Source of the DNA: Candidatus Parcubacteria bacterium | Lineage (GTDB): Bacteria; Patescibacteriota; Minisyncoccia; Phycocordibacterales; CAIZLB01 | Direction: 5' to 3' | NCBI GenBank assembly: GCA_043760135.1 | Contig: JAYUPL010000007.1 | Span: 64,106-128,105 of the forward strand | Length of the DNA: 64,000 nt | Part shown: one piece after another, positions 1 to 64,000 of the stretch | Position numbering within the stretch: position 1 is the stretch's first letter | Layout of the letters: each line of letters starts with the position of its first letter | Program-made: the position numbers and the translations under genes | The notes under the pieces: model-generated | What the model was told of the DNA's origin: nothing | The model's database searches: none | The model's input: only the letters and a program-made list of their open reading frames with translations

Positions 1-361
1 ACCTATCAGATGGATATTGGACGATGCTTTTGCATTCGTAAAAAAAGAATTACGAAGAGGAAATACCTATCAAGGAATTATTATGGACCCTCCAGCCTTC
101 GGCCGTGGGGCAGCAGGGCAGGTGTGGAAGCTTGAAGAACAGTTTGTGGACTTTGTACAAGAAACAGCAAAGCTATTGGCTGACGATGCCTTATTTTTCG
201 TTGTAAACGGGTATGCGAGCGGATACTCTCACATTGCCTATAAACAAAACCTAGAAGCGATATTTTCCAAAGGAAAGGTGGAAAGTAAGGAGCTAACCAT
301 CGAGGACTCTACTGGAAAATTATTACCTTGTGGAATCGTAGCTAGATGGAAGTCTGAATAA
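1..361 (+). CDS. 3' fragment of a class I SAM-dependent RNA methyltransferase (RlmI/RlmK-like); 5' end lies outside the window
   Basis: ORF is open to the window edge; DPPAF motif (IMDPPAFGRG) typical of RlmI-type rRNA methyltransferases. Confidence 0.5.
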   Translation, partial: PIRWILDDAFAFVKKELRRGNTYQGIIMDPPAFGRGAAGQVWKLEEQFVDFVQETAKLLADDALFFVVNGYASGYSHIAYKQNLEAIFSKGKVESKELTIEDSTGKLLPCGIVARWKSE

Positions 362-457
362 CTTGACTTGGTTTTAGTATTTGTTATTATAACTATATTC
401 CTACATTCGATTCCGAAAGCGAATCAATGATCCAGATATCAAAATCTGGTGACTACA

Positions 458-850
458 TTAAGAAAGCTCTAATAGAGATATTAGTTGCTTTTTTATTTTA
501 GCGAAGTCTCCAATATTTATATATCCAATATAATAATAGAATCGATTAATAGAAATTAATCTGATTTGATTTAACATAATCCAATTCTTTTTATTATTAA
601 TATTATTTAATTCATAAAACCAAGATCCTGAATTTTTCTGTGTTGTTAAGGGTAATATTATACAGGTTTTACTATCTAATTTTTTAAGAATTAGCACAGG
701 ACGAGAAAAATTATCGCCAACTCCATCTTGTTCTTGCCCAATATTTTTACCAATTTTGCACCACCAAATATCCCTTTCTCTAACAAGGATATCCATATCT
801 TTTATAGCTTTCTTTTTTTCATTCCATTCGTCATATATGTTTATATTCAT
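458..850 (-). CDS. MazF/PemK-family endoribonuclease toxin-like protein (solitary)
   Basis: Motifs DIWWCKIG..GQEQDG...RPVLIL and ILPLTTQK...ILNQIRLI align with E. coli MazF (GDLIWVDF..GSEQAGHRPAVVLS; CVPCTTQSKG); paralog of 18412..18774. Confidence 0.6.
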   Translation of the reverse strand: MNINIYDEWNEKKKAIKDMDILVRERDIWWCKIGKNIGQEQDGVGDNFSRPVLILKKLDSKTCIILPLTTQKNSGSWFYELNNINNKKNWIMLNQIRLISINRFYYYIGYINIGDFAKIKKQLISLLELS

Positions 851-862
851 CTAAATATAATA

Positions 863-893
863 CAAAAATTACAATAAAGTATTCTTGAAGAAG
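863..893 (-). promoter_or_regulatory. Conserved upstream element TTCTTCAAGAATACTTTAT (copy 1 of 5), ends 13 nt before the MazF-like start
   Basis: Same core as 18368..18399, 42309..42330, 53704..53734 and 60631..60662. Confidence 0.45.
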
Positions 894-953
894 CTATAAA
901 ATAATTAATATTAAATTACCTTATATTTAAATCGTATTAACAGAAATATAAAT

Positions 954-1889
954 TCATATAAGCAAATTTTTGATTTTATTTTCAAACTCTTCATCTTGTG
1001 TATTAAACCAAACAATCTTCTCCTTTAATTCTTTATTGTTCCTAAACCAGGTTTTTTGCCTTTTGGCATAATGGCAAATCGCAAAATATAATTTTTCTTT
1101 GAACTCGTTCATTGTCAATATGCCTGTCAGTAGATCTGAAATAAATTTATATTCTAAACCTAGCTTTTGTAATTTTTCATGAGTAATTTTATTTTCTTTT
1201 AATAAATTCTCAACCTCCTGAATCATTCCTTGATCCAATCTTTTGTCTATTCTTGTTTGAATTCTTTTTTGTAAAATTTCATACTCAGTATCGAGTCCCA
1301 TAATAATGTTTTCATATTTATCATTAATTTTTATTTCAGGAATATATTTAAGTTCGGTAATAATCTCTATCGCTCGGATAACTCGTCTTTTATTTTTTAT
1401 GTCTATTTTTGAAATATTTGCATCATATTTTTCGGCGAGATTTTTTAATTCATTTTGTAAATATTCTAAACTTTCTTTTTCTAATATTTCTCTCAATTCT
1501 GGATTTTGTTTTGCAGGTGCTCCAGCTATTTCAAAGAGAAGGGCGTTGATATATAAACCTGTACCTCCGCAGACTATAGGGGTAATATTTTTTGATAATA
1601 AATCGTCTATAATTTTATTTGCATCTTGAGCATATTGAAAAACAGAATACTCCTGATCTGGGTTTAGTATGTCCAACATGTGATGAGGTACACCTTTCAT
1701 TTCATCTTTCGTTATTTTTCCAGTGCCGATATCCAAGTGTTTATAAATCTGTCGTGAGTCAGCAGAAATTATCTCGGAATCAAGGTTATATTTTTCTTTT
1801 AACCATAGAGAAATAGACACAGCAAGATCTGATTTACCGATGGCTGTGGGTCCTATTATGCTTATAATTTGAGGTTTTTTTCTGGACAT
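954..1889 (-). CDS. miaA: tRNA dimethylallyltransferase
   Basis: P-loop GPTAIGKS and full-length MiaA-like sequence (QIYKHLDIGTGK, CGGTGLY). Confidence 0.9.
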   Translation of the reverse strand: MSRKKPQIISIIGPTAIGKSDLAVSISLWLKEKYNLDSEIISADSRQIYKHLDIGTGKITKDEMKGVPHHMLDILNPDQEYSVFQYAQDANKIIDDLLSKNITPIVCGGTGLYINALLFEIAGAPAKQNPELREILEKESLEYLQNELKNLAEKYDANISKIDIKNKRRVIRAIEIITELKYIPEIKINDKYENIIMGLDTEYEILQKRIQTRIDKRLDQGMIQEVENLLKENKITHEKLQKLGLEYKFISDLLTGILTMNEFKEKLYFAICHYAKRQKTWFRNNKELKEKIVWFNTQDEEFENKIKNLLI

Positions 1890-1932
1890 GTATCTTATTT
1901 TTATACTATATTTCTGCTATAATTCAAACTAT

Positions 1933-4686
1933 ATGAAAAAATTCCTAAAAATCTCAATCCTTGCGATTTCATTATTTATTTTCAACAGAGCCGAGGCCAC
2001 TGATGCCATTGTTGGAAATATTGAGCTACAAACAACCATTTTCCAAGGTATTGGAAATACTCCGAGGCAATCTGTTGTGGTGGGGACCAAACTGTATGTT
2101 ATGAATGCAGGTTCTCACAATGTGTCTGTTGTTGACACAACTACGAATGAGGCAGTTGCGATGATTACTATCCCTGGTTTTACCCCTACTCCTGGATTTA
2201 TTATTGCTGTTGGTACAAAAGTGTATGTGCTTAATACTTCAACTAGTGATGTGAGTATTATAGACACAGTAACTGATACTGTCACTCAAACTATCACCAT
2301 TGGAGGTCTTCCTGCGCATGCAACTCTTGTTGGATCAAAATTGTACATTACGAATAATGGATCTGACAATGTCAGTGTGCTTGACACGGCTACGGACACC
2401 ATAACAGACACAGTATCTGTTGGATCAAATCCTCTATCTTCAACATTGGTTGGCACCTCAACTTTGTATGTAAATAATTACGGCGGTTTTAGTGTGTCCG
2501 TAATAAATACAAACACTAATACTGTAACTGATACTATTACTGTAGGGGATTCTCCTATTAGTTCAACACTTGTGGGCACAAAACTATATGTAAATAATCA
2601 GAACAGTGGAGGTTCTGTTTCCGTGATCAATACAACAACGAACACAGTTACTTCTACGTTAACAGGAACCGTGATAGGGCCTATTTCTTCAACACTGGTT
2701 GGTACCTCAACTTTGTATGTAAATAACCACGGTAGTTCGACTGTCTCTGTAATCAATACAAATACTGATACAATAAGTCAAACAATAAATATTGTTCGTT
2801 CCGCACCCACATTTTCCACACTAGTTGGTACCAAGCTCTACGTGGGCACTCAAGAATTAGATGTTAATAGTTCAAGTACTGTGGTTATTATTAATACAAC
2901 AAACAATACAGTGGTAGAAAATGTGTCTGTTGGAGGAGGTCCTTTGAGTCAAACCTTGGTGGGTACAAAGCTGTATACAAACAATGCTAACAGCGGTGTT
3001 CACAATGTCAGTGTACTCGACACAGTTACTGACACTGTTATTGCTACAATACCTTCATACAGAGCACTTGCACCAGAAGCTCAGTTTTCAACCGTAATAG
3101 GTACAAAGCTGTACGTGAATAACTCAGGTTCAACTGTGGTAACTGTTGTTGATACATTGACGGATACTATTTTGCAAAATATAACGGTTGGTACTGGACC
3201 ACTAAACTCTTTACTGGTGGGTACGAGACTATATGTCAATAATTATCTCTCCAACAATGTTTCAGTTGTTGATGTAAATACAAATACGGTCATAGCAACT
3301 ATTCCAGTTGGTGGTAATCCAAATGATCTAGTACTGTCTGGTACGAAATTGTATATAAATAATTCTGATTCTGGAACTATAACTGTGATTGATACAACAA
3401 ATAATACAGTTCTCACAACTGTTACAGTTGGTACGTATCCATCGCACCCAACCCTACTTGGCACCAAACTGTATGTTCACAATTTTTATTCGAACACTGT
3501 TTCTGTGATTGATACTGCAACTGATACAGTTGTGCAAACTATAGCTGGTTTCAGTTACCCTCGTTCTTCAACATATGTAAATGGAAAATTATATGTAAGT
3601 AATGGTGGTGGTAATAATTTAAAAATTATTGATCCTAATACAAATACGATTGTTCAAACTATTGCAGTAGGTGAGAGTCCAATGAAATCAACATTATTGA
3701 ATGGAATGTTGTATGTAAATAACTTTGATTCAAACTATATTTCTGTTGTAAATCCTATAACAAATACTGTAACTCAAATCATTCCAAGTGTGGGTGTAAA
3801 CTCTGTGTATATAAACTCTTCTAATAGTAAGCTCTATGTTGCTGGTGCAGATTCGAATCTTGTTATTATAGATTTATCAAATAATGCAATTGTTCAGACT
3901 ATTCTTATTGATGGATATCCTGCATCGGCAAATATTATGGGTACAAAAATGTATGTGAATAAGTATGACTCAGAACTTACTATAATCCAGTTAGATGCAC
4001 CTGATGTTATTTCAACAGTAAATGGCTCAGCTCTGACTATTATTTATCCTCAAACTTTATCTACTTCATCGATTCCTAGTTTATCAAATTTTACCTTTGG
4101 GAGTCATGGTATTCAGGCTATTGCCATAGGGGGTAATCAGGTTAATCTAACATTGTCATCTCCAGTTACTCCTACAGAGGATTTCTCAGTTACTTATACT
4201 GTTCCTGTCGTTAATCCGTTACAAGATGTACTTGGAAATAACCTTGCGCCGATAATTGCAAAACCTGTTATTAATCTTACACCATCTACTGTCTCAAGTT
4301 CCGCGTCAGGAGGCTCAAGTGGTGGTGGAAGTGGTGGTGGAAGTGGTGGTGGATATGTCGCAGCTAATTTACCAAAAATAGTAAATGCTACATCAACCAA
4401 TGTTATAGCAAGTTCTTCGCTCGCTTGTCCTTACTTTACACAGAATTCAAAACAAGGAAGTAAAAATTTAGAAGTGATTAAAATAAAAAAATTCTTGAAT
4501 GAATTTTCAAAAGAAAAACTAAATATAAATTCAAATGTGTATGACCTAGCCCTACTTAATGCAGTGAAAAGATTTCAAGTAAAATATAAAGCCCAAATAT
4601 TGACTCCTTTAAAACTTAAATATGGTACAGGTTTATGGTATGCATCTACGAAAGCTCAGGCTAATAAGGTGGTGGGTTGTAGGTAA
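1933..4686 (+). CDS. Secreted/cell-surface protein with about 20 YVTN-type beta-propeller repeats, a Gly/Ser linker and a C-terminal peptidoglycan-binding-like domain
   Basis: Signal peptide MKKFLKISILAISLFIFNRAEA; reiterated about 40-aa units (LYV.N.GS..VSVIDT.T.TV..TI.VG..P..TLVGTK); linker SGGSSGGGSGGGSGGG; C-terminus (VYDLALLNAVKRFQVKYK...TGLWY) resembles PG_binding_1. The track ORF starts at 1888, but MKKFL at 1933 is the likely start. Confidence 0.7.
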   Translation: MKKFLKISILAISLFIFNRAEATDAIVGNIELQTTIFQGIGNTPRQSVVVGTKLYVMNAGSHNVSVVDTTTNEAVAMITIPGFTPTPGFIIAVGTKVYVLNTSTSDVSIIDTVTDTVTQTITIGGLPAHATLVGSKLYITNNGSDNVSVLDTATDTITDTVSVGSNPLSSTLVGTSTLYVNNYGGFSVSVINTNTNTVTDTITVGDSPISSTLVGTKLYVNNQNSGGSVSVINTTTNTVTSTLTGTVIGPISSTLVGTSTLYVNNHGSSTVSVINTNTDTISQTINIVRSAPTFSTLVGTKLYVGTQELDVNSSSTVVIINTTNNTVVENVSVGGGPLSQTLVGTKLYTNNANSGVHNVSVLDTVTDTVIATIPSYRALAPEAQFSTVIGTKLYVNNSGSTVVTVVDTLTDTILQNITVGTGPLNSLLVGTRLYVNNYLSNNVSVVDVNTNTVIATIPVGGNPNDLVLSGTKLYINNSDSGTITVIDTTNNTVLTTVTVGTYPSHPTLLGTKLYVHNFYSNTVSVIDTATDTVVQTIAGFSYPRSSTYVNGKLYVSNGGGNNLKIIDPNTNTIVQTIAVGESPMKSTLLNGMLYVNNFDSNYISVVNPITNTVTQIIPSVGVNSVYINSSNSKLYVAGADSNLVIIDLSNNAIVQTILIDGYPASANIMGTKMYVNKYDSELTIIQLDAPDVISTVNGSALTIIYPQTLSTSSIPSLSNFTFGSHGIQAIAIGGNQVNLTLSSPVTPTEDFSVTYTVPVVNPLQDVLGNNLAPIIAKPVINLTPSTVSSSASGGSSGGGSGGGSGGGYVAANLPKIVNATSTNVIASSSLACPYFTQNSKQGSKNLEVIKIKKFLNEFSKEKLNINSNVYDLALLNAVKRFQVKYKAQILTPLKLKYGTGLWYASTKAQANKVVGCR

Positions 4687-4867
4687 AATGGCAGGACTTG
4701 ATCTCTACGAGATCAGTATGGATATTTTGATTATTTAGGTCTGGACATATCGTTAATGTAGTTCCCTAGAAAGGGACTTGGTCCTTACAGGACCATTATA
4801 CCTTTGCAATTTTTTCAAATTTTACAAATTCTCAAAAATATAGCAAAGCTTTTTCAAGTCCCTCCCG

Positions 4868-4927
4868 AAACTGCCATTGGGCAGTTTCTTCCATCCCAAA
4901 AGAAAACTGTCCCTAAAGGACAGTTTT
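4868..4927. terminator. Two tandem hairpins (AAACTGCC-attg-GGCAGTTT and AAAACTGTCC-ctaaa-GGACAGTTTT) with T/A runs on both sides; bidirectional termination zone between the YVTN gene and tRNA-Leu
   Basis: Perfect inverted repeats read directly from the sequence. Confidence 0.5.
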
Positions 4928-4973
4928 CTGTTTGTGCGACTTGCTTTGATTTATCAAAGCAGAAGTACTCTTG

Positions 4974-5058
4974 TGGTGCTGAGAGAGGGACTTGAACCCT
5001 CACTAGGTTGCCCTGCGCGATTTTGAGTCGCGTGCGTCTACCATTCCGCCATCTCAGC
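4974..5058 (-). tRNA. tRNA-Leu(CAA), type II with long variable arm, CCA encoded
   Basis: Reverse complement: GCTGAGA TG GCGG AATGGTAGACGC...anticodon loop CTCAAAA...long arm...GGGTTCAAGTCCC...TCTCAGC ACCA. Confidence 0.85.
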
Positions 5059-5079
5059 CTATGTGCTATACTATAATAC

Positions 5080-5679
5080 ATGAAAAGAATAATAATAACA
5101 ATAATACTATTTGTAGTCATAGCTCTAGGGGTAATCCTATATAGAGGTATGTCTGATAACACATTTAAGGATGTATCAGGAGAAACTGATGCAGCCCTTA
5201 TAGCTAAGAGCTTTATAGATAAAATGATTCCTCACCATGAAGGGGCTGTTGCTTCGTCTTTGATTGTTATGAACGATTTGGGCATAACAGAATCTAAGGT
5301 TAGAGTGCTTGCTGCGAATATAGTTGACTCACAAACTTTTGAAATAGCAAAAATGAAAAGTATGTACGCGGAATATCTTGGTAGTGAATATCCTGCATCA
5401 ACAACTCATCATACTATGTCTGCAATTGATGGTTTGAAAGGAGATGTACTGGGTCGAGCATATGCAACTGCAATGATTACTCATCATGAAGATGCTATTA
5501 AGATGTCTAAAGATTATATAAAATTGGTTGATAAGTTTAAAAAAGATAGTGAGGTAAAAGAGGAAGGTTTAACTGTTTCAAACAATCACCCTGCTCTAGA
5601 GTTAACTTATGAGTTGGCAAAACAAATCATCGATACACAAGAAAAGGAGATTGAACAAATGAAAACTTGGTATAAGTAA
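5080..5679 (+). CDS. DUF305-family (ferritin-like, His-rich) membrane-anchored protein
   Basis: N-terminal TM; duplicated MIPHHEGA / MITHHEDAI motifs characteristic of DUF305. Confidence 0.7.
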   Translation: MKRIIITIILFVVIALGVILYRGMSDNTFKDVSGETDAALIAKSFIDKMIPHHEGAVASSLIVMNDLGITESKVRVLAANIVDSQTFEIAKMKSMYAEYLGSEYPASTTHHTMSAIDGLKGDVLGRAYATAMITHHEDAIKMSKDYIKLVDKFKKDSEVKEEGLTVSNNHPALELTYELAKQIIDTQEKEIEQMKTWYK

Positions 5680-5703
5680 AACCCTCGTAAAAAATAAAAA
5701 AGT

Positions 5704-5738
5704 CGCGGTCCCTGTAAGGGTCCGCGCTTTTGTTTATT
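5704..5738. terminator. Rho-independent bidirectional terminator (CGCGGTCCC-tgtaa-GGGTCCGCG followed by TTTTGTTTATT, A-run upstream)
   Basis: GC-rich hairpin between convergent genes. Confidence 0.6.
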
Positions 5739-5745
5739 ATATCGA

Positions 5746-6174
5746 CTACATCTGAACTGCTTGTTGAATGCCAATTCTTTCACGATCACAAATCATAATC
5801 AAGACATGTCGTTCAAAGTCGCTTAAGCGATGGTGAAGGATCTCATCTTGCTGGTGCCACAGGGAATTGATTGAAGGCGTAAGGTCGTTTGTTGCGAATT
5901 CTTCTGCGGTGTAGATGAAAACAACTTTGCCTCCGTTGTGTAGGATCCCTTGATGCTTCAAACATTCAGGGGAGGTTAGGATGTCGCACCTGTACAATTC
6001 ATCGCACACCATTTGACGAATATTAACACTACCTGTATCAACATCGCAAGTTGTGTTAAATCGGAATGTTCCCCATTTACCTTCATTATTGGTATTGAGA
6101 AGAATTCTCCCAGCCTTGTCGATAACAAAGACCATCATGGAGGTTGTCCATGGAAAATGATTGATTGGTTCCAT
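5746..6174 (-). CDS. Hypothetical protein (possibly a degenerate NUDIX-like fold)
   Basis: ORF only; weak GKWG..F motif; no clear NUDIX box. Confidence 0.35.
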   Translation of the reverse strand: MEPINHFPWTTSMMVFVIDKAGRILLNTNNEGKWGTFRFNTTCDVDTGSVNIRQMVCDELYRCDILTSPECLKHQGILHNGGKVVFIYTAEEFATNDLTPSINSLWHQQDEILHHRLSDFERHVLIMICDRERIGIQQAVQM

Positions 6175-6263
6175 CAGTTTTTGTGTTTATGTTTTTCAAA
6201 ATTGCTAACTGTACACAAAATACCATTTTTATTTTATGTTAGCAATGAGTGTCTTGTACAAAA

Positions 6264-6788
6264 CTAGTCAGTCGATACAGTACCTATTCTTACAATTTTA
6301 TCTCCCTCCAGTCTATATTCTATCGTCTTCTCAATATTCCATTTTTGTTCTGTGCAATCTTCACCACAATCTAAACCTTTCCCAGTCAAGGAAATTACAC
6401 CATCTTTGATTGTAACTAAACTCAAGTCACTTTTTGTGGCTGAAGATGATTTGTATCCATCAAAAGAAACATTGTCTAAAGATTGAGTTGATCTATTTTC
6501 AACATTCAATATAACTTCTAAACTCAATGAACACGATGCTCCACAAAATACCACAGCCATGATGGCATCTTCGTATGTGTCATTATTTAAATCTCCTTTA
6601 GCTAAAATGTTTGCATCAGCATCCTGAGTCGCAGCAATAAACATATTGTCACCAAGGATAACAGGTGTGGTTGTTGCAAGTATAGTTTCCTCCATTGGAG
6701 TAGGAGGGTTAAATGCTTTGTTTAGATAATAATAGGCAATACCCCCAATGATAAGTATTGCGAGTGTGATTTGGATACCTTTTTTCAT
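6264..6788 (-). CDS. Hypothetical membrane-anchored protein
   Basis: N-terminal TM helix (ITLAILIIGGIAYYYL); Cys-containing extracytoplasmic region. Confidence 0.45.
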   Translation of the reverse strand: MKKGIQITLAILIIGGIAYYYLNKAFNPPTPMEETILATTTPVILGDNMFIAATQDADANILAKGDLNNDTYEDAIMAVVFCGASCSLSLEVILNVENRSTQSLDNVSFDGYKSSSATKSDLSLVTIKDGVISLTGKGLDCGEDCTEQKWNIEKTIEYRLEGDKIVRIGTVSTD

Positions 6789-6874
6789 AGGGTTAATTAT
6801 ACCAGAATAATAGGGAGTTTTTTATATTTGACAAAACCTTTTACATAATTTGTAATCTATGTTATACTTCAAAT

Positions 6875-7210
6875 ATGAAAACAGAGAGACCAACTACTAT
6901 ATATAAAACAATATGTGACACCTGTCACCAGGCTTGCGAAGTGCCTTTTAAACCAAACGGCAAGAAGCCTGTATTTTGTGATGCGTGTTTTAAACATATG
7001 AGAGAACCTTCAGTTGTTGAAGGTGCATATGTGAGAAGAAAAGATAAAACTATATTTGATACACCTGAAAACTTTGTTCAACCAACAAACCCTATGACAT
7101 CAACCTATGCTCCATCACAAGAAGTGAGAATTGCTGAGTTAAAAAGAGAGTTGTCGTCTGCAAATGCAAAACTCGATAAGTTGATTGATATGTTCAATAA
7201 GTTGAAATAG
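6875..7210 (+). CDS. Zinc-ribbon (C-x2-C-x3-C...C-x2-C) protein with C-terminal coiled coil
   Basis: CDTCHQAC...FCDACFKH cysteine cluster; terminator follows. Confidence 0.45.
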   Translation: MKTERPTTIYKTICDTCHQACEVPFKPNGKKPVFCDACFKHMREPSVVEGAYVRRKDKTIFDTPENFVQPTNPMTSTYAPSQEVRIAELKRELSSANAKLDKLIDMFNKLK

Positions 7211-7232
7211 AAATCTTAACCCTCATAAAAAG

Positions 7233-7266
7233 CCGTCGTCCAAGAAATGACGACTCTTTTTTATTC
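7233..7266 (+). terminator. Rho-independent terminator (GTCGTC-caagaaat-GACGAC followed by TCTTTTTTATT)
   Basis: Hairpin plus T-run directly after the stop codon. Confidence 0.6.
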
Positions 7267-7295
7267 AGGTTCAGAGGCTAAGACAAAATAAAAAA

Positions 7296-7327
7296 ATTCC
7301 TCAAGGTTGTAAATCTTGAGGTTTTTG
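7296..7327 (-). terminator. Hairpin (CCTCAAG-gttgtaaat-CTTGAGG) with T-runs on both strands; terminator for the minus-strand small membrane protein gene
   Basis: Read from the sequence. Confidence 0.45.
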
Positions 7328-7344
7328 GTTTTTTTGAAATTGGT

Positions 7345-7620
7345 TCAGTCAGCGACCTTGCTAGAATTTTCAGGTTTAATGGCGGACGCAAGAAGGATAA
7401 AGAATCCAAAAGGTAGAAAAAGGATTAGAAAATACACCATTCCCATAAAACTCGATTTTTTAAGACGGAGTAATTTGTTGCTGTATAGGAAAAAAGAAGC
7501 TATACCGGCTAAACCATATGTAATGATGGTAGCAAGTAAAATTCCTAAGCCAAAGCCAAGGATGAGAGAAAAGATGAGAAGGAAACTGAGGATCATTCGG
7601 GATATGTGGTTTGTGCTCAT
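7345..7620 (-). CDS. Small multi-pass membrane protein (hypothetical)
   Basis: Strongly hydrophobic helices and a terminator just downstream; the overlapping plus-strand ORF is K/R-rich antisense noise. Confidence 0.35.
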   Translation of the reverse strand: MSTNHISRMILSFLLIFSLILGFGLGILLATIITYGLAGIASFFLYSNKLLRLKKSSFMGMVYFLILFLPFGFFILLASAIKPENSSKVAD

Positions 7621-7675
7621 AGGTGCGTTTTTTGGTACTCGGATATTATACTACTTATTAGACTAAAAGTCAAAA

Positions 7676-8056
7676 TTATATACTACTTTTCACTCTAAAG
7701 AGTACAATTTTTGTGATGAGATCATATGGAATCAATTTATCATCAATAGGAAATTGGACTGCACCTTTTGATGTTTTGTATTTTGATAATTTTTTTTTGA
7801 ATTTAGTCATAGCTGATGGAGTGGGGTAGAATCCAATATGATTTTGGTACGCAGTGAAATGAACAAGATTTTCATTTAAGTAGTATGTTGGCATTCCGTA
7901 TGATATTTTTTCTATTGCTTTAGGTGCAGCTTTTTTTATGGTGGTCCGGATTTTCTTGAGAATTTTTTGTGTTGAGGTGGGGAAGGTGGAGATGTATTCA
8001 GGGATTGTTGAATATGTTTGCATACAAAAATTATACCACATAATATATTTTGCCAT
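7676..8056 (-). CDS. DUF1801 (YdhG/YdeI-like) domain protein
   Basis: Pattern PEYISTFP...ISYGMPTY...LVHFTAYQNHIGFYP...KGAVQFP; true start may be the internal MQTYS (8023). Confidence 0.55.
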   Translation of the reverse strand: MAKYIMWYNFCMQTYSTIPEYISTFPTSTQKILKKIRTTIKKAAPKAIEKISYGMPTYYLNENLVHFTAYQNHIGFYPTPSAMTKFKKKLSKYKTSKGAVQFPIDDKLIPYDLITKIVLFRVKSSI

Positions 8057-8061
8057 CTGGT

Positions 8062-8078
8062 GAACTAAGGTTTACAAT
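8062..8078 (+). promoter_or_regulatory. Candidate Cheo/SOS-type box GAAC-taag-GTTT overlapping a TACAAT -10, 8 nt upstream of the umuD ATG
   Basis: Near-palindrome GAACnnnnGTTY adjacent to a -10 hexamer. Confidence 0.3.
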
Positions 8079-8085
8079 ATACTCA

Positions 8086-8517
8086 ATGCGCGTTATTGAT
8101 TATAAAAAAACAACATATAAACCCATCCCTTTGGTATCCTCATACGTCAAAGCTGGTTTTGCTTCGCCTGCAGATGATTACACAGAGCGAGTGATTGATA
8201 TCAATGATTTATTCCAAGTTGATGAATCAACATCTTTTTATGTTCGGGCTGAAGGTCAGTCTATGAAAAATTCAGGTATTATCCCAGAAGACATTTTATG
8301 TGTTCGAAAAGACCTTGAACCTATCGATGGAGATATTGTCATCGCCGCCATTGATAATGAGTTCACGGTAAAAACATTTCGTCGTAAGGAAAACAGTATT
8401 TTCTTCGAAGCATCGAACGAAGATTTTCCAAACATTATTCCGGTTGAAGGACAGGAGGTGCAAGTGTGGGGAGTTGTGACAGGATTAGCGCGAGTATTAA
8501 AGAGAAACAAAAAATGA
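8086..8517 (+). CDS. umuD: Translesion polymerase V accessory subunit UmuD (S24 LexA-like peptidase)
   Basis: GFASPADDY...RVIDINDL...YFVRAEGQSMKNSGI..DIL.V......GDIVIAAIDNEFTVK aligns with UmuD; stop overlaps the umuC start (ATGA). Confidence 0.75.
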   Translation: MRVIDYKKTTYKPIPLVSSYVKAGFASPADDYTERVIDINDLFQVDESTSFYVRAEGQSMKNSGIIPEDILCVRKDLEPIDGDIVIAAIDNEFTVKTFRRKENSIFFEASNEDFPNIIPVEGQEVQVWGVVTGLARVLKRNKK

Positions 8518-9866
8518 AAATAAAACTTTTTGCACCCATCGATTGTTCATCTTTTTATTGCTCATGCGAGCGCGTCTTTCGTCCTGAACTGAAAGATAGA
8601 TCTATTTGTGTGTTATCCAACAATGATGGTTGTGTTATTTCTTTAACGCCCGAAGTAAAAAGTTTAGGCATACGCATCGGTACGCCATTTTTCAAAGTAC
8701 GCGATATGTTGGCGAAAAATAAAGTTGTTGTATTTTCATCTAATTATTGTCTGTACGGAGACATGAGTCGAAGGGTGATGCAGGTGATAAAACAATTTAG
8801 CGACAAGGTGGAAGTGTATTCTATCGATGAGGCGTTTATAGAAATAGAAGCAGAGGATGAGGATATTGAGAATGAAAGAATCAGATTACAAAAGATAGCA
8901 GAGGAAATTCATCATACTGTTATGAGAGGAACGGGTATTCCTGTTCGTGTATCTATTGCAGAAACAAAAACATTGGCCAAGGTAGGGAGTGATGTCACAA
9001 AGAAATTATTGAAGGAGAAAAAGATTCCTACCGTATGCTTTTGGAATCATCCTGATAAAATTGTTTCCATGAAAACTACATCTATAGGTGATGTCTGGGG
9101 TGTAGGGCGCGGTTGGGCAGATAAGTTGCAGGATATTGGAATATACACAGCCTATAATTTATTTGAAGCAGATAATATGATGATTGGTAAAAAATATAGT
9201 GTAATTCTTCAAAGAACTACATTCGAACTACAGGGTGTTATTTGTAATCCTATCGAGTCAGAAAATTCACAAAGAAAGAGCTTGATACGAAGTCGAATGT
9301 TTGGGTATAAGTTAACTGATCCAAAATTGATACTACAGGCTGTCTCAACTCATGTTGCTCGAGGTGCAGAAAAATTAAGAGAGGAGAAGCTGGTAACAGG
9401 AGTTCTCTCTGTTGCTATAACCACAGGGCGGCATTCTACAAATAAAAATCTAGGACGTGCATCAATAGAATTATCAAAGCCAACAAATGATACACTTGTC
9501 TTAAGCAAGATTGCTGCTGATTTGTTTAAGAAATGTTATGCAGAAAAAAATGAAAAAGGGGAAGTATATCAATATGTAAAAGCTGGAGTTGTGTTTTATG
9601 ACTTGAAAAGAGATGATACGCAAACACATTCTTTCTTTGAATTTATAAATACCGAGAAAAATGAAATAATGGATACGTTGGATAAGATAAATAAAAAATT
9701 TGGTACCAATGCGATCGTGGTGGCGTCCCAAGGAACTCCGGATAAGTTGAGAGGGAATAGTGCAGCCAATAAGAAAGAGTCGACGGAGTGGTCCATGAAG
9801 AGAAATCATATGAGTCCAAGGTATACGACAGTGTGGAGGGAGTTGATGAAGGTGAAGATTGGGTAA
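8514..9866 (+). CDS. umuC: Y-family DNA polymerase V catalytic subunit UmuC
   Basis: N-terminus MKIKLFAPIDCSSFYCSCERVFRPELKDRSICVLSNNDGCVIS matches the UmuC signature (DCNSFYASCE..VLSNNDGCVIA); SIDEAF. Confidence 0.85.
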   Translation: MKIKLFAPIDCSSFYCSCERVFRPELKDRSICVLSNNDGCVISLTPEVKSLGIRIGTPFFKVRDMLAKNKVVVFSSNYCLYGDMSRRVMQVIKQFSDKVEVYSIDEAFIEIEAEDEDIENERIRLQKIAEEIHHTVMRGTGIPVRVSIAETKTLAKVGSDVTKKLLKEKKIPTVCFWNHPDKIVSMKTTSIGDVWGVGRGWADKLQDIGIYTAYNLFEADNMMIGKKYSVILQRTTFELQGVICNPIESENSQRKSLIRSRMFGYKLTDPKLILQAVSTHVARGAEKLREEKLVTGVLSVAITTGRHSTNKNLGRASIELSKPTNDTLVLSKIAADLFKKCYAEKNEKGEVYQYVKAGVVFYDLKRDDTQTHSFFEFINTEKNEIMDTLDKINKKFGTNAIVVASQGTPDKLRGNSAANKKESTEWSMKRNHMSPRYTTVWRELMKVKIG

Positions 9867-9882
9867 GTAAAATAGAGGTTTT

Positions 9883-10434
9883 TTACAACCCAAAAAACTC
9901 AGCCGACTTTCTATATTCGGCATCAAACAAATTATCCAAAACAGAACTTACTCCCTTACATTGATCGCCAACCATCTTCGTACCTTTTGTATATTCTTTT
10001 CTAATATCTACACTCCAATTTTCTTTTGGATCATTTCTCACACCTCGCATGTTAGATGTTTGATCGCATATTTTTATTCTCTTGATACTATCGCTTTTTG
10101 TTTTTACACGTTCAGCCTGGATAGGTTTTCTTTTGGCTAGTGGCAAATCTTTAATATCATCTTTATCAGTTAATCCATCAACCATGTCAGCCACCTCATT
10201 TCCAAACATGTTTCTAATATCTTCGATTGTGTTAGGTGTATCTTCAACAACATCGTGTAACCAAGCAGCAGCTATTTCAACGTCCGTTCCTCCTGAACAC
10301 CAAACAAGATCAGCCACTTCTTGGAGATGGTGTGATTGTGGTCTTTCAAAACCCCAGATACTTAGACGTTTTCTTTCTTTGTGGGCTTCGAGGGCAAAAT
10401 GCTTAGCTTTCATGATGATGTTTATTTCTTGCAC
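9883..10434 (-). CDS. RelA/SpoT-type HD-domain protein, small alarmone ((p)ppGpp) hydrolase-like
   Basis: HHLQEVA...GG.DVEIAAAWLHDVVEDT; start may be the internal MKAKHF. Confidence 0.65.
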   Translation of the reverse strand: MQEINIIMKAKHFALEAHKERKRLSIWGFERPQSHHLQEVADLVWCSGGTDVEIAAAWLHDVVEDTPNTIEDIRNMFGNEVADMVDGLTDKDDIKDLPLAKRKPIQAERVKTKSDSIKRIKICDQTSNMRGVRNDPKENWSVDIRKEYTKGTKMVGDQCKGVSSVLDNLFDAEYRKSAEFFGL

Positions 10435-10517
10435 TGGTTGATTATATCATTAATGATATATTTTGACTATATATTACAAATATGCTATAATATATACATA
10501 AGTTTTACAGTCAAAAC

Positions 10518-11024
10518 TTGCAACCAAACCACCAACTGCACCTTATCATGAGCTTATTCTATACTGACCCATCCGTTGTCGATGAGCAAGAAGTCCTCGC
10601 GACCGCCGCTGAGCGCAAATTCATTCCTCCTGATGTGTTCTCCGAAGTCCTCAAATGGCTTCCGATTGCAACATCGGATTTCGTCCTCACTCGTTTTTTT
10701 GGTGGTCGCCGGGAATTCCTCCTTGGCTACCGTGCTGAAGCACCGTTTCAAAACACATGGTTCGTTCCGGGTGGACGGATCAATTGGAGTGAATCTCCAG
10801 ATGTTGCCTGCAAGCGCCATATCAAGCGCGAGCTCGGCATCGAAGACGTGTCACCGGAATTTATTGGACACATAAACGTGATCAATCCGGCAAGCGAAAC
10901 TCGGCCTCTCTGGCATTCAATTTGGCATCTCTATGAAGTTTCAGCCCCGGCCAACATCGAAGTCAAACCGAACAATGAGAATGCGAAAGTTCGGTGGTTC
11001 ACTGGGATTGACCGGACCCTGTAA
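10518..11024 (+). CDS. NUDIX hydrolase
   Basis: NUDIX box GGRINWSESPDVACKRHIKRELGI (GX5EX7REUXEEXGU); visibly higher G+C than flanks; alternative start at 10548. Confidence 0.7.
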   Translation: MQPNHQLHLIMSLFYTDPSVVDEQEVLATAAERKFIPPDVFSEVLKWLPIATSDFVLTRFFGGRREFLLGYRAEAPFQNTWFVPGGRINWSESPDVACKRHIKRELGIEDVSPEFIGHINVINPASETRPLWHSIWHLYEVSAPANIEVKPNNENAKVRWFTGIDRTL

Positions 11025-11081
11025 GAGAAGCACTTTTTATGCTCGGCTTCGAATAAGAACCTGAGGGTTCGAAAAACAAAA

Positions 11082-11119
11082 ACGTCTGCACCAATTACTT
11101 GGTGCAGACGTTTTATTTG
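11082..11119. terminator. Bidirectional rho-independent terminator (ACGTCTGCACC-aattactt-GGTGCAGACGT followed by TTTATTTG; A-run upstream)
   Basis: 11-bp perfect stem between the NUDIX gene and tRNA-Glu. Confidence 0.7.
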
Positions 11120-11191
11120 TGACCCCACGGAGAGTCGAACTCCGCTTAACAGATTGAAAACCTGCTGTCCTAACCGATAGACGATGGGGCC
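11120..11191 (-). tRNA. tRNA-Glu(UUC)
   Basis: Reverse complement GGCCCCATCGTCTATCGGTTAGGACAGCAGGTTTTCAATCTG...GTTCGACTCTCCGTGGGGTCA; close match to the E. coli tRNA-Glu pattern; no encoded CCA. Confidence 0.85.
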
Positions 11192-11236
11192 TTATTTATT
11201 TGTTGTATTATAACAACAAATAAAAGATAAAGCAAA

Positions 11237-11602
11237 CTATGATGTTGGCATAGTTTCAATTCCTAATTCTCTTAGATCATTTTCAATTTTAGCTATTTCT
11301 AAATCATATCCAGCAACTATTTTTTCATAGGTTGCTTTGCCTAATTCGTCTTCAGGAGTACCATCCATTTCTAGTTGAAATTTTCTATTCATTGCTTTTT
11401 CTCGAGCAATTTGAAGATCTTTAATTAATAATTCTTGAGACTGTTCAAGGCTCAAGTTTTTTGTGTTTTCCTCACTTGAGTGTAATTTACCTTCAAATGT
11501 TTCAGGATCTGCCCAAACGTCCTGTGGACCTTCATTATTGTTAAAATTTATCATACCCTCCATAATACCCCAGAAAACCCCTAAATCCCATTTGCCTCGC
11601 AC
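11237..11602 (-). CDS. Hypothetical protein
   Basis: ORF only; acidic, coiled-coil-like C-terminus. Confidence 0.35.
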   Translation of the reverse strand: MRGKWDLGVFWGIMEGMINFNNNEGPQDVWADPETFEGKLHSSEENTKNLSLEQSQELLIKDLQIAREKAMNRKFQLEMDGTPEDELGKATYEKIVAGYDLEIAKIENDLRELGIETMPTS

Positions 11603-11627
11603 AAAACTTTATGCTATATTATGGACC

Positions 11628-11936
11628 ATGTTAAACATAAGACTACAAAGAGTTGGAAGAAAAAACGACTCATCATTCAGACTTGTATTGATCAATTCAA
11701 AGTATGCTGCGAGAAGTGGTAAGGCTATTGAGGTGCTTGGATCTGTTGATTTTCGTAAGAAAACTATAGACAAAGAATCATTCAAAGCTGACAAGATCAA
11801 GGCTTTTATCAAAGATGGTGCTCAAGTATCACCAACAGTATTCAACCTATTTGTTGACGCAGGGATCATGGAGGGTAAAAAGAAAAATGTGTTACCTAAA
11901 AAAACACCTCAAAAGAAAGAAGAATCTAAGAAATAA
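11628..11936 (+). CDS. rpsP: 30S ribosomal protein bS16
   Basis: MLNIRLQRVGRKNDSSFRLVL matches the S16 N-terminus (MLKIRLARFGRKKRPFYRIVV); K-rich tail. Confidence 0.85.
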   Translation: MLNIRLQRVGRKNDSSFRLVLINSKYAARSGKAIEVLGSVDFRKKTIDKESFKADKIKAFIKDGAQVSPTVFNLFVDAGIMEGKKKNVLPKKTPQKKEESKK

Positions 11937-12027
11937 TCCTAAGGTATAAAAAACGACACTACTATACATTGTGTTGTTTTTTGTTATAATAGAGTTATTA
12001 CCAATAATCAGTAACCAATACAAACAT

Positions 12028-12288
12028 ATGACACAAATAGACGACACACAATTCCTCCTAAATATAATAAAACCTCTTGTTGAAGATCAAGAGAATATTA
12101 AGGTTATCAGGACAGTAGACGAAATGGGTGTTTTGCTAACTCTTGAAGTTAATAAGAACGACATGGGTAAAATCATAGGCCGCGAAGGTTCTACAGCCAA
12201 AGCTATCAGAACACTACTTAGAGTTTTCGGGATGAAAAACAATTCTAGACTAAACCTAAAGATTAACGAGCCTACTGAGACAGCCTAA
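12028..12288 (+). CDS. KH-domain RNA-binding protein (YlqC/UPF0109 family)
   Basis: GKIIGREGSTAKAIRTLL KH motif; conserved position after rpsP. Confidence 0.65.
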   Translation: MTQIDDTQFLLNIIKPLVEDQENIKVIRTVDEMGVLLTLEVNKNDMGKIIGREGSTAKAIRTLLRVFGMKNNSRLNLKINEPTETA

Positions 12289-12389
12289 ATAGCCATTTTC
12301 TACTCATTGAATAAATTAAAAACAACTCTTTCTTTTCTTGGAAGATGTTGTTTTTATTTGGGGTAGATTATGCTATAGTAACGGGAAAT

Positions 12390-13469
12390 ATGGCATTTAA
12401 TTTCCTCAAATCATTCTCAAAAAATAAGATCTCAAGCGCAAAGGGTCAGGGTATAGGGATAGATCTTGGCACTGCCAACACACTCGTGTACGTTGAAGGA
12501 AAGGGGGTTATTATCAATGAACCTTCAGTTGTTGCTATTAACCAAAAAACGAATCAAGTTGTGGCTGTAGGAAATCAGGCTAAGATCATGCTTGGAAAAA
12601 CACCAAGTCATATTGCAGCTATTAGGCCTTTGGTTGATGGGGTGATTTCTGACTTCGAAGTAACAGAAGAAATGTTGGCTTATTTTATAAAAAAGACTAT
12701 TGAAGTTTTGAAAACATCATCACTGCAATCTGTTGTGATTGGTGTACCATACGGTGTTACAAACGTTGAGAGACGTGCTGTTCGTGATGCTGCCTACAAT
12801 GCTGGAGCTCGATATGTATTTATTATTGAAGAACCGATTGCAGCAGCGATTGGTATTGGTTTACCGATAAAAGAGGCGCAAGGAAATATGGTAATTGATA
12901 TTGGTGGAGGAACTACTGATATTGCTATTATCTCTTTGAGTGGAATCGTTCGTGGTAAAAATATAAAGATTGCCGGTGACAGATTTAATACTGATATCAT
13001 TTCATACATCAGAAATGAGTTTAAGGTTTTGGTAGGTGAGAAGTCTGCCGAACAATTAAAGATGGAATTATCAAACATTATTCCATCTGACCCGGTAAGG
13101 GAGTCGACTATTCGAGGAAGAGATTTAATAACTGGTTTGCCAAAAGAGATTGTTGTTACAGAAGAAGATATACACGATGCTATACATCTATCAGCTGATT
13201 CACTTTTTGAATCAGTGAAAGAGGTTTTAGAATCAACACCACCAGAAGTTCTGTCAGATATTATGGAACATGGTATTTATTTAACAGGGGGAGGTGCCCT
13301 TATCAAAGGATTAGATGAAGCATTGTCAGAATACCTTGGTATTAAAGTTGCCATTGCAGAGGATCCATTAACGGCAGTTGTGCGTGGAACAGGTATGATC
13401 GCATCGAACATAGAATACTATCGTGATATAATTATAGAAAATGAAGATGAATTATCAATCAGGAGATAA
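12390..13469 (+). CDS. mreB: Rod shape-determining actin homolog MreB
   Basis: IGIDLGTANTLVYV...INEPSVVAI...full actin/MreB fold motifs; start set at MAFNF. Confidence 0.9.
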   Translation: MAFNFLKSFSKNKISSAKGQGIGIDLGTANTLVYVEGKGVIINEPSVVAINQKTNQVVAVGNQAKIMLGKTPSHIAAIRPLVDGVISDFEVTEEMLAYFIKKTIEVLKTSSLQSVVIGVPYGVTNVERRAVRDAAYNAGARYVFIIEEPIAAAIGIGLPIKEAQGNMVIDIGGGTTDIAIISLSGIVRGKNIKIAGDRFNTDIISYIRNEFKVLVGEKSAEQLKMELSNIIPSDPVRESTIRGRDLITGLPKEIVVTEEDIHDAIHLSADSLFESVKEVLESTPPEVLSDIMEHGIYLTGGGALIKGLDEALSEYLGIKVAIAEDPLTAVVRGTGMIASNIEYYRDIIIENEDELSIRR

Positions 13470-14385
13470 ACTAAAAAACAGATATTTATCAAACGATGCA
13501 TTTACAAGCTTAACTAATAAGTTAGGTGGTAGAAGTATTATAAGTTTAGGAAATAGAAGAAAGCAAAGTGCCTACAAGGTCGCTAATCAAGGGATGAATC
13601 TTTTTGATTACAAGTCTATTATTTATAGAACTTTCGTACTATTATTTTTGTTTATTGTTTGTGTGTATGTAATTCCTCAAACAAGATATTTTGTGCACGG
13701 ACATATTTCACAAAAAATCAGTGCAAATACTGAAAATGTATCTACATATAAAAGTGTTTCAACAGACGTATATGATGTGGCACCAGTATTTTTGAAAACA
13801 GATGAATTCATTGCAAAGCAAAAAGATACACCTGTGGGTGATGGTATTTCTGTATATGATTTTTTCTCTGACTATGTTATGGGTGTGACTGTTGGAAATT
13901 CATCCTCAACAATACATATAAAACTATTTTCTGATGCTGGTTTTAAAAATAATTTTTTGATTGAACAAGATGGTCCGGTACAACCTGCCGCCACAACTCC
14001 ACTGCAAATAGTGGTTGATGACCTAAGCACTACGACTTCAACAACGACTGACAATGTACAAGTACAACCTGAAGTTGTACAAGAAGAAAATCGTACCTAT
14101 CAATCGTATGTTTTTGAAGGTCTTGGGTATGGACAGTTGATTGCCAAGGTACCACCAAAAACTGTAGTTAAAAAAGACTCATATGTGTATATTAGAACTG
14201 TGAGTGGACTAAAGCCGTTTGCTAAAATTATTAACGTTGATGAGGACAACAAATCAACATTTACCATTGTCTACGCTCAGCTTATTGTTTCTCCACAGAA
14301 TATATATAAGGTTACTTTCACCACAAAAGGTACTTCTGTTTTGATAAATCAAAACAAGTCGCAAATAAAATTAAGTCATAAATGA
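13441..14385 (+). CDS. mreC: Putative MreC (divergent), membrane-anchored
   Basis: Position between mreB and PBP2; single TM; overlaps the mreB end; sequence divergent. Confidence 0.45.
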   Translation: MKMNYQSGDKLKNRYLSNDAFTSLTNKLGGRSIISLGNRRKQSAYKVANQGMNLFDYKSIIYRTFVLLFLFIVCVYVIPQTRYFVHGHISQKISANTENVSTYKSVSTDVYDVAPVFLKTDEFIAKQKDTPVGDGISVYDFFSDYVMGVTVGNSSSTIHIKLFSDAGFKNNFLIEQDGPVQPAATTPLQIVVDDLSTTTSTTTDNVQVQPEVVQEENRTYQSYVFEGLGYGQLIAKVPPKTVVKKDSYVYIRTVSGLKPFAKIINVDEDNKSTFTIVYAQLIVSPQNIYKVTFTTKGTSVLINQNKSQIKLSHK

Positions 14386-16160
14386 ACAAACATATATCTC
14401 CAGAAGACATATTAATTGATCAGTTAAATTTACCCTCATTCGATCACAGTCAATTAGAAGGTCGCATCATAAAACCAATCTCAAATTATATTTTTTATAT
14501 AATTATTTTCGGAGTGTTTGTAGTTTTTGCCTGGTTCTTTTTTAATTCCTACAAATTACAAATAGTGAAGGGTGATTATTATAAAAATAAAGCTGAAAAT
14601 AATCGTTTTGAAACCACGCCAATTTTCTCAGCTCGTGGTGTGATTTACGACAGAAACAAGATTCCTCTTGCATGGAATGAAGAAACCGCGACAACAACAG
14701 AGGCGACGAGTACAGATAATACACAGATCAGAAAATATAAAGAATCAAACGGAATTGGAAATTTGTTAGGTTATATAAAATTTCCCAAAAGAGATAAGAA
14801 TGGATTTTATATCAATAAAGAAGTTGAGACTGTCGGTGGTATAGAAAAATTTTATAATGAGACGCTAAATGGTAAGGCGGGATACTTTTATTCTGAAATA
14901 GATTCTGCTGGTAATTTAATTTCTCAAAATACGGTTGATCTTCCAGAAAATGGAACAGATGTGCACTTAACTGTTGATTATGACATCCAAAAATCTTTAT
15001 TTGAAACATTCAAAAAAGCCGCTCAGGAAAGTGGGTATAACGGAGGCGTGGCACTTATTGCTGATGTTACAAATGGATCTATTTTGGCGGCTGTAACATA
15101 TCCTGATTTTGATTCAAATGTGATGTTTGATGGAACAGATGTTGAAAAAATTACAAAGTATATAAATGATCCGAGAAGTATTTTCTTAAATCGATATGTG
15201 GATGGGTTGTATGCACCTGGATCTGTTGTAAAGCCGATGTTCGCTTTGGCCGGGCTACATGAAGGAGTTGTGACACCAAGGGAGAAAATCCTATCTACAG
15301 GATCACTGATTGTACCGAACCCATACAATCCAGGTCAAAATACAATCTTTAAAGACTGGAAGGCTCATGGTTATACTGATGTACGCGAGGCTATTGCAGT
15401 ATCATCAGATGTGTATTTCTATACTATTGGTGGAGGTGTGCCAGGAAAGAAAGGTTTAGGTATTTCTAAACTTGAAGAATATTCAAAATATTTTGGTTTA
15501 GACAATAGACATACAGATACATTTTTTAATACAAAACAATCGGTTATCCCTACACCTGAATGGAAATTAAAAGCTTTCAATGGCGACATATGGAGACTCG
15601 GAGATACGTACCACTCATCTATTGGACAATACGGATTTTCAGTTTCTCCTATTCAAATCTTAGGGATGACAACAATACTTGCACGTGATGCAAAGGATGT
15701 TCCAGAGTTTAGGGTAAATACTGCGGAACCTGTGAAGTATGTTGAAATTGCTGACAAGTTAAAGAAAATTGATCAAAATTATTTTAACGAAATTTCTGAA
15801 GGTATGAGATTGACGGTTACAGCCGGAACTGCAAAATCTTTGGATTTTGAAGGATTAAAACTGGCTGGTAAAACTGGTACAGCTCAAACAGGAAATCGCA
15901 ACCAGTTTATAAACTCCTGGTTTGTTGGATTTTGGCCGTACACTAACCCAAAATATGCCATAGTGTATATGTTAGAAAAAGGTCCATCGACAAACACAAG
16001 AGGTGCAGCATCTTACTTAAGAGAGTTCTTGCAAGCTTGTTCTGTGTACCAATGTGATTTTGATCATAAGGATAAAAAAGATATCGCAGTACCGGTAACT
16101 GTACCAGTGCCGGGGTTACTTGAAGAAAACGAAGTACTAACAGCTAGTTCAACAGAATAA
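14382..16160 (+). CDS. mrdA: Penicillin-binding protein 2 (peptidoglycan D,D-transpeptidase)
   Basis: N-terminal TM; SxxK (GSVVKP), SSD and KTGTA motifs; ATGA overlap with the upstream gene. Confidence 0.85.
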   Translation: MNKHISPEDILIDQLNLPSFDHSQLEGRIIKPISNYIFYIIIFGVFVVFAWFFFNSYKLQIVKGDYYKNKAENNRFETTPIFSARGVIYDRNKIPLAWNEETATTTEATSTDNTQIRKYKESNGIGNLLGYIKFPKRDKNGFYINKEVETVGGIEKFYNETLNGKAGYFYSEIDSAGNLISQNTVDLPENGTDVHLTVDYDIQKSLFETFKKAAQESGYNGGVALIADVTNGSILAAVTYPDFDSNVMFDGTDVEKITKYINDPRSIFLNRYVDGLYAPGSVVKPMFALAGLHEGVVTPREKILSTGSLIVPNPYNPGQNTIFKDWKAHGYTDVREAIAVSSDVYFYTIGGGVPGKKGLGISKLEEYSKYFGLDNRHTDTFFNTKQSVIPTPEWKLKAFNGDIWRLGDTYHSSIGQYGFSVSPIQILGMTTILARDAKDVPEFRVNTAEPVKYVEIADKLKKIDQNYFNEISEGMRLTVTAGTAKSLDFEGLKLAGKTGTAQTGNRNQFINSWFVGFWPYTNPKYAIVYMLEKGPSTNTRGAASYLREFLQACSVYQCDFDHKDKKDIAVPVTVPVPGLLEENEVLTASSTE

Positions 16161-16164
16161 ATAT

Positions 16165-17352
16165 ATGACAATAGATCAATTTAAAAAAATAAAAATTGAA
16201 GATAGTCCCGGTGTTTATTTTTTTCAAAAAGGAAAAGATATTTTATATATTGGGAAAGCGACTTCGCTCAAAGAAAGAGCGAAAAGTTATTTTTCTAATG
16301 ACCTGATTAAAACTCGAGGTATGCTTTTGGTTGATATGGTTACCAAGGCTGATACGATCAAATTTCAAAAAACAAACTCTGTGTTGGAGGCATTGCTTTT
16401 GGAAACAGAATTGATTAAAAAAAATCATCCACACTACAACACCAAAGAAAAAGATGATAAAAGTTATTCGTACATCGAGATTACTGAAGAGGAATTTCCT
16501 GCTGTAAGAATTGTGCGCGGGCGTAATGTAGAAAATTTAAAAACTGATAATTATTATGGTCCATTTTTATCAACGGTACAGCTCCGTGCCGCTCTGAAAA
16601 TTGTCAGACGCCTCTTTCCTTATCGAGATGAAAAATGTGTGATGGGCAAAAATAGACCATGCTTTAACTACAGTATAGGACTGTGTCCAGGAACTTGTGT
16701 TGATAAGATTTCTGCCAAAGACTATAAAAAACAGATTGAAAAAATAAAATTATTCTTATCTGGAAATACTGACAAAGTTTTAAAAATTCTTTCCAAGGAA
16801 ATGGGGGATTTGGCGAAGAAAAAAGAGTTTGAACAAGCTGCGCTTATTCGAAATAAAATATATGCACTTAATCATATTAACGATATATCTTTGATCAATA
16901 GAGAGTCCACTGAAAATGATGTGCGAATCGAAGCCTATGACATCGCACATATGTCCGGAAAGAATATGATTGGTGTGATGGTTGTGATGGTCAATGGGCA
17001 ATTTCGAAAACATGAGTATAAAAAATTTATTATCCGAGGTCAGGAAACAGCTGATGATGGTCGTGCATTGTATGAAGTACTGACACGTCGCTTTAAACAT
17101 ACGGAATGGGGAATGCCGGATCTTGTAGTAACTGATGGTAATCAAGTTCAACTTGGTATCGCTCAAAAATTTTTTAAAGATTCAGTTTCTATTGTGAAAG
17201 ATAAAAAACATAAAGCCAGGGAAGTGCTCAATGGTGAAATTTTAAAAGAAAAGAATGTTAAGCAGGATGATATCATAAAAATAAATGCAGAAGCACACAG
17301 ATTTGCGATAGGATTTTTTAGAGAGAAATTACGAAAGAGTGCTTTTAAGTAA
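16165..17352 (+). CDS. uvrC: Excinuclease ABC subunit C, compact form (GIY-YIG + Cys motif + UVR + RNase H-like endonuclease domain; no C-terminal HhH pair)
   Basis: PGVYFF..ILYIGKA..LK.R..SYF; RPCFNYSIGLCPGTC; FEQAALIRNKIYAL; RIEAYDIAHMSG...DDGRAL.EVL.RRF...PDLVVTDG. Confidence 0.75.
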   Translation: MTIDQFKKIKIEDSPGVYFFQKGKDILYIGKATSLKERAKSYFSNDLIKTRGMLLVDMVTKADTIKFQKTNSVLEALLLETELIKKNHPHYNTKEKDDKSYSYIEITEEEFPAVRIVRGRNVENLKTDNYYGPFLSTVQLRAALKIVRRLFPYRDEKCVMGKNRPCFNYSIGLCPGTCVDKISAKDYKKQIEKIKLFLSGNTDKVLKILSKEMGDLAKKKEFEQAALIRNKIYALNHINDISLINRESTENDVRIEAYDIAHMSGKNMIGVMVVMVNGQFRKHEYKKFIIRGQETADDGRALYEVLTRRFKHTEWGMPDLVVTDGNQVQLGIAQKFFKDSVSIVKDKKHKAREVLNGEILKEKNVKQDDIIKINAEAHRFAIGFFREKLRKSAFK

Positions 17353-17375
17353 TAAAAATTATATAATAAAAATAT

Positions 17376-18344
17376 ATGCAAAAGTTTTTATTTATTAAAC
17401 CCGCTCACATAGATGATGAAGCAACTCGTTACAACGTGCAGGAAGATATTGTATCGCTCGAACAAACTCTCATAAAGGCGTATAAGGATATTGATATAGA
17501 AATATGTGCAGTAACAGCTGACTCTGAATGGTTAATGCACGGTAGAAAAATTACTCCTGAAATTAAATTAAAAAAATATGACAAGGTGTTTGTGTTTGTA
17601 CACAACATTGACAAGGCTGTTGACAATATAAAAGAAAATACAAAATTGTTTGCAAAGCAGGCTACTTTTCTATACAAGGCTGAGGATGAGATTTTTCATA
17701 ATGCAGAAAAGCTGGAGGAGTTGGTAAGAATAAATAATACTGAAAACTTTAAGATAAAATTCCCCCACCAGATTCATGTGAGCACCAAAGAATATAATGA
17801 AAATGCAACAACCACCAATCAAATAGTTGCTAAGTTCATGAGGCATTTATTTTTACCAATTCACACACTCGAGACAAAACATTCAAAGCATAAGAATCAT
17901 AAAAATATAAACCTTTCGTACAACGCTCAAGAGTTTGTGGAAAACATCGATAGTCTGCGTCACAAATTTGACGAATTAACTTTTCGTGAATATATCGAAG
18001 GGTACCAAGTGTATGTGGCTGTTATTCCTGATTTTAAAGGGGAAGAATTTTATACATTTATTCCACTTATAGAAAAAGATGTAAACGGTATTCCAATGTT
18101 TGAGGTTGCACCACTTTCAATGCTTGAAAAAGAAGGGGTTAGAAATATTGTTAAAAACATTTCTAAAATATCATTTCAGCGCCAACCTGTTGTGTACAAG
18201 CTTTCGGTTCATAAAAAGAGAGGAATCTTTGTTCAACATTCTTCATCATTGTTAACGTATTTGTTGTATTACCCTGACTTTGTATTTGAGTCCGTGGGGT
18301 CTTTAGGGTTGGATATAGAGCAATTTTTGGCGAAGATTTTTTAG
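17376..18344 (+). CDS. Hypothetical protein with weak ATP-grasp (D-Ala-D-Ala-ligase-like) C-terminal similarity
   Basis: REYIEGYQVYVAVIPDFKGEEFYTF and a C-terminal segment reminiscent of Ddl; no Gly-rich ATP loop. Confidence 0.3.
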   Translation: MQKFLFIKPAHIDDEATRYNVQEDIVSLEQTLIKAYKDIDIEICAVTADSEWLMHGRKITPEIKLKKYDKVFVFVHNIDKAVDNIKENTKLFAKQATFLYKAEDEIFHNAEKLEELVRINNTENFKIKFPHQIHVSTKEYNENATTTNQIVAKFMRHLFLPIHTLETKHSKHKNHKNINLSYNAQEFVENIDSLRHKFDELTFREYIEGYQVYVAVIPDFKGEEFYTFIPLIEKDVNGIPMFEVAPLSMLEKEGVRNIVKNISKISFQRQPVVYKLSVHKKRGIFVQHSSSLLTYLLYYPDFVFESVGSLGLDIEQFLAKIF

Positions 18345-18367
18345 AAATAATTAATCTTTTCTTTCAG

Positions 18368-18399
18368 ATTTCTTTATGAGAACTTTATAAGGTGTTTGG
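18368..18399 (+). promoter_or_regulatory. Conserved upstream element ATTTCTTTATGAGAACTTTATAAGGTGTTTGG (copy 2 of 5), ends 13 nt before the MazF-like start
   Basis: Near-identical to 53704..53734. Confidence 0.45.
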
Positions 18400-18411
18400 T
18401 AGGATTATTGG

Positions 18412-18774
18412 ATGAATGAAAATAACACAGACAAAGAAAAAGATTTAATTGTAAAACTAGGTGAAATATTTTGGTGCTATTTGGGTGTAAACGTTGGTTC
18501 AGAACAAAACGGAAGTGGAACTGATAAAACTAGGCCAGTATTAATTATTAATAAGTTTTCAGAGAAATTTTTTCTCGGAGCACCATTGACTAGTAAAAAA
18601 CATAAAGGCGATTGGTATGTAAAAATATCCTTTAATGATTCCTGTGTAATATTAAATCAAGTTAGGCCTATTGATATAAAAAGATTAATAGATAAAGTTG
18701 GGCAAATATCCGAAGAAGATCTAGAAAATATTTTATATAAATATGTTGATCTTATAAAACACAAAAAACACTAA
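18412..18774 (+). CDS. MazF/PemK-family endoribonuclease toxin-like protein (solitary)
   Basis: GEIFWCYLGVNVGSEQNGSG...RPVLIIN; APLTSKKHKGDWYVKI; ILNQVRPIDIKRL; paralog of 458..850. Confidence 0.6.
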   Translation: MNENNTDKEKDLIVKLGEIFWCYLGVNVGSEQNGSGTDKTRPVLIINKFSEKFFLGAPLTSKKHKGDWYVKISFNDSCVILNQVRPIDIKRLIDKVGQISEEDLENILYKYVDLIKHKKH

Positions 18775-19017
18775 ATAAATAGTGTTTTTTGAGCTAAACA
18801 AAAGTATTTTCATACTTTCGGCTGGGTAGTCGACCCCGAAACTGTAGCTTCATTTTAGCAAATAAGTTTAACTTGTCAAATTTATATAAATCGTCACTCG
18901 ACCAAAGTCGAAAGGATTGATAAAACTTCAACCCTCAAAGGTGATATTATTGTACCAAAAATATAATCTCTGTCAAACCTCGAAAAACCAATAAATCTAT
19001 GCTAAAATATTGTCTAT

Positions 19018-19569
19018 ATGTCATACAATTTTTCAAATTTCCTTACAAAAGCTAAATCCATAGAAGCTTGGCTACAAAACGAATATCAAAACATCAGAAC
19101 AGGTAGAGCATCAACAGCTTTTCTTGATCAAGTTCGTGTAGAATCATATGGAGAGATGGTTCCATTATCAAACGTGGCCTCGATAGGTATAGAAGATGCA
19201 AAATGTATCCGTGTATCTCCGTGGGATGGTGGGCTTATTAAAGCGATAGAAAAAGCTGTGATCGTAGCTGATCTTGGTGTTTCTACAGCCGTTGATGAAA
19301 AGGGTCTTCGTATCATTTTTCCTGATCTAACGGGAGAAAGAAGGATTCAACTTGCTAAACAAGCAAAAGAAAAACTGGAAGATGCTCGTGTATCTCTTCG
19401 TCAAGAAAGAAATGGAGTAAATGATGATTTGAATAATCAAAAGAAAGAAGGAGAGATGTCAGAAGACGACGTTGCAAGAGCTAAAAAAGAATTCGATAAA
19501 CATATGGAAACAGCCATGTCGTCACTCGACACATTATTCGCTAAAAAAGAAAAAGAAATTATAAACTAA
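19018..19569 (+). CDS. frr: Ribosome recycling factor
   Basis: Full-length Frr-like sequence (NIRTGRASTAFLD.V.VE.YG...L...A). Confidence 0.9.
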   Translation: MSYNFSNFLTKAKSIEAWLQNEYQNIRTGRASTAFLDQVRVESYGEMVPLSNVASIGIEDAKCIRVSPWDGGLIKAIEKAVIVADLGVSTAVDEKGLRIIFPDLTGERRIQLAKQAKEKLEDARVSLRQERNGVNDDLNNQKKEGEMSEDDVARAKKEFDKHMETAMSSLDTLFAKKEKEIIN

Positions 19570-20625
19570 ATGATCACTACACTTTTATTTTTACTCGTTT
19601 TATCAATCCTAGTTTTTGTTCACGAACTTGGACACTTTCTTTTTTCAAAACTTTTCAAAGTTCGTGTAGATGAATTTGCACTTGGATTTCCTCCGAGAGT
19701 TTTCTCATTTAAAAAAGGTGAAACTACTTACGCTCTAAACGCTCTACCACTTGGTGGATATGTGAAGATTCACGGTGAAAATCCAGAGGACGGTGATGAT
19801 AAAGGGGATAAAAGGAACTTCCAAAATATATCAGCATGGAAACAGATTGTTATATTGTGTGCTGGGGTTGTTTTTAATCTTTTGTTTGCATGGTTGTTAA
19901 TGTCACTCACTCTGCTGATAGGAACATCAAAAGTTGCACTTGATGGAGTGGATGATAAATACATCGAAGGACCACGTCAGGTGTTGATTCATCAAATATT
20001 AAAGGATAGTCCGGCAGATCTTGCAGGTATTAAAGCTGGGGACTATGTGGTGTCAGTAAATGGTTCAAGTACAACTGATATTAAACAAGTACAAGAAAGT
20101 ATTAAAAACGCTCCATCACCTTTCACTGTTGTATTATCTAAGGCTAATGCAACTTCATCTGTGGAAGTTGAGAAATCGGCAAATAACACTATTGGTGTTG
20201 GTTTGGCTGAAACTGCAAAAGTTCGTATGGGATTTTTTGCAAGTATCTACTATGGAGCTCAAGGAACATACAATCTTACAACTCAAGTTTTCACAGGTGT
20301 GGCTGGGTTTTTTGGAAAATTGTTTACAGGACAGGGCTCATGGTCCGAGGTTTCTGGTCCAGTTGGAATCGCTAAAGTTGTAGGAACATCATCACAAGAA
20401 GGATTTGTTTCTCTTTTGTTTATCACTATCATCATATCTATATCTTTGGCTGCGATGAACATATTACCGTTTCCGGCTCTTGATGGAGGACGTGTGGTGA
20501 TTGCTGTGATAGAGGGGGTGTTAAAAAGAAAATTACCTATCAAATTTGTGAATGCTTTAAATGGAATAGGGTTTATATTATTATTAACATTAATGCTAGT
20601 TGTTACTGTGAAAGATATATTATAA
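19570..20625 (+). CDS. rseP: RIP zinc metalloprotease RseP (site-2 protease with PDZ domain)
   Basis: HELGHF motif, PLGGYVKIHGE, PDZ segment, C-terminal TM with LDGG. Confidence 0.85.
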   Translation: MITTLLFLLVLSILVFVHELGHFLFSKLFKVRVDEFALGFPPRVFSFKKGETTYALNALPLGGYVKIHGENPEDGDDKGDKRNFQNISAWKQIVILCAGVVFNLLFAWLLMSLTLLIGTSKVALDGVDDKYIEGPRQVLIHQILKDSPADLAGIKAGDYVVSVNGSSTTDIKQVQESIKNAPSPFTVVLSKANATSSVEVEKSANNTIGVGLAETAKVRMGFFASIYYGAQGTYNLTTQVFTGVAGFFGKLFTGQGSWSEVSGPVGIAKVVGTSSQEGFVSLLFITIIISISLAAMNILPFPALDGGRVVIAVIEGVLKRKLPIKFVNALNGIGFILLLTLMLVVTVKDIL

Positions 20626-20637
20626 TTAATAAGAACA

Positions 20638-21981
20638 ATGGAAAATAACCCCTACAACAGTGATTATCATAAATATCTAGAAAATCTGAAAGCAAATTTA
20701 GATCAATCTAATGGGTATGTTAATTCTGGTCATCACACTGAAGGGGAAGTTTCCGCTCCATTAAAGCCTACCAATAGTTTGTGGAAGTTTGGTTTAGGGG
20801 CTGTTGGCGTTGCTGTTGTCGGTGTGTCAGTTGTTTCGTTTTTGACGCAGGGTGTATTATTGTTTTTTGATAAAAATGAAAAATCTCAAACAATTACAGT
20901 TGTGAAATCAGATCAAGAAAAAGTGAATGATGAATTAAAAAAAATGTATGTAAGAGCTGATTTGGATAGAGGTGTTTTTGCTACAACAACAGAGGCGACA
21001 ACTACAGAAATAAAAAAAGTTGAAGTTGCTGTAAAAGAACCTTTCGATATAACAAAATACTTCGATATAGATATTCCTGGTGTCTCTCGCATTGGATTTG
21101 ATGAGAGTATGGGTAATCAGTATTTAACTGATAATATAAATAAATACAGTGATAAAACTTTGGTTATAGGAACAAGGGAAAATCCAAATGAAATTTATCC
21201 TGGTGGAGACGATATGCTGGAAGATAAGTATGATCTTATTGCAAAGGCTACATTCCCGACCTTATCTTCGAGATCGTATCTTATGGCAGATTTGGATAGT
21301 GGTGAAATAATTCTAGAAAAAAACTCTGATGACATATATCCCATCGCTTCTATTAGTAAGATTATGACCGCAGTTATAGCAACAGAAAAAATGAATCTTC
21401 AAGATGTGGCTATTGTCTCAAGAGATGCAACCAATGCCTATGGTGGGCAAGGTGGTCTTTTGCTTGGTGAAAAAATAAGATTATCCGATCTTGTGTTTCC
21501 TCTTTTGATGGAATCAAGTAATGATGCTGCAGAGGTTTTTGCTGATCATTTTGGTCATCAAGAATTTATGGATGAGATGAATATTAAAGCAGCTTCACTC
21601 GGGATGAGTGATACGTATTATAATGACCCATCCGGATTAGATCCAAAAAATAGTTCAACTCCAAAAGATTTATTAAAATTAGTTCGTTATATTTGGAAAC
21701 ATGACCCAACAATATTTGACACTACTCGTGTAAAACAATTTTCTATCAAAGGTCACACATGGTTAAATAGAAATGCACAGCTTCCATTAGCAGGATATGT
21801 AGGAGGAAAAAATGGGTATATCGATCAAGCATTGCAAACAACAGCATCTATATTTGAAATTCCAACATTGAAGGGTGGAACTCGAAAAGTTGTGATCGTT
21901 GTACTCAAAAGTAACGATAAAAATGGAGATGTGGTAAAACTTATTAATTTCCTTAAGAAGAGCACGGTGTATACTCCATAA
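20638..21981 (+). CDS. dacA: D-alanyl-D-alanine carboxypeptidase (S11, PBP5-like) with N-terminal extension and TM anchor
   Basis: ASISKIMT (SxxK), MESSNDAAE (SxN), GGKNG (KTG-like). Confidence 0.7.
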   Translation: MENNPYNSDYHKYLENLKANLDQSNGYVNSGHHTEGEVSAPLKPTNSLWKFGLGAVGVAVVGVSVVSFLTQGVLLFFDKNEKSQTITVVKSDQEKVNDELKKMYVRADLDRGVFATTTEATTTEIKKVEVAVKEPFDITKYFDIDIPGVSRIGFDESMGNQYLTDNINKYSDKTLVIGTRENPNEIYPGGDDMLEDKYDLIAKATFPTLSSRSYLMADLDSGEIILEKNSDDIYPIASISKIMTAVIATEKMNLQDVAIVSRDATNAYGGQGGLLLGEKIRLSDLVFPLLMESSNDAAEVFADHFGHQEFMDEMNIKAASLGMSDTYYNDPSGLDPKNSSTPKDLLKLVRYIWKHDPTIFDTTRVKQFSIKGHTWLNRNAQLPLAGYVGGKNGYIDQALQTTASIFEIPTLKGGTRKVVIVVLKSNDKNGDVVKLINFLKKSTVYTP

Positions 21982-21995
21982 TAAATTTATTTATT

Positions 21996-22073
21996 TCATT
22001 CTGTTTCAGTCCTCGACTCTTGTCTAGGACAAAAGGTCTGCGAAGCGCTTTGCCTAGGGTAAAGTGACATTCC
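21996..22073 (+). repeat. Intergenic structured repeat, copy A (shorter copy of the 40593..40688 element, opposite orientation)
   Basis: Shares GTTTCAGTCCTCGAC...GTCTGCGAAGCGCTTTGCC(C)TAGG..AAAGTG.CATTCC with the reverse complement of copy B. Confidence 0.7.
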
Positions 22074-22092
22074 ATAAATAAATGTAAGAGAA

Positions 22093-23847
22093 ATGACCAA
22101 CCTAAATTTTTGTGGTAAAATCAGGGATATGCAAGACGAAAAGAAACAAAACGACATAACCTATTTTGGTGTTACTGATGCCCGTGGAAAACAAGTAAAA
22201 TTCGGTATCAGAAAAGAGGACCGTCTTCGTCATATGTATGCTATTGGTAAAACTGGTATGGGTAAATCAACTTTACTTGAAAATATGGCCATTCAAGACA
22301 TTCAAAATGGTGAAGGAATGGCTTTCCTCGACCCACACGGTAAAACCGCTGAATTGCTCTTAGAATTCGTTCCAGAGCATCGTATAAAGGACGTTATATA
22401 CTTTGCACCTTTTGATCTAGAGCACCCCGTAGCATTGAACGTGCTCGAAGATACAGCACTGGGAGATGAATCATCATCAAGTATTCGATCACAATTTATA
22501 GTGTCAGGTCTGATGTCAACCTTTAAGAAAATTTGGAAAGATCAATGGTCAGCTCGTATGGAGTATATTTTGAACTATACACTTTTAGCTTTATTGGAAA
22601 TTCCAGAAGCGACACTTTTGGACGTTAACCGTATGCTCTCAGATAAGACATTTCGTAAAGACGTGATTGATCGACTGAAAGAGCCAACTGTAAAAGCCTA
22701 TTGGGAAAAAGAATTTGCATCGATGACCGACAAGATGGTAGCCGAAGCTGTACCAGCTATTCAAAACAAAGTAGGACAATTTATTTCAAATGCTTTGATT
22801 AGAAATATTATAGGTCAAACAAAATCCTCATTCGATTTTAGACAAGCGATGGATGAGAAAAAAATAATTATTTTTAATCTTTCTATTGGACGTATAGGAG
22901 AAGATGCAGTAAACCTATTGGGATCTCTCTTTGTTACAAAAATATACCTTGCAGCCATGAGTCGTGCTGATATGACTGATAGAGAAATGAAGGACGTTCC
23001 AAACTTCTACTTGTACGTGGATGAGTTCCAAAATTTTATCAATGATTCATTTGCTCAGATTTTGTCTCAAGCTCGTAAGTACAAACTCGGACTTATTGTT
23101 GCGCACCAATATGTAAAGCAAATGTCTGAAATAGTTCATGATGCTATCTTTGGAAACGTCGGGACAATGATTGCGTATCGTATTGGTGCTGACGATGCCG
23201 ATGCATTTGAAAAAGAATTTAAACCAACTTTTTTACCTGAAGATTTTACAAACATTGGTCGTTTTCAAATGTATCTTAAACTTATGATTGATGGAGTAAC
23301 TTCGCCAGCTTTTTCTGCAACGGGTATGGGTCCATGGCCAGAACCAGAGCAAAGTTTTGTGAAAGAGATTATTGAATCATCACGTGCTCTTTATTCACAT
23401 CCAAGAAAAGATGTAGAGGCTCATATTTTAAAGTGGACATTGGGTGGAGATAGGGGCGGTAAAGCTGAGGGTTCTCAACCTAAACCAACAATAGATCAAC
23501 CAAGAAGAATGGAACAACCTCGAACTGAGCCAAGACGTGATGAAAGGCCACGAGAAATAAGTCGCGATCAAAATCGAGAGCCTCGAAGGGAACCTGTTCG
23601 AAATGAAATACGAAATGATAGACCAAGAACAGAATCAAGACCTCCTATGGATCGTCCTGTGCCATTGCATAACCCATTCAAAGTAGCTTTTAAAGAGATA
23701 GAAAAAGTTGATGAACCTGTTAAACAAAAAGAACCTGAAATCATTGATGTGACAAAAGTTCCAGAAATAACATTTGAACCAAAACTTGTAGAAAGAAAAG
23801 AGGTTGATGAGGATACTCTTAAAGACGTTTTAGGTTTGAAGGAGTAA
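22093..23847 (+). CDS. VirD4/TraG/TraD-like type IV coupling-protein ATPase (soluble) with R/E/P-rich low-complexity C-terminal tail
   Basis: Walker A GKTGMGKST; FLDPHG (DPKG-like); YVDEFQNF Walker B; tail RRDERPREISRDQNREPRREP. Confidence 0.5.
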   Translation: MTNLNFCGKIRDMQDEKKQNDITYFGVTDARGKQVKFGIRKEDRLRHMYAIGKTGMGKSTLLENMAIQDIQNGEGMAFLDPHGKTAELLLEFVPEHRIKDVIYFAPFDLEHPVALNVLEDTALGDESSSSIRSQFIVSGLMSTFKKIWKDQWSARMEYILNYTLLALLEIPEATLLDVNRMLSDKTFRKDVIDRLKEPTVKAYWEKEFASMTDKMVAEAVPAIQNKVGQFISNALIRNIIGQTKSSFDFRQAMDEKKIIIFNLSIGRIGEDAVNLLGSLFVTKIYLAAMSRADMTDREMKDVPNFYLYVDEFQNFINDSFAQILSQARKYKLGLIVAHQYVKQMSEIVHDAIFGNVGTMIAYRIGADDADAFEKEFKPTFLPEDFTNIGRFQMYLKLMIDGVTSPAFSATGMGPWPEPEQSFVKEIIESSRALYSHPRKDVEAHILKWTLGGDRGGKAEGSQPKPTIDQPRRMEQPRTEPRRDERPREISRDQNREPRREPVRNEIRNDRPRTESRPPMDRPVPLHNPFKVAFKEIEKVDEPVKQKEPEIIDVTKVPEITFEPKLVERKEVDEDTLKDVLGLKE

Positions 23848-24877
23848 TTTTGTCAAGAGTTTTGTCAAGAATTATTTTTCCACGACGCTCAAATAGCTTG
23901 TGCACAAGATAGGATAGACCAAGTATAAAAATAATCATGGCTGGAAATGATACATATAAAGGTATATTTTTTATACCTGCATAGGTAAATAATATTTTTC
24001 CAATTTGATGATGAAGAAGATATACGGGGTATGTTAAAAGTCCTAGTGTGTTTATATATGTATTATTTGGAATTTTGAATTTATTTAAAGAAATTAACAA
24101 AAAGATGATATAGAAAGATAAGAAATAAAGTGTAATAGTTGTTGGGTTAAATGGTACTCCATAACCTTCACTTAGATATGGGATTCTCCTTAAGGTGAAA
24201 ATAAGAGATGCAATAAGTGTGTTACACAATGCAAATATTCTCCAATTTGTTAAACCTTCTTTATAGACTTTATAAAATATGACTCCAGCGATAAAGTTTG
24301 GAATCCAAACTATTTCAGAGTCGACCACAATCGGGAAGATCAACATTAAAACTGATAAGATGATTGCCATAACTTCAATGTCTTTAAATTTTTTAAAGAG
24401 GAGTGATAAGAAAATAACAAAATAAAATTTCATCTCAACAGTCAGTGTCCAATATGTTCCATCAAGTGGATCAATATTGAAAAAATATGGAAGCATGGTC
24501 ATGCTGGCCCAAAATCGAGGCCATGACATATATGAAGATATTAAATGTCCGCCAAACAATAAAAACAAAGTGGTAATGAGAGCACAAACCCAAAATACAG
24601 GATATAGTCGCCCAACTCTAGATTTGAAAAACCCATAGGCATTTCTACCTTCGGCAGACAGGGAAATGACAAAACCTGAAATGATAAAAAATAAATCTAC
24701 TCCTAAGTATCCATACTGAAATAACTGTCGTAATACTGGGATATCTATATAAGGTATTTCCTTATAATAAAATGAGAATGCATAATGATATACAACCACA
24801 AAAGCCGCTGCAATAAAACGTAATGTGTTTATTGCACCAATCTTTTTAGTGTTTGAGGATTGTGATTCTAATGTCAT
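23819..24877 (-). CDS. Acyltransferase family 3 (OafA/OatA-like) integral membrane O-acyltransferase
   Basis: LRFIAAAFVVVYH...GYLGVDLFFIISGF; about 10 TM helices. Confidence 0.75.
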   Translation of the reverse strand: MTLESQSSNTKKIGAINTLRFIAAAFVVVYHYAFSFYYKEIPYIDIPVLRQLFQYGYLGVDLFFIISGFVISLSAEGRNAYGFFKSRVGRLYPVFWVCALITTLFLLFGGHLISSYMSWPRFWASMTMLPYFFNIDPLDGTYWTLTVEMKFYFVIFLSLLFKKFKDIEVMAIILSVLMLIFPIVVDSEIVWIPNFIAGVIFYKVYKEGLTNWRIFALCNTLIASLIFTLRRIPYLSEGYGVPFNPTTITLYFLSFYIIFLLISLNKFKIPNNTYINTLGLLTYPVYLLHHQIGKILFTYAGIKNIPLYVSFPAMIIFILGLSYLVHKLFERRGKIILDKTLDKITPSNLKRL

Positions 24878-24878
24878 A

Positions 24879-25655
24879 TTATAATTGTACCCAAGTTTTT
24901 GGTAGGATTTCAAGTCTATCAGACGACTCCGTATTAGTCCATTGTTTTGGGGCTATAACTATTTTATGAGGATTCTTGTTGAGATATGCAGCCCACCAAG
25001 AAAATGTTGAGTTGGCAATAATATTATGTGAACACTGACTCATCAACATAAGTTCTTCAGCTTCAGATATGTCCCCATTTGAAACGAAAGTCTCAGCACC
25101 TATCTGTATATTTTTTTTTGCCCATTCGATGTCGTCTGAAAATATAAAAAAATGAGGAGTGTTGAGTTGCGATTTAATATGATGCAAGGCTTTGTAATAA
25201 TACTCTAGATCACATAGTCCGTGGTGACTGTTGTTTACATAATCACCACGACGTATATGAATTGAGACAGAATCAGTTTGTATATTTTTAGCCACTTCTT
25301 GTGCAGCCTGACTTAGGGGATTTTTTAAAGTAAATTCTTTTAGGACTTGATTTTTGATGTCGATAAAATATTTTTCACTTTGATAATAGCTGTAGTTTCT
25401 AGTTATTTTTTGCACAACTTTTTTGAAAATTTTTATAAGCGGATTTACGGGTATTTGTTTAAAATTTTCAGATAAACTAATGTTGAACTTATCTAGAAGG
25501 AAAGGGCGGTGGATATCTTTTCTGGTATTGTTAAAAAATGATGTATCAAATATAATGTGCTTTTTATCAATCAGGGATAATTTTAATCCATATGCATATT
25601 GAAAAAGTTGGTTACCGAGACCGCCTTTGATTGTGATTATTTTTGTTTGTGTCAT
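24879..25655 (-). CDS. GT11 alpha-1,2-fucosyltransferase
   Basis: GGLGNQLFQYA; HIRRGDY; ANSTFSWWAAYL. Confidence 0.85.
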   Translation of the reverse strand: MTQTKIITIKGGLGNQLFQYAYGLKLSLIDKKHIIFDTSFFNNTRKDIHRPFLLDKFNISLSENFKQIPVNPLIKIFKKVVQKITRNYSYYQSEKYFIDIKNQVLKEFTLKNPLSQAAQEVAKNIQTDSVSIHIRRGDYVNNSHHGLCDLEYYYKALHHIKSQLNTPHFFIFSDDIEWAKKNIQIGAETFVSNGDISEAEELMLMSQCSHNIIANSTFSWWAAYLNKNPHKIVIAPKQWTNTESSDRLEILPKTWVQL

Positions 25656-26411
25656 TTATTTTAGTATACTCCTTAGTTTGTCTATGGTTTTGGCGAGTAT
25701 GTATCCATTATACGATTTTTTATATTTTTCTATAATAAGTGCCTGAGTATCTTTCCCTACTTTTATTTTCATGGCATTGCTCTGACTATTATGTTTTCTG
25801 TAGGCAGTTGTGTATTGGTGTAGATTGGCGAACTTATATTTCAGGCCTATTTTAAGCCACAGGTCATAATCTTCCCAGATAGCAAGTCCAACATCATACC
25901 CACCCAAGTTTAATATATCTTCTTTACGATACAATACGCTTGAGTGGCAAAATAGATTTTTCATCAATAGAAGATTCTTAATTATAAAGTTACTTGAAGG
26001 GTATTTTACTTTTTTGATGGTGTGACCTTGTTCATCGACAATAATCATATTTGATCCTATAAGGGTGTGATCTTTGTGCAGGTCCAAGAACTCGTTTTGA
26101 AGAGAAAGTTTGTTGGTATCAATCCAATAATCGTCACTATCGAGCACTGCAACATATTCACCGGTCGACAGAGAAAGACCTTTGTTTCGATTTTTGGTTA
26201 TCCCTAAATTTTCAGAATTTTTAATGTATCTAATTCGAGAGTCTGTGTATGAAGAAATTATCTCCTCTGTATTATCAGTTGAACAATCGTCTACTATAAT
26301 CAATTCCCAATCTTGAAAAGTTTGAAAAAGAACAGAGTCGATGGCTTGTTTTATAAAATGTGCTCGGTTGTACGTACACATTTGTATGCTTATTTTTGGA
26401 GTGTGTGTCAT
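25656..26411 (-). CDS. Glycosyltransferase family 2
   Basis: ISIQMCTYNRAHFIKQAIDSVLFQTFQDWELIIVDDCSTDNT; LDSDD. Confidence 0.8.
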   Translation of the reverse strand: MTHTPKISIQMCTYNRAHFIKQAIDSVLFQTFQDWELIIVDDCSTDNTEEIISSYTDSRIRYIKNSENLGITKNRNKGLSLSTGEYVAVLDSDDYWIDTNKLSLQNEFLDLHKDHTLIGSNMIIVDEQGHTIKKVKYPSSNFIIKNLLLMKNLFCHSSVLYRKEDILNLGGYDVGLAIWEDYDLWLKIGLKYKFANLHQYTTAYRKHNSQSNAMKIKVGKDTQALIIEKYKKSYNGYILAKTIDKLRSILK

Positions 26412-26427
26412 GTGAATTTATTTTAAT

Positions 26428-27156
26428 CTATTTTTTAATAAACCAAAAACATCCACAGCCGTATGTTTCATTTTTTACGAGGGCAGGATTGGCATTCGCT
26501 ATAATTCCGCCTTTTTCTCCAGACTCTGGGATAAGAGAAAATTCTTTTAATTCAAATCCATCAAAGTAGGAAATAATCTGCTCATATGAATAGATGCGGT
26601 GGGCGTTGAACTCAATTTTTGGTTTTCCTACCGGTGTTACGAACAAAAGGTTACCTCCAAGTTGAACTACTCTTTTAAGCTCGTCTATGGCTTTGATATC
26701 ACCTTCAGCATCTATTGGGTCGCCATACCTACCAAGTCCAATATGCTCGATCGTATGCATGCAAGAAATTGACAGAACACTATTATTATCAAATGGGAGA
26801 GAGTGAAGGTTTCCTTCAAGGCTTCGTAGTCCACTTAATTTAAGGTCGGCTGGTCTGTAGTCATAAAAATCCACATCAGTAAAAGCTGAGACGATTCCAC
26901 AGAAATATAAACTCGATGAGATATCAATGTGCTTGATCGGATTTATCTCTTTTACTTTTCGGGCGGCCCATGAAGTGTGATAGACATAATGTCGATCAAA
27001 TCCAGTCTTAATAGTCTTATCTTTTACTTGGGGATAAAAGTCTTTGAAGCTCAGGGAAAAACGATCTGATTTTGCGGCTTTTTTGAAGGCGAAATAATCC
27101 TTCAAGACAAAAGGAGAGAGAATTATTCTGATTGCTTTTTTAATGATTTTTTTCAT
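26428..27156 (-). CDS. SAM-dependent methyltransferase-like protein (DUF268-like)
   Basis: DISCMHTIEHIGLGRYGDPID...LKRVVQLGGNLLF. Confidence 0.45.
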   Translation of the reverse strand: MKKIIKKAIRIILSPFVLKDYFAFKKAAKSDRFSLSFKDFYPQVKDKTIKTGFDRHYVYHTSWAARKVKEINPIKHIDISSSLYFCGIVSAFTDVDFYDYRPADLKLSGLRSLEGNLHSLPFDNNSVLSISCMHTIEHIGLGRYGDPIDAEGDIKAIDELKRVVQLGGNLLFVTPVGKPKIEFNAHRIYSYEQIISYFDGFELKEFSLIPESGEKGGIIANANPALVKNETYGCGCFWFIKK

Positions 27157-27773
27157 TATAAAATATGAATTATGTCTTTGTCGGTAAATACCTTAAGTTT
27201 GAGATTTTTTGATTGCACAAACTCTACCAAATCTTTCATGTGAGGATAATTATCTGTTCCATTAAAAAGTCGAGCATCATCAATCAGTACAACACTCTCA
27301 TCAACCCAATGATTTAAGACAATTTCCAACTCTTTTGATATAGGTGTATGTCCAAAATCTGCACTAGCCTCTGTTATACCTGCTGAATAGTGCGCATCAA
27401 GCCAAAATAATTTTTTAGAAGTGTTGTTTTGCACTATTTTTTCAATCAATAGTCCACTATCTCCTTGAAGGATTTCGACCTGCTTTTTATTTTTAAAATA
27501 TTTTTTAGCTTCATTAGCCAAAGTCTCACTCAATTCGATTGAATAAAGTTTTTTAAAATATTTCTTAACGTAATTTGTCGTAACTCCCAAATAGGTTCCG
27601 GTTTCAATAAAAGTGTCTATGTTGAATAGTTCCTTGGCTGCCAGTATCTTTTCGATTTTATTAATATGAAAAAGCTTGTCTTTGTGTACCGATCGTTTTA
27701 TTTTTTGTATTAAAAATTCTGACTTGATGACAGCTATGTTTCTTTTAATATTGCGTTTTATGTTTTGTATCAT
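27156..27773 (-). CDS. Putative class I SAM-dependent (sugar O-)methyltransferase
   Basis: FIETGTYLGVTT...WLDAHY...VVLIDDA pattern (TylF/CmcI-like). Confidence 0.4.
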   Translation of the reverse strand: MIQNIKRNIKRNIAVIKSEFLIQKIKRSVHKDKLFHINKIEKILAAKELFNIDTFIETGTYLGVTTNYVKKYFKKLYSIELSETLANEAKKYFKNKKQVEILQGDSGLLIEKIVQNNTSKKLFWLDAHYSAGITEASADFGHTPISKELEIVLNHWVDESVVLIDDARLFNGTDNYPHMKDLVEFVQSKNLKLKVFTDKDIIHIL

Positions 27774-28678
27774 TGTTGTGTATTAATTATTTCTAAATAG
27801 TTTTGCACCGAAACTTTGTCTGACAAATTTTCTATACAATACTTTCTGGGATTATAAGCTGAGGCGTTATTCAAAATTGAATCCAGTTGTACATCCAAGG
27901 TCTCTGCGGTGAAGAATCTTCCTGAATCATTTGTTTGATATGGCGCCGCGATCTTTTCGTTAGACCATGCGTATGTGTCATATTGCCAGTCCTTATTTTG
28001 CCAAACCAGCGTTGGGATATTGTATGCCCAAGCCTCTTGAAGGGCTAAGCCTTGACTCTCTGTTTTTTGAAGATAAATTAATACAGATGCGGATAATAGC
28101 TTTTGAAGATAATCCTTTCTAGCATATGTACCATAGGTTATTATATCATATTGTATCTTTTTATCATCTAGCTTTTTAAGGACTTTTTGGTATATTTCTT
28201 CAGGGACATTTTTTTTAAATACTAGGACTTTTTCCCGACTTGAAGTTTCTTCAGGAATTTGAACGCCCGCTGGCCATATTTTTATCTTGTCATTCAGGCT
28301 TGGCTCTAGGTTGATAAACCAGTCTTTGGTCCATTTTGATGGGAAGAGAAGAATGTCTATGTTTTTATCCTGGATGAGGTTTTTGTAATCATATGGGGTT
28401 TGAACGGTTGATGGTCCAACTATCAATTTCTTTATTTTTCCTGCAGATTTTTTATGGACCATCTCCTTTAATATTTCTATACCTGAGAGGACATGAATGG
28501 TGTCATATTTTGGCTTAACCGGATTCACTTCAAATTGGATGTTCAATTCACTCAGTCCTCGAACCAAACTATCCAATACGGCATCAGGTCCAGAATATTT
28601 TCCCAGCATTTTTTTGATAGAATATTTCCAGAATTCTTTTTTGAATATGTTATTTGTTCTTGTGTAGATGGATATCAT
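27770..28678 (-). CDS. Putative glycosyltransferase (GT-B-like C-terminal half)
   Basis: ESQGLALQEAWAYNIPTL resembles the GT1/GT4 E-X7-E region. Confidence 0.4.
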   Translation of the reverse strand: MISIYTRTNNIFKKEFWKYSIKKMLGKYSGPDAVLDSLVRGLSELNIQFEVNPVKPKYDTIHVLSGIEILKEMVHKKSAGKIKKLIVGPSTVQTPYDYKNLIQDKNIDILLFPSKWTKDWFINLEPSLNDKIKIWPAGVQIPEETSSREKVLVFKKNVPEEIYQKVLKKLDDKKIQYDIITYGTYARKDYLQKLLSASVLIYLQKTESQGLALQEAWAYNIPTLVWQNKDWQYDTYAWSNEKIAAPYQTNDSGRFFTAETLDVQLDSILNNASAYNPRKYCIENLSDKVSVQNYLEIINTQQ

Positions 28679-28679
28679 A

Positions 28680-29909
28680 TTACTTTACGGATTCATTGAT
28701 TATGTTTTCATACTTATTGATTATATTTTCAATCAAAAATAATTTCTCACCTTTTTCTTTGGCTTTTTGTCCCATTTCTTTTAACTTTCCTGATTTATGA
28801 AATTCTATAAACTCAATCATGTTTTTTGCGTATTGTTCATAATCACCTTTTTCGGAATATCGACTAAATGAGTCATCAAGGTATTCGAGGTGTGCATTCC
28901 AGATATGTGACTTGTGGGTTAGGATTGGATTTCCAACGAGCATTGATTCCGCAATGTTTAAGCCGAATGATTCACCATCTCTTCTGAAATGAGCCAGTAC
29001 ATCGACAGCTTGGTGAAATACCCAGACATCTTCTTCGAGATAGCTTGGTTCAAGCCAATGCACATTTGGTATCTTGCGTTCGATAACTAGCTTTTTGGCT
29101 GCATCAGCAGGGGACATGATGAGATAATGAATATCCGGATTTGTTTTTATGACAATCTCAAAGGCCAATAGTCCAATAGAATCAAAGATGGAGTCATCCG
29201 CTCTGCCGATTCGCCCAAAGACTAAGTCTGTATCTATGATATTAAATCTTTCTCGCAATGCCTGTGCTTTTTCTGGATTTAAGATAGGTCGCTCAGAAGG
29301 AATATATTGAACAGTAAGTCTATCTTCGCTAACTACTCTTTTTGCTAATTTTTTAACTTCTTCTGATATACAGATGTGTTTTACAATATTATCCTGTACT
29401 GTAAATGAACCAAAAATATTTATAAGAATTATTGGAATATTTCTTATATTGATAAGTGGGTAAATTGTTTGTCCGGGAGTTGCGGTTATTATGCAATGTA
29501 TTTTATTATCATTGATAATATTTTCCATCTGTGGATTCATGTCATTGACTATGTATGGCCAGTTTGGTACAACGGAGGCATATGTAAAAGGAATAATCTT
29601 TACATTTGTATGTTGAAGGTAGGCAAGTCGGCTTTTCTCATTTTCCGTTGCATGCATAATAAAAACATTATATTTAGTTGGATCTAGATATTTAGCAATC
29701 ATTTGCAGATTCTTTTCAGTGCCTCCAAAGCTGAGTGCAGTTTTGTGATAGATTAATACATTTGTCTTACTATTTGAACCTTTTTTATTTTGAAATATTC
29801 TATCGTTTTTGTTTGTTTCAGTAAATCTTACATAGAAAAAAGCTGATAATTCAATCGTCTTTATGATTAAATGTCTTACAGGATTTGGTAATATGTAAAA
29901 AAATTTCTT
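28680..29909 (-). CDS. Glycosyltransferase family 4-like
   Basis: GESFGLNIAESMLVGNPIL (EX7E); start set at MKKFFYIL. Confidence 0.55.
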   Translation of the reverse strand, partial: KKFFYILPNPVRHLIIKTIELSAFFYVRFTETNKNDRIFQNKKGSNSKTNVLIYHKTALSFGGTEKNLQMIAKYLDPTKYNVFIMHATENEKSRLAYLQHTNVKIIPFTYASVVPNWPYIVNDMNPQMENIINDNKIHCIITATPGQTIYPLINIRNIPIILINIFGSFTVQDNIVKHICISEEVKKLAKRVVSEDRLTVQYIPSERPILNPEKAQALRERFNIIDTDLVFGRIGRADDSIFDSIGLLAFEIVIKTNPDIHYLIMSPADAAKKLVIERKIPNVHWLEPSYLEEDVWVFHQAVDVLAHFRRDGESFGLNIAESMLVGNPILTHKSHIWNAHLEYLDDSFSRYSEKGDYEQYAKNMIEFIEFHKSGKLKEMGQKAKEKGEKLFLIENIINKYENIINESVK

Positions 29910-29913
29910 CATT

Positions 29914-30774
29914 TTATAAAATAATATTCTTATGGTTATCTTTATGCATAAACAAGAACATCCGTACACCTTTAGCTGGTGGATTATCTAGATCAAATTT
30001 CTTTAAGGTGCCATACTCGAGTATTTGAGTGCTGTATTCCAACGATTCGAGTAGTCTAATTGTTTCAGAAAAATTTTGGTTTTTGTATAGTCCATCACGC
30101 CCATCTTTTGTGTGACAAATTTCAACGAATAGTATTGGTTTATGTGTCTTTATGGAATCTAAGGCTCCTTTTAATACATCAAACTCAAATCCTTCAACGT
30201 CAATTTTAATAAAATTAATATGAGAAATCCCTTTTTCTTTTACAACATCATCCAGTCTTTTGATGGGGATGTTTAACTTATTCTCTGTATTCGTTGTGAA
30301 CTCTTTGATGAGAGTTGTGCCTGAACCAGCTGTATATATATCTATATTTCCGCTAGTTTCGCCTAATGCACATTCATTAATATCGACATTAGACAATCTA
30401 TTTAAATATACACTTTCTTTTATTGAATCGAAGTGAAGACTGATAGGCTCAAAGCTGTATGTTTTTGAATTTGGAAACATATAGGCTGACATTATTCCAT
30501 AATATCCGGTATTGGCACCTATATCTAGTAAGACAAAGTCAGATGAAAGTTGTGTCAGTATTTTTTGAACCAAAATGGTTTCTTCTTGCTCAACTACTCC
30601 GTTTGCTGCGATTCCATAAGCTATGTCGTTGATATCATACAGATTGCCACAATACCAAAAACCATCTTTTGATTTTACTGCGTGCGGATAGCTCAGGTTT
30701 GCTGTTGATATGAGTAGTATTTTTCTTTTTATTAAAATTCCTACAGCATTGATTAGTTTGTGTATTATTTTCAT
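29914..30774 (-). CDS. FkbM-family methyltransferase
   Basis: DIGANTGYY...FEP...IDFIKIDVEGFEFDVLKGA. Confidence 0.8.
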   Translation of the reverse strand: MKIIHKLINAVGILIKRKILLISTANLSYPHAVKSKDGFWYCGNLYDINDIAYGIAANGVVEQEETILVQKILTQLSSDFVLLDIGANTGYYGIMSAYMFPNSKTYSFEPISLHFDSIKESVYLNRLSNVDINECALGETSGNIDIYTAGSGTTLIKEFTTNTENKLNIPIKRLDDVVKEKGISHINFIKIDVEGFEFDVLKGALDSIKTHKPILFVEICHTKDGRDGLYKNQNFSETIRLLESLEYSTQILEYGTLKKFDLDNPPAKGVRMFLFMHKDNHKNIIL

Positions 30775-31512
30775 TTATTTTAATTTATTCTTTACAAATC
30801 TAATCACCCTGTTTGTTTTATTTTTCAAGCCGTCCAGTATCCACAGTGTTTTTTCTTTTGTAGTGGGTGTAAAATAGTTTATTTTTGAACCTGCTTTAAC
30901 TTTTCTACCAAAGACACCACTTTGATAACCTGTATTTTCGAGGCTAAAAAACTCCAATTGCCAGTCAGGTAAATTTTTGGCCCACCAGTTTTTACTTCTG
31001 ATATGCCACATGCTTTGCTGAATGTTTCTATCATATCTTTCGTCAAAAAAGAGTGCTGATCCTTCAGGTAGGATATTTACCTCCTTTAAAAAATCCTTTA
31101 CATAAAAATCCTTGATGTGTGACAAAACAGTTGAGGTAGTAATGAAAGCTGGTTCGTTGAGTTTTAACATTTTCATTCCATCAACCATATCCATGTTTAC
31201 AAACTCAAGATTTGAGAAATTTCCCCGTTCGGTGATAATTTGCTTATTTATTTCGATTATTTCTTTCACAGGCTCTATTCCAATAACTCTTTTAAATAGG
31301 GGTGATGTCTTGTGCATGAGCCATGCAGAACCGCACCCGATGTCTACGTGCGTGTGAATATTATTGAGCATACTTATTGCTTTTTCAAAGCCTAGTTTTT
31401 CGAACATCTTACCATCTTCCTGCTTTTTTAAAATATTTTGCACGTATTCGGGCGTATGTAGTTTCAAATAGTCTTGTTCATGTTCTTTAAAGCTTTGCAA
31501 ATCTTTCTTCAT
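30775..31512 (-). CDS. Class I SAM-dependent methyltransferase
   Basis: Motif I VDIGCGSAWL. Confidence 0.65.
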   Translation of the reverse strand: MKKDLQSFKEHEQDYLKLHTPEYVQNILKKQEDGKMFEKLGFEKAISMLNNIHTHVDIGCGSAWLMHKTSPLFKRVIGIEPVKEIIEINKQIITERGNFSNLEFVNMDMVDGMKMLKLNEPAFITTSTVLSHIKDFYVKDFLKEVNILPEGSALFFDERYDRNIQQSMWHIRSKNWWAKNLPDWQLEFFSLENTGYQSGVFGRKVKAGSKINYFTPTTKEKTLWILDGLKNKTNRVIRFVKNKLK

Positions 31513-31516
31513 GTTT

Positions 31517-32422
31517 TTATTTTATTTTTTTTATTTGGTTTTTAATGGTGTTTAATGTTACAAGCCATTTCGGAAATTTTTTTGGCTCAGGCTTTCTTCC
31601 TGTTTCTTGTATGAATAATTCCTCAAGTTCTGATAAATGCCATATGTCTAAGGGTTCAAAGTAGAGTGCTCCATGTTCCTTAAGTTTTGATACTATCTCA
31701 TCTCTTTGCCAGATATTATCTTGTTGTATTAACGGCATTGTTTTCGGCTGTTTCTCAGAATTGTTTATCTCCCTACAAGTAAATTCCTTTGTGTGTCCGT
31801 ACATGTTGTTGATTCGCTTGGCTGATTTTTCTTTTTTTAAAAATTCAGAGATCATGTACCATACTTGCTTATACTGACAGCGTTTTTGGTCAATAAATTG
31901 ATAATGGAATATGAGATTATTACCTTCAATCCTTTTTGCCTCGATTCCAGTTGTTGGTACTCTTGGTATGCCAATGAACCCTGGTGCAAATACTGAAACT
32001 CCGTCATCGCAAAATGCAAAAGTTTTGAAAATCTGCGGTTTCTTAAATGTAGTTTTTGAACAGAGATTAAGCCATTCAAGTTCTAGTGATTGTCCAGGCT
32101 TTAAGGACTGCAGAATTTCTCTTGCGTTTTTTTGAAATTCTTCTGAGCAGGCCTCATCCGCATCAAGTGCTATGATGTGAGTGGCACCTTGCTCTCGTGC
32201 AGCCTGCAATAGTCGGGTACGAATCTCGTATTCTTTCCACCCTACGTTTGTAGAAGTTTCAAAGGGAATAATTGTACAATTATATTTTTTTAAAATTTCT
32301 AAAGTAGAGTCGGTTGAGTTGTCGTCAATAGTGATAATGCTATCAGCAAATGATAGGGATGTGAGACAATGTTCTAAACACCACTCTTCATTTTTAACAG
32401 GTAATAGTGCAATAATTTTCAT
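31517..32422 (-). CDS. Glycosyltransferase family 2
   Basis: IIALLPVKNEE...IITIDDNSTDST; DxD ALDADE. Confidence 0.7.
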   Translation of the reverse strand: MKIIALLPVKNEEWCLEHCLTSLSFADSIITIDDNSTDSTLEILKKYNCTIIPFETSTNVGWKEYEIRTRLLQAAREQGATHIIALDADEACSEEFQKNAREILQSLKPGQSLELEWLNLCSKTTFKKPQIFKTFAFCDDGVSVFAPGFIGIPRVPTTGIEAKRIEGNNLIFHYQFIDQKRCQYKQVWYMISEFLKKEKSAKRINNMYGHTKEFTCREINNSEKQPKTMPLIQQDNIWQRDEIVSKLKEHGALYFEPLDIWHLSELEELFIQETGRKPEPKKFPKWLVTLNTIKNQIKKIK

Positions 32423-33352
32423 TTATTTAATAAGTAATTTTTTAATATATGTTTTAAGTACATATATTAATTTATTATATCCAGTTGTTGATTTGAGTAA
32501 GGTTTTAAAGATACTTTTGTGTATTTCGTTTTCAGTGTTTTGAATAATAAGTACATAGTTGGGTACGAATTTTTTAACAGGGAAGGATTCATTAAAGAAA
32601 GTTATGTATGGGATCGAATATTCTACAGTTCGTGGCAAGAAGGTTAGGTCTATTTTATCAAAAATTCCGTACCGCAACTCGATAACTGTTCGTTCTGCAG
32701 GTTGCTTTGAGTTTGGTCTCGTACTGGCTCCTTTGCCTTCGTTTAAGTAATATCCTAAAAGTTCTTTGGCAATTGCTACTTTTCCGTTATATGCCAGTCT
32801 GATAGAGAGGTCAAAATCTGCTCCTGATTTTAATTGTTCATCAAAGTATCCAGCTTTTTCACATAGACTTTTCTTAAACATAAGAAAAGGACCAAAGACC
32901 ATTGATCTCTTGTATTCCTCCGGGTCAATATTTCCATGTTTAACAACTGAACCTTCAGTGGCTCCAAATTTTCTTACAATAGTGTAATCGCCAATAGCAA
33001 TATCAGCATCATTTCCGATAATCGCATTTACTTGGGATTCGATTGAGTTAGGTGTTCGTAAATCATCAACATTCCAGATAGTAACCAGCTCTCCTGAAGC
33101 CTCTTTGATACATCTATTCATCGATGTTCCAATAGGATCAACTTTTTCAATAATAATGTGTTTTATTTTATTTGGGTATTTTGCATCAAATTCTTTCACC
33201 CAGTTTATCTCTTCCTGATCAGGCTCATTATGGTCAAGAACCACTTCTAAATTATCAAAATACGTTTGCTGAGGTAACTCATCAAGGAATTTTTTTAAAT
33301 ATGGCTTCATTCTGAAGCATGGAGTGATGGTGCTGACTTTTAGTTTTGACAT
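32423..33352 (-). CDS. Glycosyltransferase family 2
   Basis: VSTITPCFRMKPYLKKFLDEL.QQTY..LEVVLDHNEPD; NVDD. Confidence 0.65.
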   Translation of the reverse strand: MSKLKVSTITPCFRMKPYLKKFLDELPQQTYFDNLEVVLDHNEPDQEEINWVKEFDAKYPNKIKHIIIEKVDPIGTSMNRCIKEASGELVTIWNVDDLRTPNSIESQVNAIIGNDADIAIGDYTIVRKFGATEGSVVKHGNIDPEEYKRSMVFGPFLMFKKSLCEKAGYFDEQLKSGADFDLSIRLAYNGKVAIAKELLGYYLNEGKGASTRPNSKQPAERTVIELRYGIFDKIDLTFLPRTVEYSIPYITFFNESFPVKKFVPNYVLIIQNTENEIHKSIFKTLLKSTTGYNKLIYVLKTYIKKLLIK

Positions 33353-33360
33353 TATAGGTA

Positions 33361-34161
33361 TTATAGATTTTTATGTTTTTTCATATCTTCTACCATTTTT
33401 GCAAGGCCTTTTTGTAAATCTACTCTCGGAGACCATCCTGGAATCTTTCCTTTGATAGGTGTGTCAGGGGTTGATCCCAGTTTTTCACCTGGAATAACTT
33501 TTGCGCCGGTGAGTTCTGCAATGATATTGGCCAAATCTATTACCCTAACCCACTCAAAACTGGTAACATCGTGAATTCCTTTAAGGTTATCTTCCATGGC
33601 TTTGTACCAAGCTTCGGTTACGTCATCAATATGTATAAAATGTCTTTTTTCCTCGCCAGAAGTCAACATACGGATCTCCCCGGTAGTCAGAGCTTGTGAT
33701 ACAAAGTCGGAAACAACGTGACTTCTGATTGATTCTTCTTCGATTGGACCATATACGTTCCACTGTCTAATAAATACACCTCCTAAAAGGCGTGTCCACA
33801 CCTCTCCAAGTCTTTTTGTAACACCATATACGGTGTCATATTCTTCGGCAAGTTGAGATGAAATAAAGAGAAATGGTTTCTTGCTTTTTTCCAATTGCCC
33901 CATTACGTTGTGTAATAGCTTTAAGTTTCCGCTTAGTTGACCCAATTGCAGGTCTTGGTGATATAAAAACTTGGCACCACCAACGTCCCAGGCCAAGAAA
34001 TAAACTCTATCTATTTCGTCAAAATTTATTTGTGCAATTCGAGCATCTTCGTGCTCACCGTTTTTTATATCAAATACAACAACTTCCTCACCTTTAGATT
34101 TTAAGAAGTGTACAAAAGGTTTTCCTATAAAGCCTTCTCCTCCAATTACTAGATTTCTCAT
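33361..34161 (-). CDS. NAD-dependent epimerase/dehydratase (SDR)
   Basis: GGEGFIG Rossmann motif; YGVTK catalytic YxxxK. Confidence 0.85.
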   Translation of the reverse strand: MRNLVIGGEGFIGKPFVHFLKSKGEEVVVFDIKNGEHEDARIAQINFDEIDRVYFLAWDVGGAKFLYHQDLQLGQLSGNLKLLHNVMGQLEKSKKPFLFISSQLAEEYDTVYGVTKRLGEVWTRLLGGVFIRQWNVYGPIEEESIRSHVVSDFVSQALTTGEIRMLTSGEEKRHFIHIDDVTEAWYKAMEDNLKGIHDVTSFEWVRVIDLANIIAELTGAKVIPGEKLGSTPDTPIKGKIPGWSPRVDLQKGLAKMVEDMKKHKNL

Positions 34162-34258
34162 GATATAGATATATAATTTTAGTTAGTTAATTTGATAAAT
34201 TTTACCACACTATTTGGTTTTAAGAAAATTGTTTAATTATGCGTTTTATTGGATATTA

Positions 34259-35554
34259 TTATGACCGAATCATTGCTATGATCCTGTTTCGAGGTACTTT
34301 AAACAGCATTACACTCAATGGTCCAAGAGTGTAAGAGGTGAGGGTGGCGAATGCTGAGCCGTTTATTCCATATTCAGGTATGAGTAGGATGTTTAATACA
34401 ACATTCAACACCATCCCAATTATTGACATATATAGAATAATAGAAGAAAGCTTTTCTGCTACTAAATACTGCATAATAACCATTCCAAGACTTATACCTA
34501 CTCCTGACCATATATAGAGTTGTAATACTTGGTATCCCGCAATAAAATTTACACCGAAGACTAAGTGTAAAATTGGTTTGGCATAAATACTTCCAATTAT
34601 TGCAATAATCGAAGAAGTTAGAATTAAAAAACCTGTTAATTTTAAAACTCTTTTTGTATAGATATATGTGTCAGTCATTTGAGCATTCAATATAGAAGGA
34701 AATAAAGTTGATACAATAATTGCCGGTATAAAATACCAAGCTTCAGATAACGTAACTGCTGCACTATATAAGCCAACAGCCTCGGCATTTATGTAGTTTT
34801 TGAGTAAAACTTGATCAACTCTGGAGTATATGAGGATAAAAATACTTGAAAACATAAGTGGTAACGATGCTTTTATTATTTCCTTGGCGATGGATAGTTT
34901 AAAATTCCATTTTTTTAATTTTCCATAAAATTTAGAATAATATATCAGAAAAAAAGTTCCATATAATAGTGGTTCTATTATTAAAACAAAGCCTAAAAAT
35001 AGGACCCCTTTATTCATGAACACGATGCTAAGTTTTAATAATGCTAAAATTATGCTCACTGATATTGTTATAAGTGAAAGTTTTTTGTTTTCAAGTCGTG
35101 CCTGAAAGGTATAAGTGATAACACTGAAAGCTTGAAAAATATATGAAATTGAGATAATGAATATTAATTTTCCTTCTAAGGGGTTTGTGGTAAAAAATAA
35201 TGAAACTAAAAAAGTTGTAACCAAAGCTAAAAAACCACCACTCATTTTCAATATAAAAGAAGTTCCAAGAATATCAGCCTCTTTCTCTGGATTCTTAATG
35301 ATCTCTCTGTATAAGATTTGGTCTATACCCAAAGTTGCAATAAAAGAAAATAATCCGACAAAGCTAATTGCATAGCTCAGCGTTCCGTATTTTTCAGGTC
35401 CTAGGTATCGGGCGACTATGGCTATTACAAAAAAGGATATACCCAAGCTTATTACTCGAGAAAAGAAAAGCCATCCAATGTTTTGGAAATACTTCTGGAA
35501 GCCTGCATGCTCCCATTTTTCTGTGAGGTATTTTTTTAAATCAACTATTTTCAT
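34259..35554 (-). CDS. Wzx-type oligosaccharide flippase (MOP superfamily polysaccharide biosynthesis protein)
   Basis: About 12-14 TM helices; typical Wzx/PST organisation; start set at MKIVDLKK. Confidence 0.8.
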   Translation of the reverse strand: MKIVDLKKYLTEKWEHAGFQKYFQNIGWLFFSRVISLGISFFVIAIVARYLGPEKYGTLSYAISFVGLFSFIATLGIDQILYREIIKNPEKEADILGTSFILKMSGGFLALVTTFLVSLFFTTNPLEGKLIFIISISYIFQAFSVITYTFQARLENKKLSLITISVSIILALLKLSIVFMNKGVLFLGFVLIIEPLLYGTFFLIYYSKFYGKLKKWNFKLSIAKEIIKASLPLMFSSIFILIYSRVDQVLLKNYINAEAVGLYSAAVTLSEAWYFIPAIIVSTLFPSILNAQMTDTYIYTKRVLKLTGFLILTSSIIAIIGSIYAKPILHLVFGVNFIAGYQVLQLYIWSGVGISLGMVIMQYLVAEKLSSIILYMSIIGMVLNVVLNILLIPEYGINGSAFATLTSYTLGPLSVMLFKVPRNRIIAMIRS

Positions 35555-35590
35555 ATAACTTTCTTTAAAATACATGTTATAATACTCCGC

Positions 35591-37744
35591 ATGAATACAC
35601 AAATACAAGACATTAAAAAAGCTCTAAGATTCATTACTATTATATTGATCGGAGCGACATTATTAACCCCTTTTATCTTCTCCGGCGAATTATTCTTTCC
35701 ATATATCACGAGCAAAGCATTTTTTATGAGATTGATGATCGTATTGTCTACAGTATCTTATATAGGTTTGGCATTAATTGATAAAAATTCACGTCCTAAA
35801 AAATCAGCCATGCTCTATGCAATGGGTGCTTTTATGGTCGTACTTCTGTTGGCAACATTAAATAGTGTGAATCCTACACGAAGTCTCTGGTCAAATTTTG
35901 AAAGAATGGAAGGTTTGGTAACTATGTTATATATGGCTGCATTATTTGTTATGTCTGCCTCAACACTCAGAAAGAAAGAGTGGACGCATATGATGCATTT
36001 TTCTCTCCTGATATCCGTTGTTACAGGTTTGCATGCGTTGGGTGATGCGAGTCCTCGTATATCTGGTCACCTCGGTAACTCTTCGTATCTTGGGGTGTAT
36101 GCTTTAATGCATGTATTTTTTGGCCTATTGGGTGCCGCGATGGTATTTAGAGGTAATAGAGAAAGGGAATTATTAGAATCAGGCGAACATAAGGCTGCCC
36201 ATAGATTAACAACAAATAATTACATGTCTATCGCACTATATATAGCGTTAGCTGTATTTAACCTATTTATCTTATTTAAAACAGGAACAAGAGGAGCTTT
36301 TGTTGGACTGGTTGTTGGTTTGATATTGTCGTCTATCTATTTGGTCTGGAAAGAGAAGAATAAGATCATCCGCTTCGGGGCTATGGGTTTTTTGATTGCT
36401 GTTGTGATGTCTGTTTCTTTTTTAGGTATTTTTAAGCATTCATCTTTCGTTGAGAATAATGTCTTGCTGTCTCGTTTTGCAGCTTTGGTTACAACAGACT
36501 ATAAAGCAGTATTGAACAACCAAGGTGAAAGTCGTACAATGATCTGGAAAATGGCATTTGAAGGGGTGAAAGAAAGACCTCTACTTGGTTGGGGGCAAGA
36601 TAATTTTGGGTATGTGTTTGCAAAATACTATAACCCTCACATGTATGCACAAGAGCAGTGGTTTGATAGATCTCACAATGTGTTTATGGATTGGTTGATT
36701 GCTGCGGGTATATTAGGTCTCGCAGGATACTTGTCTCTGTTTGTTATCGCACTGTATTTTATATTTTCTAAAAAATCTAAATTTACCATTATTGAAAAAT
36801 CAATATGGCTTGGATTGCTAGCATCATATTTTATACATAATATATTCGTATTTGATAACCTTTCAAGTTATGTACTATTCTTCCTGATATTGGGTTATAT
36901 AAATGATAGGTATACACACGATAGGAATGAAAAGGTAGATAGATCTTTATCTGAAAATGAAATGAATAAAATTATTCTTATAAGTATAATTTCACTTGGA
37001 GCGTTGTCTTATATTTCTTATCACACAATCTTAAGACCATATTCTCAAAATATTGCCTTGATAGAAGTTCTGAGAAATACACAAACTGTGGGAGTTTCTA
37101 AAACTATTGATAAAGATTTTGAAAATGTTTTACAAAAAGGTCCGACTGGAAAGTTTGAAATATTTGAACAAATATCAACTGCATTCCCAAAGATTGCAAA
37201 TGAACCTACACTATCTACTACAACGAAACAAAATCTATTTAATGTGTATAGAAAAATTGTTGCTGAATATGATAAAGAAATAAGTAATGATGCTCGATAT
37301 AATTATTTTGTATCTAATACATATAAAACTATCGGTATGAACGATCAAGCGTTGGTGTATATAAATAAGGCATATGATTTATCACCAACAAAGCAAACCT
37401 TCGCATACAGTAAAGCTATTTTATTGATAGATACAGGTGATATAAATGGTGCCATAGCGTTGCTAAAAAAAGCATATGAAGATGCACCAGAGAATATTAC
37501 TGCTTACGGATATTATGTTGGGACACTTTCTGAATTGGCGAAGAAGAATAATTATGCTTCAGCCGACATGGATAAGATCGCACAAGTATTAGCTGAAGGG
37601 TATACTAAAAATGGTTATGACTTAATTATTAAAAAAGAATTCTGGGATTTATTTACAAATCAAAAAGTAAAAACTGTGTTAGTAAATAAAATTTCCGAGT
37701 TAGTACCAGAATTAAAGTTAGGAATTATGAACGCATCGAGATAA
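35591..37744 (+). CDS. O-antigen ligase/polymerase (Wzy_C) family membrane protein fused to a C-terminal TPR-like domain
   Basis: Multi-TM N-terminal half with RSHNVFMDWLIAAGILG (Wzy_C-like); C-terminal about 250 aa soluble repeat region. Confidence 0.7.
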   Translation: MNTQIQDIKKALRFITIILIGATLLTPFIFSGELFFPYITSKAFFMRLMIVLSTVSYIGLALIDKNSRPKKSAMLYAMGAFMVVLLLATLNSVNPTRSLWSNFERMEGLVTMLYMAALFVMSASTLRKKEWTHMMHFSLLISVVTGLHALGDASPRISGHLGNSSYLGVYALMHVFFGLLGAAMVFRGNRERELLESGEHKAAHRLTTNNYMSIALYIALAVFNLFILFKTGTRGAFVGLVVGLILSSIYLVWKEKNKIIRFGAMGFLIAVVMSVSFLGIFKHSSFVENNVLLSRFAALVTTDYKAVLNNQGESRTMIWKMAFEGVKERPLLGWGQDNFGYVFAKYYNPHMYAQEQWFDRSHNVFMDWLIAAGILGLAGYLSLFVIALYFIFSKKSKFTIIEKSIWLGLLASYFIHNIFVFDNLSSYVLFFLILGYINDRYTHDRNEKVDRSLSENEMNKIILISIISLGALSYISYHTILRPYSQNIALIEVLRNTQTVGVSKTIDKDFENVLQKGPTGKFEIFEQISTAFPKIANEPTLSTTTKQNLFNVYRKIVAEYDKEISNDARYNYFVSNTYKTIGMNDQALVYINKAYDLSPTKQTFAYSKAILLIDTGDINGAIALLKKAYEDAPENITAYGYYVGTLSELAKKNNYASADMDKIAQVLAEGYTKNGYDLIIKKEFWDLFTNQKVKTVLVNKISELVPELKLGIMNASR

Positions 37745-37756
37745 AAACCTTTGATA

Positions 37757-37792
37757 AAAAAATCCCATTCAAGGAAAGAATGGGATTTTTTC
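37757..37792 (+). terminator. Rho-independent terminator (ATCCCATTC-aaggaaa-GAATGGGAT followed by TTTTTTC)
   Basis: Hairpin plus T-run after the ligase-like gene. Confidence 0.65.
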
Positions 37793-37952
37793 TATCTCAG
37801 GTTTAGAAGAGGTAATCATACAGATAAAGGTTCTTTTCAAACTTTGAAATACAAATTTTAATTTTTTTAAAAATATTTTCACAAAGAAAAAAATAAAAAT
37901 AAAAAAAATATTTAAAAAATAATTATCCACAAAATATTTTCATAAAAAATGT

Positions 37953-37982
37953 TTGCATTGTAAAAAATAATTAGTGTATAAT
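37953..37982 (+). promoter_or_regulatory. Sigma-70-like promoter TTGCAT-18 nt-TATAAT in an AT-rich tract
   Basis: Near-consensus hexamers about 85 nt upstream of the small KA-rich ORF. Confidence 0.45.
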
Positions 37983-38069
37983 AAAGACACGTGAGAAGAA
38001 AATGTTTGTCGAACATAAAGCTTCACACGCGATAATCATTTCTAAATAATTTTTAAATAAAATAAATAT

Positions 38070-38204
38070 ATGGCAGTAAAAAAAGCAGCAAAAAAAGTTG
38101 TAAAAAAAGCAGTTAAAAAAGCAGCTCCTAAAAAAGTTGTAAAAAAAGCAGCTCCTAAAAAAGCAGTTAAAAAAACTGTAAAAAAAACAGCAAAAAAAAG
38201 ATAG
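38070..38204 (+). CDS. Small (44 aa) Lys/Ala-rich histone H1/Hc1-like basic protein; not in the ORF track
   Basis: MAVKKAAKKVVKKAVKKAAPKKVVKKAAPKKAVKKTVKKTAKKR; promoter upstream, strong terminator downstream. Confidence 0.5.
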   Translation: MAVKKAAKKVVKKAVKKAAPKKVVKKAAPKKAVKKTVKKTAKKR

Positions 38205-38223
38205 TTCACTCTATCCCACAAAC

Positions 38224-38266
38224 AAAAGTACGTAAGATGTAAAAATCCTACGTACTTTTGTTTTAC
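38224..38266 (+). terminator. Rho-independent terminator (AAAAGTACGTA...TACGTACTTTT followed by GTTTT)
   Basis: 8-11 bp stem plus T-run. Confidence 0.6.
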
Positions 38267-38302
38267 TTACTGTTTTTAACGTTTTGTGATATAAATATAC
38301 AC

Positions 38303-40579
38303 ATGTCATTTTTAAATTTATTAGGTTCTCCTATAAAAAAATATCAAAAAAAGGTTGCTATTATTAACGATTTAGAGGCTTCTGTTTCTGCCTTGACTTC
38401 CACAGAATTAAAAGAAAAATCATTAACCTTAAAATCTGTTTTAATCGGCGCTGATAAAACAAAACTGGATGAGAATCTTCCTGAGGCTTTTGCACTCGTT
38501 CGTGAGTCAGCAAAAAGAACTCTAAATCAGCGTCACTATGATGTACAACTTATTGGTGGAATGATCTTACACGATAACAATGTTGCAGAAATGAAAACCG
38601 GTGAAGGAAAAACACAGATGGCAACATTACCAACCTATCTGAATGCACTTGTTGGGAAAGGTGTGCACGTAGTAACGGTGAACGATTATCTTTCAGGGCG
38701 TGATGCGGTATGGATGGGGCAAATATATTATGCACTTGGTTTATCAACTGCTGTAATCATGCAAGACAAATCTTTTATCTATGATCCAACACATACAACA
38801 AAGGAAGACGATAAAGGTGTGGATGAGACAGGTTCATTCAAAGTTGAATATGAATTCTTGAGACCAGTCACACGAAAAGAAGCATACGAGGCTGATATTA
38901 CATATGGAACAAATTCAGTGTTTGGTTTTGACTATCTGTTTGACAACATTGCTAACTCAAAAGAAGAATTAAGACAACGAGGACATTATTTTGCAATTAT
39001 CGATGAGGCTGACTCTATTCTTATAGATGAATCACGAAGTCCTTTGATTGTATCTCAACCAGCTGAAGAGTCGGATGATGTCTACAAGACATTCGCAGCC
39101 ATTGTTCGTGATTTTAAAAGAGATGAGCATTATATATATGATGAGAAGTTTAAATCAATTCAAGTTACAGATGCAGGTATTGATTTGGCTGAGAAAAAAC
39201 TAAATATAACTGATTTATATAATAATGAAAATATTAAACTTGTTCACCATCTAGAGACAGCTATTAAAGCCAAAGCGGTTTATCATAAAGAGGTTGATTA
39301 TCTTATTAAAGAAGGGGAGGTTCTTATTGTTGATACTTCAACAGGAAGAGTTCAGCCAGGTAGACGTTGGTCAGATGGTATTCATCAAGCTATTGAGGCT
39401 AAAGAAGGGGTTAAGATTCAAAGAGAAAGTAAGACTGCTGCGTCTATTACATATCAAAACTTGTTTAGATTGTATGAAAGACTTTCAGGTATGACAGGAA
39501 CAGGTATGACTTCTCGCGAAGAGTTTATTAAAGTATACGGTTTGGATGTGGTTGCTGTACCAACTCATAAACCAGTTACTCGTGTTGATAAAGATGATCT
39601 TATTTTCATGACCGAACTTGGAAAATTTAAAGCCATCGCAAAAAAGATAAAAGAGTTAAATCAAAAAGGACAACCTGTGCTTGTTGGTACAATTTCTATT
39701 GAGAAAAATGAATTATTGTCACAATATTTAAAAATTGCTGGCGTTAAGCATAATCTATTGAATGCTAAACCTGAACTTGCAGAACGTGAAGGAGAGACTA
39801 TTGCACAAGCAGGAAAAAAGGGTGCGGTAACTATTGCAACTAACATGGCGGGTCGTGGAGTTGATATTAAACTTGGAGGTATTCCTTGTACACCAGAAGA
39901 AAATCAAGAAATAAAAGATCTTGGTGGTTTATATGTGATTGGAACAGAGAGACATGATTCACGACGTGTTGATAATCAGCTACGTGGCCGCTCAGGACGT
40001 CAAGGAGACGCCGGTGAGACGCAGTTCTATGTATCACTTGAAGATGAACTTATGCGTGTGTTTGCAAACAATGCAATCAAAGGTTTGATGGCTCGTATGC
40101 AATTACCAGAAGATGAGGCGATACAACACAAACTTGTTTCAAGATCATTAGAGTCTGCACAAAAGAAAATCGAAGGCTTTCATTTTGATTCAAGAAAAAG
40201 AGTGTTGGAGTTTGATGATGTATTAAATCAACAAAGACAAAACATTTATTCTAGAAGAAGAGCTATCTTGCTTGCTGAGGGTGAGGAGTTAAAAAACTTG
40301 GTTGATGATATGTTGGTAAACCTTGAAATTCCTGAACATAAAAAGACAGATGATTTCTATAAAATCTGCAAACAAGTCTTGCTTCAAATCAATGATTATT
40401 ACTGGATGAATCACCTTGATAATATGGGTCATCTACAAACTTCCGTAAACTTCAGAGCGATCGGACAACATGATCCAATCGTAGAGTATAAGAGGGAAGG
40501 GTTAATTGCCTTTAAACAGCTTAACGAAAAGATAAAGTCTGATTTTGTTGGTAATGCTTCAAGGTTGGCATCTTCATAG
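38303..40579 (+). CDS. secA: Preprotein translocase ATPase SecA (short form without C-terminal zinc-binding tail)
   Basis: LIGGMILHDNNVAEMKTGEGKTQMATLP...; DEAD-like motifs; start set at MSFLNLL. Confidence 0.9.
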   Translation: MSFLNLLGSPIKKYQKKVAIINDLEASVSALTSTELKEKSLTLKSVLIGADKTKLDENLPEAFALVRESAKRTLNQRHYDVQLIGGMILHDNNVAEMKTGEGKTQMATLPTYLNALVGKGVHVVTVNDYLSGRDAVWMGQIYYALGLSTAVIMQDKSFIYDPTHTTKEDDKGVDETGSFKVEYEFLRPVTRKEAYEADITYGTNSVFGFDYLFDNIANSKEELRQRGHYFAIIDEADSILIDESRSPLIVSQPAEESDDVYKTFAAIVRDFKRDEHYIYDEKFKSIQVTDAGIDLAEKKLNITDLYNNENIKLVHHLETAIKAKAVYHKEVDYLIKEGEVLIVDTSTGRVQPGRRWSDGIHQAIEAKEGVKIQRESKTAASITYQNLFRLYERLSGMTGTGMTSREEFIKVYGLDVVAVPTHKPVTRVDKDDLIFMTELGKFKAIAKKIKELNQKGQPVLVGTISIEKNELLSQYLKIAGVKHNLLNAKPELAEREGETIAQAGKKGAVTIATNMAGRGVDIKLGGIPCTPEENQEIKDLGGLYVIGTERHDSRRVDNQLRGRSGRQGDAGETQFYVSLEDELMRVFANNAIKGLMARMQLPEDEAIQHKLVSRSLESAQKKIEGFHFDSRKRVLEFDDVLNQQRQNIYSRRRAILLAEGEELKNLVDDMLVNLEIPEHKKTDDFYKICKQVLLQINDYYWMNHLDNMGHLQTSVNFRAIGQHDPIVEYKREGLIAFKQLNEKIKSDFVGNASRLASS

Positions 40580-40592
40580 CAAACTTATTTAC

Positions 40593-40688
40593 GGAATGAC
40601 ACTTTGCCCTAGGCAAAGCGCTTCGCAGACCCGCCTACCCTGAGGGTAGGTGTTCCTAGAAAATGGGTCGAGGACTGAAACGGAATGG
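40593..40688 (-). repeat. Intergenic structured repeat, copy B (contains the perfect hairpin CCTACCC-tga-GGGTAGG absent from copy A)
   Basis: Reverse complement matches 21996..22073; bracketed by the inverted 11-mers CAAACTTATTT / AAATAAGTTTG. Confidence 0.7.
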
Positions 40689-40739
40689 AGCAAATAAGTT
40701 TGATTGATAAATCAATAGAATTTTGGTACTATACTAAAC

Positions 40740-40982
40740 ATGAATGAAGAGTATAAGGCGATTTCAGATCGTCTAGACAATATAGAAGAAGACCTTAGAC
40801 AATCTAATCAAGTGCTACACCGCATTGAAAGAAGATCTCGTTGGGCTTTACTTTTTTCATCTCTAAAATGGTTTATTATTATAGGACTCTCTTTGGGAAC
40901 GTTCTACTATACAAAACCATACTTGGAGCAGTTGATGGAAACATACAGTCAACTTTCAAATATTGGATCATTCATGAGATAG
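40740..40982 (+). CDS. Small membrane protein (hypothetical)
   Basis: Coiled-coil N-terminus plus one TM. Confidence 0.35.
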   Translation: MNEEYKAISDRLDNIEEDLRQSNQVLHRIERRSRWALLFSSLKWFIIIGLSLGTFYYTKPYLEQLMETYSQLSNIGSFMR

Positions 40983-40990
40983 TATAAAAC

Positions 40991-41066
40991 GCCAAGGTAG
41001 CTCAGTTGGTAGAGCATATCCCTGAAGAGGATGGGGTCGCCGGTTCGAGCCCGGCCCTTGGCACCA
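40991..41066 (+). tRNA. tRNA-Phe(GAA), CCA encoded
   Basis: GCCAAGGTAGCTCAGTTGGTAGAGC...anticodon loop CTGAAGA...GGTTCGAGCCCGG...CTTGGCACCA. Confidence 0.9.
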
Positions 41067-41071
41067 AAAAT

Positions 41072-41113
41072 AAAAATTCAGCAAAATTTAACAATTGCTG
41101 AATTTTTATTTTT
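41072..41113. terminator. Bidirectional rho-independent terminator (AAAAATTCAGCAA...TTGCTGAATTTTT)
   Basis: Perfect 10-bp stem flanked by A- and T-runs. Confidence 0.7.
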
Positions 41114-41290
41114 GGTGTAGGGAAGAAATCTGAAAGATTTTTAGGGCGAGAAAAGCTTTGTGATGTTTTCGAAAACTCGTAGAGTTTAAGAAAACCACAA
41201 AGGTCTACTGGTCCTGTAACCTCAAGGGTCATAATATAAGGACCGAGATCCCGGCCTGTAAAACAAAAAAATTTATGCTAAAATTACTAC

Positions 41291-41659
41291 ATGAAATCAC
41301 AAAAAGCATCAATCATAATCTTATCTTTCTTTGCGGCACTGTACTTAATTTTAGGTGCAGTGCTCATCTTTGGCTCAGAATATGTTATCCCAGGTATTAT
41401 TTATGTAGTAGCAGGTCTTGTTTCTGTATTATCAATCACAGCCATTAAGAAACAAAACAAAGTATTATTATGGATCGGAATAATATTGGGGGCTATTCAA
41501 ATTCTGGATGGATTATCAGCAATTGTAAACATGTTTGCGTATGGGGATACAAATATTATATCTACAATGCTTCATGTGATTATATCAATACTATTTTTCT
41601 TCCCAGTCAGATTGATGTATAAAATGACAAAGTACAAAAAACTACCTAAGAGTCTGTAG
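41291..41659 (+). CDS. Small 4-TM membrane protein (hypothetical)
   Basis: Four hydrophobic helices; TGCTAAAAT extended -10 upstream. Confidence 0.45.
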   Translation: MKSQKASIIILSFFAALYLILGAVLIFGSEYVIPGIIYVVAGLVSVLSITAIKKQNKVLLWIGIILGAIQILDGLSAIVNMFAYGDTNIISTMLHVIISILFFFPVRLMYKMTKYKKLPKSL

Positions 41660-41684
41660 GCTGTCTCTGCTGAACCTGAAAAGT

Positions 41685-41722
41685 AAAATAACTTATACTT
41701 TTTCGTATAAGTTATTTTCTTT
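41685..41722. terminator. Bidirectional terminator (AAAATAACTTATAC-tttttc-GTATAAGTTATTTT)
   Basis: 14-bp stem between convergent genes. Confidence 0.65.
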
Positions 41723-41730
41723 GAGGGTTC

Positions 41731-42255
41731 CTACATATTCTTCACCTTCAAACTGGCCTTTCTCTCTCTGTCGATTCTCGGAAGTCTCAATGTGAGCATT
41801 CCTTGTGATTCTGTAGCTTCAGCTCTATCAATATCAACTTCATGTGGTAGTTTTACTGTTCTTGAAAATGCTCCCCAATACAGTTCTCTATAATGATAGT
41901 CATCTTCAGCAATAGTTTTCTCATCTTTTCTCTCACCTCTAATGGTTAACATATCTCTTGATAGAGAAATATCAATATCTTCTTTTCGCACTCCTGGAAT
42001 CATAGTTTTAACTATAACCTCAACAGCCGTCTCAAAAAGATCTATGCCAAGTTGTCCTTCAATTGCAATTGGAATGTCCATATCATCCTCATTGTCATCT
42101 GTATCGTCATCTCTATCATCCTCGTCGATGTCTCTTGTGTTTAGACTATTAAAAGATTTTCGGTTTACTTGGCTCATTTTTTCTATAGCCTCATCATCAT
42201 CTTCTTTAAAGCTACCAGTCAATCTTTGTAAAAATGATTTGCGTGTATTGTTCAT
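41731..42255 (-). CDS. Hsp20/alpha-crystallin small heat-shock protein with acidic N-terminal extension
   Basis: DLFETAVEVIVKTMIPGVRKEDIDISL..DMLTIRGERK...G.F.R...LP..VD...A....GMLTLRLPR. Confidence 0.8.
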   Translation of the reverse strand: MNNTRKSFLQRLTGSFKEDDDEAIEKMSQVNRKSFNSLNTRDIDEDDRDDDTDDNEDDMDIPIAIEGQLGIDLFETAVEVIVKTMIPGVRKEDIDISLSRDMLTIRGERKDEKTIAEDDYHYRELYWGAFSRTVKLPHEVDIDRAEATESQGMLTLRLPRIDRERKASLKVKNM

Positions 42256-42308
42256 ATATCTATTTTAAATGTTTAGAGGCCGATGTGCAAGTGCTTTGGC
42301 TTCTTTAG

Positions 42309-42330
42309 ACTTTCTTTATTAGAACTTCAT
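42309..42330 (+). promoter_or_regulatory. Conserved upstream element ACTTTCTTTATTAGAACTTCAT (copy 3 of 5), upstream of the DUF3800 gene
   Basis: Same core as the other four copies. Confidence 0.4.
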
Positions 42331-42353
42331 CTCACTATTGTTATTATTTTTTG

Positions 42354-42911
42354 ATGACCAAAATCATATACATCGATGAATCAGGAATAAGCTCTAAGAT
42401 GGGGCATAGTGTACACGTGTCTTTATATATTGAGTTTAACAACCGTTTAGATTTATCAAACGAAATTACAAAGATAGAAAAACAACTTAAAATATCATAT
42501 ACACAATGGACCGAAATGCCCTGGAAGTTAAGATTAAAATTTGCTGAAAAGATAAAAGACTTAGACTTTGAGGTAAAAGCACTTGTTTACAGTAATCCTA
42601 TTTTACCGGAAGCAGGTTTAAGGATATCGTTGTTTGAGTTTGCTAAAGATAGTGGTATAGCAAGTATTTTTATTGATGGAAAAAAGAATAAGGGTTATGA
42701 GAAAGAATTAAAGGCCTTATTACGAAATAGGGGGATAAAAGTGTATGATCTAAGAATAATTGATGATAAAAAGGAGTCGTTAATACGAATTGCAGACTTT
42801 ATGGCTGGATTAATAAGGTCTTATACAGATTTTTCAAATAAGTACAGTATATTCATCTTTAATCTGTTAAAAGACAAAATTGAAATAGATAAAGCAAAAA
42901 TGCCCGATTAA
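42354..42911 (+). CDS. DUF3800-family protein
   Basis: IYIDESG N-terminal motif...LIRIADFMAG; the track ORF starts at 42351 (TTG), ATG at 42354. Confidence 0.5.
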   Translation: MTKIIYIDESGISSKMGHSVHVSLYIEFNNRLDLSNEITKIEKQLKISYTQWTEMPWKLRLKFAEKIKDLDFEVKALVYSNPILPEAGLRISLFEFAKDSGIASIFIDGKKNKGYEKELKALLRNRGIKVYDLRIIDDKKESLIRIADFMAGLIRSYTDFSNKYSIFIFNLLKDKIEIDKAKMPD

Positions 42912-43042
42912 GGGCATTTTCACTCCATGCGACAGGGCGCCGGCGCAGAGGATAAGGACTTTTACATCCACGGTCTAACGGACCTTTTTCGCCTCCTGCC
43001 TGTTACTCTTACTATTTTATCAAATCTGTAAAACCTGTCAAG

Positions 43043-43813
43043 CTAGATCCTACATTTTATTTGTTTAAGATTTTCAAGGCTTAAAATTATAAAAATAATT
43101 ACAATCCAAGTTGCTAAAAATACGAATATTATTGAATTTACAGATGTCAGTAAGAATATATTAAAGAACCAGTGAGCTAAAGTTGCTACGAGTAACCCCA
43201 GCCAGATATATATTTCACGAACAAGTGGTCGTTTACAAAATGAATAGCCGATACACAGTGCTAATAATCCACTTGAGGCAACGTGCAATAGATTTGCTCC
43301 AATAAATCTAATGTTAGAATTTATTATTAAATCTATTGTCTGTCCTGCCAATAGAGGGTTTATCAAATAAAATATGTTTTCCATAGCTGCAAATCCAATA
43401 GCTGCTGTCATTAGGTATAAAAAGGCATCTATTGGCTCATTAAAGAGCTTTGTTCTAAAGAAAATAACATAGGCACAAGCGAATTTTACAAATTCTTCAA
43501 TAATAACAAAGATTAAATTAACAGTTTTGTAGTTTGTAATATCTATTGTATACCAATTAAAATACCAATTAAACACGTGTTGAAAAAATAGGGAGACAAA
43601 AGCCCCCGCCATACCGAGTAGAAAAGTAATCAGGATGATTTTTCGAGGCTCCTTGTGTTTATTATCTTCATGCATCCAGAACCAGAGCCATATAAGAGAA
43701 GGAATAAGACCTCCAATAAGCGCGTAAAAGAAAACCGTTAAACTGCTGTGGAGTACAGATGCCATTTCATTATATAAGACCATGGAAGTTATTATACAGT
43801 ATCCAAAGACCAA
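43043..43813 (-). CDS. PrsW-family intramembrane protease
   Basis: IIEEFVKF (EExxK) and GFAAMENIFY (FxxxEN) motifs in a multi-TM protein; start may be the internal MASVL. Confidence 0.65.
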   Translation of the reverse strand: MVFGYCIITSMVLYNEMASVLHSSLTVFFYALIGGLIPSLIWLWFWMHEDNKHKEPRKIILITFLLGMAGAFVSLFFQHVFNWYFNWYTIDITNYKTVNLIFVIIEEFVKFACAYVIFFRTKLFNEPIDAFLYLMTAAIGFAAMENIFYLINPLLAGQTIDLIINSNIRFIGANLLHVASSGLLALCIGYSFCKRPLVREIYIWLGLLVATLAHWFFNIFLLTSVNSIIFVFLATWIVIIFIILSLENLKQIKCRI

Positions 43814-45027
43814 TCTCCATCAGGCTTAAGTTCTACAAACTCTTTATCTGTTGGGTATATAATTTGCACATATTCATTTTTCAACCCAATAATCGCAGCC
43901 AAAGCAATCATGACTGCATTGTCGGTCGCTAAAGATTTTTCAGGTTTAAGAAAATTAACAGAGTTTATTGTGCACCATGTTTGTATGTTTTCTTTTAAAA
44001 ACTCATTGGCTATAACACCACCTGCAACAATTAGGTTTTTATATTTTTGACGATGAACCTTGTGGGCAAAACTTAACTTGCTAATTAAAACCTCGGAAAC
44101 TGAATTTTCAAATTCATGACAGATAAGATCAATTGTTTCTTCAGGTAATTTTTCTATATTTTCTTTTTTCTTTAAATCACGCACCATATACAGTACAGCT
44201 GTTTTGAGTCCAGAAAAAGATAAATCTAAATCCTTACTGTGGATCATAGGGCGAGGAAGTTTGATGTTGTGTATCCTTTTGAGTGCTTGTATATGGCTTT
44301 CATTGTATAAATCTCTCAATTTTTGAGCTTTTCCTGCTACCAGTGGTCCACCCGGGTACGAAAGATCAAGTATTCGGGCTACCTTGTCGTACGCTTCACC
44401 AACAGCATCGTCGCGAGTTTTGCCAATGATACTGTATTTTCCCCAATTTTCCACATCAACCAACTCGGTATGTCCGCCTGAGATAAGGAGAGCAAGGGTT
44501 GGAAATTCTATGTGACCTGAGTCTATTAAGATAGAAGAAATGTGTCCTTCCATGTGGTTTATTGGAAGCATAGGCTTTTGCCATAGTTGGGATAAAAACT
44601 TTACAAAACTCAAACCGACCCAAAGGGCTGGTTCAAGCCCAGGACCTCTTGTTACTGCAATATAATCTATATTTGGAATTTTATGCAGTGGGGAATTCGT
44701 ATTTTCTAGCTCGATTCTTAATTTTTCCGTTAGTTCTTTTTCACGATTTATTAAGTCAAAGTCTATATTTTCTTTATTAATATTTGATTCGTCACCCTGT
44801 ATAATTTTATCTAGACAAGATGTCAAGAGTTCTGTCAAGTTATTACCGTGCTCACGTTTGGCTAGCATAGGGAACACACCACCAAATTCTTTGTGGATTT
44901 CTATTTGACTATTAAGAGAATCAGCTAAAACAGTATATTTATTTGTATCTTTGTTGTATTCAACGATAGAAATACCTGTCTCGTCACAGCTTGTTTCTAT
45001 GCTTAGGATTCTAGTTGTACTATTCAT
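43792..45027 (-). CDS. tsaD: tRNA N6-adenosine threonylcarbamoyltransferase TsaD (Kae1/Gcp)
   Basis: ILSIETSCDETGISIV...HMEGH...ISGGHTEL. Confidence 0.9.
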   Translation of the reverse strand: MNSTTRILSIETSCDETGISIVEYNKDTNKYTVLADSLNSQIEIHKEFGGVFPMLAKREHGNNLTELLTSCLDKIIQGDESNINKENIDFDLINREKELTEKLRIELENTNSPLHKIPNIDYIAVTRGPGLEPALWVGLSFVKFLSQLWQKPMLPINHMEGHISSILIDSGHIEFPTLALLISGGHTELVDVENWGKYSIIGKTRDDAVGEAYDKVARILDLSYPGGPLVAGKAQKLRDLYNESHIQALKRIHNIKLPRPMIHSKDLDLSFSGLKTAVLYMVRDLKKKENIEKLPEETIDLICHEFENSVSEVLISKLSFAHKVHRQKYKNLIVAGGVIANEFLKENIQTWCTINSVNFLKPEKSLATDNAVMIALAAIIGLKNEYVQIIYPTDKEFVELKPDGDWSLDTV

Positions 45028-45095
45028 ATTATGTAACGCTATAATCTCATATTATTATGGAAAGATAAAGCCGAATATGTTACAATTCTCCTCAT

Positions 45096-47585
45096 ATGCC
45101 AAAGTCGCGAATAAACCAAAATGACAACGAAAATACAGAGGAAGTTGAAATTATACCCCATCAGAACGTGATCCAGAGAAATATAGTAGACGAAATGGAG
45201 GAGTCATATATCGATTATGCCATGAGTGTTATTACCGACCGTGCTCTACCCGATATTCGCGACGGTCTAAAACCTGTACAAAGACGTATTTTGTTTGCTA
45301 TGAGTAGGTTAGGTCTTTTACCAACTGCTAAATTTCAAAAGTCAGCCAAAGTGGTCGGAGAAACTATGGGTAACTACCACCCTCACGGTGATGCTGCCAT
45401 CTATCAAACTATGGTGAATATGGTGCAAGATTTTAACATGAGATATCCTTTGATCTGGGGACAAGGAAACTTTGGTAACGTTGATGGATATCCTGCAGCG
45501 GCTTCTCGTTATACTGAAAGTAAATTAAATAAAATCACTCTAAACATTTTAGCCGATCTTGATAAAGACACAGTGGATTTTCGTCCAAACTATGACGGAA
45601 CAAGAAAAGAACCTTCTGTATTACCAACACAGATTCCAAACTTCCTATTAAATGGTACTTTAGGTATTGCTGTGGGTATGGCCACAAACATTCCTCCTCA
45701 CAACCTAAATGAAGTGATGGATGCAGTGAACCATCTTGTTGATAATCCTGACGCAACCGTTCTTGATTTGATGCAATTTATCAAAGGACCAGATTTTCCT
45801 ACAGGCGCCATTGCATTTAACCAAAAAGATATAGAACATGCATGTACCCATGGTCGTGGTGGTGTTGTTGTGCGTGGTGAAGCTGAAATAGTTGAGGAAA
45901 AAGCTGGACAATCAAAGATTGTGATCAACTCTATTCCTTATAGAGTAAATAAATCATCGCTTATAGAGGCTATAGCCGACCTTGTGCGTGATAAAAAGCT
46001 TGAGGGTATCAAAGATATCAGAGATGAGTCTACAAGTGATATACGTATCGTTATAGAGCTTAAGAACGGAATGTACCCACAAAACATCCTAAACTATTTG
46101 TATAAACATACTCAATTGGAATCAACATTTCACTATAACTTAGTTGCATTAGTTGATGGTGTGCCTCAAACTTTGTCTATTAAGTCAGCTCTTGAAAATT
46201 TTGTTGGACATAGAAAAACAGTTATCAGACGTAGAACTGAGTTTGATCTTAGAAAAGCTGAAGATCGCGAGCATATCTTGCTTGGATTGAAAAAAGCTCT
46301 GGACCATATCGATGAAATCATTGCTATTATCAAGAAAAGTAAAGATACACCAGCTGCTCATATTGCCTTGATGAAAGAGTTTAAGTTCTCTGATCGTCAA
46401 ACTACAGCTATTTTGGAAATGAAACTGGCTCGTCTTGCGTCTCTCGAAAGAAAGAAAATTGAAGATGAATTAAAAGCACTGCAAGAAATTATCAAAGACT
46501 TGAAAGATATTCTAAAGAATACTTCAAGAATCTTGACTATTATTAAAGATGAATCAAATGCGATCAAAGAAAAATTTGGTGATGAAAGACGAACTCGTAT
46601 TGTAAAAGGTGGTGTAGCCAACGTTGGTGTAGAAGATGTGATTCCAGATCAAGAGTCTGTGCTTGTATTAACTGCCGGCGGATACATCAAACGTACAAAT
46701 CCAGATGAATACAAAAAACAACGAAGAGGAGGTGTGGGTGTTGTTGATGTTGATGTAAAGGAGGAGGATTTCATAACTCATCTTGTATCAGCTACGATGC
46801 ATAACGAGCTATTATTCTTCACTGATAAAGGTAAAGCATATCAAATCAAAATGTATGATATTCCAGAAGGAAAACGTGCAACTCGTGGTAAATCAATCAT
46901 GAACTTCTTATCTCTAGCACAAGATGAAAAAGTTACATCAATTCTTCCAATGCCAAAAGAAGTTAAAAAAGTTGATGATATATCTTTGATGTTGATCACT
47001 AAACTTGGTACAGGAAAGCGTGTAAACTTGTCTTCTTTCCGTGATGTAAGACGAAGTGGGATTATTGCTATCTCACTTGATGACAGTGATAGTTTGATTT
47101 CAGCTTCTTTTGTAAATGAAAAAGATTCTATGATTTTAGTTGCAACTGATGCACAATCAATCAGATTCTCTATCAATGAAATACGTGAAATGGGTAGATC
47201 GGCCGGTGGTGTTCGTGCAATGAAGCTCGATAAAAATGTTTCTATTATTGGTGCTATTCCGGTTAAATTTGGTTCTAAAGATGATGCTGAACTCTTAACC
47301 GTTTCTGCAAATGGATATGGTAAAAAAACCTCACTTTCAGAATACAAGATCCAAGGACGTGGTGGATCAGGAATAAAAACTTTTAAAGTTACAAGTAAAA
47401 CCGGAGACCTTATTGCTTCACAAGTTGTAACTCCAGAGCTCGATGAGATTGTTGCAATCAGTAAAAAGAGTCAGGTGATTAGATGTGAATTGAAAGAGAT
47501 TCCAAATCTTGGACGCGATACACAAGGCGTAAGAGTTATGAAATTACGTGAAGGGGATAGTCTCGCATCAGTTATAGGGGTATAA
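45096..47585 (+). CDS. gyrA: DNA gyrase subunit A
   Basis: [21 protein letters not shown]...[13 protein letters not shown]...; C-terminal beta-pinwheel repeats. Confidence 0.9.
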
Positions 47586-47690
47586 TATTAATACCTCTAC
47601 GCAGAGCTCCGAGGTATTAATATTGTTAACTCCTCGGTTCGGAAATACATATGGTACATATGTATTTCGCTCACTCTACGTCGTTAATAA
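47586..47690 (+). repeat. Structured repeat X: hairpin 1 (TATTAATACCTC...GAGGTATTAATA), GTTAACTCCTCGGTTCGG, hairpin 2 (GAAATACATATG-gta-CATATGTATTTC), CGCTCACTCTACGTCGTTAATAA
   Basis: Same architecture and arm sequences as reverse-complemented 50961..51073; the hairpin sequences differ but the pairing is preserved. Confidence 0.7.
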
Positions 47691-47712
47691 ATAATAAACA
47701 AAACAAAATAAA

Positions 47713-49029
47713 ATGAGCTCATCCAAAGATTTAAATATATTTCAGGTTCTAACAATAATCGTATTTCTTATCGTTGGTATTATAGGTATAGCAATGTTTG
47801 CTACCGGAAAAGCTGGTATAGGTGGATCAAGTTATAAAGCGACTATTTGGGGAGTGTTGCCAAAAGCAAATATTGATGCAGGTTTAGAACCTTTTAGAAT
47901 CAGGGGACAAGATCCAAGTTTTACCTACATAGAATTTCCAGAACAGGGGTTTGAGCAGGCGATATTAAAAGCTATTGCTGAGGGTAATGGACCAGATGCA
48001 ATCATTTTCCCTGACTACATGTATTATGGTCAGATAAATAAGCTACTCACTATTCCAAATTCAACTGTAACTGCTGAGACTTTTGCGAATACGTATTTGG
48101 ATATAGCTCAAAAATTTACTGTTCAAGGCGGTATAAAAGCCTTTCCGATTCTGATTGATCCTTTGGTGATGTATTACAATGTTGATTTATTAAAATCTGA
48201 AGGAATTTTGATACCACCAAAAGATTGGGTTGAATTTGCAAACCTTACAGAAAAAGTGGTGCGTAAACAAGACAACGGTATTATAGATAGAGCATACACT
48301 GCTCTAGGTGAGTATGATAATATTGATCACGCTAAAGATATATTGTTTGCCATGCTTGCTCAAGTTGGTGTAAATCTATCTTTTTATGATGTTGGAATAG
48401 GGTCATATGCATCAGGTTTAGTAAGTCAAGAATCATCAAGTCGTCTATCTCGTGAAGTTATGATTTATTATACAGAATTCGCCAATCCGACAAAAACATC
48501 ATATACCTGGAACAAATCTTTTAAGTCATCAAGAGAAGCATTTTTGGCTGGAGATTTGGCGATTTATTTTGGTCCTGGATCTGAAGTTGAATACATGAGA
48601 ACTCGTAACCCAAATCTAAATTTTGCAATTGCTGCAATACCTCAAGCATATTCAGATAAAAAAGTTACCCAAGCTAAGATATATTCTTTAGGATTCATGG
48701 TTACTTCAAGAGATCCTAACGCAACCTATCAAAATGTGATGAGTTTTTTCAACACGTTTGAGATGAATAAATCACTTTCTGATTCTGTACGTCTTGCTTC
48801 AGCTCGTCGTGATGTATTATTAAAATCAGAATTAGCAAAAACTAATGCTGATGTGGCAGTGATAAATAATTCAGCGATATATGCCGAATCTTGGATCGAT
48901 CCTGATGCCTATGAAAGTGATGATGTGTTTTCTAAGATGATAAATTCAATAGTCACTGGTACTCAAAATATTTCTGATGCGATCAATGATGCTGCTGAAA
49001 GGTTAGATAGATTATATTTAATAAGATAA
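47713..49029 (+). CDS. Membrane-anchored extracellular solute-binding-protein-like protein (SBP_bac_1-like), orphan
   Basis: N-terminal TM; DPLVMYYNVDLLKSEGILIPPKDWVEF resembles MalE-type SBPs; no permease/ATPase nearby. Confidence 0.5.
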   Translation: MSSSKDLNIFQVLTIIVFLIVGIIGIAMFATGKAGIGGSSYKATIWGVLPKANIDAGLEPFRIRGQDPSFTYIEFPEQGFEQAILKAIAEGNGPDAIIFPDYMYYGQINKLLTIPNSTVTAETFANTYLDIAQKFTVQGGIKAFPILIDPLVMYYNVDLLKSEGILIPPKDWVEFANLTEKVVRKQDNGIIDRAYTALGEYDNIDHAKDILFAMLAQVGVNLSFYDVGIGSYASGLVSQESSSRLSREVMIYYTEFANPTKTSYTWNKSFKSSREAFLAGDLAIYFGPGSEVEYMRTRNPNLNFAIAAIPQAYSDKKVTQAKIYSLGFMVTSRDPNATYQNVMSFFNTFEMNKSLSDSVRLASARRDVLLKSELAKTNADVAVINNSAIYAESWIDPDAYESDDVFSKMINSIVTGTQNISDAINDAAERLDRLYLIR

Positions 49030-49046
49030 TATGATAATATAAACCT

Positions 49047-49391
49047 ATGGAATTATTTTCAAAACTAAATGCTTGTATGGGGACAAGTATACAGGCTCGA
49101 CAGAAAGGTGGTTGTGGATGGGCAGAGTTAGGTCCGATTATAAATGAGTTACTATCCAACATTTTACTTCTTGGTATTTTTATTGCAGTGATAATGATAA
49201 TGTATGCTGGTTATATACTAGTTAACGGTCAAGGTTCACCAGACTCTCGTAGTCGTGCTAAAAAAATATTTATAGGAATAGTGATTGGTATGATTTTACT
49301 TGTTGGATCATATTACATAGTTGAATTTGTATTGGATACATTGGGTGTAAGTAATGACTATAGAAACAATTCACTCATTAAAAGAAATTAA
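49047..49391 (+). CDS. Small two-helix membrane protein, TrbC/VirB2-pilin-like topology (paralog 1 of 5)
   Basis: TM1-loop(NGQGSPDSRSRAKK)-TM2 hairpin shared with the four following ORFs. Confidence 0.45.
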   Translation: MELFSKLNACMGTSIQARQKGGCGWAELGPIINELLSNILLLGIFIAVIMIMYAGYILVNGQGSPDSRSRAKKIFIGIVIGMILLVGSYYIVEFVLDTLGVSNDYRNNSLIKRN

Positions 49392-49406
49392 TATATAATT
49401 ATACAT

Positions 49407-49874
49407 ATGAAAAACATCAAGAAAATAGTAATCATGGTTATAATATCGGTAGTATCGTTTGGTTCTGTTAGTGTTTCGGCTCTAAGTCCCGACAGGCAGG
49501 CAGAGGTTGATGCTGCGGCTGCAAGAAATAATCCTACTACCAATAATCCATCAAATAATACATCAAACACAAACACCCCTGCTCGTCCACTATTGAATCC
49601 TCCTCTTGGAAATGGAACTGCTGGAGGATCTGATCTAAAAACAATCTTCTTAAATGTGCTCGATGTTACTCAAGTTATTATCATCATGGTTACAACTCTA
49701 TATCTTATATTGGCTGGTTTTATGTTTGTGACGGCAAAAGGAGATCCAGGAAAACTCAAAAAAGCCAGAGATGCATTACTTTGGGGTCTTATCGGTGCTG
49801 CTTTGATATTGTGTGCTGAGGTGTTGGCTTACGGTATAGGTGACACGGTTAAAGAAGTCTTTAAAGGAAAATAA
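49407..49874 (+). CDS. Small two-helix membrane protein, pilin-like (paralog 2 of 5), signal peptide plus N/T/P-rich region
   Basis: TAKGDPGKLKKARDALLWGLIGAALIL conserved hairpin. Confidence 0.45.
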   Translation: MKNIKKIVIMVIISVVSFGSVSVSALSPDRQAEVDAAAARNNPTTNNPSNNTSNTNTPARPLLNPPLGNGTAGGSDLKTIFLNVLDVTQVIIIMVTTLYLILAGFMFVTAKGDPGKLKKARDALLWGLIGAALILCAEVLAYGIGDTVKEVFKGK

Positions 49875-49904
49875 TTAAAATCATAAACTAATCAAAAAAA
49901 ATAT

Positions 49905-50459
49905 ATGAAAAAATTGGTAATACTAATAATGATGCTGATACTGAGTGTAGGAGTGAGTGCGGATACGACAAATTCAAACGGAGTAGGCGATGATACAAAT
50001 TCGAATGGAGTAGGTGATACAACCAACTCAAATGGTTTAGGAGATGACACTCCAAATGACTATGATCCAAAAGTAGATCCAAATTTCTATAAGGACGGGA
50101 CTCCAAAAAGTACAAGTAAGGCAGGTTTTGATCCATCAAATTTAAATAAAAATCCTTTTTCATCTGGATCTGAAGGGGTTCCAAAGCTTTCTTTGTTAGG
50201 TATAGTGTACTGGCTCGCAGGTTTGATGAATCAGTTGGTCTATTTGATTATTGGAGCATCACTTGTTTGTTTTTTATATGGAATATTTAAACTATCATTT
50301 GTAGATGGACAAAAACCAGAAGCTCGAGAGCAAGCACGAAAATTTATGTTCTGGGGAATCGTTTCTCTGTTTGTAATGATGTCAGTTTGGGGATTGGTTA
50401 ATATACTAAAACTTTCACTCTTCGGTCCTGGAGACTTGATTATACCAAGACTTAAGTAG
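49905..50459 (+). CDS. Small two-helix membrane protein, pilin-like (paralog 3 of 5), signal peptide plus TNSNGVGDD repeats
   Basis: VDGQKPEAREQARKFMFWGIVSLFVMMSVWGLVNIL. Confidence 0.45.
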   Translation: MKKLVILIMMLILSVGVSADTTNSNGVGDDTNSNGVGDTTNSNGLGDDTPNDYDPKVDPNFYKDGTPKSTSKAGFDPSNLNKNPFSSGSEGVPKLSLLGIVYWLAGLMNQLVYLIIGASLVCFLYGIFKLSFVDGQKPEAREQARKFMFWGIVSLFVMMSVWGLVNILKLSLFGPGDLIIPRLK

Positions 50460-50513
50460 TATAATATGTGCATCATTATAAATAATAAAAAATATTAAAA
50501 AACACTAAACAAA

Positions 50514-50906
50514 ATGAAAAAAATACTATCATTACTCATCACACTGTCACCAACAGTTTTACTGGCTAACGACGACCAAGCACCTATCGCAAGAACTGTT
50601 GATGGACTGCTTAACTGGCTTATATACATAGCTGGACGAGCACTACCTCTTCTTATTCTAGCTGCTCTTGTACTATTTTTGTTCGGTATAGTAAAAAGAT
50701 TCTTCTGGGCAAAAGATACAGCAGATAAAGGTGAAGCTGGAAGATATATATTGTGGGGTGTGGTTGCTTTGTTTGTTATGGTATCAGTTTGGGGACTTGT
50801 AAACGTTTTAAGAGGTTCATTTAATCTAGATAACAACAACGTGCCTCTCGCACCTGCTGTTCCTGTACAAAATGCTCCATATGCAGCTCCTACAACAAGA
50901 CCATAG
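50514..50906 (+). CDS. Small two-helix membrane protein, pilin-like (paralog 4 of 5)
   Basis: AKDTADKGEAGRYILWGVVALFVMVSVWGLVNVL. Confidence 0.45.
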   Translation: MKKILSLLITLSPTVLLANDDQAPIARTVDGLLNWLIYIAGRALPLLILAALVLFLFGIVKRFFWAKDTADKGEAGRYILWGVVALFVMVSVWGLVNVLRGSFNLDNNNVPLAPAVPVQNAPYAAPTTRP

Positions 50907-50960
50907 GTCTCTCTAATGTTAGTTATAAAAAGATTTGCGGTTCATAGCCTCAAGTCTTTT

Positions 50961-51073
50961 TTTGTTATTAACGACCGTTGGGTGAGTGAAATGAACGTGT
51001 TAGCACTTTCATTTCCGAACTGAGGAGTTAACATGATTACCACCTGGATGCTTTGCGTCGAGAAGGTAATCAT
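50961..51073 (-). repeat. Structured repeat Y (inverted copy of X): TTATTAACGACCGTTGGGTGAGTG, hairpin (GAAATGAA...TTCATTTC), CCGAACTGAGGAGTTAAC, hairpin (ATGATTACC...GGTAATCAT)
   Basis: Arms match the reverse complement of 47625..47690. Confidence 0.7.
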
Positions 51074-51080
51074 TATATAA

Positions 51081-51386
51081 TTGTTCTATATGCAAAAAGT
51101 CTATTCAATAATATCTAAGATCAATGATATTATTATTAATCCTATTATCCTCCTTTTGTTTTCAGTAGCGCTACTTTATTTTATGTTTGGAGTGTTTGAG
51201 TACATATGGAAATCGAGATCAGATCCAGGAAAAATTAAAGAAGGTAGATCTCATATGGGTTGGGGATTGTTCGGGATGTTTATTATGATTTCAGTTTTTG
51301 GTTTATTTAAAATTTTGCTGAATACTGTACCGGTGAGTGAGAGAACTAAAACAAATGTGAATAGGGTAATGGATCTCGATAAATAA
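51081..51386 (+). CDS. Small two-helix membrane protein, pilin-like (paralog 5 of 5), outside the X/Y-bracketed segment
   Basis: WKSRSDPGKIKEGRSHMGWGLFGMFIMISVFGLFKIL. Confidence 0.45.
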   Translation: MFYMQKVYSIISKINDIIINPIILLLFSVALLYFMFGVFEYIWKSRSDPGKIKEGRSHMGWGLFGMFIMISVFGLFKILLNTVPVSERTKTNVNRVMDLDK

Positions 51387-51396
51387 AAAGAAAGAA

Positions 51397-51430
51397 CGCT
51401 CGCCTGATGAACAGGCGGGCGCTTTTTTGA
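51397..51430. terminator. Bidirectional rho-independent terminator (CGCTCGCCTG-atgaa-CAGGCGGGCG followed by CTTTTTTGA)
   Basis: GC-rich hairpin plus T-run. Confidence 0.7.
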
Positions 51431-51439
51431 TGGTTGATT

Positions 51440-51985
51440 TTATTCTTTCCGTCCCATCATGACGGCCAGGGTTTTGTCTGGGGCTGCTGGGACGAAACGA
51501 ACACGGGAAGCATTCATCCGGATTGCGAGGAATTGTTTTGGGTCGATGACGACCTTGGAAAACTCACTATTATCTAACCGGAGGTAGGACTCGTTGGTAT
51601 CGCTGTCTTTCCAGACAGCTGTGACTTTGTTCGGGTCGTCCTTGGATTGGAATTCGATGACACAGTCTTTTTTGACACGGTATGTTGTGTTGAATGTGTT
51701 TACTGGTCCACGCATTACGAACCATTCGGTCGTATTGGTGGCAGCTGTGGTTGGGGTGAACCAATCGTAGCCGTGACTGTCGACCCCCTTATGGTCAAAG
51801 TTCCAGCCGGTTGGGCTTTCAGGTTGACGAGGGGTTGGAAGTGGACGTTCGGCGGGGAGTGGGGTGATGACGGTTTTTTTAATGGTCTGAACAGTGTTGT
51901 AACTGTTTTTCCGGAAGAATATTTCATCCCGGAAAAAATAGAACATAGCTCCGATGAATACGAGGATCAGGATTATTGCTTTCAT
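51440..51985 (-). CDS. Hypothetical N-terminally anchored secreted protein, higher-GC gene
   Basis: N-terminal TM; Pro-rich linker; visibly G+C-richer codons than the genome background. Confidence 0.45.
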   Translation of the reverse strand: MKAIILILVFIGAMFYFFRDEIFFRKNSYNTVQTIKKTVITPLPAERPLPTPRQPESPTGWNFDHKGVDSHGYDWFTPTTAATNTTEWFVMRGPVNTFNTTYRVKKDCVIEFQSKDDPNKVTAVWKDSDTNESYLRLDNSEFSKVVIDPKQFLAIRMNASRVRFVPAAPDKTLAVMMGRKE

Positions 51986-52016
51986 GATTGGTGTTTGTTG
52001 AATGTTTTACCTATAT

Positions 52017-52046
52017 ATTATAGCATACTTTATAGGTAAAAGTCAA
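52017..52046 (-). promoter_or_regulatory. Near-consensus sigma-70 promoter on the minus strand (TTGACT-18 nt-TATAAT), overlapped by the palindrome TTACCTATA-n15-TATAGGTAA
   Basis: Reverse complement reads catacTTGACTtttacctataaagtatgcTATAATatataggtaa, about 35 nt before the ATG of 51440..51985. Confidence 0.5.
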
Positions 52047-52062
52047 GTATGTATATAATAAA

Positions 52063-52092
52063 AACCCTAGAACCGGTGAGGGTCCTAGGGTT
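52063..52092 (-). terminator. Rho-independent terminator for 52116..53192 (AACCCTAG...CTAGGGTT; T-run on the minus strand)
   Basis: 8-bp stem followed by TTTTTATTA on the minus strand. Confidence 0.55.
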
Positions 52093-52115
52093 GGAGGACT
52101 GAGTAGGCTTCTCAA

Positions 52116-53192
52116 TCAAATATCAAGGATTGTACGTCCTGCACCTCTGCCTGTCAGGATTTTCTTCTGGATGATTCCACGCTGAGTCATGACAATTGCC
52201 TGTGCCTCTTTATAGCTTAGAGGCTTGGTAGGATCCACTTCCTTGGACTTGTCGATCACCATCTGGATCTGATCGTTTAGTGCCGCTGTATCGACTTTCT
52301 CACGAGCATCCAGTGCTGCTTGAGCTCTGGCTGCTGATGCATCGTCAATTTGCTGTTTAATCTGCGCGGCCGGTTCTTGGATGTCCACAAGGTTGAAGTT
52401 GCTGATTTGATCGCCGTATCTTCCTTCAACAGGTGCCATTGCTTCACCCAAATGGGTTTCAATGTCATTCTTATCTATCTTCAAGGCTTTGACATCCTTG
52501 TACTTGTGGGCAGAGTCGTTGGTCCAATCGGTCAGTGCCTCAGTCAGAACATTAATTAGATCTTCATCCTTGTGAGGATTAGTGATATAAAGATATGTGT
52601 CTACTGTTGTTGCTGCAAAGTTTACATCAAAGTCCGCCTGAAACTTTTTCCCCTCCGAGTCACCATCTATCTCGATCTGGATGGATATAGTCTTTTTGAT
52701 CACTCGAGCTGTATTGTCCAGTGCATGAATCTTGACTAAAAATGCTGGGAGTCCTGTAAACAGGCCGATTGCAGAATTTTTCTGATTCTTGAATGCTATA
52801 GGCATCCAGCCATTGATTGACAGCTGCCCGATCTGGGTTTCTGACAACCTCTTCTTGTCCCAGCACGATAATATTGAAGCAACTGCCAAGGTGGCGAGAA
52901 TGGCTTTGAAGGTTGCCCGTAAGCCAATCCGTAACCATTCAGCGAGTGGGTGCCACTCAACATTAAATGCCGGTCCAAGCACATAGAGGATGAAGAAGTA
53001 GGCTATCGTGAAGATCATCGCATGGTATGCAACGAACATCAAGACTTTCGACAACATCAGCCAGCTAATGTAGGCTACCAAAGCAACCAGGATGCATACT
53101 GAAATTTTCCATTCGAAGGGTGAGATTATCAATGCAATCAGAATTGCAAATCCTCCCACCCAATTAAGCATTTGCCTTTGTTTTACTGTCAT
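52116..53192 (-). CDS. Multi-TM protein with C-terminal SPFH/band-7-like domain (tentative), higher-GC gene
   Basis: Four N-terminal TM helices; C-terminal Ala/Gln-rich coiled segment and a core reminiscent of stomatin/HflK. Confidence 0.4.
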   Translation of the reverse strand: MTVKQRQMLNWVGGFAILIALIISPFEWKISVCILVALVAYISWLMLSKVLMFVAYHAMIFTIAYFFILYVLGPAFNVEWHPLAEWLRIGLRATFKAILATLAVASILSCWDKKRLSETQIGQLSINGWMPIAFKNQKNSAIGLFTGLPAFLVKIHALDNTARVIKKTISIQIEIDGDSEGKKFQADFDVNFAATTVDTYLYITNPHKDEDLINVLTEALTDWTNDSAHKYKDVKALKIDKNDIETHLGEAMAPVEGRYGDQISNFNLVDIQEPAAQIKQQIDDASAARAQAALDAREKVDTAALNDQIQMVIDKSKEVDPTKPLSYKEAQAIVMTQRGIIQKKILTGRGAGRTILDI

Positions 53193-53367
53193 TTTCGTGT
53201 CTTTCTTCGTGTGTTATTGTTTTGAAATTTCATCCTGGACCTACATAGGTTTCAGGTAATGATGTGTATATTATAGCATGTTTTAATTAAAAAATCAAGG
53301 TATCCACTAATAGGCCTTAAAATCAGTATCTGGTAAAAAACTCGCTATACTATATAAGGTTGTTTTA

Positions 53368-53452
53368 TGGTGGGCAAGGAGGGACTCGAACCCTCAATCC
53401 GTGAAGAACTAGTTCCTAAGACTAGCGCGTATACCAATTCCGCCACTTGCCC
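53368..53452 (-). tRNA. tRNA-Leu(UAG), type II, CCA encoded
   Basis: Reverse complement GGGCAAG TG GCGG AATTGGTATACGC...loop CTTAGGA...long arm...GGTTCGAGTCCC..CTTGCCC ACCA. Confidence 0.85.
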
Positions 53453-53466
53453 AACTTCCTAACTTG

Positions 53467-53539
53467 TCCGCCTAATAGGATTTGAACCTATGACCGTTCG
53501 CTTAAGAGGCGACTGCTCTACCAACTGAGCTATAGGCGG
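53467..53539 (-). tRNA. tRNA-Lys(CUU) with C1:G72 acceptor pair
   Basis: Reverse complement CCGCCTA TA GCTCAGTTGGTAGAGC AGTCGCCTCTTAAGCGAAC GGTC ATAGGTTCAAATCCTAT TAGGCGG A; parallels E. coli tRNA-Lys. Confidence 0.8.
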
Positions 53540-53566
53540 TTATATGTATTCAATTCTAATAAGCTG

Positions 53567-53639
53567 TGGACCCGAGGGGATTCGAACTCCTGACCTCCTC
53601 AGTGCAAATGAGGCGCTCTACCAACTAAGCTACGGGCCC
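53567..53639 (-). tRNA. tRNA-Ala(UGC) with G3:U70
   Basis: Reverse complement GGGCCCG TA GCTTAGTTGGTAGAGC GCCTCATTTGCACTGAGG AGGTC AGGAGTTCGAATCCCCT CGGGTCC A. Confidence 0.85.
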
Positions 53640-53703
53640 AATGGAGATAATATACTATTTTTTAAGCCAGAAAGCAATACTTTTATTCGAAGTTTCTTTA
53701 TTA

Positions 53704-53734
53704 TTTCTTTATGAGAACTTTATTGAGGTTTTTC
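53704..53734 (+). promoter_or_regulatory. Conserved upstream element ATTTCTTTATGAGAACTTTATTGAGGTTTTT (copy 4 of 5)
   Basis: Near-identical to 18368..18399; partially duplicated just upstream (GTTTCTTTATTA). Confidence 0.45.
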
Positions 53735-53770
53735 TATGATATATGAATAACAACCAGAAATTTACAAAAA

Positions 53771-54154
53771 ATGAAAAATCTTATTAAAGTCTATTATTCA
53801 CTAGATCAAGGTATTCCTATTGACCATCATTTAGAATTAATCAGGATTCATGATAGTTGCGATATTTATATTTCCAGAAAGGCATTGAAACATTTTGTTG
53901 AAAGCCGAAAAAAAGAGATGATTGAAACCCGTAATCAGAAAGAGATCTGTGATAAGTTATGTTTTGCTGTTAAAAATGTAATTTTTACATATATAAAGTA
54001 TGACAGAATTGAACAATCATCACTAAATAGGTTGATATATATAAAATATTTTAAAAAATTGCGAAATTCCAGTTTAGGTATTGTGGTAGAACGAGTTGAA
54101 GACAGGAGTGAAATTTGTTCAATACATTTCAAGAAACACAAAAAACCACCTTAA
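53771..54154 (+). CDS. Hypothetical small protein, 'ISRKALKHFVESR' family (paralog 1)
   Basis: Paralog of 60741..61085 (HLELIRI...ISRKALKHFVESRKKEM vs FLELVFV...ISRRALKHFVESRSSEM); stop codon lies in a terminator loop. Confidence 0.5.
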   Translation: MKNLIKVYYSLDQGIPIDHHLELIRIHDSCDIYISRKALKHFVESRKKEMIETRNQKEICDKLCFAVKNVIFTYIKYDRIEQSSLNRLIYIKYFKKLRNSSLGIVVERVEDRSEICSIHFKKHKKPP

Positions 54155-54166
54155 AGTGGTTTTTTG
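54139..54166 (+). terminator. Rho-independent terminator (AAAAAACCACC-ttaaa-GTGGTTTTTT), stop codon in the loop
   Basis: Read from the sequence. Confidence 0.7.
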
Positions 54167-54175
54167 TGAGACTTA

Positions 54176-54283
54176 GGATGACGGCAAGGACAAATAATTA
54201 CTTACTTGTGTTTTCATCCATGAGTACGTTGATATTTCTACCAAGTCCGCAGCACAGCCGATTGTTAATTTTCTGTCGTTAAG
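54176..54283 (+). other. Conserved about 110-nt 3' tail (copy 1): GGATGACGGCAA...TTTCATCCATGAGTACGTT...CCAAGTCCGCAGCACAGCCGATTGTTAATTTTCTGTCGTTAAG; possible structured RNA
   Basis: Three conserved blocks shared with 61112..61214; GGATGA/TCATCC form a stem around a variable loop. Confidence 0.4.
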
Positions 54284-54316
54284 TCTTATGTAACAATATT
54301 ATCAAAAAAAATAACC

Positions 54317-54748
54317 TTGTCAATAAAAATGAAAAAAACAACAAATAATGAACAACATGGCTTTATAACCCTATTTTTTATATTGGGGGTATCATTTACT
54401 TTTCTAACCTGGATTTCGTTGAGTTCGGAAAGGGTATTTGGGTACATACGTATAAAGGATGATTTTATTGCATCCAGATCTGTACTACATGATCATATTC
54501 TCTGTGCTGATGCTTTTATTAATATAGTGATTGAATCTCGACATAATTTGAGTTTTAATGGTGGCATCTATAATTTTAAGAGGAATTTGTATTTCGTGGA
54601 TGATTTTTCATGCAATATTAAATCTATAAGCTCAACCCATGAAGATAACACTATTAAGACTGTTTTCTTTACTATTGGTGAATTTCGCTTTGAGTATCAG
54701 TTTAAAAATGGTTTTGTAAACTCTATCAAATCTTTCAATTTATTTTAG
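54317..54748 (+). CDS. Putative minor pilin / pseudopilin-like protein (non-canonical prepilin N-terminus)
   Basis: QHGFITLFFILGVSFTFL hydrophobic N-terminal segment immediately upstream of a canonical type IV pilin. Confidence 0.3.
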   Translation: MSIKMKKTTNNEQHGFITLFFILGVSFTFLTWISLSSERVFGYIRIKDDFIASRSVLHDHILCADAFINIVIESRHNLSFNGGIYNFKRNLYFVDDFSCNIKSISSTHEDNTIKTVFFTIGEFRFEYQFKNGFVNSIKSFNLF

Positions 54749-54802
54749 GGGTGTTTGTCTACAATAAGTACATTATCAATTAATTAAATAAACAAAAAAA
54801 AT

Positions 54803-55309
54803 ATGAAAAACACAAAAAAATACCAAAAGGGCACTTCTTTTTTGCCAAGGCAAAACAAGTCGCAAAAAGGGTTTACCCTTATCGAAATATTAGTAGTGAT
54901 CGGTATTATCGGGATCCTGGCCACGGTGGTTTTGGTGGCAGTAAATCCGAGTCGTCAATTTAAACAAGCAAGAGATTCGCAACGGGTAGCGAACGTGAAT
55001 ACTATATTGAATGCTCTCGGTCAAAATATTGCTGACCACCAAGGTAACTTGTTTTGTGACGGGGCAATCACCCCTTTAGATTATAACTCTACACATGAGA
55101 TAAGTAGTACTGCCGGAGCCTTTGATGTCGCAAACTGCTTGATTCCTGAATATTTACCTAAGCTGCCATATGACCCTAAAAATGATACTTCCCACTATAC
55201 GAATGAAGATGAATACAATACTGGATATAACTTGTCTGTTGATGATGGAGGACGTCTCACAGTAACTGCTGCGGGGGAGATACAATCAGAAATTTCAGTA
55301 ACAAGGTAA
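54803..55309 (+). CDS. Type IV pilin (prepilin-type N-terminal cleavage/methylation domain)
   Basis: KGFTLIEILVVIGIIGILATVVLVAV class III signal peptide. Confidence 0.8.
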   Translation: MKNTKKYQKGTSFLPRQNKSQKGFTLIEILVVIGIIGILATVVLVAVNPSRQFKQARDSQRVANVNTILNALGQNIADHQGNLFCDGAITPLDYNSTHEISSTAGAFDVANCLIPEYLPKLPYDPKNDTSHYTNEDEYNTGYNLSVDDGGRLTVTAAGEIQSEISVTR

Positions 55310-55362
55310 TCTGAACGATATCACTTGAATTAATATTCTATTAATGTTATATTGTATGAATT

Positions 55363-55485
55363 ATGAAATTATTATCGTCACTCAAAAAAGCAGATCTTCG
55401 CCAAGGTGAATTTATTGTACGTCGTGGAAAGCATCTATATCGTATTAATAAGGCAAATCGTAAACGAAACGCAAAACAAGGCTAG
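55363..55485 (+). CDS. rpmJ: 50S ribosomal protein bL36, Cys-less (zinc-independent) type; not in the ORF track
   Basis: MKLLSSLKKADLRQGEFIVRRGKHLYRINKANRKRNAKQG versus [37 protein letters not shown]. Confidence 0.65.
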   Translation: MKLLSSLKKADLRQGEFIVRRGKHLYRINKANRKRNAKQG

Positions 55486-55500
55486 GCCTTGTTTTTGTTT
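55476..55500 (+). terminator. Terminator (CAAGGC-ta-GCCTTG followed by TTTTTGTTTT)
   Basis: Hairpin overlapping the rpmJ stop codon. Confidence 0.5.
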
Positions 55501-55726
55501 TCTATCGACCTTTCAGACCGGTCGGTGAGTCAGCCTGTGAATTGACTCTAGTGTAAAAGACATCATGATTTCTCGAGTTATGATGTCTTTTAGTATCCCC
55601 ATAATGTCCTATATGTCCTTGATAACAAAGGCTAAGCTAATTTAGACTTTATGCAGTTGTCCTTGACACAGCACTTGACTCTTATTTGACTTATATTAAC
55701 AAACATGATACAAATATGAAAACATT

Positions 55727-56779
55727 ATGGCAAATACTTCAACACCTACATTTTCATTTAAGGTGAAAAATGTAACTAAAAAATTATTATCAGCTATACC
55801 CGAACGCTCAAGGGTTATTATCTCACACCGCTTTGGACTTGATAAAAGTACTGAGAAAATGACTCTTGAAGCTATCGGTGAAAACTATGATATTACTCGT
55901 GAAAGAGTAAGACAGATAGAAGCTAACTCTATAGTGACTATTAGAAAGTCTCAAGTGTTCAAAGAAGAGTCTAAGGTCTTTGAAGAGTTGGCTTTATATA
56001 TCAAAAAAATAGGAGGTATTATCGCTGAGCATGATTTGCTGAACCATCTATCAAAAGATGAGTCAACTCAAAATCATTATCATTTCCTATTGATCATCGG
56101 AGATCAATTTAAGAAAGAGAAGGAAACTGAAGAATTCCACCACCGATGGCATGTTGATTCAGAGCTATCTAAGAAGATTCACGATGCTTTGAAAAAACTA
56201 TATACAAACTTAGATGACAACTCATTGATCCCTGAAAACGAGATGATCAAATCTTTCATGGATAATGTGAAGGATATATCAGATGAATTGAAAAATGACG
56301 AAATCTCAAAGAGATGGTTGCGTATTTCAAAACATATCGATAAGAACCCTCTTGGTGAATGGGGTAAATCAGCTTCAACTAATGTAAAGGTGAAAGGTAT
56401 TAGAGATTATGCTTACCTTGCAATGAGAAAACATGGATCTCCTGTTCACTTTAAAGAAATCGCTAAATTGATCCAAAATGTGTTCGGTAAAAGAGCACAT
56501 GAAGCTACAACTCACAATGAGCTTATAAAAGATAATCGATTCGTTCTTGTAGGACGTGGTCTATATGCCTTGGCTGAATGGGGATATGTGTCAGGTGTGG
56601 TAAAAGACGTTATAGTTAAGGTTTTGGGTAAATATGGTCCTATGACAAGAGAAGAGATATTCGATAAGGTGATGAAGGAGAGGTATGTTAAAGAAAACAC
56701 TATATTGGTCAACTTGCAAAACTCATCGGCTTTCAAAAAGGATTCTTCAGGCAAATATCACGTAATAGCTGAAAAATAA
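55727..56779 (+). CDS. DNA-binding protein: N-terminal sigma-70 region-4-like HTH plus C-terminal HARE-HTH (RNAP delta-subunit-like) domain
   Basis: ERSRVIISHRFGLDKSTEKMTLEAIGENYDITRERVRQIEANSI (sigma region 4); GSPVHFKEIAKLIQ...HNELIKDNRFVLVGRGLYALAEWGY (HARE-HTH). Confidence 0.55.
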   Translation: MANTSTPTFSFKVKNVTKKLLSAIPERSRVIISHRFGLDKSTEKMTLEAIGENYDITRERVRQIEANSIVTIRKSQVFKEESKVFEELALYIKKIGGIIAEHDLLNHLSKDESTQNHYHFLLIIGDQFKKEKETEEFHHRWHVDSELSKKIHDALKKLYTNLDDNSLIPENEMIKSFMDNVKDISDELKNDEISKRWLRISKHIDKNPLGEWGKSASTNVKVKGIRDYAYLAMRKHGSPVHFKEIAKLIQNVFGKRAHEATTHNELIKDNRFVLVGRGLYALAEWGYVSGVVKDVIVKVLGKYGPMTREEIFDKVMKERYVKENTILVNLQNSSAFKKDSSGKYHVIAEK

Positions 56780-56859
56780 ACTTGATTCACAATATTATTT
56801 GTGCTATGCTTTTCTTACTATTTATTAATCAAACAAATCATTCAAATTAAACAAATTAC

Positions 56860-57237
56860 ATGCGTATATTAGGTATCAATCTTAACGATAATCAAAGAAT
56901 AGAGATGGCATTAACAGCTGTCTTTGGAATTGGACGTTCACGTGCACACACTATATTAGATAAAGCTGGCATCGAGTATGGAGCAAAAGCAAAAGATCTT
57001 TCTGTTGATGACGAAAATAAGATTCGTTCAGAGATCGAGGATTTCAAACTAGAAGCTGATCTAAAAAGAGAGATCGGTACAAACATTAAAAGATTGAAAG
57101 ATATCAAATCTTATAGAGGTACAAGACATGCGAAAAGATTACCTGTACGTGGACAACGAACAAAATCAAATGCTCGTACTCTTAAAGGTGTTAAAAAGAC
57201 TATGGGATCTGGTAAAAAGAAAGAGACTAAGAAATAA
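56860..57237 (+). CDS. rpsM: 30S ribosomal protein uS13
   Basis: MRILGINL..NQRIEMALTAVFGIG; basic C-terminus. Confidence 0.9.
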   Translation: MRILGINLNDNQRIEMALTAVFGIGRSRAHTILDKAGIEYGAKAKDLSVDDENKIRSEIEDFKLEADLKREIGTNIKRLKDIKSYRGTRHAKRLPVRGQRTKSNARTLKGVKKTMGSGKKKETKK

Positions 57238-57268
57238 AATAAATTAAACTAAATCAACATTCATTATT

Positions 57269-57685
57269 ATGGCAAAAACAATAGTTAAAAAAACAGCTAA
57301 AGATGCAAAAGCTTCATCTAACAAGCTAAGTAAAAGAAAAATGGCATATGCTATTTTGAATATTCAATCTACATATAACAACACAAAAGTTGTATTAACA
57401 GATGAAAAAGGAAATCCAGTAGCATCTTCATCATCAGGATCACTTGGATTCAATGGTGCTAAAAAAGGTACACCTTTTGCTGCTGCTAAGATCGGTGAAG
57501 TACTGGCTGATAAAGCTATCATGATGGGAGTTAAGGAAGTTGGTGTTGTTATTAAAGGGACAGGTTCAGGTCGTGAGTCAGTGGTGAGATCATTTATATC
57601 AAAAGGTATTTCAATCGATACTATAAAAGATAGAACTCCTGTGCCACACAATGGTCCAAAACCTAAAAAGCCTAGAAGAATATAG
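57269..57685 (+). CDS. rpsK: 30S ribosomal protein uS11
   Basis: GSLGFNGAKKGTPFAAAKIGEVLADKAIMMGVKEVGVVIKGTGSGRES. Confidence 0.9.
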   Translation: MAKTIVKKTAKDAKASSNKLSKRKMAYAILNIQSTYNNTKVVLTDEKGNPVASSSSGSLGFNGAKKGTPFAAAKIGEVLADKAIMMGVKEVGVVIKGTGSGRESVVRSFISKGISIDTIKDRTPVPHNGPKPKKPRRI

Positions 57686-57744
57686 CAATAGAATCTAGTT
57701 GAGAATCTAATAATTAAAAGTATTTAAATAATAAATCAAACAAT

Positions 57745-58350
57745 ATGAAAATCGGTCCAAAATTTAAAATAGCAAAACGCCTAGGTGCTCCAATCTTTGA
57801 GAAAACTCAAACTCAAAAATTTAGAGTAAAAATGGAAAATGCTCCAAAGAAAAAAGGTAAGAAGAATGTATCTTCATACGGTCTTCAGTTGATTGAAAAA
57901 CAAAAAGCTCGTTTTACATATGGTATTACAGCCGGACAATTTGGAAGATATATCAAAGAAGTTATTGATTCTAAAACTGTTTACGGTCCAGAAGAACTAT
58001 ATAAAAAATTAGAAACAAGATTGGATAATGTTGTATATCGTATGGGACTATCTAACACAAGACGTTTTGCAAGACAAATCGTATCTCACGGTCATATCTT
58101 GATCAACGGTGTTAAAAACACTATTCCATCAGCCGTAGTGAGAGCTGGAGATATTATTTCAGTACGTGAGGGAAGTAAGAAAACAAAAACTTTCCACGAT
58201 TATTCAGAAAGATCTAAGAGTTTGACTATTCAAGACTGGTTATCATTTGACGGAGACAAGATGACAGGAAAAGTTGTTAAACTACCGACACTAACAGGAC
58301 AAGATGTATTATTTGATTTAGGTCAAGTGATAGAGTTCTCAAAGAGATAA
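57745..58350 (+). CDS. rpsD: 30S ribosomal protein uS4
   Basis: LETRLDNVVYRMGLSNTRRFARQIVSHGHILINGV (S4 domain). Confidence 0.9.
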   Translation: MKIGPKFKIAKRLGAPIFEKTQTQKFRVKMENAPKKKGKKNVSSYGLQLIEKQKARFTYGITAGQFGRYIKEVIDSKTVYGPEELYKKLETRLDNVVYRMGLSNTRRFARQIVSHGHILINGVKNTIPSAVVRAGDIISVREGSKKTKTFHDYSERSKSLTIQDWLSFDGDKMTGKVVKLPTLTGQDVLFDLGQVIEFSKR

Positions 58351-58389
58351 GATACATTAATAATTTATTAAATAAAAATAAACAAAATT

Positions 58390-59367
58390 ATGAACACATC
58401 AATAGTATCACCATCAAAACCAAAAATTATCAAAGAAACTGATAATAAGGGTTCTTATGAAATAGGTGGATTGTATCCAGGATATGGACATACACTTGGA
58501 AACTCTCTAAGAAGAATCATCCTATCATCACTTCCAGGTGCTGCGATAACTTCTATCAAGATTGCAGGTATTCCTCATGAATTTTCTACTATCAAAGGTA
58601 TAAAAGAAGATGTTATTTCAATGATCTTAAACCTAAAGAAGATCAAATTTTCTATAGTGGCAGGTGAAGAAATCGTTCTCACTCTTAAGAAAAAAGGTAT
58701 AGGTACGGTTACTGCAGCTGACATCGATGTTGCCGGTCAAGTTGAAGTTTTGACTCCAGATCAGCATATTGCAACTATCACAGAATCAGATGCTGTTTTA
58801 CAAATGGAAATCACTCTATCAAACGGTATTGGCTATGTTTCTAAAGAAGTATTGCAAAAAGAAAGAGTACCAGTTGAGTCTATTGCGCTTGATGCAGCTT
58901 TCTCACCTATTGTAAACGTGTCATATGATGTAGATCAAATGCGTGTTGGTGATAGAACTGACTTCAACAGACTTATTATAAACATCGAAACTGATGGTTC
59001 AGTCACCCCAAAAGCCGCGCTTGAGAAATCAATAGAAATAATGATTTACCAACTAAAAGCTATTATCGACTTCCAAGATGTTGAAGTTGTTAAAGAAGAA
59101 GTTGAAAGTAAAAAAGAGGAATTTAAAGATGACGATGAAAGTAAGCTAGATAAAGACGTTCTTGACGATGTTTTGAAAACTAGAATCGAGTCACTTGAAA
59201 TAAGTCAAAGAACTATCAATGCACTTATCGAAGCCAATATCAGAACTATCGGTGGATTGATCAGGAAGAAAGAGAAAGATCTACTCGATGTTGATGGAAT
59301 GGGCAAGAAAGGGCTAGATGAATTGAAAGAAATATTAGCTAAATTTGATTTAACAATTAAAGAATAA
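58390..59367 (+). CDS. rpoA: DNA-directed RNA polymerase subunit alpha
   Basis: GHTLGNSLRRIILSSLPGAAITSIKIAGIPHEFSTIKGIKEDV; C-terminal HhH domain. Confidence 0.9.
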   Translation: MNTSIVSPSKPKIIKETDNKGSYEIGGLYPGYGHTLGNSLRRIILSSLPGAAITSIKIAGIPHEFSTIKGIKEDVISMILNLKKIKFSIVAGEEIVLTLKKKGIGTVTAADIDVAGQVEVLTPDQHIATITESDAVLQMEITLSNGIGYVSKEVLQKERVPVESIALDAAFSPIVNVSYDVDQMRVGDRTDFNRLIINIETDGSVTPKAALEKSIEIMIYQLKAIIDFQDVEVVKEEVESKKEEFKDDDESKLDKDVLDDVLKTRIESLEISQRTINALIEANIRTIGGLIRKKEKDLLDVDGMGKKGLDELKEILAKFDLTIKE

Positions 59368-59408
59368 TACTTGATTTTTAACAGTATTTAAGATATATTT
59401 ACAAGACT

Positions 59409-59759
59409 ATGAGACATCACAATGCAAACAGAAAATTTAATAGAGGCAGAAATCAGAGAAAAGCTTTGATCAGATCTTTGGTGCGTGAACTTTTTGTACA
59501 CGGAAAAATAGAGACAACTTTAGCTAAAGCTAAAGAGTCAGCTCCATATGCAGAAGATTTTATCACAAAAGCTCGAATCGATACTGTTGCATCTCGTCGT
59601 GATGTTGCAAGAAGAATGGCCAATAACGACATAGTTGGAAAATTGTTCTCAGAAATTGCTCCAAAATATATCGGAAGAAATGGTGGCTATACAAGAATTA
59701 TCAAGAAAGGACCAAGACAGGCTGATGGCGCTCTTATGGCTATCATAGAATTAGTATAA
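59409..59759 (+). CDS. rplQ: 50S ribosomal protein bL17
   Basis: MRHHNANRKFNRGRNQRKALIRSLVRELFVHGKIETTLAKAKE. Confidence 0.9.
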   Translation: MRHHNANRKFNRGRNQRKALIRSLVRELFVHGKIETTLAKAKESAPYAEDFITKARIDTVASRRDVARRMANNDIVGKLFSEIAPKYIGRNGGYTRIIKKGPRQADGALMAIIELV

Positions 59760-59770
59760 TAAATAACACA

Positions 59771-60115
59771 ATGAAATACACAATCGACGCAACAAATAAA
59801 AGATTAGGTAATTTGGCACAAGACGTGGCTAAACACCTTATGGGTAAAAACTCAGTAGACTTCGCCAAAAACGTAGTTGCTGATGTTCAGGTTTTGGTTA
59901 TCAACGCTGATAAGCTTGATATCACAGATAAGAAAAAAGATGAGAAATATTATCTAACATACTCAGGATATCCAGGTGGACAAAAGAAAGAGTTCCTAGG
60001 ACACTTACTTGAAAGAAAAGGAGTGGAGGAAGTTATTGTTCGTGCTGTATCAAGAATGTTACCAAAAAACAAACTAAGAGATAGAATGCTTTTAAATATA
60101 GAAATAACTAAATAA
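59771..60115 (+). CDS. rplM: 50S ribosomal protein uL13
   Basis: L13-like sequence ([21 protein letters not shown]...). Confidence 0.85.
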
Positions 60116-60120
60116 TAATT

Positions 60121-60528
60121 ATGGCAACAAAATCAACATCAAAATATTATGAAGCAGTAGGAAGAAGAAAAACATCTTCTGCACGCGTTCGTATTACACC
60201 AGCTGCAAAAACAAGTATGGTTATAAACGATAAAGATCACACAGAATATTTTAAAACTAAAGAATTACAAAATCTTTCAATCGAGTCTTTGGTAAAAACT
60301 CTTCCTGAAAAAGGCTTTGAGATTACTGTTAAAGTTACAGGTGGTGGTATCAATGGTCAAGCCGAGTCAGTAAGACTTGGTATCGCAAGAGCACTTGAGG
60401 CTTTTGATGCAGAACTAAGAGCTCCTCTTAAAAAAGAAGGATTTCTAACGAGAGATGGAAGAGCTAAAGAAAGAAGAAAATTCGGTTTGAAGAAAGCGAG
60501 AAAGAGTAAGCAATGGTCAAAGCGTTAA
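60121..60528 (+). CDS. rpsI: 30S ribosomal protein uS9
   Basis: [19 protein letters not shown]...[25 protein letters not shown]. Confidence 0.9.
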
Positions 60529-60538
60529 TATACAGAGA

Positions 60539-60562
60539 CTTCATCAAAAGATGGAGTTTTTT
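60539..60562 (+). terminator. Terminator (CTTCATC-aaaa-GATGGAG followed by TTTTTTG)
   Basis: 7-bp stem (one G·U) plus T-run after rpsI. Confidence 0.5.
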
Positions 60563-60630
60563 GTTTGGAAAGTTTATAACTACGAAAGTACAATACTGAT
60601 TAAGGATAATTCCAAAGCCATTTTTTTATC

Positions 60631-60662
60631 AATTCTTCAAGAGAACTTTATGTGGTCTTTGG
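60631..60662 (+). promoter_or_regulatory. Conserved upstream element AATTCTTCAAGAGAACTTTATGTGGTCTTTGG (copy 5 of 5)
   Basis: Same core; about 80 nt upstream of paralog 2. Confidence 0.4.
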
Positions 60663-60740
60663 TAAAATTCTTAAATCACTATAAATACAAGCACAATTAA
60701 AAAATTAATAAATGAATATTTTCATTTAAAAACAGGCGAA

Positions 60741-61085
60741 TTGATTGCCGATTTTTTAGAATTGGTATTTGTTTGTAAACTGAACAGTAAAGACGTATCT
60801 ATCTCTAGGAGGGCATTAAAGCACTTTGTGGAGAGTAGGTCTAGCGAAATGGCAGATAGTTACGAAAACAACAGTATCTTGGAAAAGATGTATTACATAA
60901 TAGATAATGTCGAAGATGTGCTCAATATGTATGATGTCTTTCAAACTATGAATGGCAGGTATTATTTTACTAAGCATTATTGGAAACTAGATAAACCCTC
61001 AATAAGAATAGTTTTAGAATTGGTAGATAATCACTTTGAAATAGTTACGATGTATTATAAGAAAACTAAAAACACCACCGAATGA
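60741..61085 (+). CDS. Hypothetical small protein, 'ISRRALKHFVESR' family (paralog 2; TTG start, lacks the N-terminal ~17 aa of paralog 1; possibly degenerate)
   Basis: Paralog of 53771..54154; the frame has no ATG; stop codon in a terminator loop. Confidence 0.4.
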   Translation: MIADFLELVFVCKLNSKDVSISRRALKHFVESRSSEMADSYENNSILEKMYYIIDNVEDVLNMYDVFQTMNGRYYFTKHYWKLDKPSIRIVLELVDNHFEIVTMYYKKTKNTTE

Positions 61086-61099
61086 ACGGTGGTGTTTTT
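61068..61099 (+). terminator. Rho-independent terminator (AAAAACACCACCG-aatgaa-CGGTGGTGTTTTT)
   Basis: Read from the sequence. Confidence 0.7.
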
Positions 61100-61111
61100 A
61101 GTTGTAGTCTG

Positions 61112-61214
61112 GGATGACGGCAACGCCTATTTTTCAATAGACACTTTCATCCATAAGTACTTTGTCTTTCAACAAAGTCCGCAGCAAGCCGATTGGTTAT
61201 TTTCTGTCCTTCAG
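61112..61214 (+). other. Conserved about 105-nt 3' tail (copy 2): GGATGACGGCAA...TTTCATCCATAAGTACTTT...CAAAGTCCGCAGCAAGCCGATTGGTTATTTTCTGTCCTTCAG
   Basis: Block-wise identical to 54176..54283 with variable spacers. Confidence 0.4.
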
Positions 61215-61429
61215 ATTACGTTGTTTATTTTAGCAAAATATATTTTATTGTCAAATTTTGTAAAAATAGCACCCTATAAAAGCGAAAAAGTGCCTGACAC
61301 CGCTTAGGGCACAGGACCTTTTTCTTCTGTGTTTTTATAATATCAAATCTCTGATTGTTGTCAAATTTTACCCCATAAAAAACAAAATCCGACAATGGAG
61401 TTCTTACATTTTTAGTATATAATAGACGC

Positions 61430-62068
61430 ATGAATAATGACGCAAATGACGAAATCAAAATAGATCTTGACACCGAACTTGACACTGACTTAGATATAAA
61501 ACTAGAGCCTTTAGTGCATGATATAGAGCCAGAAATTGTCCATGATGAAGATGACATTGTATCGGAAGATGAGTCAGAAAACCCAAAAGCAGCCATTAAA
61601 AAGCTTAAAGACGAACTTAAACAAGCTAAGCAGGATAAGATGGATATGCTGACAAACTGGCAAAAGGATAAAGCAGAATTCATCAATGCTAGAAAGCGAG
61701 ATGAAGATGCAAAGCAAGAGATCATCAAATATTCTAATCAAATGCTTATTGGAGACCTTCTTCCAATAATCGATGGCTATGAACAAGCTAAAGCACAACC
61801 AACCTGGAGTACTGTTGACGAAGCCTGGAGAAAAGGCATTGAAGCTATCATCGACAAAGTATACAGTGCACTTAAAAAAGTTGGCGTTGAATCATACGGA
61901 ACAGTTGGTGATCAATTCGATCCAAATATTTACGAAGCATTAGGGCAAGATATTACAACAGAAAAAGAAAAAGACCACACAGTTTCAATGATTATGCAAA
62001 AGGGATACAAACTTCATGACAAAGTCATACGAGTGGCACTGGTAAAAGTATTCCACTTCGAGCTATAA
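61430..62068 (+). CDS. grpE: Nucleotide exchange factor GrpE
   Basis: Acidic N-terminus; ...ARKRDEDAKQEIIKYSNQMLIGDLLPIIDGYEQA...GTVGDQFDPNIYEALGQ...V.MQKGYKL.DKVIR.ALV.V. Confidence 0.85.
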   Translation: MNNDANDEIKIDLDTELDTDLDIKLEPLVHDIEPEIVHDEDDIVSEDESENPKAAIKKLKDELKQAKQDKMDMLTNWQKDKAEFINARKRDEDAKQEIIKYSNQMLIGDLLPIIDGYEQAKAQPTWSTVDEAWRKGIEAIIDKVYSALKKVGVESYGTVGDQFDPNIYEALGQDITTEKEKDHTVSMIMQKGYKLHDKVIRVALVKVFHFEL

Positions 62069-62164
62069 ACCTTATTGACTTGACAGCTAGTGTATAATAG
62101 AGAGTACAAACAATTATTAATCATTATCAATTATTAATAAATAACGAAAAAATATATATAAATT

Positions 62165-64000
62165 ATGGCAAAAATACTAGGAATCGATTTAGGAACAACA
62201 AACTCAGCTGTCGCCATTATGGAGGTAGGTGAGCCAAAAATATTAGAAAATGCAGAGGGTGCTCGTACAACACCGTCAATTGTTGCGATATCTAAAACAG
62301 GCGAAAGACTTGTTGGACTATTGGCAAAGAGACAAGGTGTAACAAACCCTAAAAATACTGTTTTTGGTATTAAAAGATTTATCGGCCACTCATTTGACGA
62401 AAACAATGTGCAAAAAGATAAAGGTACTGTTCCTTTCGAGATCACTAAAACTGATACAAATGGTGTTGGTATTACAATGGCTGAAAAGACATATACTCCA
62501 GAGGAAGTATCAGCGATGATTTTAACAAAACTTAAAAATGATGCAGAGGCAAGAATCGGTGAGAAGATTACAGAAGCAGTTATCACTGTTCCTGCTTACT
62601 TTAACGATGCACAAAGACAAGCAACAAAAGATGCTGGCCGTATTGCAGGTCTTGATGTAAAAAGAATTATCAACGAGCCAACGGCTGCAGCTCTCGCATA
62701 TGGGTTTAATAAAAAAGCAGATGAAAAAATCGCAGTGTTTGACTTTGGAGGTGGAACATTTGATATTTCTATTCTTGAGGTTGGAGCAGACATTGTTGAG
62801 GTAAAATCAACAGATGGAGATGCACACCTTGGAGGAAAAGATATCGATCAAAAAATCATTCACTGGATTGCTGATGAATTTAAAAAGGAATCAGGTATCG
62901 ATGTTCGAAGTGATGCTTTGGCACTACAAAGACTTGATGAAGCAGCAGAAAAAGCAAAAATAGAATTATCTTCTGCAATCGATACTGAGATCAATATTCC
63001 ATTTATCACATCAGACGCTACAGGACCAAAACATTTGGTACTAAAAATGACTCGTGCAAAACTTGAAGAGATTGCCGATGAATTTATTACACGTGCTATT
63101 CAAATTACAAAAAGAGCAATCGAAGCATCACCTTATAAGATTGCTGATATTCAAGAAGTTATTCTTGTTGGAGGACAAACTCGTATGCCTAAGATTAAGG
63201 AGGCTGTAAAAGCATTGTTTGGTCGTGAACCAAATCAATCAATCAACCCAGATGAAGTGGTGGCCTTAGGAGCTGCAGTACAAGGAGGTATTCTAGGTGG
63301 TGACGTGAAAGATATTCTTCTGCTTGATGTTATTCCACTATCTCTTGGTATTGAAACTATGGGAGGGGTCGCAACTCATCTTATAGAAAGAAATACAACT
63401 ATTCCAACATCTCGTTCACAAGTATTCTCCACAGCGGCCGACAATCAAACATCGACTGAGATCCATATCGTGCAAGGAGAAAGAGCGATGGCAGGAGATA
63501 ATAAGTCTCTTGGACGTTTCGTTCTTGACGGTATTCCACCGGCACCACGAGGTATTCCTCAAGTTGAAGTTACCTTTGATGTTGATGCCAATGGTATCTT
63601 AAATGTGAAGGCTAAAGATAAAGCTTCAGGAAAAGAAAATACTATTAGAATCGAAGCTTCAACAGGTTTATCAAAAGATGATATCGAGCGTATGAAAAAA
63701 GAGGCTGAAGCTCATGAGGGTGAGGATAAGAAAAAGAAAGAATTGATAGAGGTGAGAAACACTGCAGATCAGGCTATTTACACAGCTGAGAAGAGTTTGA
63801 GAGAAAGCAAAGATAAGTTGTCAGCAGAGCTTGTGGCAGCTGTAGAGACAAAAATAGGTGCTTTAAGACTATCAAAAGATAAAGATGATATGAATGTTAT
63901 TAAGACTGATACCGATGCATTGTCGATGGAATTGGCTAAGGTGCATGATGAGATTGCGAAGGCAAATCCTGAGAATGCAGCGGGACAAGGTGGGGAAGGT
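62165..64000 (+). CDS. dnaK: Chaperone DnaK (Hsp70), 3' end beyond the window
   Basis: [41 protein letters not shown]...; open to the window end, which is why it is absent from the ORF track. Confidence 0.9.

Follow-up and report, generated by a model that had tools for sequence, protein, structure and literature searches.

A conserved Wzy_C-TPR gene beside secA adjoins a variable surface-glycan cassette in a Parcubacteria bacterium

Does the only Wzy_C-type membrane protein of a compact glycan gene cluster polymerise repeat units, or does it transfer a finished glycan to an acceptor? The question arises at positions 23819-37744 of a 64,000-nucleotide stretch of DNA (the window) from an uncultured ultra-small Paceibacterota/Parcubacteria (Candidate Phyla Radiation, CPR) bacterium, where the original prediction placed a 13-gene Wzx/Wzy-type surface-glycan cluster. 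Both coordinates fell exactly on ORF boundaries, but the cluster held 14 genes, 13 consecutive minus-strand ORFs (23819-35608) and one divergent plus-strand ORF (35591-37744), rather than 12 plus one. Pfam HMM searches backed every enzyme family named in that prediction, with E-values from 2.5e-6 to 1e-42, and the locus is one for surface-glycan biosynthesis, in itself an ordinary kind. The genes were also as tightly packed as described. With likely start codons, junctions overlapped by 4 or 1 nt or left gaps of 0, 0, 0, 1, 1, 1, 4, 8, and 16 nt, the sole loose one being a 97-nt gap between an SDR gene and wzx, and 15 nt separated the wzx start from that of the divergent gene.

On the left, the cluster is bounded by a plus-strand gene for a VirD4/TraG-like coupling ATPase (22093..23847; PF02534, PF10412), which is context rather than part of the pathway and whose 3' end overlaps that of the acyltransferase gene by 29 nt. 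The right boundary, likewise context, is secA (38304..40579, plus strand; SecA domains). The divergent gene forms a transcription unit of its own, with a possible -10-like TATAAT 6 nt ahead of its start codon and a terminator-like plus-strand hairpin, containing both A- and T-tracts, on its 3' side (37753..37796; MFE -19.7 kcal/mol, z = -4.9) separating it from downstream units. A compositional check on the cluster gave no signal of foreign origin in GC or codons: GC was 0.336 versus 0.356 in the remainder of the window, and there was no tetranucleotide deviation from the rest of the window.

The cluster encodes six glycosyltransferases (one GT11, three GT2, and two GT4-like), one more than originally counted. 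The GT11 protein (24879..25655) resembles alpha-1,2-fucosyltransferases, matches PF01531 (Glyco_transf_11) over nearly its full length at 1e-42, and carries HIRRGDY at residue 133, which fits the HxRRGDY motif. All three GT2 proteins match PF00535: an EpsE/TuaG/WcaA-like one (25656..26411; 4e-35) for which every NCBIfam match fell under equivalog cut-offs, a second (31517..32422; 7e-9, with PF13704 at 6e-8), and a third (32423..33352; 3e-11) with an 89% identical counterpart in related locus L008. A GT4/GT1-group protein (28680..29912; PF00534, Glycos_transf_1, 5e-7) spans 410 aa from an ATG at 29912, a length shared with the gene call in L001, and has the E-x7-E motif as ESFGLNIAE. The protein overlooked before (27770..28678, 302 aa) was assigned by its fold and a conserved motif as a compact GT-B, GT4-like retaining glycosyltransferase. 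A Pfam search with it gave nothing above threshold, and its 98 homologues are all unnamed or "hypothetical"; where an organism is given, as in a few cases, it is one of the Patescibacteria, except for two records also labelled Arenimonas sp. A fold search of the PDB with its AF2 model (pLDDT 95.3) gave 98 matches at E<=1e-3; GT-B glycosyltransferases and their relatives, such as MshA, WaaG, BshA, and SenB, made up the best 50. E207-x7-E215 is invariant in the family.

Four SAM-methyltransferase-like genes and one AT3 acyltransferase gene accompany these enzymes. Three of the four predicted methyltransferases are an RfbT-like FkbM-family protein (29914..30774; PF05050, Methyltransf_21, 3e-20; TIGR01444, 1.5e-29), a DUF268-type protein (26428..27156; PF03269, 2e-16; Methyltransf_11, 2e-3), and a class I protein (30775..31512; Methyltransf_25, 2.5e-6; also Methyltransf_23 and Methyltransf_11). 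The fourth (27156..27773, 205 aa), with homologues in four other loci, is probably a class I SAM methyltransferase as well, although its RrnaAD-like match to PF00398 (4e-7) is weak, scoring above the gathering score but covering only residues 38-105 of the SAM-binding N-terminal part. The acyltransferase (23819..24877; PF01757, Acyl_transf_3, 2e-24) is an OafA/Oac-type membrane O-acyltransferase in which the SGNH domain is absent, and its L004 orthologue is 75% identical. Its ORF as listed reaches 24913 from a TTG, but translation more probably begins at the ATG at 24877, which directly adjoins the GT11 stop. A short extended-SDR epimerase or reductase (33361..34161, 266 aa; PF01370, Epimerase, 1e-18) matched the NCBIfam models for heptose epimerase and GDP-fucose synthase weakly and partially only. 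The GT11 motif, the four methyltransferase-like genes, and the AT3 gene make it reasonable to predict a glycan that carries fucose, several methyl groups, and acyl decoration, in keeping with the fucosylated, heavily methylated product first proposed.

Export and transfer would fall to two membrane proteins. The Wzx-type MOP flippase (34259..35575; PF01943, Polysacc_synt, 1e-31; PF13440, 1e-19) has 438 aa from an ATG at 35575, with GGAG 9 nt upstream. The divergent gene (35591..37744) encodes the predicted ligase-TPR fusion, a WaaL/PglL-type GT-C membrane domain (Wzy_C, PF04932, 1e-21) followed by a C-terminal helical/TPR domain at about residues 481-717 (TPR_19, 2e-6). A fold search with its AF2 model (pLDDT 86) gave Cupriavidus metallidurans WaaL (7TPG) as the best PDB match and the sole membrane-protein one (E 6e-5, TM 0.60 on target). 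R234, R315, and H362 were invariant across a 20-sequence alignment of the family and were aligned by hhalign with R215, R288, and H338 of E. coli K-12 WaaL; the hhalign probability of 0.46% is not significant alone, so this mapping depends on Pfam and Foldseek pointing the same way. In E. coli WaaL, these three are the functionally important residues common to WaaL and PglL (PMC3643930). The protein also carries H362-N-x9-G-xx-G, a motif of the H[NSQ]x9Gxx[GTY] type. Short loops predicted to face inward held 16 Lys and Arg residues versus 3 in those facing outward (positive-inside), from which we predict an N-in topology with 13 TM helices and an extracytoplasmic C-terminal TPR domain.

We then considered how the locus varies among relatives. 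In GTDB, a relative is encoded by at least 589 candidate stretches; 80 related loci were kept for comparison, none assigned outside Patescibacteria, and nine received per-gene Pfam annotation. The Wzy_C-TPR gene lay a short way upstream of secA in those nine, and secA began <=3 kb downstream in 38 of the 49 loci with enough flank. The flanks were kept across related species, with a VirD4-like ATPase on the left (also marking the cassette edge in L007, L088, L023-25, and L087) and Wzy_C-TPR, a small ORF, and SecA on the right. Between them, the nine annotated cassettes upstream of the ligase gene ranged from one GT11 gene to at least 11 unrelated glycosyltransferase and methyltransferase genes, and some cassettes of relatives include GT6, GT8, GT10, GT25, GT32, or GT-D. 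Among closer relatives, Wzx was 32-64% identical and the ligase 63-78%, within an overall range of 33-78% for the ligase between species. Blocks were shared in mosaic fashion, the left half of the cassette with L004 and the right half with L008, and the DUF268 methyltransferase was 55-86% identical in distant loci, above the ligase there. The cassette, including Wzx, is exchanged between related species, and Wzy_C-TPR is a fixed anchor beside secA. At the level of species, the comparison bore out the expectation of an accessory, variable locus; variability among strains, as first proposed, may go with it.

The Wzx/Wzy-type label fitted in part. Wzx is present, but no initiating phosphoglycosyltransferase (PF00953 or PF02397) was found within the window, Wzz is absent from the cluster, and no second polytopic Wzy-like membrane protein that could be a dedicated polymerase occurs there. 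Since Wzy_C-TPR is conserved while Wzx and the rest of the cassette diverge, a donor-promiscuous ligase or O-oligosaccharyltransferase (O-OTase) fits better than a repeat-unit polymerase. Neither GDP-fucose synthesis genes nor an acceptor were identified in the window.

From family assignments, and from modelling and alignment for the fold, active site, and TM count of the transferase, we consider it probable that the locus produces a surface glycan by way of a lipid carrier. A phosphoglycosyltransferase encoded outside the window would have to initiate synthesis, after which the six glycosyltransferases would build an oligosaccharide on polyprenyl phosphate at the cytoplasmic face. Up to four methyltransferases and the acyltransferase would decorate it, the short SDR probably tailoring a nucleotide sugar, and Wzx would flip the glycan, still joined to its lipid, to the outer face. 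There the Wzy_C-TPR protein, for which modelling and alignment give 13 TM helices, a GT-C fold of the WaaL/PglL type, and an Arg/Arg/His active site, would move it en bloc, without polymerisation, onto an extracytoplasmic acceptor. By analogy with WsfB, this acceptor would most likely be a Ser, Thr, or Tyr residue on secreted proteins of the cell surface, since CPR bacteria are not known to make lipid A; the TPR domain, inferred to face outward, would aid binding of the protein substrate. Because the ligase is transcribed as a separate unit and has very small cassettes beside it in some genomes, adjacency and pathway logic are what tie it to this particular cassette.

Among known systems, the closest precedent is the slg loci for S-layer protein O-glycosylation (WsfB of Paenibacillus alvei, WsaB of Geobacillus stearothermophilus). 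They too occur in monoderm hosts without LPS, place a Wzy_C transferase beside a glycan gene cluster, and combine lipid-carrier assembly with transfer onto a surface protein, as proposed here. The G. stearothermophilus S-layer glycan is a polymer exported by an ABC transporter, not Wzx, and the present family differs in being essentially confined to Patescibacteria and anchored beside secA. The likeness to WsfB, an S-layer O-OTase from a Gram-positive host, is one of domain architecture: both join Wzy_C to a C-terminal TPR (PMC2943079). The proteobacterial enzymes PglL, PglS, and TfpO share the Wzy_C domain and conserved Arg/Arg/His (PMC3643930), PglS also has 13 TM helices and a periplasmic C-terminal domain (PMC12800693), and their relaxed donor specificity fits one transferase serving many cassettes. 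In contrast to these, Wzy_C-TPR gave no match to PglL_A, its C-terminal part consists of TPR-like helical repeats, and it has an invariant H416-x5-D422 in a place that may correspond to H400-x3-E404 of PglL. Only 3 of the 80 related loci had a pilin-motif ORF no farther than about 10 kb from the ligase, against pilin adjacency in 21 of 31 PglL/TfpO loci (PMC3643930). The S-layer or pilin glycosylation first proposed is a hypothesis. WaaL differs in having no C-terminal soluble domain, in marginal sequence similarity (hhalign probability below 1%), and in its acceptor, lipid A-core, which CPR bacteria would not be expected to have. Enterobacterial O-antigen (rfb) and capsule loci similarly hold a hypervariable glycosyltransferase, methyltransferase, acyltransferase, and Wzx set between conserved flanks, with mosaic sharing of blocks between species. 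Here, however, there is no wzy, wzz, or initiating transferase, few nucleotide-sugar synthesis genes, and no GC deviation, and the transferase itself is one conserved flank.

The acceptor is where the nearest alternative departs: Wzy_C-TPR might be a WaaL-like ligase in a cell that has no outer membrane, joining the glycan from the same route to a membrane glycolipid, lipoglycan anchor, or cell-wall component. WaaL is the sole solved structure matching the membrane domain and its Arg/Arg/His set is conserved, PglL-specific Pfam models give no match, and pilin adjacency is scarce. We nevertheless regard a non-protein acceptor as unlikely: CPR bacteria are not known to make lipid A-core, the large extracytoplasmic TPR would be a protein-binding module common to the protein O-OTase WsfB, and PglS-type OTases also combine 13 TM helices with a C-terminal domain, whereas the solved WaaL is shorter, at 403 residues.

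Two further explanations deny Wzy_C-TPR the role of ligase for this glycan. It could polymerise repeat units of a classical Wzx/Wzy capsule, exopolysaccharide, or secondary cell-wall polymer, its TPR acting as a scaffold or chain-length module and others, such as LCP-family enzymes elsewhere, performing attachment or release. Wzy polymerases share the broad GT-C class and some fall under Pfam Wzy_C, so polymerase activity is compatible with such a fold; Wzx divergently adjoins the gene, and the cluster has no other polymerase candidate. TPR domains are also known in polysaccharide export scaffolds, to go by the reference list of PMC2943079. Polymerases are normally repeat-unit-specific and vary with the cassette, yet Wzy_C-TPR is conserved across replaced cassettes and flippases, and a lone GT11 gene adjoins it in several genomes (L023-25, L087, L090). 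With no Wzz/PCP co-polymerase in any Pfam-annotated cassette of relatives, and a profile alignment that spans 151 columns with WaaL, including the three key residues, versus 16 with E. coli O16 Wzy, polymerisation seems quite unlikely. More improbable still is that Wzy_C-TPR is a housekeeping envelope gene tied to secA, with an unrelated cassette landed in an adjoining recombination hotspot. Its own terminator and possible -10-like element, and a synteny with secA independent of cassette content, would suit this, as would the 15 of 49 loci lacking an upstream homologue of any window cassette gene, a figure that overstates absence because phmmer probes miss unrelated glycosyltransferase families. 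A glycan-synthesis gene (Wzx, GT, GT11, or epimerase) was nonetheless directly upstream of the ligase in nine of nine Pfam-annotated relatives, and a Wzx-flipped glycan needs an outer-face transferase, for which Wzy_C-TPR is the sole candidate present. If en bloc transfer by Wzy_C-TPR is correct, one donor-promiscuous transferase would allow related species to display different glycans.

The surface-glycan locus at 23819-37744 is genuine and its limits are correct; the original prediction described it well except for its gene count and the Wzy role that it implied. Rather than 12 genes plus one, ORF listing gave 13 successive minus-strand ORFs (23819-35608) and one divergent plus-strand ORF (35591-37744), for a total of 14 genes. 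Tight packing was borne out: taking the likeliest start codons, neighbouring genes overlap (by 4 nt and 1 nt) or lie 0-16 nt apart, a 97-nt gap before wzx being the single exception. We assumed that the acyltransferase starts at ATG 24877, the glycosyltransferase GT4 at ATG 29912, and wzx at ATG 35575, the same as the gene calls of L001, a public contig of identical sequence and the only such one found. The start codons of wzx and the divergent gene are separated by 15 nt. The cluster is flanked on the left by RseP, a D-Ala-D-Ala carboxypeptidase, and a VirD4/TraG-like ATPase, and on the right by a 44-aa Lys/Ala-rich ORF and then secA. The 3' ends of the VirD4-like and acyltransferase genes are convergent, overlapping by 29 nt (23819-23847) with no terminator between them.

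Pfam HMMs confirmed every family that had been named. On the minus strand, these are an acyltransferase (Acyl_transf_3, 23819-24877, E 2e-24), GT11 (PF01531, 24879-25655, E 1e-42), three GT2 genes (E 4e-35, 7e-9, and 3e-11), GT4 (Glycos_transf_1, 28680-29912, E 5e-7), an FkbM protein (E 3e-20), a DUF268 methyltransferase (26428-27156, E 2e-16), a class I methyltransferase (Methyltransf_25, E 2.5e-6), an RrnaAD-like SAM-binding match confined to residues 38-105 (E 4e-7), a short SDR (Epimerase, 33361-34161, E 1e-18), and the flippase Wzx (Polysacc_synt, 34259-35575; PF01943, 1e-31, and PF13440, 1e-19). The divergent gene, referred to here as the ligase, encodes Wzy_C (PF04932, E 1.3e-21) followed by TPR_19 (E 2e-6). 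NCBIfam added nothing more specific, and all of its matches were far under equivalog cut-offs. Overall, all 14 genes could be given a family by HMM or fold match, and their organization is operon-like. A check for GC deviation had been proposed; the cluster has a GC content of 0.336 versus 0.356 in the remainder of the window and is not a tetranucleotide outlier, so a foreign origin by composition was rejected.

One gene, the 302-aa ORF at 27770-28678 on the minus strand, was overlooked in the original prediction and has no Pfam assignment above threshold. Searching 5.8 billion proteins recovered 98 homologues only, all unnamed or "hypothetical"; the few with organism labels are Patescibacteria/Parcubacteria, except two records also labelled Arenimonas sp. 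Residues E207 and E215, spaced as E-x7-E, are invariant in a 28-member alignment of the family. The AlphaFold model of the protein (pLDDT 95.3) gave 98 PDB fold matches at E<=1e-3, of which the best 50 are GT-B glycosyltransferases and their relatives, such as MshA, WaaG, BshA, and SenB, with a methylmannose-polysaccharide mannosyltransferase also among the matches. From the very confident model, its GT-B fold, and the invariant E-x7-E motif, both features of the retaining GT-B enzymes of family GT4, we assign this ORF as a sixth glycosyltransferase of the cluster, from a compact, hitherto unannotated GT4-like family.

Judging by the names carried by homologues, the window belongs to Patescibacteria, and within them to Parcubacteria/Paceibacterota. 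We compared the cluster with related loci encoding a homologue of the ligase (L002 to L090). Nine such neighbourhoods, with ligases 38-72% identical to ours, share the same right-hand anchor, in which the Wzy_C-TPR gene is followed by secA; most carry a 44-49 aa ORF between the two, and three have an additional gene there. Upstream, the sugar-building cassettes differ greatly. L002 encodes GT6 and three FkbM genes, and L006 encodes GT6 with fewer FkbM genes; L005 carries GT8, WavE, GDPD, a nucleotidyltransferase, and a HAD hydrolase; L007 and L088 carry GT25, GT-D, and GT32; L089 has a GT10 fucosyltransferase and TylF; and L090 has one GT11 gene. When one genome per GTDB species was scanned, at least 589 candidate stretches proved to encode a relative of the ligase. 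Among the 80 loci kept, which were probed with the window proteins by phmmer and blastp, none was assigned outside Patescibacteria, some being labelled only "bacterium". SecA starts less than 3 kb downstream of the ligase in 38 of the 49 loci with sufficient flank, and in four loci (L023-25 and L087) GT11 alone lies between the VirD4-like gene and the ligase. Between species, the expectation of an accessory and variable locus is therefore supported, these relatives showing a serotype-like pattern of conserved flanks and non-homologous contents.

Among these relatives, the sharing of blocks is mosaic. L004 has the left half of the cluster (acyltransferase, 75% identity; GT11, 61%; GT2, 69%; DUF268, 86%; compact GT4, 63%), and L008 has the right half (GT4, 71%; the GT2 gene at 32423-33352, here GT2c, 89%; SDR, 93%; Wzx, 64%). 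In the closer relatives, the ligase is 63-78% identical and Wzx falls to 32-64%. When the same genome pairs were compared (L004, L008, L012, L022, and L052), DUF268 orthologues (55-86%) and GT2c and SDR (89-93%) exceeded the ligase in conservation and equalled or surpassed SecA. These comparisons suggest that cassette blocks are exchanged laterally among compositionally similar relatives within Paceibacterota. Toxin genes also vary in the surrounding DNA: the window has a MazF/PemK-type toxin gene at 18412-18774 (plus strand) and lacks the RelB of L006 (14910-15140) and the RelB/YafQ genes of L002 (15151-15690) and L090 (1209-1748). The toxin-antitoxin genes lie just downstream of secA in L002 and L006 and upstream of the ligase in L090. 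Such genes represent small mobile insertions where synteny is otherwise kept.

The AlphaFold model of the ligase (pLDDT 86) shows a membrane part of 13 transmembrane helices, in which a loop of ~80 residues joins TM9 to TM10, and ends in an all-helical repeat domain. Its best PDB match by Foldseek was the O-antigen ligase WaaL (7TPG, chain 7tpg_B; E 5.8e-5, TM 0.60 on target), which was the sole membrane-protein match, the remainder all being TPR proteins. Searching PDB sequences, whether with the whole ligase or with a profile of it, returned TPR proteins only; because these swamped the membrane domain, a fold search was needed to recover WaaL. The short loops contain 16 Lys and Arg residues on the predicted cytoplasmic side versus 3 on the external side, and by the positive-inside rule the N-terminus is predicted to lie inside, with the large loop and TPR domain outside. 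Across 20 ligase homologues, the most distant 36% identical, R234, R315, and H362 are invariant. A profile alignment pairs them with R215, R288, and H338 of E. coli K-12 WaaL; this hhalign result is not significant alone, and we relied on its agreement with Pfam and Foldseek, using only the residue correspondence. The three WaaL residues are reported to be functionally important and are conserved in PglL as R224, R298, and H349 (PMC3643930). H416 and D422 of the ligase are also invariant and may be the counterparts of H400 and E404 in PglL.

The Wzy_C domain, WaaL-like fold, and Arg/Arg/His triad, the last from a weak alignment, place the ligase with the WaaL/PglL superfamily. It is also the only candidate for a Wzy polymerase in the cluster, the role that had been implied. 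Aligned with E. coli O16 Wzy, however, its profile matched over 16 columns with a non-significant hhalign probability, and the constancy of the gene across differing cassettes, together with an alignment resembling that of WaaL rather than E. coli Wzy, argues, though not decisively, against polymerase function. A transferase that stays conserved as its cassettes change probably has relaxed donor specificity. Such relaxed specificity is typical of ligases and oligosaccharyltransferases (OTases), not of Wzy polymerases.

Within the ligase and OTase group, the order of a Wzy_C membrane domain followed by a C-terminal TPR, here in a monoderm, is that of WsfB, the S-layer O-OTase of the Gram-positive Paenibacillus alvei, by comparison of architecture (PMC2943079). 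The O-OTase PglS shares the layout of 13 TM helices and a C-terminal domain, periplasmic in that protein (PMC12800693). The ligase differs from the PglL family proper, as neither PglL_A nor Wzy_C_2 of Pfam matched it at E<=0.01 and few pilin-motif ORFs are nearby. With such ORFs close to the ligase in 3 of 80 loci, a pilin-dedicated OTase is unsupported by gene context. LPS genes were absent from the 64-kb window. Since CPR bacteria (Patescibacteria) are not known to make LPS or lipid A-core, and the predicted outward-facing domain is of a protein-binding type, protein O-glycosylation is the favoured role of the ligase.

The "Wzx/Wzy-type" label is half established: the flippase is present, but neither the cluster, the other window ORFs scanned, nor the related cassettes yielded a second Wzy-like membrane protein or a Wzz/PCP chain-length regulator, for which the cluster and related cassettes showed no Pfam family. 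An initiating phosphoglycosyltransferase (WecA/MraY-type PF00953 or WbaP/PglC-type PF02397) was likewise absent from the cluster, the other window ORFs scanned, and nine annotated related cassettes, and may be encoded elsewhere in the genome. The GT11 domain is full length (residues 9-256 of 258) with an intact HxRRGDY motif (HIRRGDY at residue 133), the nucleotide-sugar-binding motif. The prediction of fucose depends on a source of GDP-fucose. No genes for its synthesis were found in the cluster, other scanned window ORFs, or related cassettes, and neither gmd/fcl nor a salvage supply of GDP-L-fucose was recognized in the window; the 266-aa SDR gave weak partial matches only, including heptose epimerase and Fcl (2e-7, far under cut-off).

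The ligase gene is followed by a strong hairpin between A- and T-tracts (37753-37796, z = -4.9), as is the small ORF (38220-38263, z = -7.0), which makes separate transcription units of the ligase, the small ORF, and secA. The three may be syntenic because gene order is conserved and not because they are co-expressed. A consensus scan for promoters and terminators overlooked the hairpin after the ligase, which was confirmed by folding; the promoter scan found 57 promoter-like sites, fewer than the 70 in shuffled sequence, and is uninformative in such AT-rich DNA. A TATAAT at 35579-35584 lies only 6 nt ahead of the ligase ATG, which could make the ligase mRNA leaderless. For wzx, the GGAG ribosome-binding site falls in the first codons of the ligase, and a promoter-like site (35666-35639) lies within the ligase coding region. 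The 44-aa Lys/Ala-rich ORF (38070-38204, plus strand; MAVKKAAKKVVKK...) has TTGCAT/TATAAT promoter-like elements upstream, and a strong hairpin flanks it at either end. No Pfam family matched it, ORFs of 44-49 aa occupy the equivalent position in six loci (L002, L004, L006, L007, L089, and L090), and it might encode a small basic nucleic-acid-binding protein.

In the mechanism we propose, six glycosyltransferases, including GT11, would assemble an oligosaccharide on a polyprenyl-phosphate carrier, up to four SAM methyltransferases would methylate it, and the acyltransferase would acylate it. Wzx would then flip the glycan, and the Wzy_C-TPR enzyme would transfer it en bloc to an acceptor on the outer face. 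We consider this lipid-linked, Wzx-flipped route ending in the Wzy_C-TPR enzyme quite probable; that the acceptor is a protein we put a little short of an even chance. Plausible acceptors within the window, none of them linked to the locus, are a beta-propeller protein, five TrbC-like pilins, and a type IV pilin. The first (1888-4686, plus strand) is secreted, 932 aa long, and carries 12 YVTN beta-propeller repeats; its content of Thr, Ser, and Asn is very high, and it has a Gly/Ser linker and a peptidoglycan-binding-like tail. It is a candidate surface (glyco)protein. The second group comprises five tandem small membrane proteins (49047-51386, plus strand), two of which match Pfam T4SS_pilin (TrbC/VirB2-like); several have Ser/Thr/Asn-rich or repeated N-terminal regions, and they lie far from the VirD4-like ATPase (22093-23847). 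The type IV pilin (54803-55309, plus strand) has the N-terminal methylation motif GFTLIEI and is adjoined by small uncharacterised ORFs (53771-54748). The GC content rises to 0.42-0.45 at 51000-53700, against a background of ~0.35, over a 358-aa membrane protein of unknown function (52116-53192) and a 181-aa ORF, followed by three tRNA genes (Leu, Lys, and Ala; 53368-53639). This stretch could be an integrated element or compositional noise.

A locus of glycosyltransferases, methyltransferases, Wzx, and a Wzy_C-family transferase is in itself ordinary. What takes this one beyond a routine glycan cluster is its CPR host, the widely conserved Wzy_C-TPR anchor by secA with exchangeable cassettes, and the compact GT4-like family, whose members, labelled "hypothetical" until now, can be annotated. 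Almost no experiments have addressed glycosylation in CPR/Patescibacteria; these processes are termed "unexplored" in a 2024 preprint on Saccharibacteria pili, and our full-text searches found no literature pairing CPR or Parcubacteria with O-antigen-ligase or S-layer terms. The locus offers testable handles in a single conserved transferase with clear putative catalytic residues (R234, R315, and H362) and in a defined hotspot for glycan-cassette exchange. As CPR bacteria are attached to other cells, the glycans on their surface probably play a part in recognizing hosts and in defence against phages. More speculatively, and less likely than not, the locus may belong to a general O-glycosylation system across Paceibacterota, in which a conserved, donor-promiscuous Wzy_C-TPR OTase beside secA would use its external TPR to capture Sec-exported proteins, and swap-in cassettes would supply species-specific, perhaps strain-specific, methylated and fucosylated coats. 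If this is true, host attachment or escape from phages in these ultra-small episymbionts would be governed by a serotype-like system.

Follow-up and report, generated by a model that had tools for sequence, protein, structure and literature searches.

The two inverted, hairpin-forming elements that bracket a solute-binding protein gene and four pilin-like genes in this DNA, X (47584-47690, + strand) and Y (50965-51073, − strand) of the window, the whole 64,000-nucleotide stretch analysed, are best explained as two independent resident copies of an unannotated, modular, structured repeat family of REP/ERIC-like character that was probably mobilised in trans; we favour this reading over the others considered below, with reasonable but not high confidence. 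The family, a new and apparently undescribed hairpin-forming intergenic repeat of Patescibacteria (CPR), is multicopy and dispersed, its copies within one genome are nearly identical but have unrelated flanks, and orthologous sites have gained or lost copies. A literature search returned no published description of the element, comparison of the window and six other loci with Rfam 15 gave no meaningful overlap up to an E-value of 10 (only tRNAs passed the gathering score in the window), and neither phages and plasmids nor viral contigs yielded a match.

A covariance model of the 72-nt family core recovered 66 copies, 59 of them distinct, in 385 kb of Patescibacteria DNA, with copy lengths of 72-170 nt; strict pattern matches were obtained at 22 genome loci and 29 metagenome loci. 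On a single strand, DNA or RNA, the core folds as a long imperfect hairpin closed by a 7-bp helix, P1, whose inner end is AAC/GTT. Inside P1 lies a near-invariant internal loop, CUCCUC opposite CUACGUC, followed by a 3-bp mini-helix and then by P2, 12 bp of free sequence. Double changes occur in 17 of the 23 core pairs of the 66-copy family alignment, 92.9% of cells in the core pair, versus 79.6% in shuffles, and the core covariation score of 0.392 compares with at most 0.158 in controls. All helices take part: P2 has double changes at 11 of its 12 pairs, P1 columns 5-89 and 6-88 covary, and at mini-helix pair 18-74 three copies have C-G where 54 have U-A. The initial annotation had proposed compensatory change in a functional-looking structured element, and had named a lack of further copies or of covariation as grounds for giving this up; both further copies and covariation were found. 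Upstream of the core, half of the copies carry an accessory module, hairpin 1, in a short form ((A)ATGAATACC..GGTATT; 22/66) or a long form comprising two further hairpins (11/66), while 33/66 have none; other upstream modules were also seen, and the accessory hairpins are lineage-specific and stand on one side of the core.

Within the window, alignment, covariance-model matches (E-values of about 1e-19 to 1e-22 with the family model) and folding confirm that two homologous structured elements lie in inverted orientation; both copies are where they had been placed, with their ends moved to approximately the positions given above. X and reverse-complemented Y are 81% identical over a 159-column alignment that includes flanks and 71.6% identical as full elements with gaps counted, their longest unbroken identical run being about 12 nt, and their folding energies fall far below those of shuffled controls (z = -4.8 for X and -3.8 for Y). 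The family model, run with filters off, detected no third copy in the window. Of the two arms that X and Y had been said to share, GTTAACTCCTC(G/A)GTTCGG occurs at just two places in the 64 kb, 47625-47642 (+) and 51015-51032 (−), where shuffling predicts 0.02 occurrences, and the other also matches, with a 1-nt insertion in Y, where the tag reads CAAC in place of CTAC. The conserved arms do not hang free as single strands: between them, GTTAAC and GTTAAT pair to close the structure.

X begins inside the stop codon of gyrA (45096..47585, +; Pfam DNA_topoisoIV and DNA_gyraseA_C), which flanks the element on its outer side. Its hairpin 1 (47584..47624, +; arms AATATTAATACCTC / GAGGTATTAATATT) has a perfect stem of 14 bp, 47584-47597 with 47611-47624, and not the 12 bp first described. 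The X core (47624..47690, +; 85.2 bits) comprises P1 (47624-47630 with 47683-47689), the mini-helix (47636-47638 with 47673-47675), a perfect 12-bp P2 (47642-47653 with 47657-47668) and the invariant internal loops TCCTC and CTACGTC. The Y core (50965..51033, −), delimited by a 77.2-bit match and by alignment to X, has its P1 at 51027-51033 with 50966-50972 and its P2 within 50988-51015; of the earlier account of this second stem, perfect pairing holds for X, whereas Y forms 12 bp with one A/G mismatch and not 8 bp. Hairpin 1 of Y (51033..51073, −; ATGATTACC...GGTAATCAT) does contain the nine perfect outer pairs reported, but these belong to longer, 19-nt arms that are 79% complementary. Between X and Y, and outside either element, lie the solute-binding protein gene (47713..49029, +; Pfam SBP_bac_8 and SBP_bac_1), for which the search of relatives returned orthologues, and four tandem small T4SS-pilin-like genes (49047..50906, +; PF18895 in 4/4), a cluster kept in 8/8 relatives. 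The fourth pilin gene is followed by a terminator-like hairpin with a T-run (50931..50963, +), which Y abuts and which we assign to the host because it is present in relatives without Y. Comparison of empty and filled sites places Y exactly between this terminator and a -10-like TATATAAT box (51074-51081, +), the empty site reading ...GTCTTTTTTTGG|TATATAAT..., and a fifth pilin-like gene with a weak Pfam match follows (51090-51386, +).

Turning to the family at large, copies were found in MAGs labelled Parcubacteria, Paceibacteria, Nomurabacteria and Saccharibacteria, and the loops are near-invariant across all of them. Every copy is intergenic and the genes alongside are unrelated housekeeping genes; orientation relative to neighbouring genes is even (53 same, 55 opposite), and the gene context is convergent for 14, co-directional for 23 and divergent for 6. 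Head-to-tail tandems occur at L037, L040 and L051, the other copies being singletons. One MAG, GFS_112, holds 20 copies on 15 contigs, several of them at contig ends, with nearly identical cores and unrelated flanks. A terminator-like hairpin lies within about 30 nt after roughly one quarter to one third of copies, versus 11% of random windows.

Among eight syntenic relatives, X and Y are found together, singly in either combination or not at all, with clean junctions in each case, and this pattern of gain and loss was repeated in independent assemblies. Deletion of an ordinary kind can explain part of it; at L062, a 36-nt relic keeps both element ends. Where a copy is retained at the same site it is well conserved: X of the window and of L060 are 89.6% identical, and Y of the window, L053 and L055 is 76-86% identical, although four-fold sites are saturated (41-55% identity), and the differences are often compensatory. 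Same-site identity of 76-90% despite such saturation points to constraint or renewal, and is unlike what would be predicted for a purely selfish, decaying element.

The independence of X and Y bears directly on the proposal of the initial annotation, in which they were paired recombination sites and the 3.3-kb SBP-pilin block between them inverted (phase variation) or moved as a unit. An inverted pair, 72-81% identical, does bracket surface-protein-like genes, but we consider this proposal extremely improbable: X and Y come and go separately, the gyrA-SBP-pilins order is identical and never inverted, with the same orientation and neighbours in 8/8 relatives and in independent assemblies, and the same element stands alone at dozens of unrelated sites. 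The other marks of an invertible segment, namely a linked recombinase, both orientations and regular co-occurrence of the two repeats, were not seen, and no recombinase or transposase domain was found among the 39 window ORFs scanned, which include all ORFs from 41.7 to 53.2 kb. An identical run of about 12 nt is also too short for RecA-driven inversion. The inverted layout around the block is coincidental, and neither X nor Y is a MITE end, as had also been suggested, each being a complete copy of a small repeat. Equally improbable is an integron-type attC site or another folded single-strand recombination site. In attC sites structure rather than sequence is conserved, and the R'' and R' boxes are RYYYAAC and GTTRRRY; the imperfect hairpin with an invariant AAC...GTT at the inner end of its closing helix recalls these boxes, but beyond it the boxes diverge (TGTTAAC or TATAAAC; GTTAATA or GTTTATA), the internal loops are, unlike those of attC, invariant in sequence, and the copies stand singly, in both orientations, among housekeeping genes, where attC sites would form arrays of one orientation behind cassettes. 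The window ORFs scanned include no integrase.

There are no terminal inverted repeats, since the left end, (A)ATGAATACC, does not recur inverted at the right end, CGTTAATAA(A), and the sole inverted pair is the 7-bp P1, internal to the unit when hairpin 1 is present; there is no target-site duplication at the filled and empty X and Y sites or in the GFS_112 flanks, and no conserved target sequence in the flanks. For Y, a TA duplication can be read only by allowing a mismatch, and the left flanks of the GFS_112 copies contradict it. Because these three features are missing, we can only infer mobility. No recurrent ORF that might represent a parent IS or transposase partner lies beside the copies in 51 loci, and the 0.5 Mb of DNA examined showed no RAYT gene. 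The absence of inverted ends and target duplication, the hairpins near both ends of the X/Y form and the clean empty sites would all suit an IS200/IS605-derived PATE, moved as single-stranded DNA and excised precisely by a Y1 HUH transposase for which subterminal hairpins are the recognition signal. We nevertheless hold such an origin to be improbable: hairpin 1 is not related in sequence to P2 and is missing from 33 of the 66 copies; no tetra- or pentanucleotide is constant in the 5' flanks, whichever orientation is considered; strand bias is lacking, with X and Y opposed within 3.3 kb and an even ratio relative to genes; and the relic at L062 resembles an ordinary deletion. An IS608-like TnpA was also not found in the 0.5 Mb examined, a weak test given the approximate query.

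A weightier alternative, though still an unlikely one, is that the family is not mobile but is a host-selected structured RNA, either a multicopy small RNA gene family or a cis-acting 3' UTR or intercistronic module with copies arising by duplication, whose C/U-rich loops (CUCCUC, CUCACUCUAC) would be the binding site for a conserved CPR protein or for G-rich RNA, for example Shine-Dalgarno sequences. Covariation of all helices, near-invariant loops in MAGs of several CPR labels, same-site conservation far above that of saturated four-fold sites and the excess of downstream terminator-like hairpins all agree with it. So does the prevalence of G.U at pairs 16-76 (43 copies) and 4-90 (27 copies), which favours the strand first annotated; P2, however, has 15 A.C versus 5 G.U on that strand, and the opposite strand folds better in 54 of 57 distinct cores, a bias that comes partly from shared purine-rich loops and does not amount to 54 independent tests. 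Orientation to genes is random, so that one copy in two would lie antisense to read-through transcription; upstream sequence is unconserved, and inspection of the element revealed no convincing internal promoter. The 20 near-identical GFS_112 copies, with their unrelated flanks and assembly breaks, resemble a recent burst, and close relatives live without X, Y or both. The structured-RNA reading would in any case be compatible with a REP/ERIC-like repeat, REP and ERIC being both repeats and RNA elements. By a bolder reading, which we also rate as doubtful, the core is a new class of functional folded motif, CPR-wide and host-selected, acting as a structured RNA or as the recognition hairpin of a mobilisation system. 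In the former case the invariant internal loops could possibly make up a protein-binding or catalytic site, and in the latter a hairpin-directed system specific to ultra-small genomes, dispensing with inverted ends, target duplication and strand bias, is possible.

Returning to the dispersed, trans-mobilised repeat that we prefer, we propose that the family is non-autonomous and spreads, or formerly spread, through the action in trans of a putative protein that would read the folded hairpin together with the invariant loop bases. Such mobilisation may be akin to REP/RAYT or to other hairpin-dependent systems that leave neither inverted ends nor target duplication. Resident copies would then come under structural constraint, probably through co-transcription with their neighbours as 3'-end or intercistronic RNA hairpins, like REP and ERIC.

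CPR/Patescibacteria genomes, at about 1 Mb, are streamlined and are generally held to be poor in repeats and mobile DNA. A family that spans several CPR lineage labels, reaches at least 20 copies in one MAG and keeps 76-90% same-site identity despite synonymous saturation is unusual against this background. This lineage range, copy number and same-site identity make it a new marker in CPR MAGs, in which it is also a cause of assembly breaks. They further make it a candidate for regulating operon polarity or the 3' ends of mRNAs in hosts for which few regulators are known, and a starting point in the search for the protein that reads the element. For the window, the outcome is that the SBP-pilin cluster is neither phase-variable nor a mobile cassette.

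Among known systems, classical MITEs such as Correia and RUP are likewise small, non-coding, dispersed and polymorphic for presence, and multicopy occurrence agrees as well; we rejected this class since a MITE ends in terminal inverted repeats shared with its parent IS and is flanked by a target-site duplication, and neither is present here. BIMEs of E. coli and BOX elements of Streptococcus pneumoniae share the modular build—a constant unit with optional modules, and tandem occurrence—but their sequences are unrelated, and in neither do the modules have invariant loops enclosed by a covarying helix. ERIC/IRU is the 127-bp enterobacterial repetitive intergenic consensus. By the accounts of Wilson and Sharp (2006) and De Gregorio et al. 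(2005), ERIC is reportedly about 100 nt long, an imperfect palindrome strongly conserved between species, confined to transcribed intergenic DNA in either orientation, with few to many copies per genome, size variants produced by internal modules and presence or absence at orthologous sites, in all of which the present family is similar. The two share no sequence similarity and differ in host phylum, and ERIC is said to be conserved over its whole length, whereas here the helices vary freely in sequence around invariant loops.

A further parallel is with REPs. A REP is a palindromic unit of 20-40 nt that bears, at one of its ends, an unpaired tag, GTAG or CGTC (PMC3733652), REPs occur mostly as inverted dimers (HH or TT; REPIN), and GTAG- and CGTC-tagged super-families are distinguished, including REPINs mobilised by RAYT (PMC3733652). 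The present family differs in its longer, 72-nt core with an extra closing helix and long invariant loops, in being AT-rich with accessory hairpin modules, and in occurring as singletons or head-to-tail tandems instead of mostly inverted dimers. Like REPs, it is extragenic, multicopy and hairpin-forming, lacks inverted ends and target duplication, favours the 3' sides of genes (14 convergent versus 6 divergent) and has sub-families that differ by complementary stem changes. The near-invariant CTACGTCG within the 72-nt unit, with its closing helix and invariant loops, may extend the resemblance to the tag: on the better-folding strand, where G.T pairs exceed A.C in P2, it places a near-invariant GTAG directly 5' of the imperfect stem, and on the other strand it reads CGTC.

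X (47584–47690, +) and Y (50965–51073, −), the elements enclosing the 3.3-kb block of a solute-binding-protein (SBP) gene and four pilin-like genes, are very probably independent copies of a dispersed repeat family and mark neither an inversion nor a mobile cassette. The inverted pair itself is real: the arm GTTAACTCCTC(G/A)GTTCGG occurs twice in the 64 kb, once per strand, against an expectation of 0.02. X and reverse-complemented Y are 81% identical over 159 columns including flanks and 71.6% identical over the elements proper, and folding of both on both strands gave z scores of −3.8 to −5.0 relative to shuffled controls. Stem 1 is paired in both elements as the initial annotation described, but it spans 14 bp rather than 12 in X, and the nine perfect outer pairs in Y lie inside 19-nt arms that are 79% complementary. 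Stem 2 is likewise paired, with 12 bp in each element, although the pairing called perfect in both includes one mismatch in Y. The conserved arms close the structure by pairing, GTTAAC of one with GTTAAT of the other.

The 5′ end of X lies inside the gyrA stop codon and its 3′ end 22 nt before the start of the SBP gene. Downstream of the SBP gene lie four small T4SS-pilin-like genes (PF18895) and then a terminator-like hairpin; Y, on the other strand, comes next, ahead of a TATATAAT box and a fifth pilin-like gene. The sequence ATTATATAAT adjoining Y (51072–51081) is a perfect palindrome whose first two bases belong to Y; it might serve as a −10 box both ways, toward the fifth pilin gene and into Y. 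TATAAT (47581–47586) likewise precedes X, overlapping the gyrA stop codon. The window comes from the chromosome of a Parcubacteria/Paceibacteria-like CPR bacterium and includes gyrA, secA, mreB, rpoA, a glycosyltransferase cluster, and genes for ribosomal proteins; its nearest recovered relatives bear the labels Candidatus Parcubacteria and Paceibacteria. Its sequence is also present in the Logan dataset SRR23617251. Rfam assigns six tRNA genes (53371–53639, −; 40991–41063, +; 4977–5058, −; 11120–11191, −), three of which form a cluster about 2.3 kb downstream of Y and none of which adjoins X or Y. The five tandem pilin-like genes (49047–51386; the fifth a weak match) are kept as a cluster in 8/8 relatives, with a gene for a VirD4/TraG-like coupling protein 25 kb upstream in the window (22093–23847). 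A CPR type IV secretion system has reportedly been described, to which this cluster and the coupling-protein gene may be related.

The initial annotation had suggested a genome-wide search for further copies, and many were found. A strict core pattern matched 22 loci in GTDB one-genome-per-species contigs and 29 in metagenomes. A covariance model (CM) of the 72-nt core, built from 35 distinct copies, detected 66 copies (59 distinct) in 385 kb. Within the window, scanned with filters off, X and Y are the only copies; a weak match at 30586–30637 (+; 16.3 bits, E 0.07), without the helix P2 and inside an FkbM-type methyltransferase gene, was judged to be chance. One Candidatus Parcubacteria MAG, GFS_112, holds 20 copies on 15 contigs, several less than 100 nt from a contig end, with almost identical cores and unrelated flanks; this combination is the signature of a recently amplified, assembly-breaking repeat. 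Copies also occur in hosts with the labels Saccharibacteria, Nomurabacteria, and Paceibacteria, and record names suggest metagenome sources including groundwater and marine sediment. A MAG labelled Gammaproteobacteria (L018, CAYNJS010000046.1) also bears this CPR repeat, and NCBI gives the name ‘Arenimonas sp.’ to one protein on the contig of the relative L053 (GCA_014378965.1, JACMMR010000022.1), which has gene-for-gene synteny with the window; in both cases a CPR contig was probably mis-binned into a proteobacterial MAG. The strict core pattern gave no match in viral contigs, where a looser scan returned two GC-rich matches (12–18 bits) taken as chance, and BLASTN with X as the query found nothing in phage and plasmid collections. 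No published description of the family was found in the literature on CPR structured RNAs and repeats or by sequence string.

In the orientation of the initial annotation, the core opens with the 5′ strand of a 7-bp closing helix, P1 (TGTTAAC or TATAAAC), followed by UCCUC-GGU-UC-G and then P2, a 12-bp helix of free sequence and variable loop; the 3′ side reads N-C-UC-ACU-CUACGUC and ends with the P1 3′ strand (GTTAATA or GTTTATA). The compensatory change claimed for the stems holds across the family: in 59 distinct copies, 17 of 23 pairs are changed on both sides, standard pairs fill 92.9% of cells compared with 79.6% in column shuffles, and the covariation score is 0.392 versus 0.158 for shuffles and at most 0.108 with partners slid. 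P2 carries the main signal, with double changes in 11 of its 12 pairs. P1 shows covariation at two positions, with U-A, A-U, and C-G variants, and a proposed mini-helix, GGU/ACU, changes from U-A to C-G in three copies, which supports its pairing. The loop sequences are invariant or near-invariant in all lineages. Hairpin 1 of X and Y, with the consensus (A)ATGAATACC...GGTATT, is an accessory left module, present in short form in 22 copies and in a long form with two extra inserted hairpins in 11; the remaining 33 have none or a different upstream module. Head-to-tail tandem copies occur at loci L037, L040, and L051. Those of L037 (560–755) and L040 (1001–1154) are tandems of cores without hairpin 1, and the second L037 copy has changed loops (GCCUCAA and GUUCGUG) in which two proposed loop–loop pairs are kept through compensatory changes.

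Eight syntenic relatives were reached through SBP homologues. The order tsaD-gyrA-SBP-four pilins-fifth pilin is common to all eight and never inverted, which contradicts the suggestion that the enclosed block is invertible. Nor do X and Y travel as one mobile unit, as had also been considered: their presence and absence in relatives are independent, and the pair arose by separate events. The window has both elements, as does another assembly of its own genome (L052; SBP 100%). X is absent and Y present in L053/L054 (SBP 88% identical to the window) and L055/L056 (82%); X is present and Y absent in L060 (83%); both are absent in L057–L059 (88%), L063 (79%), and L061 (78%); and L062 (77%) lacks X and holds a 36-nt relic of Y with both element ends. 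Empty Y sites read ...GTCTTTTTTTGG joined directly to TATATAAT..., and filled sites read ...GTCTTTTTTTG, the element, and TATATAAT..., with clean junctions; this comparison places Y exactly between a terminator and a −10-like box, both owned by the host. The gene trees are star-like, with gyrA 79–86% identical at the DNA level. A single gain, a single loss, and one decay would account for Y; X requires either two gains at one site or a single gain with at least two losses. The L062 relic (7305–7407, GCA_041752275.1), at the Y site, reads TTATTAAC ... GCTTCGAGTTGAAATTCAT; its retention of both ends indicates internal deletion rather than clean excision. In L055 (5926–6001) and L061 (9931–10001), the gyrA–SBP spacer is about 70 nt long with two TATAAT boxes and starts with AATGAGTAT and TGAGTAT, respectively, resembling the element left end AATGAATACC; it could be the SBP promoter or a decayed element, and the CM detected nothing in either spacer. 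A second presence/absence polymorphism nearby concerns a DUF3800 gene (42351–42911) between the HSP20 and PrsW genes, which occupies the same position in L055/L056 and is missing there in L057, L060, and L063.

Resident copies are well conserved at orthologous sites. Four-fold degenerate sites in gyrA and SBP are only 41–55% identical between the genomes compared, near saturation, and spacer DNA outside the element is barely alignable. By contrast, the identity of X between the window and L060 is 89.6%, and that of Y is 86.2% between the window and L053 and 76.1% between the window and L055. In the window, X and Y share less identity with each other (71.6%) than either shares with its same-site counterpart, which is evidence of orthology and against recurrent insertions drawn from a homogeneous local pool. 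Same-site differences are often compensatory: hairpin 1 of X carries a U-A pair in the window where L060 has C-G, the P2 helices of Y in the window and L055 are separated by two double changes, and those of X in the window and L060 by one double and one half change. Possible causes of this conservation are purifying selection on resident copies, conversion from other copies, and palindrome-templated repair that restores pairing. Decay also occurs, as the damaged 3′ loop of the L053 copy and the loss of most of the element in L062 indicate.

All copies are intergenic, beside unrelated housekeeping or envelope genes, in 14 convergent, 6 divergent, and 23 co-directional spacers. Their orientation is random with respect to the upstream gene (30 same, 22 opposite) and the downstream gene (23 same, 33 opposite); on account of the latter, a riboswitch or leader of the 5′ UTR was rejected. 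A terminator-like hairpin abuts about one-quarter to one-third of copies compared with 11% of random windows, an approximately 2–3-fold enrichment that is suggestive only and not decisive, because the random windows are mostly coding. A classical MITE, as the initial annotation had entertained, would carry terminal inverted repeats and a target duplication; neither these nor a conserved flanking target was found in either orientation, and a candidate TA target duplication is contradicted by the GFS_112 flanks. For an IS200/IS605 miniature, an attC site, and an invertible segment, a defining feature was in each case likewise looked for and not found; a tblastn search of 0.5 Mb with an approximate IS608 TnpA query, a weak test, gave no match. 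No recombinase or transposase domain was detected among the 39 window ORFs scanned, all-against-all BLASTP of the ORFs at 51 loci returned as recurrent neighbours or autonomous parents only spurious ORFs across the repeat, and no mobilising enzyme emerged from either set. A small ORF on the opposite strand was considered for Y, which has GAGGAG-N5-ATG followed by 15 codons; it is not kept in L053 or the other copies read. The element contains CCGAAC(C/U)GAGGAG, which resembles 5S loop C; a 5S rRNA-like or tRNA-like origin has no Rfam support, as Rfam 15 at gathering and permissive thresholds returned only tRNAs and chance matches for the window and six other loci.

The element is dispersed; some genomes have amplified it, its structure is under constraint, and copies have come and gone at orthologous sites. 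As to how it spreads, a mobile, REP-like mechanism is mildly favoured, in which a trans-acting protein would move the element by reading the folded core and the invariant loop bases. Resident copies may serve as RNA hairpins in 3′ or intercistronic parts of neighbouring transcripts. In E. coli, REPs at such post-stop and intercistronic positions modulate the stability or translation of the upstream mRNA; X, which follows the gyrA stop codon immediately and precedes the SBP-pilin genes, occupies a site of this type. The interest of the family lies in its streamlined CPR host genomes, in loops that stay invariant beside free helices, and in how strongly copies are conserved at orthologous sites; with these features, it could serve the host or belong to a new system of hairpin-directed mobilisation.

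Strand preference was assessed from pairing and folding. On the annotated strand, G·U predominates at positions 16–76 (43 copies) and 4–90 (27 copies), whereas P2 has 15 A·C mismatches versus 5 G·U, and positions 3–91 and 8–86 also favour the opposite strand, so that the counts conflict between positions. The core folds better on the opposite strand by a mean of 4.9 kcal/mol in 54 of 57 distinct copies, partly because of the purine-rich loops that the copies share. Read on the opposite strand, the near-invariant CTAC becomes GTAG and lies directly 5′ of the imperfect stem, a hallmark of GTAG-tagged REPs; the annotated strand has CGTC, which tags the other REP super-family (PMC3733652). The family resembles the REP, ERIC, and BIME/BOX classes in being multicopy, intergenic, present in both orientations, hairpin-forming, modular, and polymorphic between relatives, without inverted ends or target duplication. 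Given this match to small dispersed repeats and the failure of the rival classes, we read it as a CPR repeat family of the REP/ERIC kind that is new to the databases and literature searched, and not as a new category.

Follow-up and report, generated by a model that had tools for sequence, protein, structure and literature searches.

Five small genes stand in tandem at positions 49047–51386 of a 64-kb piece of genomic DNA (hereafter the window, by which we mean the whole stretch of 64,000 nucleotides that was analyzed), and this locus raises the question of whether their products build a pilus or a conduit, or an apparatus for uptake. Patescibacteria are unable to make most of their building blocks and take material from their hosts. 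The Patescibacterial T4SS, together with unusual pilin arrays, is essential in the one species tested. Paceibacteria, the largest class, have an array of constant composition, with five distinct subunits, and it is nearly always linked to a solute-binding protein (SBP) without a transporter, a link that gives testable handles on the three possibilities.

The extent of the array had been predicted exactly, with five real ORFs on the + strand filling 49047–51386, and the SBP-like protein proposed next to it was likewise confirmed. The features of the locus, together with one distant gene, are the following.

22093–23847, + strand: orphan type IV coupling protein, a VirD4/TraD-like ATPase of 584 aa (PF02534, PF10412)
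47581–47698, gyrA–SBP intergenic region: structured repeat copy A, inverted relative to copy B
47713–49029, + strand: SBP gene, 438 aa, first gene of the module, with PF13416 and PF01547 matches
49047–49391, + strand: P1, 114 aa, hairpin protein without a signal peptide
49407–49874, + strand: P2, 155 aa, signal-peptide-like segment, variable linker, then hairpin
49905–50459, + strand: P3, 184 aa, signal-peptide-like segment, low-complexity region of ~75 aa, then hairpin
50514–50906, + strand: P4, 130 aa, signal-peptide-like segment, short N-terminal segment, hairpin, C-terminal tail
50957–51077, P4–P5 intergenic region: structured repeat copy B, orientation opposite to copy A
51081–51386, + strand: P5, 101 aa from a TTG codon, minimal hairpin protein without a signal peptide
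51397–51421, + strand: intrinsic terminator, 10-bp stem with eight G–C pairs, then a T-run

The true start of P5 is probably the ATG at 51090, which would yield a protein of 98 aa. The terminator behind P5 closes the operon and is shared with a convergent gene on the - strand. Convergent downstream genes (51440–51985 and 52116–53192) were considered as part of the module and rejected, since they are conserved in close relatives only, and the Band_7 gene that takes their place in the related locus L092 is not related to them. One family HMM per ortholog group, run against every ORF of either strand of the 64-kb window down to a length of 50 aa, matched P1–P5 alone (E ≤ 1), and profile–profile comparison of the five groups joined all ten pairs with 96.5–100% probability (E 7e-10 to 7e-41, 74–91 columns). 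Since the group HMMs match only P1–P5 and all ten profile pairs are homologous, the array pattern is not a product of chance.

The five proteins had been read as T4SS-pilin-like, and the scores against three profile families support this reading. P1 (29.3 bits), P2 (36.3 bits), P3 (33.5 bits) and P4 (28.4 bits) pass the gathering cut-off of 26.6 bits of T4SS_pilin (PF18895) with E-values of 6e-9 to 2e-6. Across the five genes, the PF18895 matches span 59–68 of the 71 profile positions. P5 stays under this cut-off (18.4 bits, E 2.3e-3), and hhalign connects its ortholog profile to the P3 group at 99.8% and to the P4 group at 99.9%. The TrbC/VirB2 cut-off (PF04956, 27.9 bits) is not reached: P1 scores 24.8 bits (E 2.6e-5) and P2 16.4 bits, with these sub-threshold matches extending over both helices, and the Pfam scan returned no PF04956 match for P3, P4 and P5. 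Long P1 orthologs score 17–21 bits against the same family, and among 65 P2 homologs, which all carry PF18895, PF04956 is on record in four. At the level of sequence, a relationship of the five proteins to PF04956 is plausible. All five further match NF045849, a 'pilin-like conjugal transfer protein' model, at 16–32 bits and hence under its 40-bit cut-off, P1 reaching 32.4 bits and P5 an E-value of 5.3e-5. The P2-family profile retrieved only noise from among solved structures (KCNQ channels, E > 2) and no solved pilin, while a fold search gave generic helical hairpins only, with neither VirB2 nor TraA among the best 50. None of the five proteins matched the N_methyl family of type IV pilins (PF07963); a true N_methyl protein is encoded elsewhere, at 54803–55309.

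VirB2-type proteins consist of two hydrophobic α-helices and a short positive loop, and this is what hydropathy, alignment, an AF2 model of P2 and the loop charge reveal for P1–P5. Each protein has two long hydrophobic helices by hydropathy, the short loop between them carries a net positive charge in all five, and the modeled hairpin of P2 comprises residues 77–109 and 114–153 with a core pLDDT of 82–87. A motif W-G-x9-S-V-W-G-L-V-N had been proposed for all five proteins; P3 and P4 fit it, P5 does so in part only, and P1 and P2 do not. The regions upstream of the hairpin differ as anticipated: P2, P3 and P4 begin with signal-peptide-like segments, recognized by eye and by hydropathy (K-rich n-region, hydrophobic core and a small-x-small site reading VSA, VSA and LLA, respectively), which are absent from P1 and P5. 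The P2 linker (approximately residues 26–72) is rich in Asn, Ala, Pro, Ser and Thr and is 9–36% identical between orthologs, compared to 51–93% for the core. The signal-peptide-like segment of P3 is followed by the expected low-complexity region (~75 aa, N/G/S/D/T-rich) that contains TNSNGVGDD three times, and this repeat is real in the DNA, where TRF finds 2.7 copies of a 27-nt period at 49962–50035. Among orthologs, the P3 repeats are lineage-specific. A strain-level change in their copy number was considered and dismissed, since the 175-aa version in L001 is another start-codon call of an identical sequence. The predicted hypervariability of the N-terminal regions holds for P2 and P3 (9–46% identity with many gaps, versus 49–93% in the cores) and not for the other members. 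P1 possesses a two-cysteine motif, C...GCGW, ahead of helix 1, in which C10, C23, G24 and W25 are invariant, and its long orthologs of other species (351–966 aa) begin with a signal peptide and end with the PF18895 hairpin, with FN3/Ig-like repeats in between. The C-terminal tail of P4 is Pro/Ala-rich and 50–73% conserved in seven of the eight orthologs compared, with 31% in L015.

We then asked how the five genes relate to one another across species. Core identity amounts to 53–70% within an ortholog group, to 14–37% between groups (group means) and to 14–39% among the five window proteins, P3 and P4 sharing 39%. Since identity is high within the ortholog groups and low between them, the genes are not recent duplicates; as judged from these alignments, they are anciently diverged paralogs that represent five old ortholog groups. 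The same module was found in L002–L009 and in 80 GTDB species loci. The order SBP-P1-P2-(two genes of the P3/P4 type)-P5, 3′ of gyrA, recurs across Paceibacteria, and gene order is kept down to 32% SBP identity. The module adjoins gyrA in 74 of the 80 loci, ends with P5 in 64 and has a single orientation in all of them, with a median intergenic gap of 17 nt. A pilin-family gene follows the SBP gene in 77 of the 78 evaluable species genomes; among the 64 complete arrays, 47 contain five pilin genes and 44 show the order S-1-2-m-m-5. The module had been suggested to be variable, which fails in its own lineage: there, the cassette has a constant set of five genes. Copy number differs in distant lineages (four to seven genes), and L092 has eight genes, one of them a 7-hairpin fusion, and shows five recently duplicated, near-identical copies. 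In some genomes, single proteins fuse five to eight hairpins, and one fused protein lies in a gyrA-MTase-SBP-P1-P2 context; hairpins joined in one protein inside the module argue for a co-assembly of the subunits. For P0074, a protein with five fused hairpins, AF2 run on the single sequence gave a weak model (pLDDT 66, pTM 0.42), for which Foldseek found no meaningful match. No relatives of the five proteins were found on viral contigs.

The SBP scores 61.3 bits against PF13416 and 53 bits against PF01547 and has an N-terminal TM helix without a lipobox; it is membrane-anchored and a distant MalE-type carbohydrate SBP. SBP-dependent ABC importers have a permease and an ATPase alongside, a situation that does not apply here: neither an ABC permease nor an ABC ATPase was found in the 64-kb window, and the SBP genes of the related loci that were inspected have none next to them either. 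The coupling of SBP and array gives a hint of a structure on the cell surface that may serve in contact with the host or in uptake, and a role of the SBP in the function of the array is something that we infer purely from linkage. The papers searched make no mention of an SBP–array association, and the supplementary tables of PMC12102498 name no SBP families.

Since the original prediction had called for a search for VirB4 and VirB6, we inspected the T4SS genes of the window. Neither was found inside the 64 kb, and a scan of every ORF of 110 aa or more, covering 49 kb on the upstream side of the array and 13 kb on the downstream side, revealed no VirB3/PrgI or VirB8 either, so that the array is not encoded with VirB4/VirB6-type machinery in this window. 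A genome without any T4SS component had been named as an outcome that would refute the pilin reading, and this is not the case here. The VirD4-like ATPase at 22093–23847, 26 kb from the array, is the sole T4SS-family gene of the window, with 29.1 bits for PF02534 (GA 20.1), 27.0 bits for PF10412 (GA 20.5) and TraD/CedD-type NCBIfam matches under threshold. Its neighbors are housekeeping genes, and any tie to the array is hypothetical. In the literature, this gene class is mostly unlinked to virB4, the S. epibionticum homologue was non-essential, and such genes may have been exapted.

Tandem VirB2-like arrays are already published for Patescibacteria, and P1–P5 belong to the same family as the essential array of Ca. 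Southlakia epibionticum. A recent survey counted 441 Patescibacterial VirB2 arrays of 2–11 genes with ~25% identity inside arrays (PMC12102498, Quinonero-Coronel et al. 2025), an array being defined as at least two pilin genes (PF18895/PF04956, E < 0.001, >50% profile coverage) in tandem or with one gene between. P1–P5 form an array in this sense, with five tandem genes of 14–39% identity, P5 just missing the 0.001 threshold with its E-value of 2.3e-3. In S. epibionticum ML1, the six PF18895 genes SEML1_0014–0019 stand beside VirB6/PrgI/VirB4-like genes and are all essential (PMC10633639, Wang et al. 2023), and other authors have suggested that such genes build a pilus or a conduit for uptake (PMC12857230). 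The published arrays resemble ours in PF18895 membership, weak PF04956 similarity and low internal identity (~25% there, 14–39% here), and the ML1 array additionally in its small tandem genes (six of 103–185 aa there, five of 101–184 aa here), the putative signal peptides of some members, the chromosomal location and the monoderm, ultrasmall bacterium that carries it. In contrast, the ML1 array is embedded in a T4SS cluster, whereas no T4SS structural gene lies in the 64-kb window here, and our array differs from the Patescibacterial VirB2 arrays by its coupling to an orphan SBP 3′ of gyrA. The arrays of PMC12102498 belong chiefly to Microgenomatia and Saccharimonadia, while the one described here is a Paceibacteria-wide cassette. 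What sets the locus apart from the known arrays is the fixed five-gene Paceibacteria cassette and its coupling to the SBP.

When compared to the VirB2, TrbC and TraA pilins of the F, T and RP4 pili, the proteins are similarly small, with a putative leader (P2–P4), two hydrophobic helices, a short basic loop and an expected N-out/C-out topology, and their sub-threshold PF04956 similarity covers both helices. They differ in scoring below the PF04956 cut-off, in lacking sequence or Foldseek matches to solved pilins, in their monoderm host, in five non-identical subunits instead of one major pilin, in long N-terminal extensions, FN3 fusions (in other species) and the lack of an adjoining VirB4, and in showing no sign of cyclization or acetylation. 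To our knowledge, no pilus has ever been observed in these organisms. The Mbov_0395 family of the Mycoplasma ICE (NF045849) likewise has two helices and belongs to the T4SS of a monoderm, and to its 80-position model the five proteins align almost completely (E 5e-8 to 5e-3), yet the Mycoplasma protein is a lone gene inside a mobile element. The archaeal Ced/Ted DNA import systems and H. pylori ComB are T4SS-derived importers that combine a VirB2-like pilin with T4SS ATPases and work in the uptake direction. They set a precedent for uptake, and the VirD4-like ATPase of the window has a weak CedD match; unlike the module described here, these systems have no SBP partner.

P1–P5 are genuine genes for Patescibacterial VirB2-like T4SS_pilin paralogs and make up the distal part of an operon with the SBP first and a strong terminator last, and we propose that their products form a heteromeric, pilus-like surface assembly, possibly for uptake. 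To this reading as a whole, we assign a probability of about 0.6. The five proteins would insert into the cytoplasmic membrane in an N-out/C-out topology with the basic loop in the cytoplasm, P2–P4 by way of cleavable signal peptides and P1 and P5 as short-tailed hairpins. Together they may then build a single heteromeric structure of the envelope or cell surface that resembles a VirB2 pilus, whose exposed, fast-evolving surfaces would be the N-terminal parts, namely the Cys motif or adhesin domains of P1, the P2 linker and the low-complexity stalk of P3. The most likely driver of assembly would be a Patescibacterial T4SS of the VirB4/VirB6 type whose genes lie elsewhere; Saccharibacteria offer the model, since their homologous array is needed for epibiotic growth. 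From the obligate SBP partner, a role in conjugative export seems less likely than one in recognizing the host surface or in capturing or taking up a carbohydrate-like ligand from the host. Several points speak against this pilus-like assembly: the window has a coupling-protein ATPase but no VirB4, VirB6, VirB3/PrgI or VirB8 gene, sequence and fold searches gave no match to a solved pilin, the PF04956 cut-off is not reached, no pilus is known from these organisms, and the fused proteins of 10–16 helices would be awkward subunits for a classical extruded pilus.

The fusions would be in line with a module that works independently of any T4SS, in which the SBP and the five hairpins form a membrane complex of their own, a ring or pore of ~10 helices for a novel SBP-dependent uptake or sensing, and the hairpin family merely shares ancestry with VirB2. 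Fused c-ring proteolipids offer a parallel for such polypeptides. The near-obligate linkage of SBP and array (77/78) in a neighborhood devoid of T4SS genes, the absence of an ABC permease or ATPase near the SBP and the number of hairpin genes, mostly fixed at five, point in the same direction, as does a weak match of P4 to BPD_transp_1 (18.3 bits, E 0.002). This match is below its GA of 26.4 bits, however, and typical of hydrophobic-helix noise, and no energizing component (ATPase or ion-coupling motif) was identified. Furthermore, Saccharibacteria carry the same family inside a bona fide T4SS cluster, and the large, adhesin-like P1 ectodomains of other species suit a surface appendage better than a permease. 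We thus regard a T4SS-independent complex as unlikely, while taking it seriously. Somewhat harder to credit is a variant in which the SBP and the hairpins constitute a self-contained envelope machine, a hitherto unrecognized kind of uptake conduit derived from T4SS pilins and independent of, or only loosely tied to, VirB4; here a single heteromeric ring or tube would consist of the five non-redundant hairpins and be fed by the dedicated SBP. Known VirB2 pili have a five-start geometry with pentameric layers, which five subunits would match, and the unit is a single chain in some species.

The genes could also be interchangeable pilin variants, of which one or few are used at once for antigenic or host-range variation. 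The tandem, diverged VirB2-type arrays of Bartonella and Anaplasma have been proposed to serve as such alternative variants in immune evasion, and the possibility has been raised in the published reading of Patescibacterial arrays (PMC12102498). The fast-evolving, exposed N-terminal regions of P2 and P3 with their lineage-specific repeats, the five near-identical recent copies in L092 and an inverted repeat that flanks SBP–P4 would be in line with this idea. By contrast, each position of our array is occupied by an old, individually conserved ortholog group with its own signature (the Cys motif of P1, the Pro-rich tail of P4, the minimal P5), and separate conserved groups in a constant order indicate non-redundant roles. 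An invertible SBP–P4 segment between the repeats was rejected: the orientation is the same in all 80 loci, identity between the two repeats amounts to no more than ~75%, L002 lacks copy A ahead of its SBP gene, and L011 has an extra copy elsewhere; nor is there a recombinase nearby. Interchangeable variants are therefore very doubtful.

Finally, the proteins might be small peptides that have nothing to do with pili and are secreted or act on membranes, whether holins or class II bacteriocins encoded along with their immunity proteins, as had been raised originally for bacteriocin-like peptides. Small hydrophobic two-helix proteins in tandem, some of them with leader peptides, would suit this reading, but it is hardly credible. 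In the Pfam scan, P1–P5 hit neither a bacteriocin nor a holin family at E ≤ 1, and there is no double-glycine leader, ABC exporter, peptidase or phage context in what is a housekeeping neighborhood. The chromosomal site by gyrA is deeply conserved (74/80 loci), and the family with the PF18895-type hairpin reaches 16,247 cluster representatives.

The 'X/Y repeats' noted originally are probably this inverted repeat of ~105–120 nt, present at 47581–47698 and 50957–51077. By blastn, these are the only two copies in the window, with 74–75% identity (E ~1e-12). Rfam returned no match for the repeat, whose predicted fold consists of two hairpins (z -4.6). Copy B is kept at the P4–P5 position in L010 (86%) and in L002–L004 (78%), and the hairpin stem of the repeat covaries among five copies.

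The five tandem genes for small two-helix membrane proteins that had been proposed for 49047-51386 are indeed present as consecutive + strand ORFs (P1-P5), and hydropathy analysis places two long hydrophobic helices and a net positive inter-helix loop region in 5/5 products. A solute-binding protein (SBP) gene lies, as predicted, 17 nt before P1, and the successive spacings from P1 to P5 are 15, 30, 54 and 174 nt. The locus comprises the following features:

45096-47585: gyrA, directly 5' of SBP
47581-47698 and 50957-51077: two copies of a ~105-120-nt intergenic element, in inverted orientation and 75% identical, flanking SBP-P4
47713-49029, +: SBP, 438 aa (PF13416 61 bits, PF01547 53 bits)
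49047-49391, +: P1, 114 aa
49407-49874, +: P2, 155 aa
49905-50459, +: P3, 184 aa
50514-50906, +: P4, 130 aa
51081-51386, +: P5, 101 aa from a TTG start (ATG at 51090 according to the gene callers of an identical contig)
51397-51421, 3' of P5: strong intrinsic terminator (10-bp stem, 8 G-C pairs, T-run)

The SBP possesses a transmembrane anchor at its N-terminus and no lipobox. Signal-peptide-like N-termini are found in P2, P3 and P4, followed in P2 and P3 by a low-complexity region, which in P3 harbors the predicted TNSNGVGDD repeat in three copies (27-nt period in the DNA, 49962-50035). P1 opens with a short tail that carries two invariant cysteines (C...GCGW), and P5 is essentially a bare hairpin. 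AlphaFold2 folds P2 as a helical hairpin (H77-109 and H114-153, core pLDDT 82-87). Core identity within the window amounts to 39% for P3/P4, ~25% for P5 versus either of these and 14-24% for the other pairs; the motif WG-x9-SVWGLVN, originally ascribed to all five, is shared by P3, P4 and partly P5 and is not array-wide.

P1-P4 match the Pfam family PF18895 'T4SS_pilin' with 28.4-36.3 bits, above the curated cut-off of 26.6 bits, and P5 scores below it (18.4 bits). Matches to PF04956 (TrbC/VirB2) span both helices below cut-off (P1 24.8 bits, E 2.6e-5; P2 16.4 bits), and all five proteins align full-length, with scores under the cut-off, to the NCBIfam model NF045849 ('pilin-like conjugal transfer protein', from Mycoplasma ICEs). 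The Pfam scan of P1-P5 returned no family of bacteriocins, holins or type IV pilins (N_methyl). Searches of the PDB by sequence and by Foldseek yielded nothing specific, which for so simple a fold is uninformative rather than negative. When HMMs were prepared separately for the P1, P2, P3, P4 and P5 orthologs and run against every window ORF >=50 aa, both strands included (E<=1), P1-P5 were the sole ORFs matched. Profile-profile comparison, based on deep alignments of 61-100 orthologous sequences for each group, linked all 10 pairs across the whole hairpin (96.5-100% probability, E 7e-10 to 7e-41). The P2-family profile retrieved 16,247 of 1.84 billion cluster representatives (E<=1e-3); hence, the family is large. 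Membership of P1-P5 in the T4SS-pilin family is close to certain.

Relatives were recovered in two ways. Exact-protein look-ups led to near-identical and related MAGs that carry the locus (L001-L009). A scan of 185,579 species genomes, with an alignment of the SBP as query, yielded a further 80 loci at species level, which bear the labels Parcubacteria, Paceibacteria, Nomurabacteria and similar (SBP identity 88% down to 32%). A pilin-family gene starts no more than 700 nt after the SBP stop codon in 77 of the 78 loci that could be evaluated, and gyrA lies 5' of SBP on the same strand in 74/80. More distant Paceibacteria loci (L022-L089) carry a class I SAM-methyltransferase gene (~171-190 aa) between gyrA and SBP (e.g. 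L029:7471-7986, L092:5095-5664); the window lineage does not, and there gyrA abuts SBP. Of the 64 complete arrays, most contain five genes (47 arrays; six in 12, four in 4, seven in 1), and 44 are arranged as SBP-P1-P2-(two P3/P4-type genes)-P5; the genes all lie on one strand, and the gap between them has a median of 17 nt. Since core identity is 53-70% inside each positional group versus 14-37% between groups, P1-P5 are old, non-redundant ortholog groups with their own signatures (the P1 cysteine pair, a Pro/Ala tail in P4, the minimal form of P5), as opposed to recent or interchangeable duplicates. The hypervariability predicted for the N-terminal regions is borne out for P2 and P3, where it is concentrated: their post-signal-peptide parts share 9-46% identity among orthologs (cores: 49-93%), are rich in gaps and carry lineage-specific repeats.

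P1 orthologs in other Paceibacteria reach 351-966 aa (L080:4808-7708, L044:6980-9211, L066:9282-11135, L035:9291-10883, L054:9280-10773 and others). They begin with a signal peptide and FN3/Ig-like (or InlB B-repeat-like/other beta-rich) repeats, after which come the two-cysteine motif and, at the C-terminus, the PF18895 hairpin. This is in effect a pilin-anchored adhesin architecture, which shows that P1 can present adhesin-type domains. Because the secreted domains are N-terminal, the N-terminus would be extracellular and the basic loop cytoplasmic, which is the topology of VirB2. The representative search further revealed proteins of 260-820 aa with 3-8 tandem hairpins behind a single signal peptide and a P1-like Cys motif. 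Five of them (P0067, P0069, P0072, P0074 and P0079) combine 5-8 T4SS_pilin hairpins (10-16 helices) in one polypeptide, and one cluster member stems from Ca. Andersenbacteria. P0067 (L092:8001-9821, 7 hairpins) lies inside the same gyrA-methyltransferase-SBP-P1-P2 module, and five further genes with one hairpin each come after it; these are recent duplicates with near-identical signal peptides. These fusions argue that the array hairpins sit side by side in one assembly.

T4SS components are represented in the window by a single gene. Among the window ORFs scanned (>=110 aa, including every ORF >=150 aa) there was no VirB4, VirB6, VirB3 or VirB8 and no ABC permease or ABC ATPase; one orphan VirD4/TraD-like type IV coupling-protein ATPase is encoded between D-Ala-D-Ala carboxypeptidase and acyltransferase genes (22093-23847, +, 584 aa), with no other T4SS gene near it. 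This matches the published pattern, in which VirD4-like coupling proteins are abundant in Patescibacteria, usually unlinked to virB4, and may have been exapted (PMC12102498). The same study (Quinonero-Coronel et al. 2025) screened 3,035 Patescibacteria genomes for PF18895 and PF04956 and counted 441 'VirB2 arrays', which comprise 2-11 genes at ~25% within-array identity and occur mainly in Microgenomatia and Saccharimonadia. In Ca. Southlakia epibionticum, six PF18895 genes (SEML1_0014-0019), all essential for epibiotic growth, adjoin VirB6-like, PrgI and VirB4-like genes (Wang et al. 2023, PMC10633639), neighbours that the array described here lacks within the window. These published arrays of the same family support the TrbC/VirB2-like pilin reading of the original prediction, and our array is a member of this known kind. 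Apparently undescribed is the variant, a cassette of five orthologs that is linked to gyrA, coupled to an SBP and conserved throughout Paceibacteria, and of which relatives have adhesin-bearing and fused forms.

We propose that the operon yields an SBP anchored in the membrane together with five hairpin proteins, which would adopt an N-out/C-out topology and assemble jointly into a heteromeric envelope or surface structure resembling a VirB2 pilus, with the N-terminal regions of P1, P2 and P3 as its exposed, fast-evolving parts. By analogy with Saccharibacteria, a VirB4/VirB6-type T4SS encoded elsewhere may serve as assembly motor, and the invariant SBP partner may act in ligand capture/uptake or host-surface recognition. 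We assign this proposal a probability of roughly 0.6, its weak links being the T4SS dependence and the SBP role. An autonomous complex in the membrane or device for uptake, coupled to the SBP, would fit the SBP-array linkage, the missing T4SS neighbours in the window and the hairpin fusions, but no energiser was identified for it and its Saccharibacteria homologs are embedded in T4SS, so that we consider it unlikely. A 2025 review (PMC12857230) speculates on the pilus as an uptake conduit; a pilin-derived, SBP-fed conduit independent of VirB4 seems quite improbable. A repertoire of alternative pilin variants is in this lineage hard to reconcile with the deep, ordered orthology and the one orientation across all loci, and we hold it to be very unlikely. 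Bacteriocin- or holin-like peptides, the former raised in the original prediction, are highly implausible given no family match, exporter or phage context.

The intergenic element also occurs in L010:6043-6203, L002:11439-11574 and L011:1925-2014 with a conserved core (GTTAACTCCTCGGTTCGGAAA ... CGTCGTTAATAA). Its hairpin stem covaries among the five copies (compensatory changes in 7/12 pairs), the folding z-scores are -3.3 to -5.3 and nothing in Rfam matches; the element probably represents a dispersed structured repeat or a small RNA. The flanking copies probably do not form an inversion system, as all loci share a single orientation and the copies are 75% identical.

Two - strand genes 3' of the terminator converge on the array: 51440-51985 (181 aa, signal anchor) and 52116-53192 (358 aa, N-terminal TM helices, coiled C-terminal half). 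Neither matches Pfam or NCBIfam, and both are kept in close relatives only (L002, L010, L012, L013, L016). A genuine type IV pilin or pseudopilin (54803-55309, +; PF07963 N_methyl, 37 bits) lies 3.4 kb 3' of the array and in an equivalent place in L002 and L007. Elsewhere, the window contains a large - strand cluster for surface polysaccharide (23819-37744) that encodes glycosyltransferases (GT2, GT11, GT1), methyltransferases including FkbM, an epimerase and a flippase of the Wzx type; after it comes a 717-aa O-antigen ligase-like (Wzy_C) protein that also carries a TPR domain. A MazF/PemK-type toxin gene (18412-18774, +; PF02452, 53.7 bits) is found among housekeeping genes, and 1888-4686 (+) encodes a 932-aa, possibly surface, protein with beta-propeller/DUF5074/YncE-like repeats.
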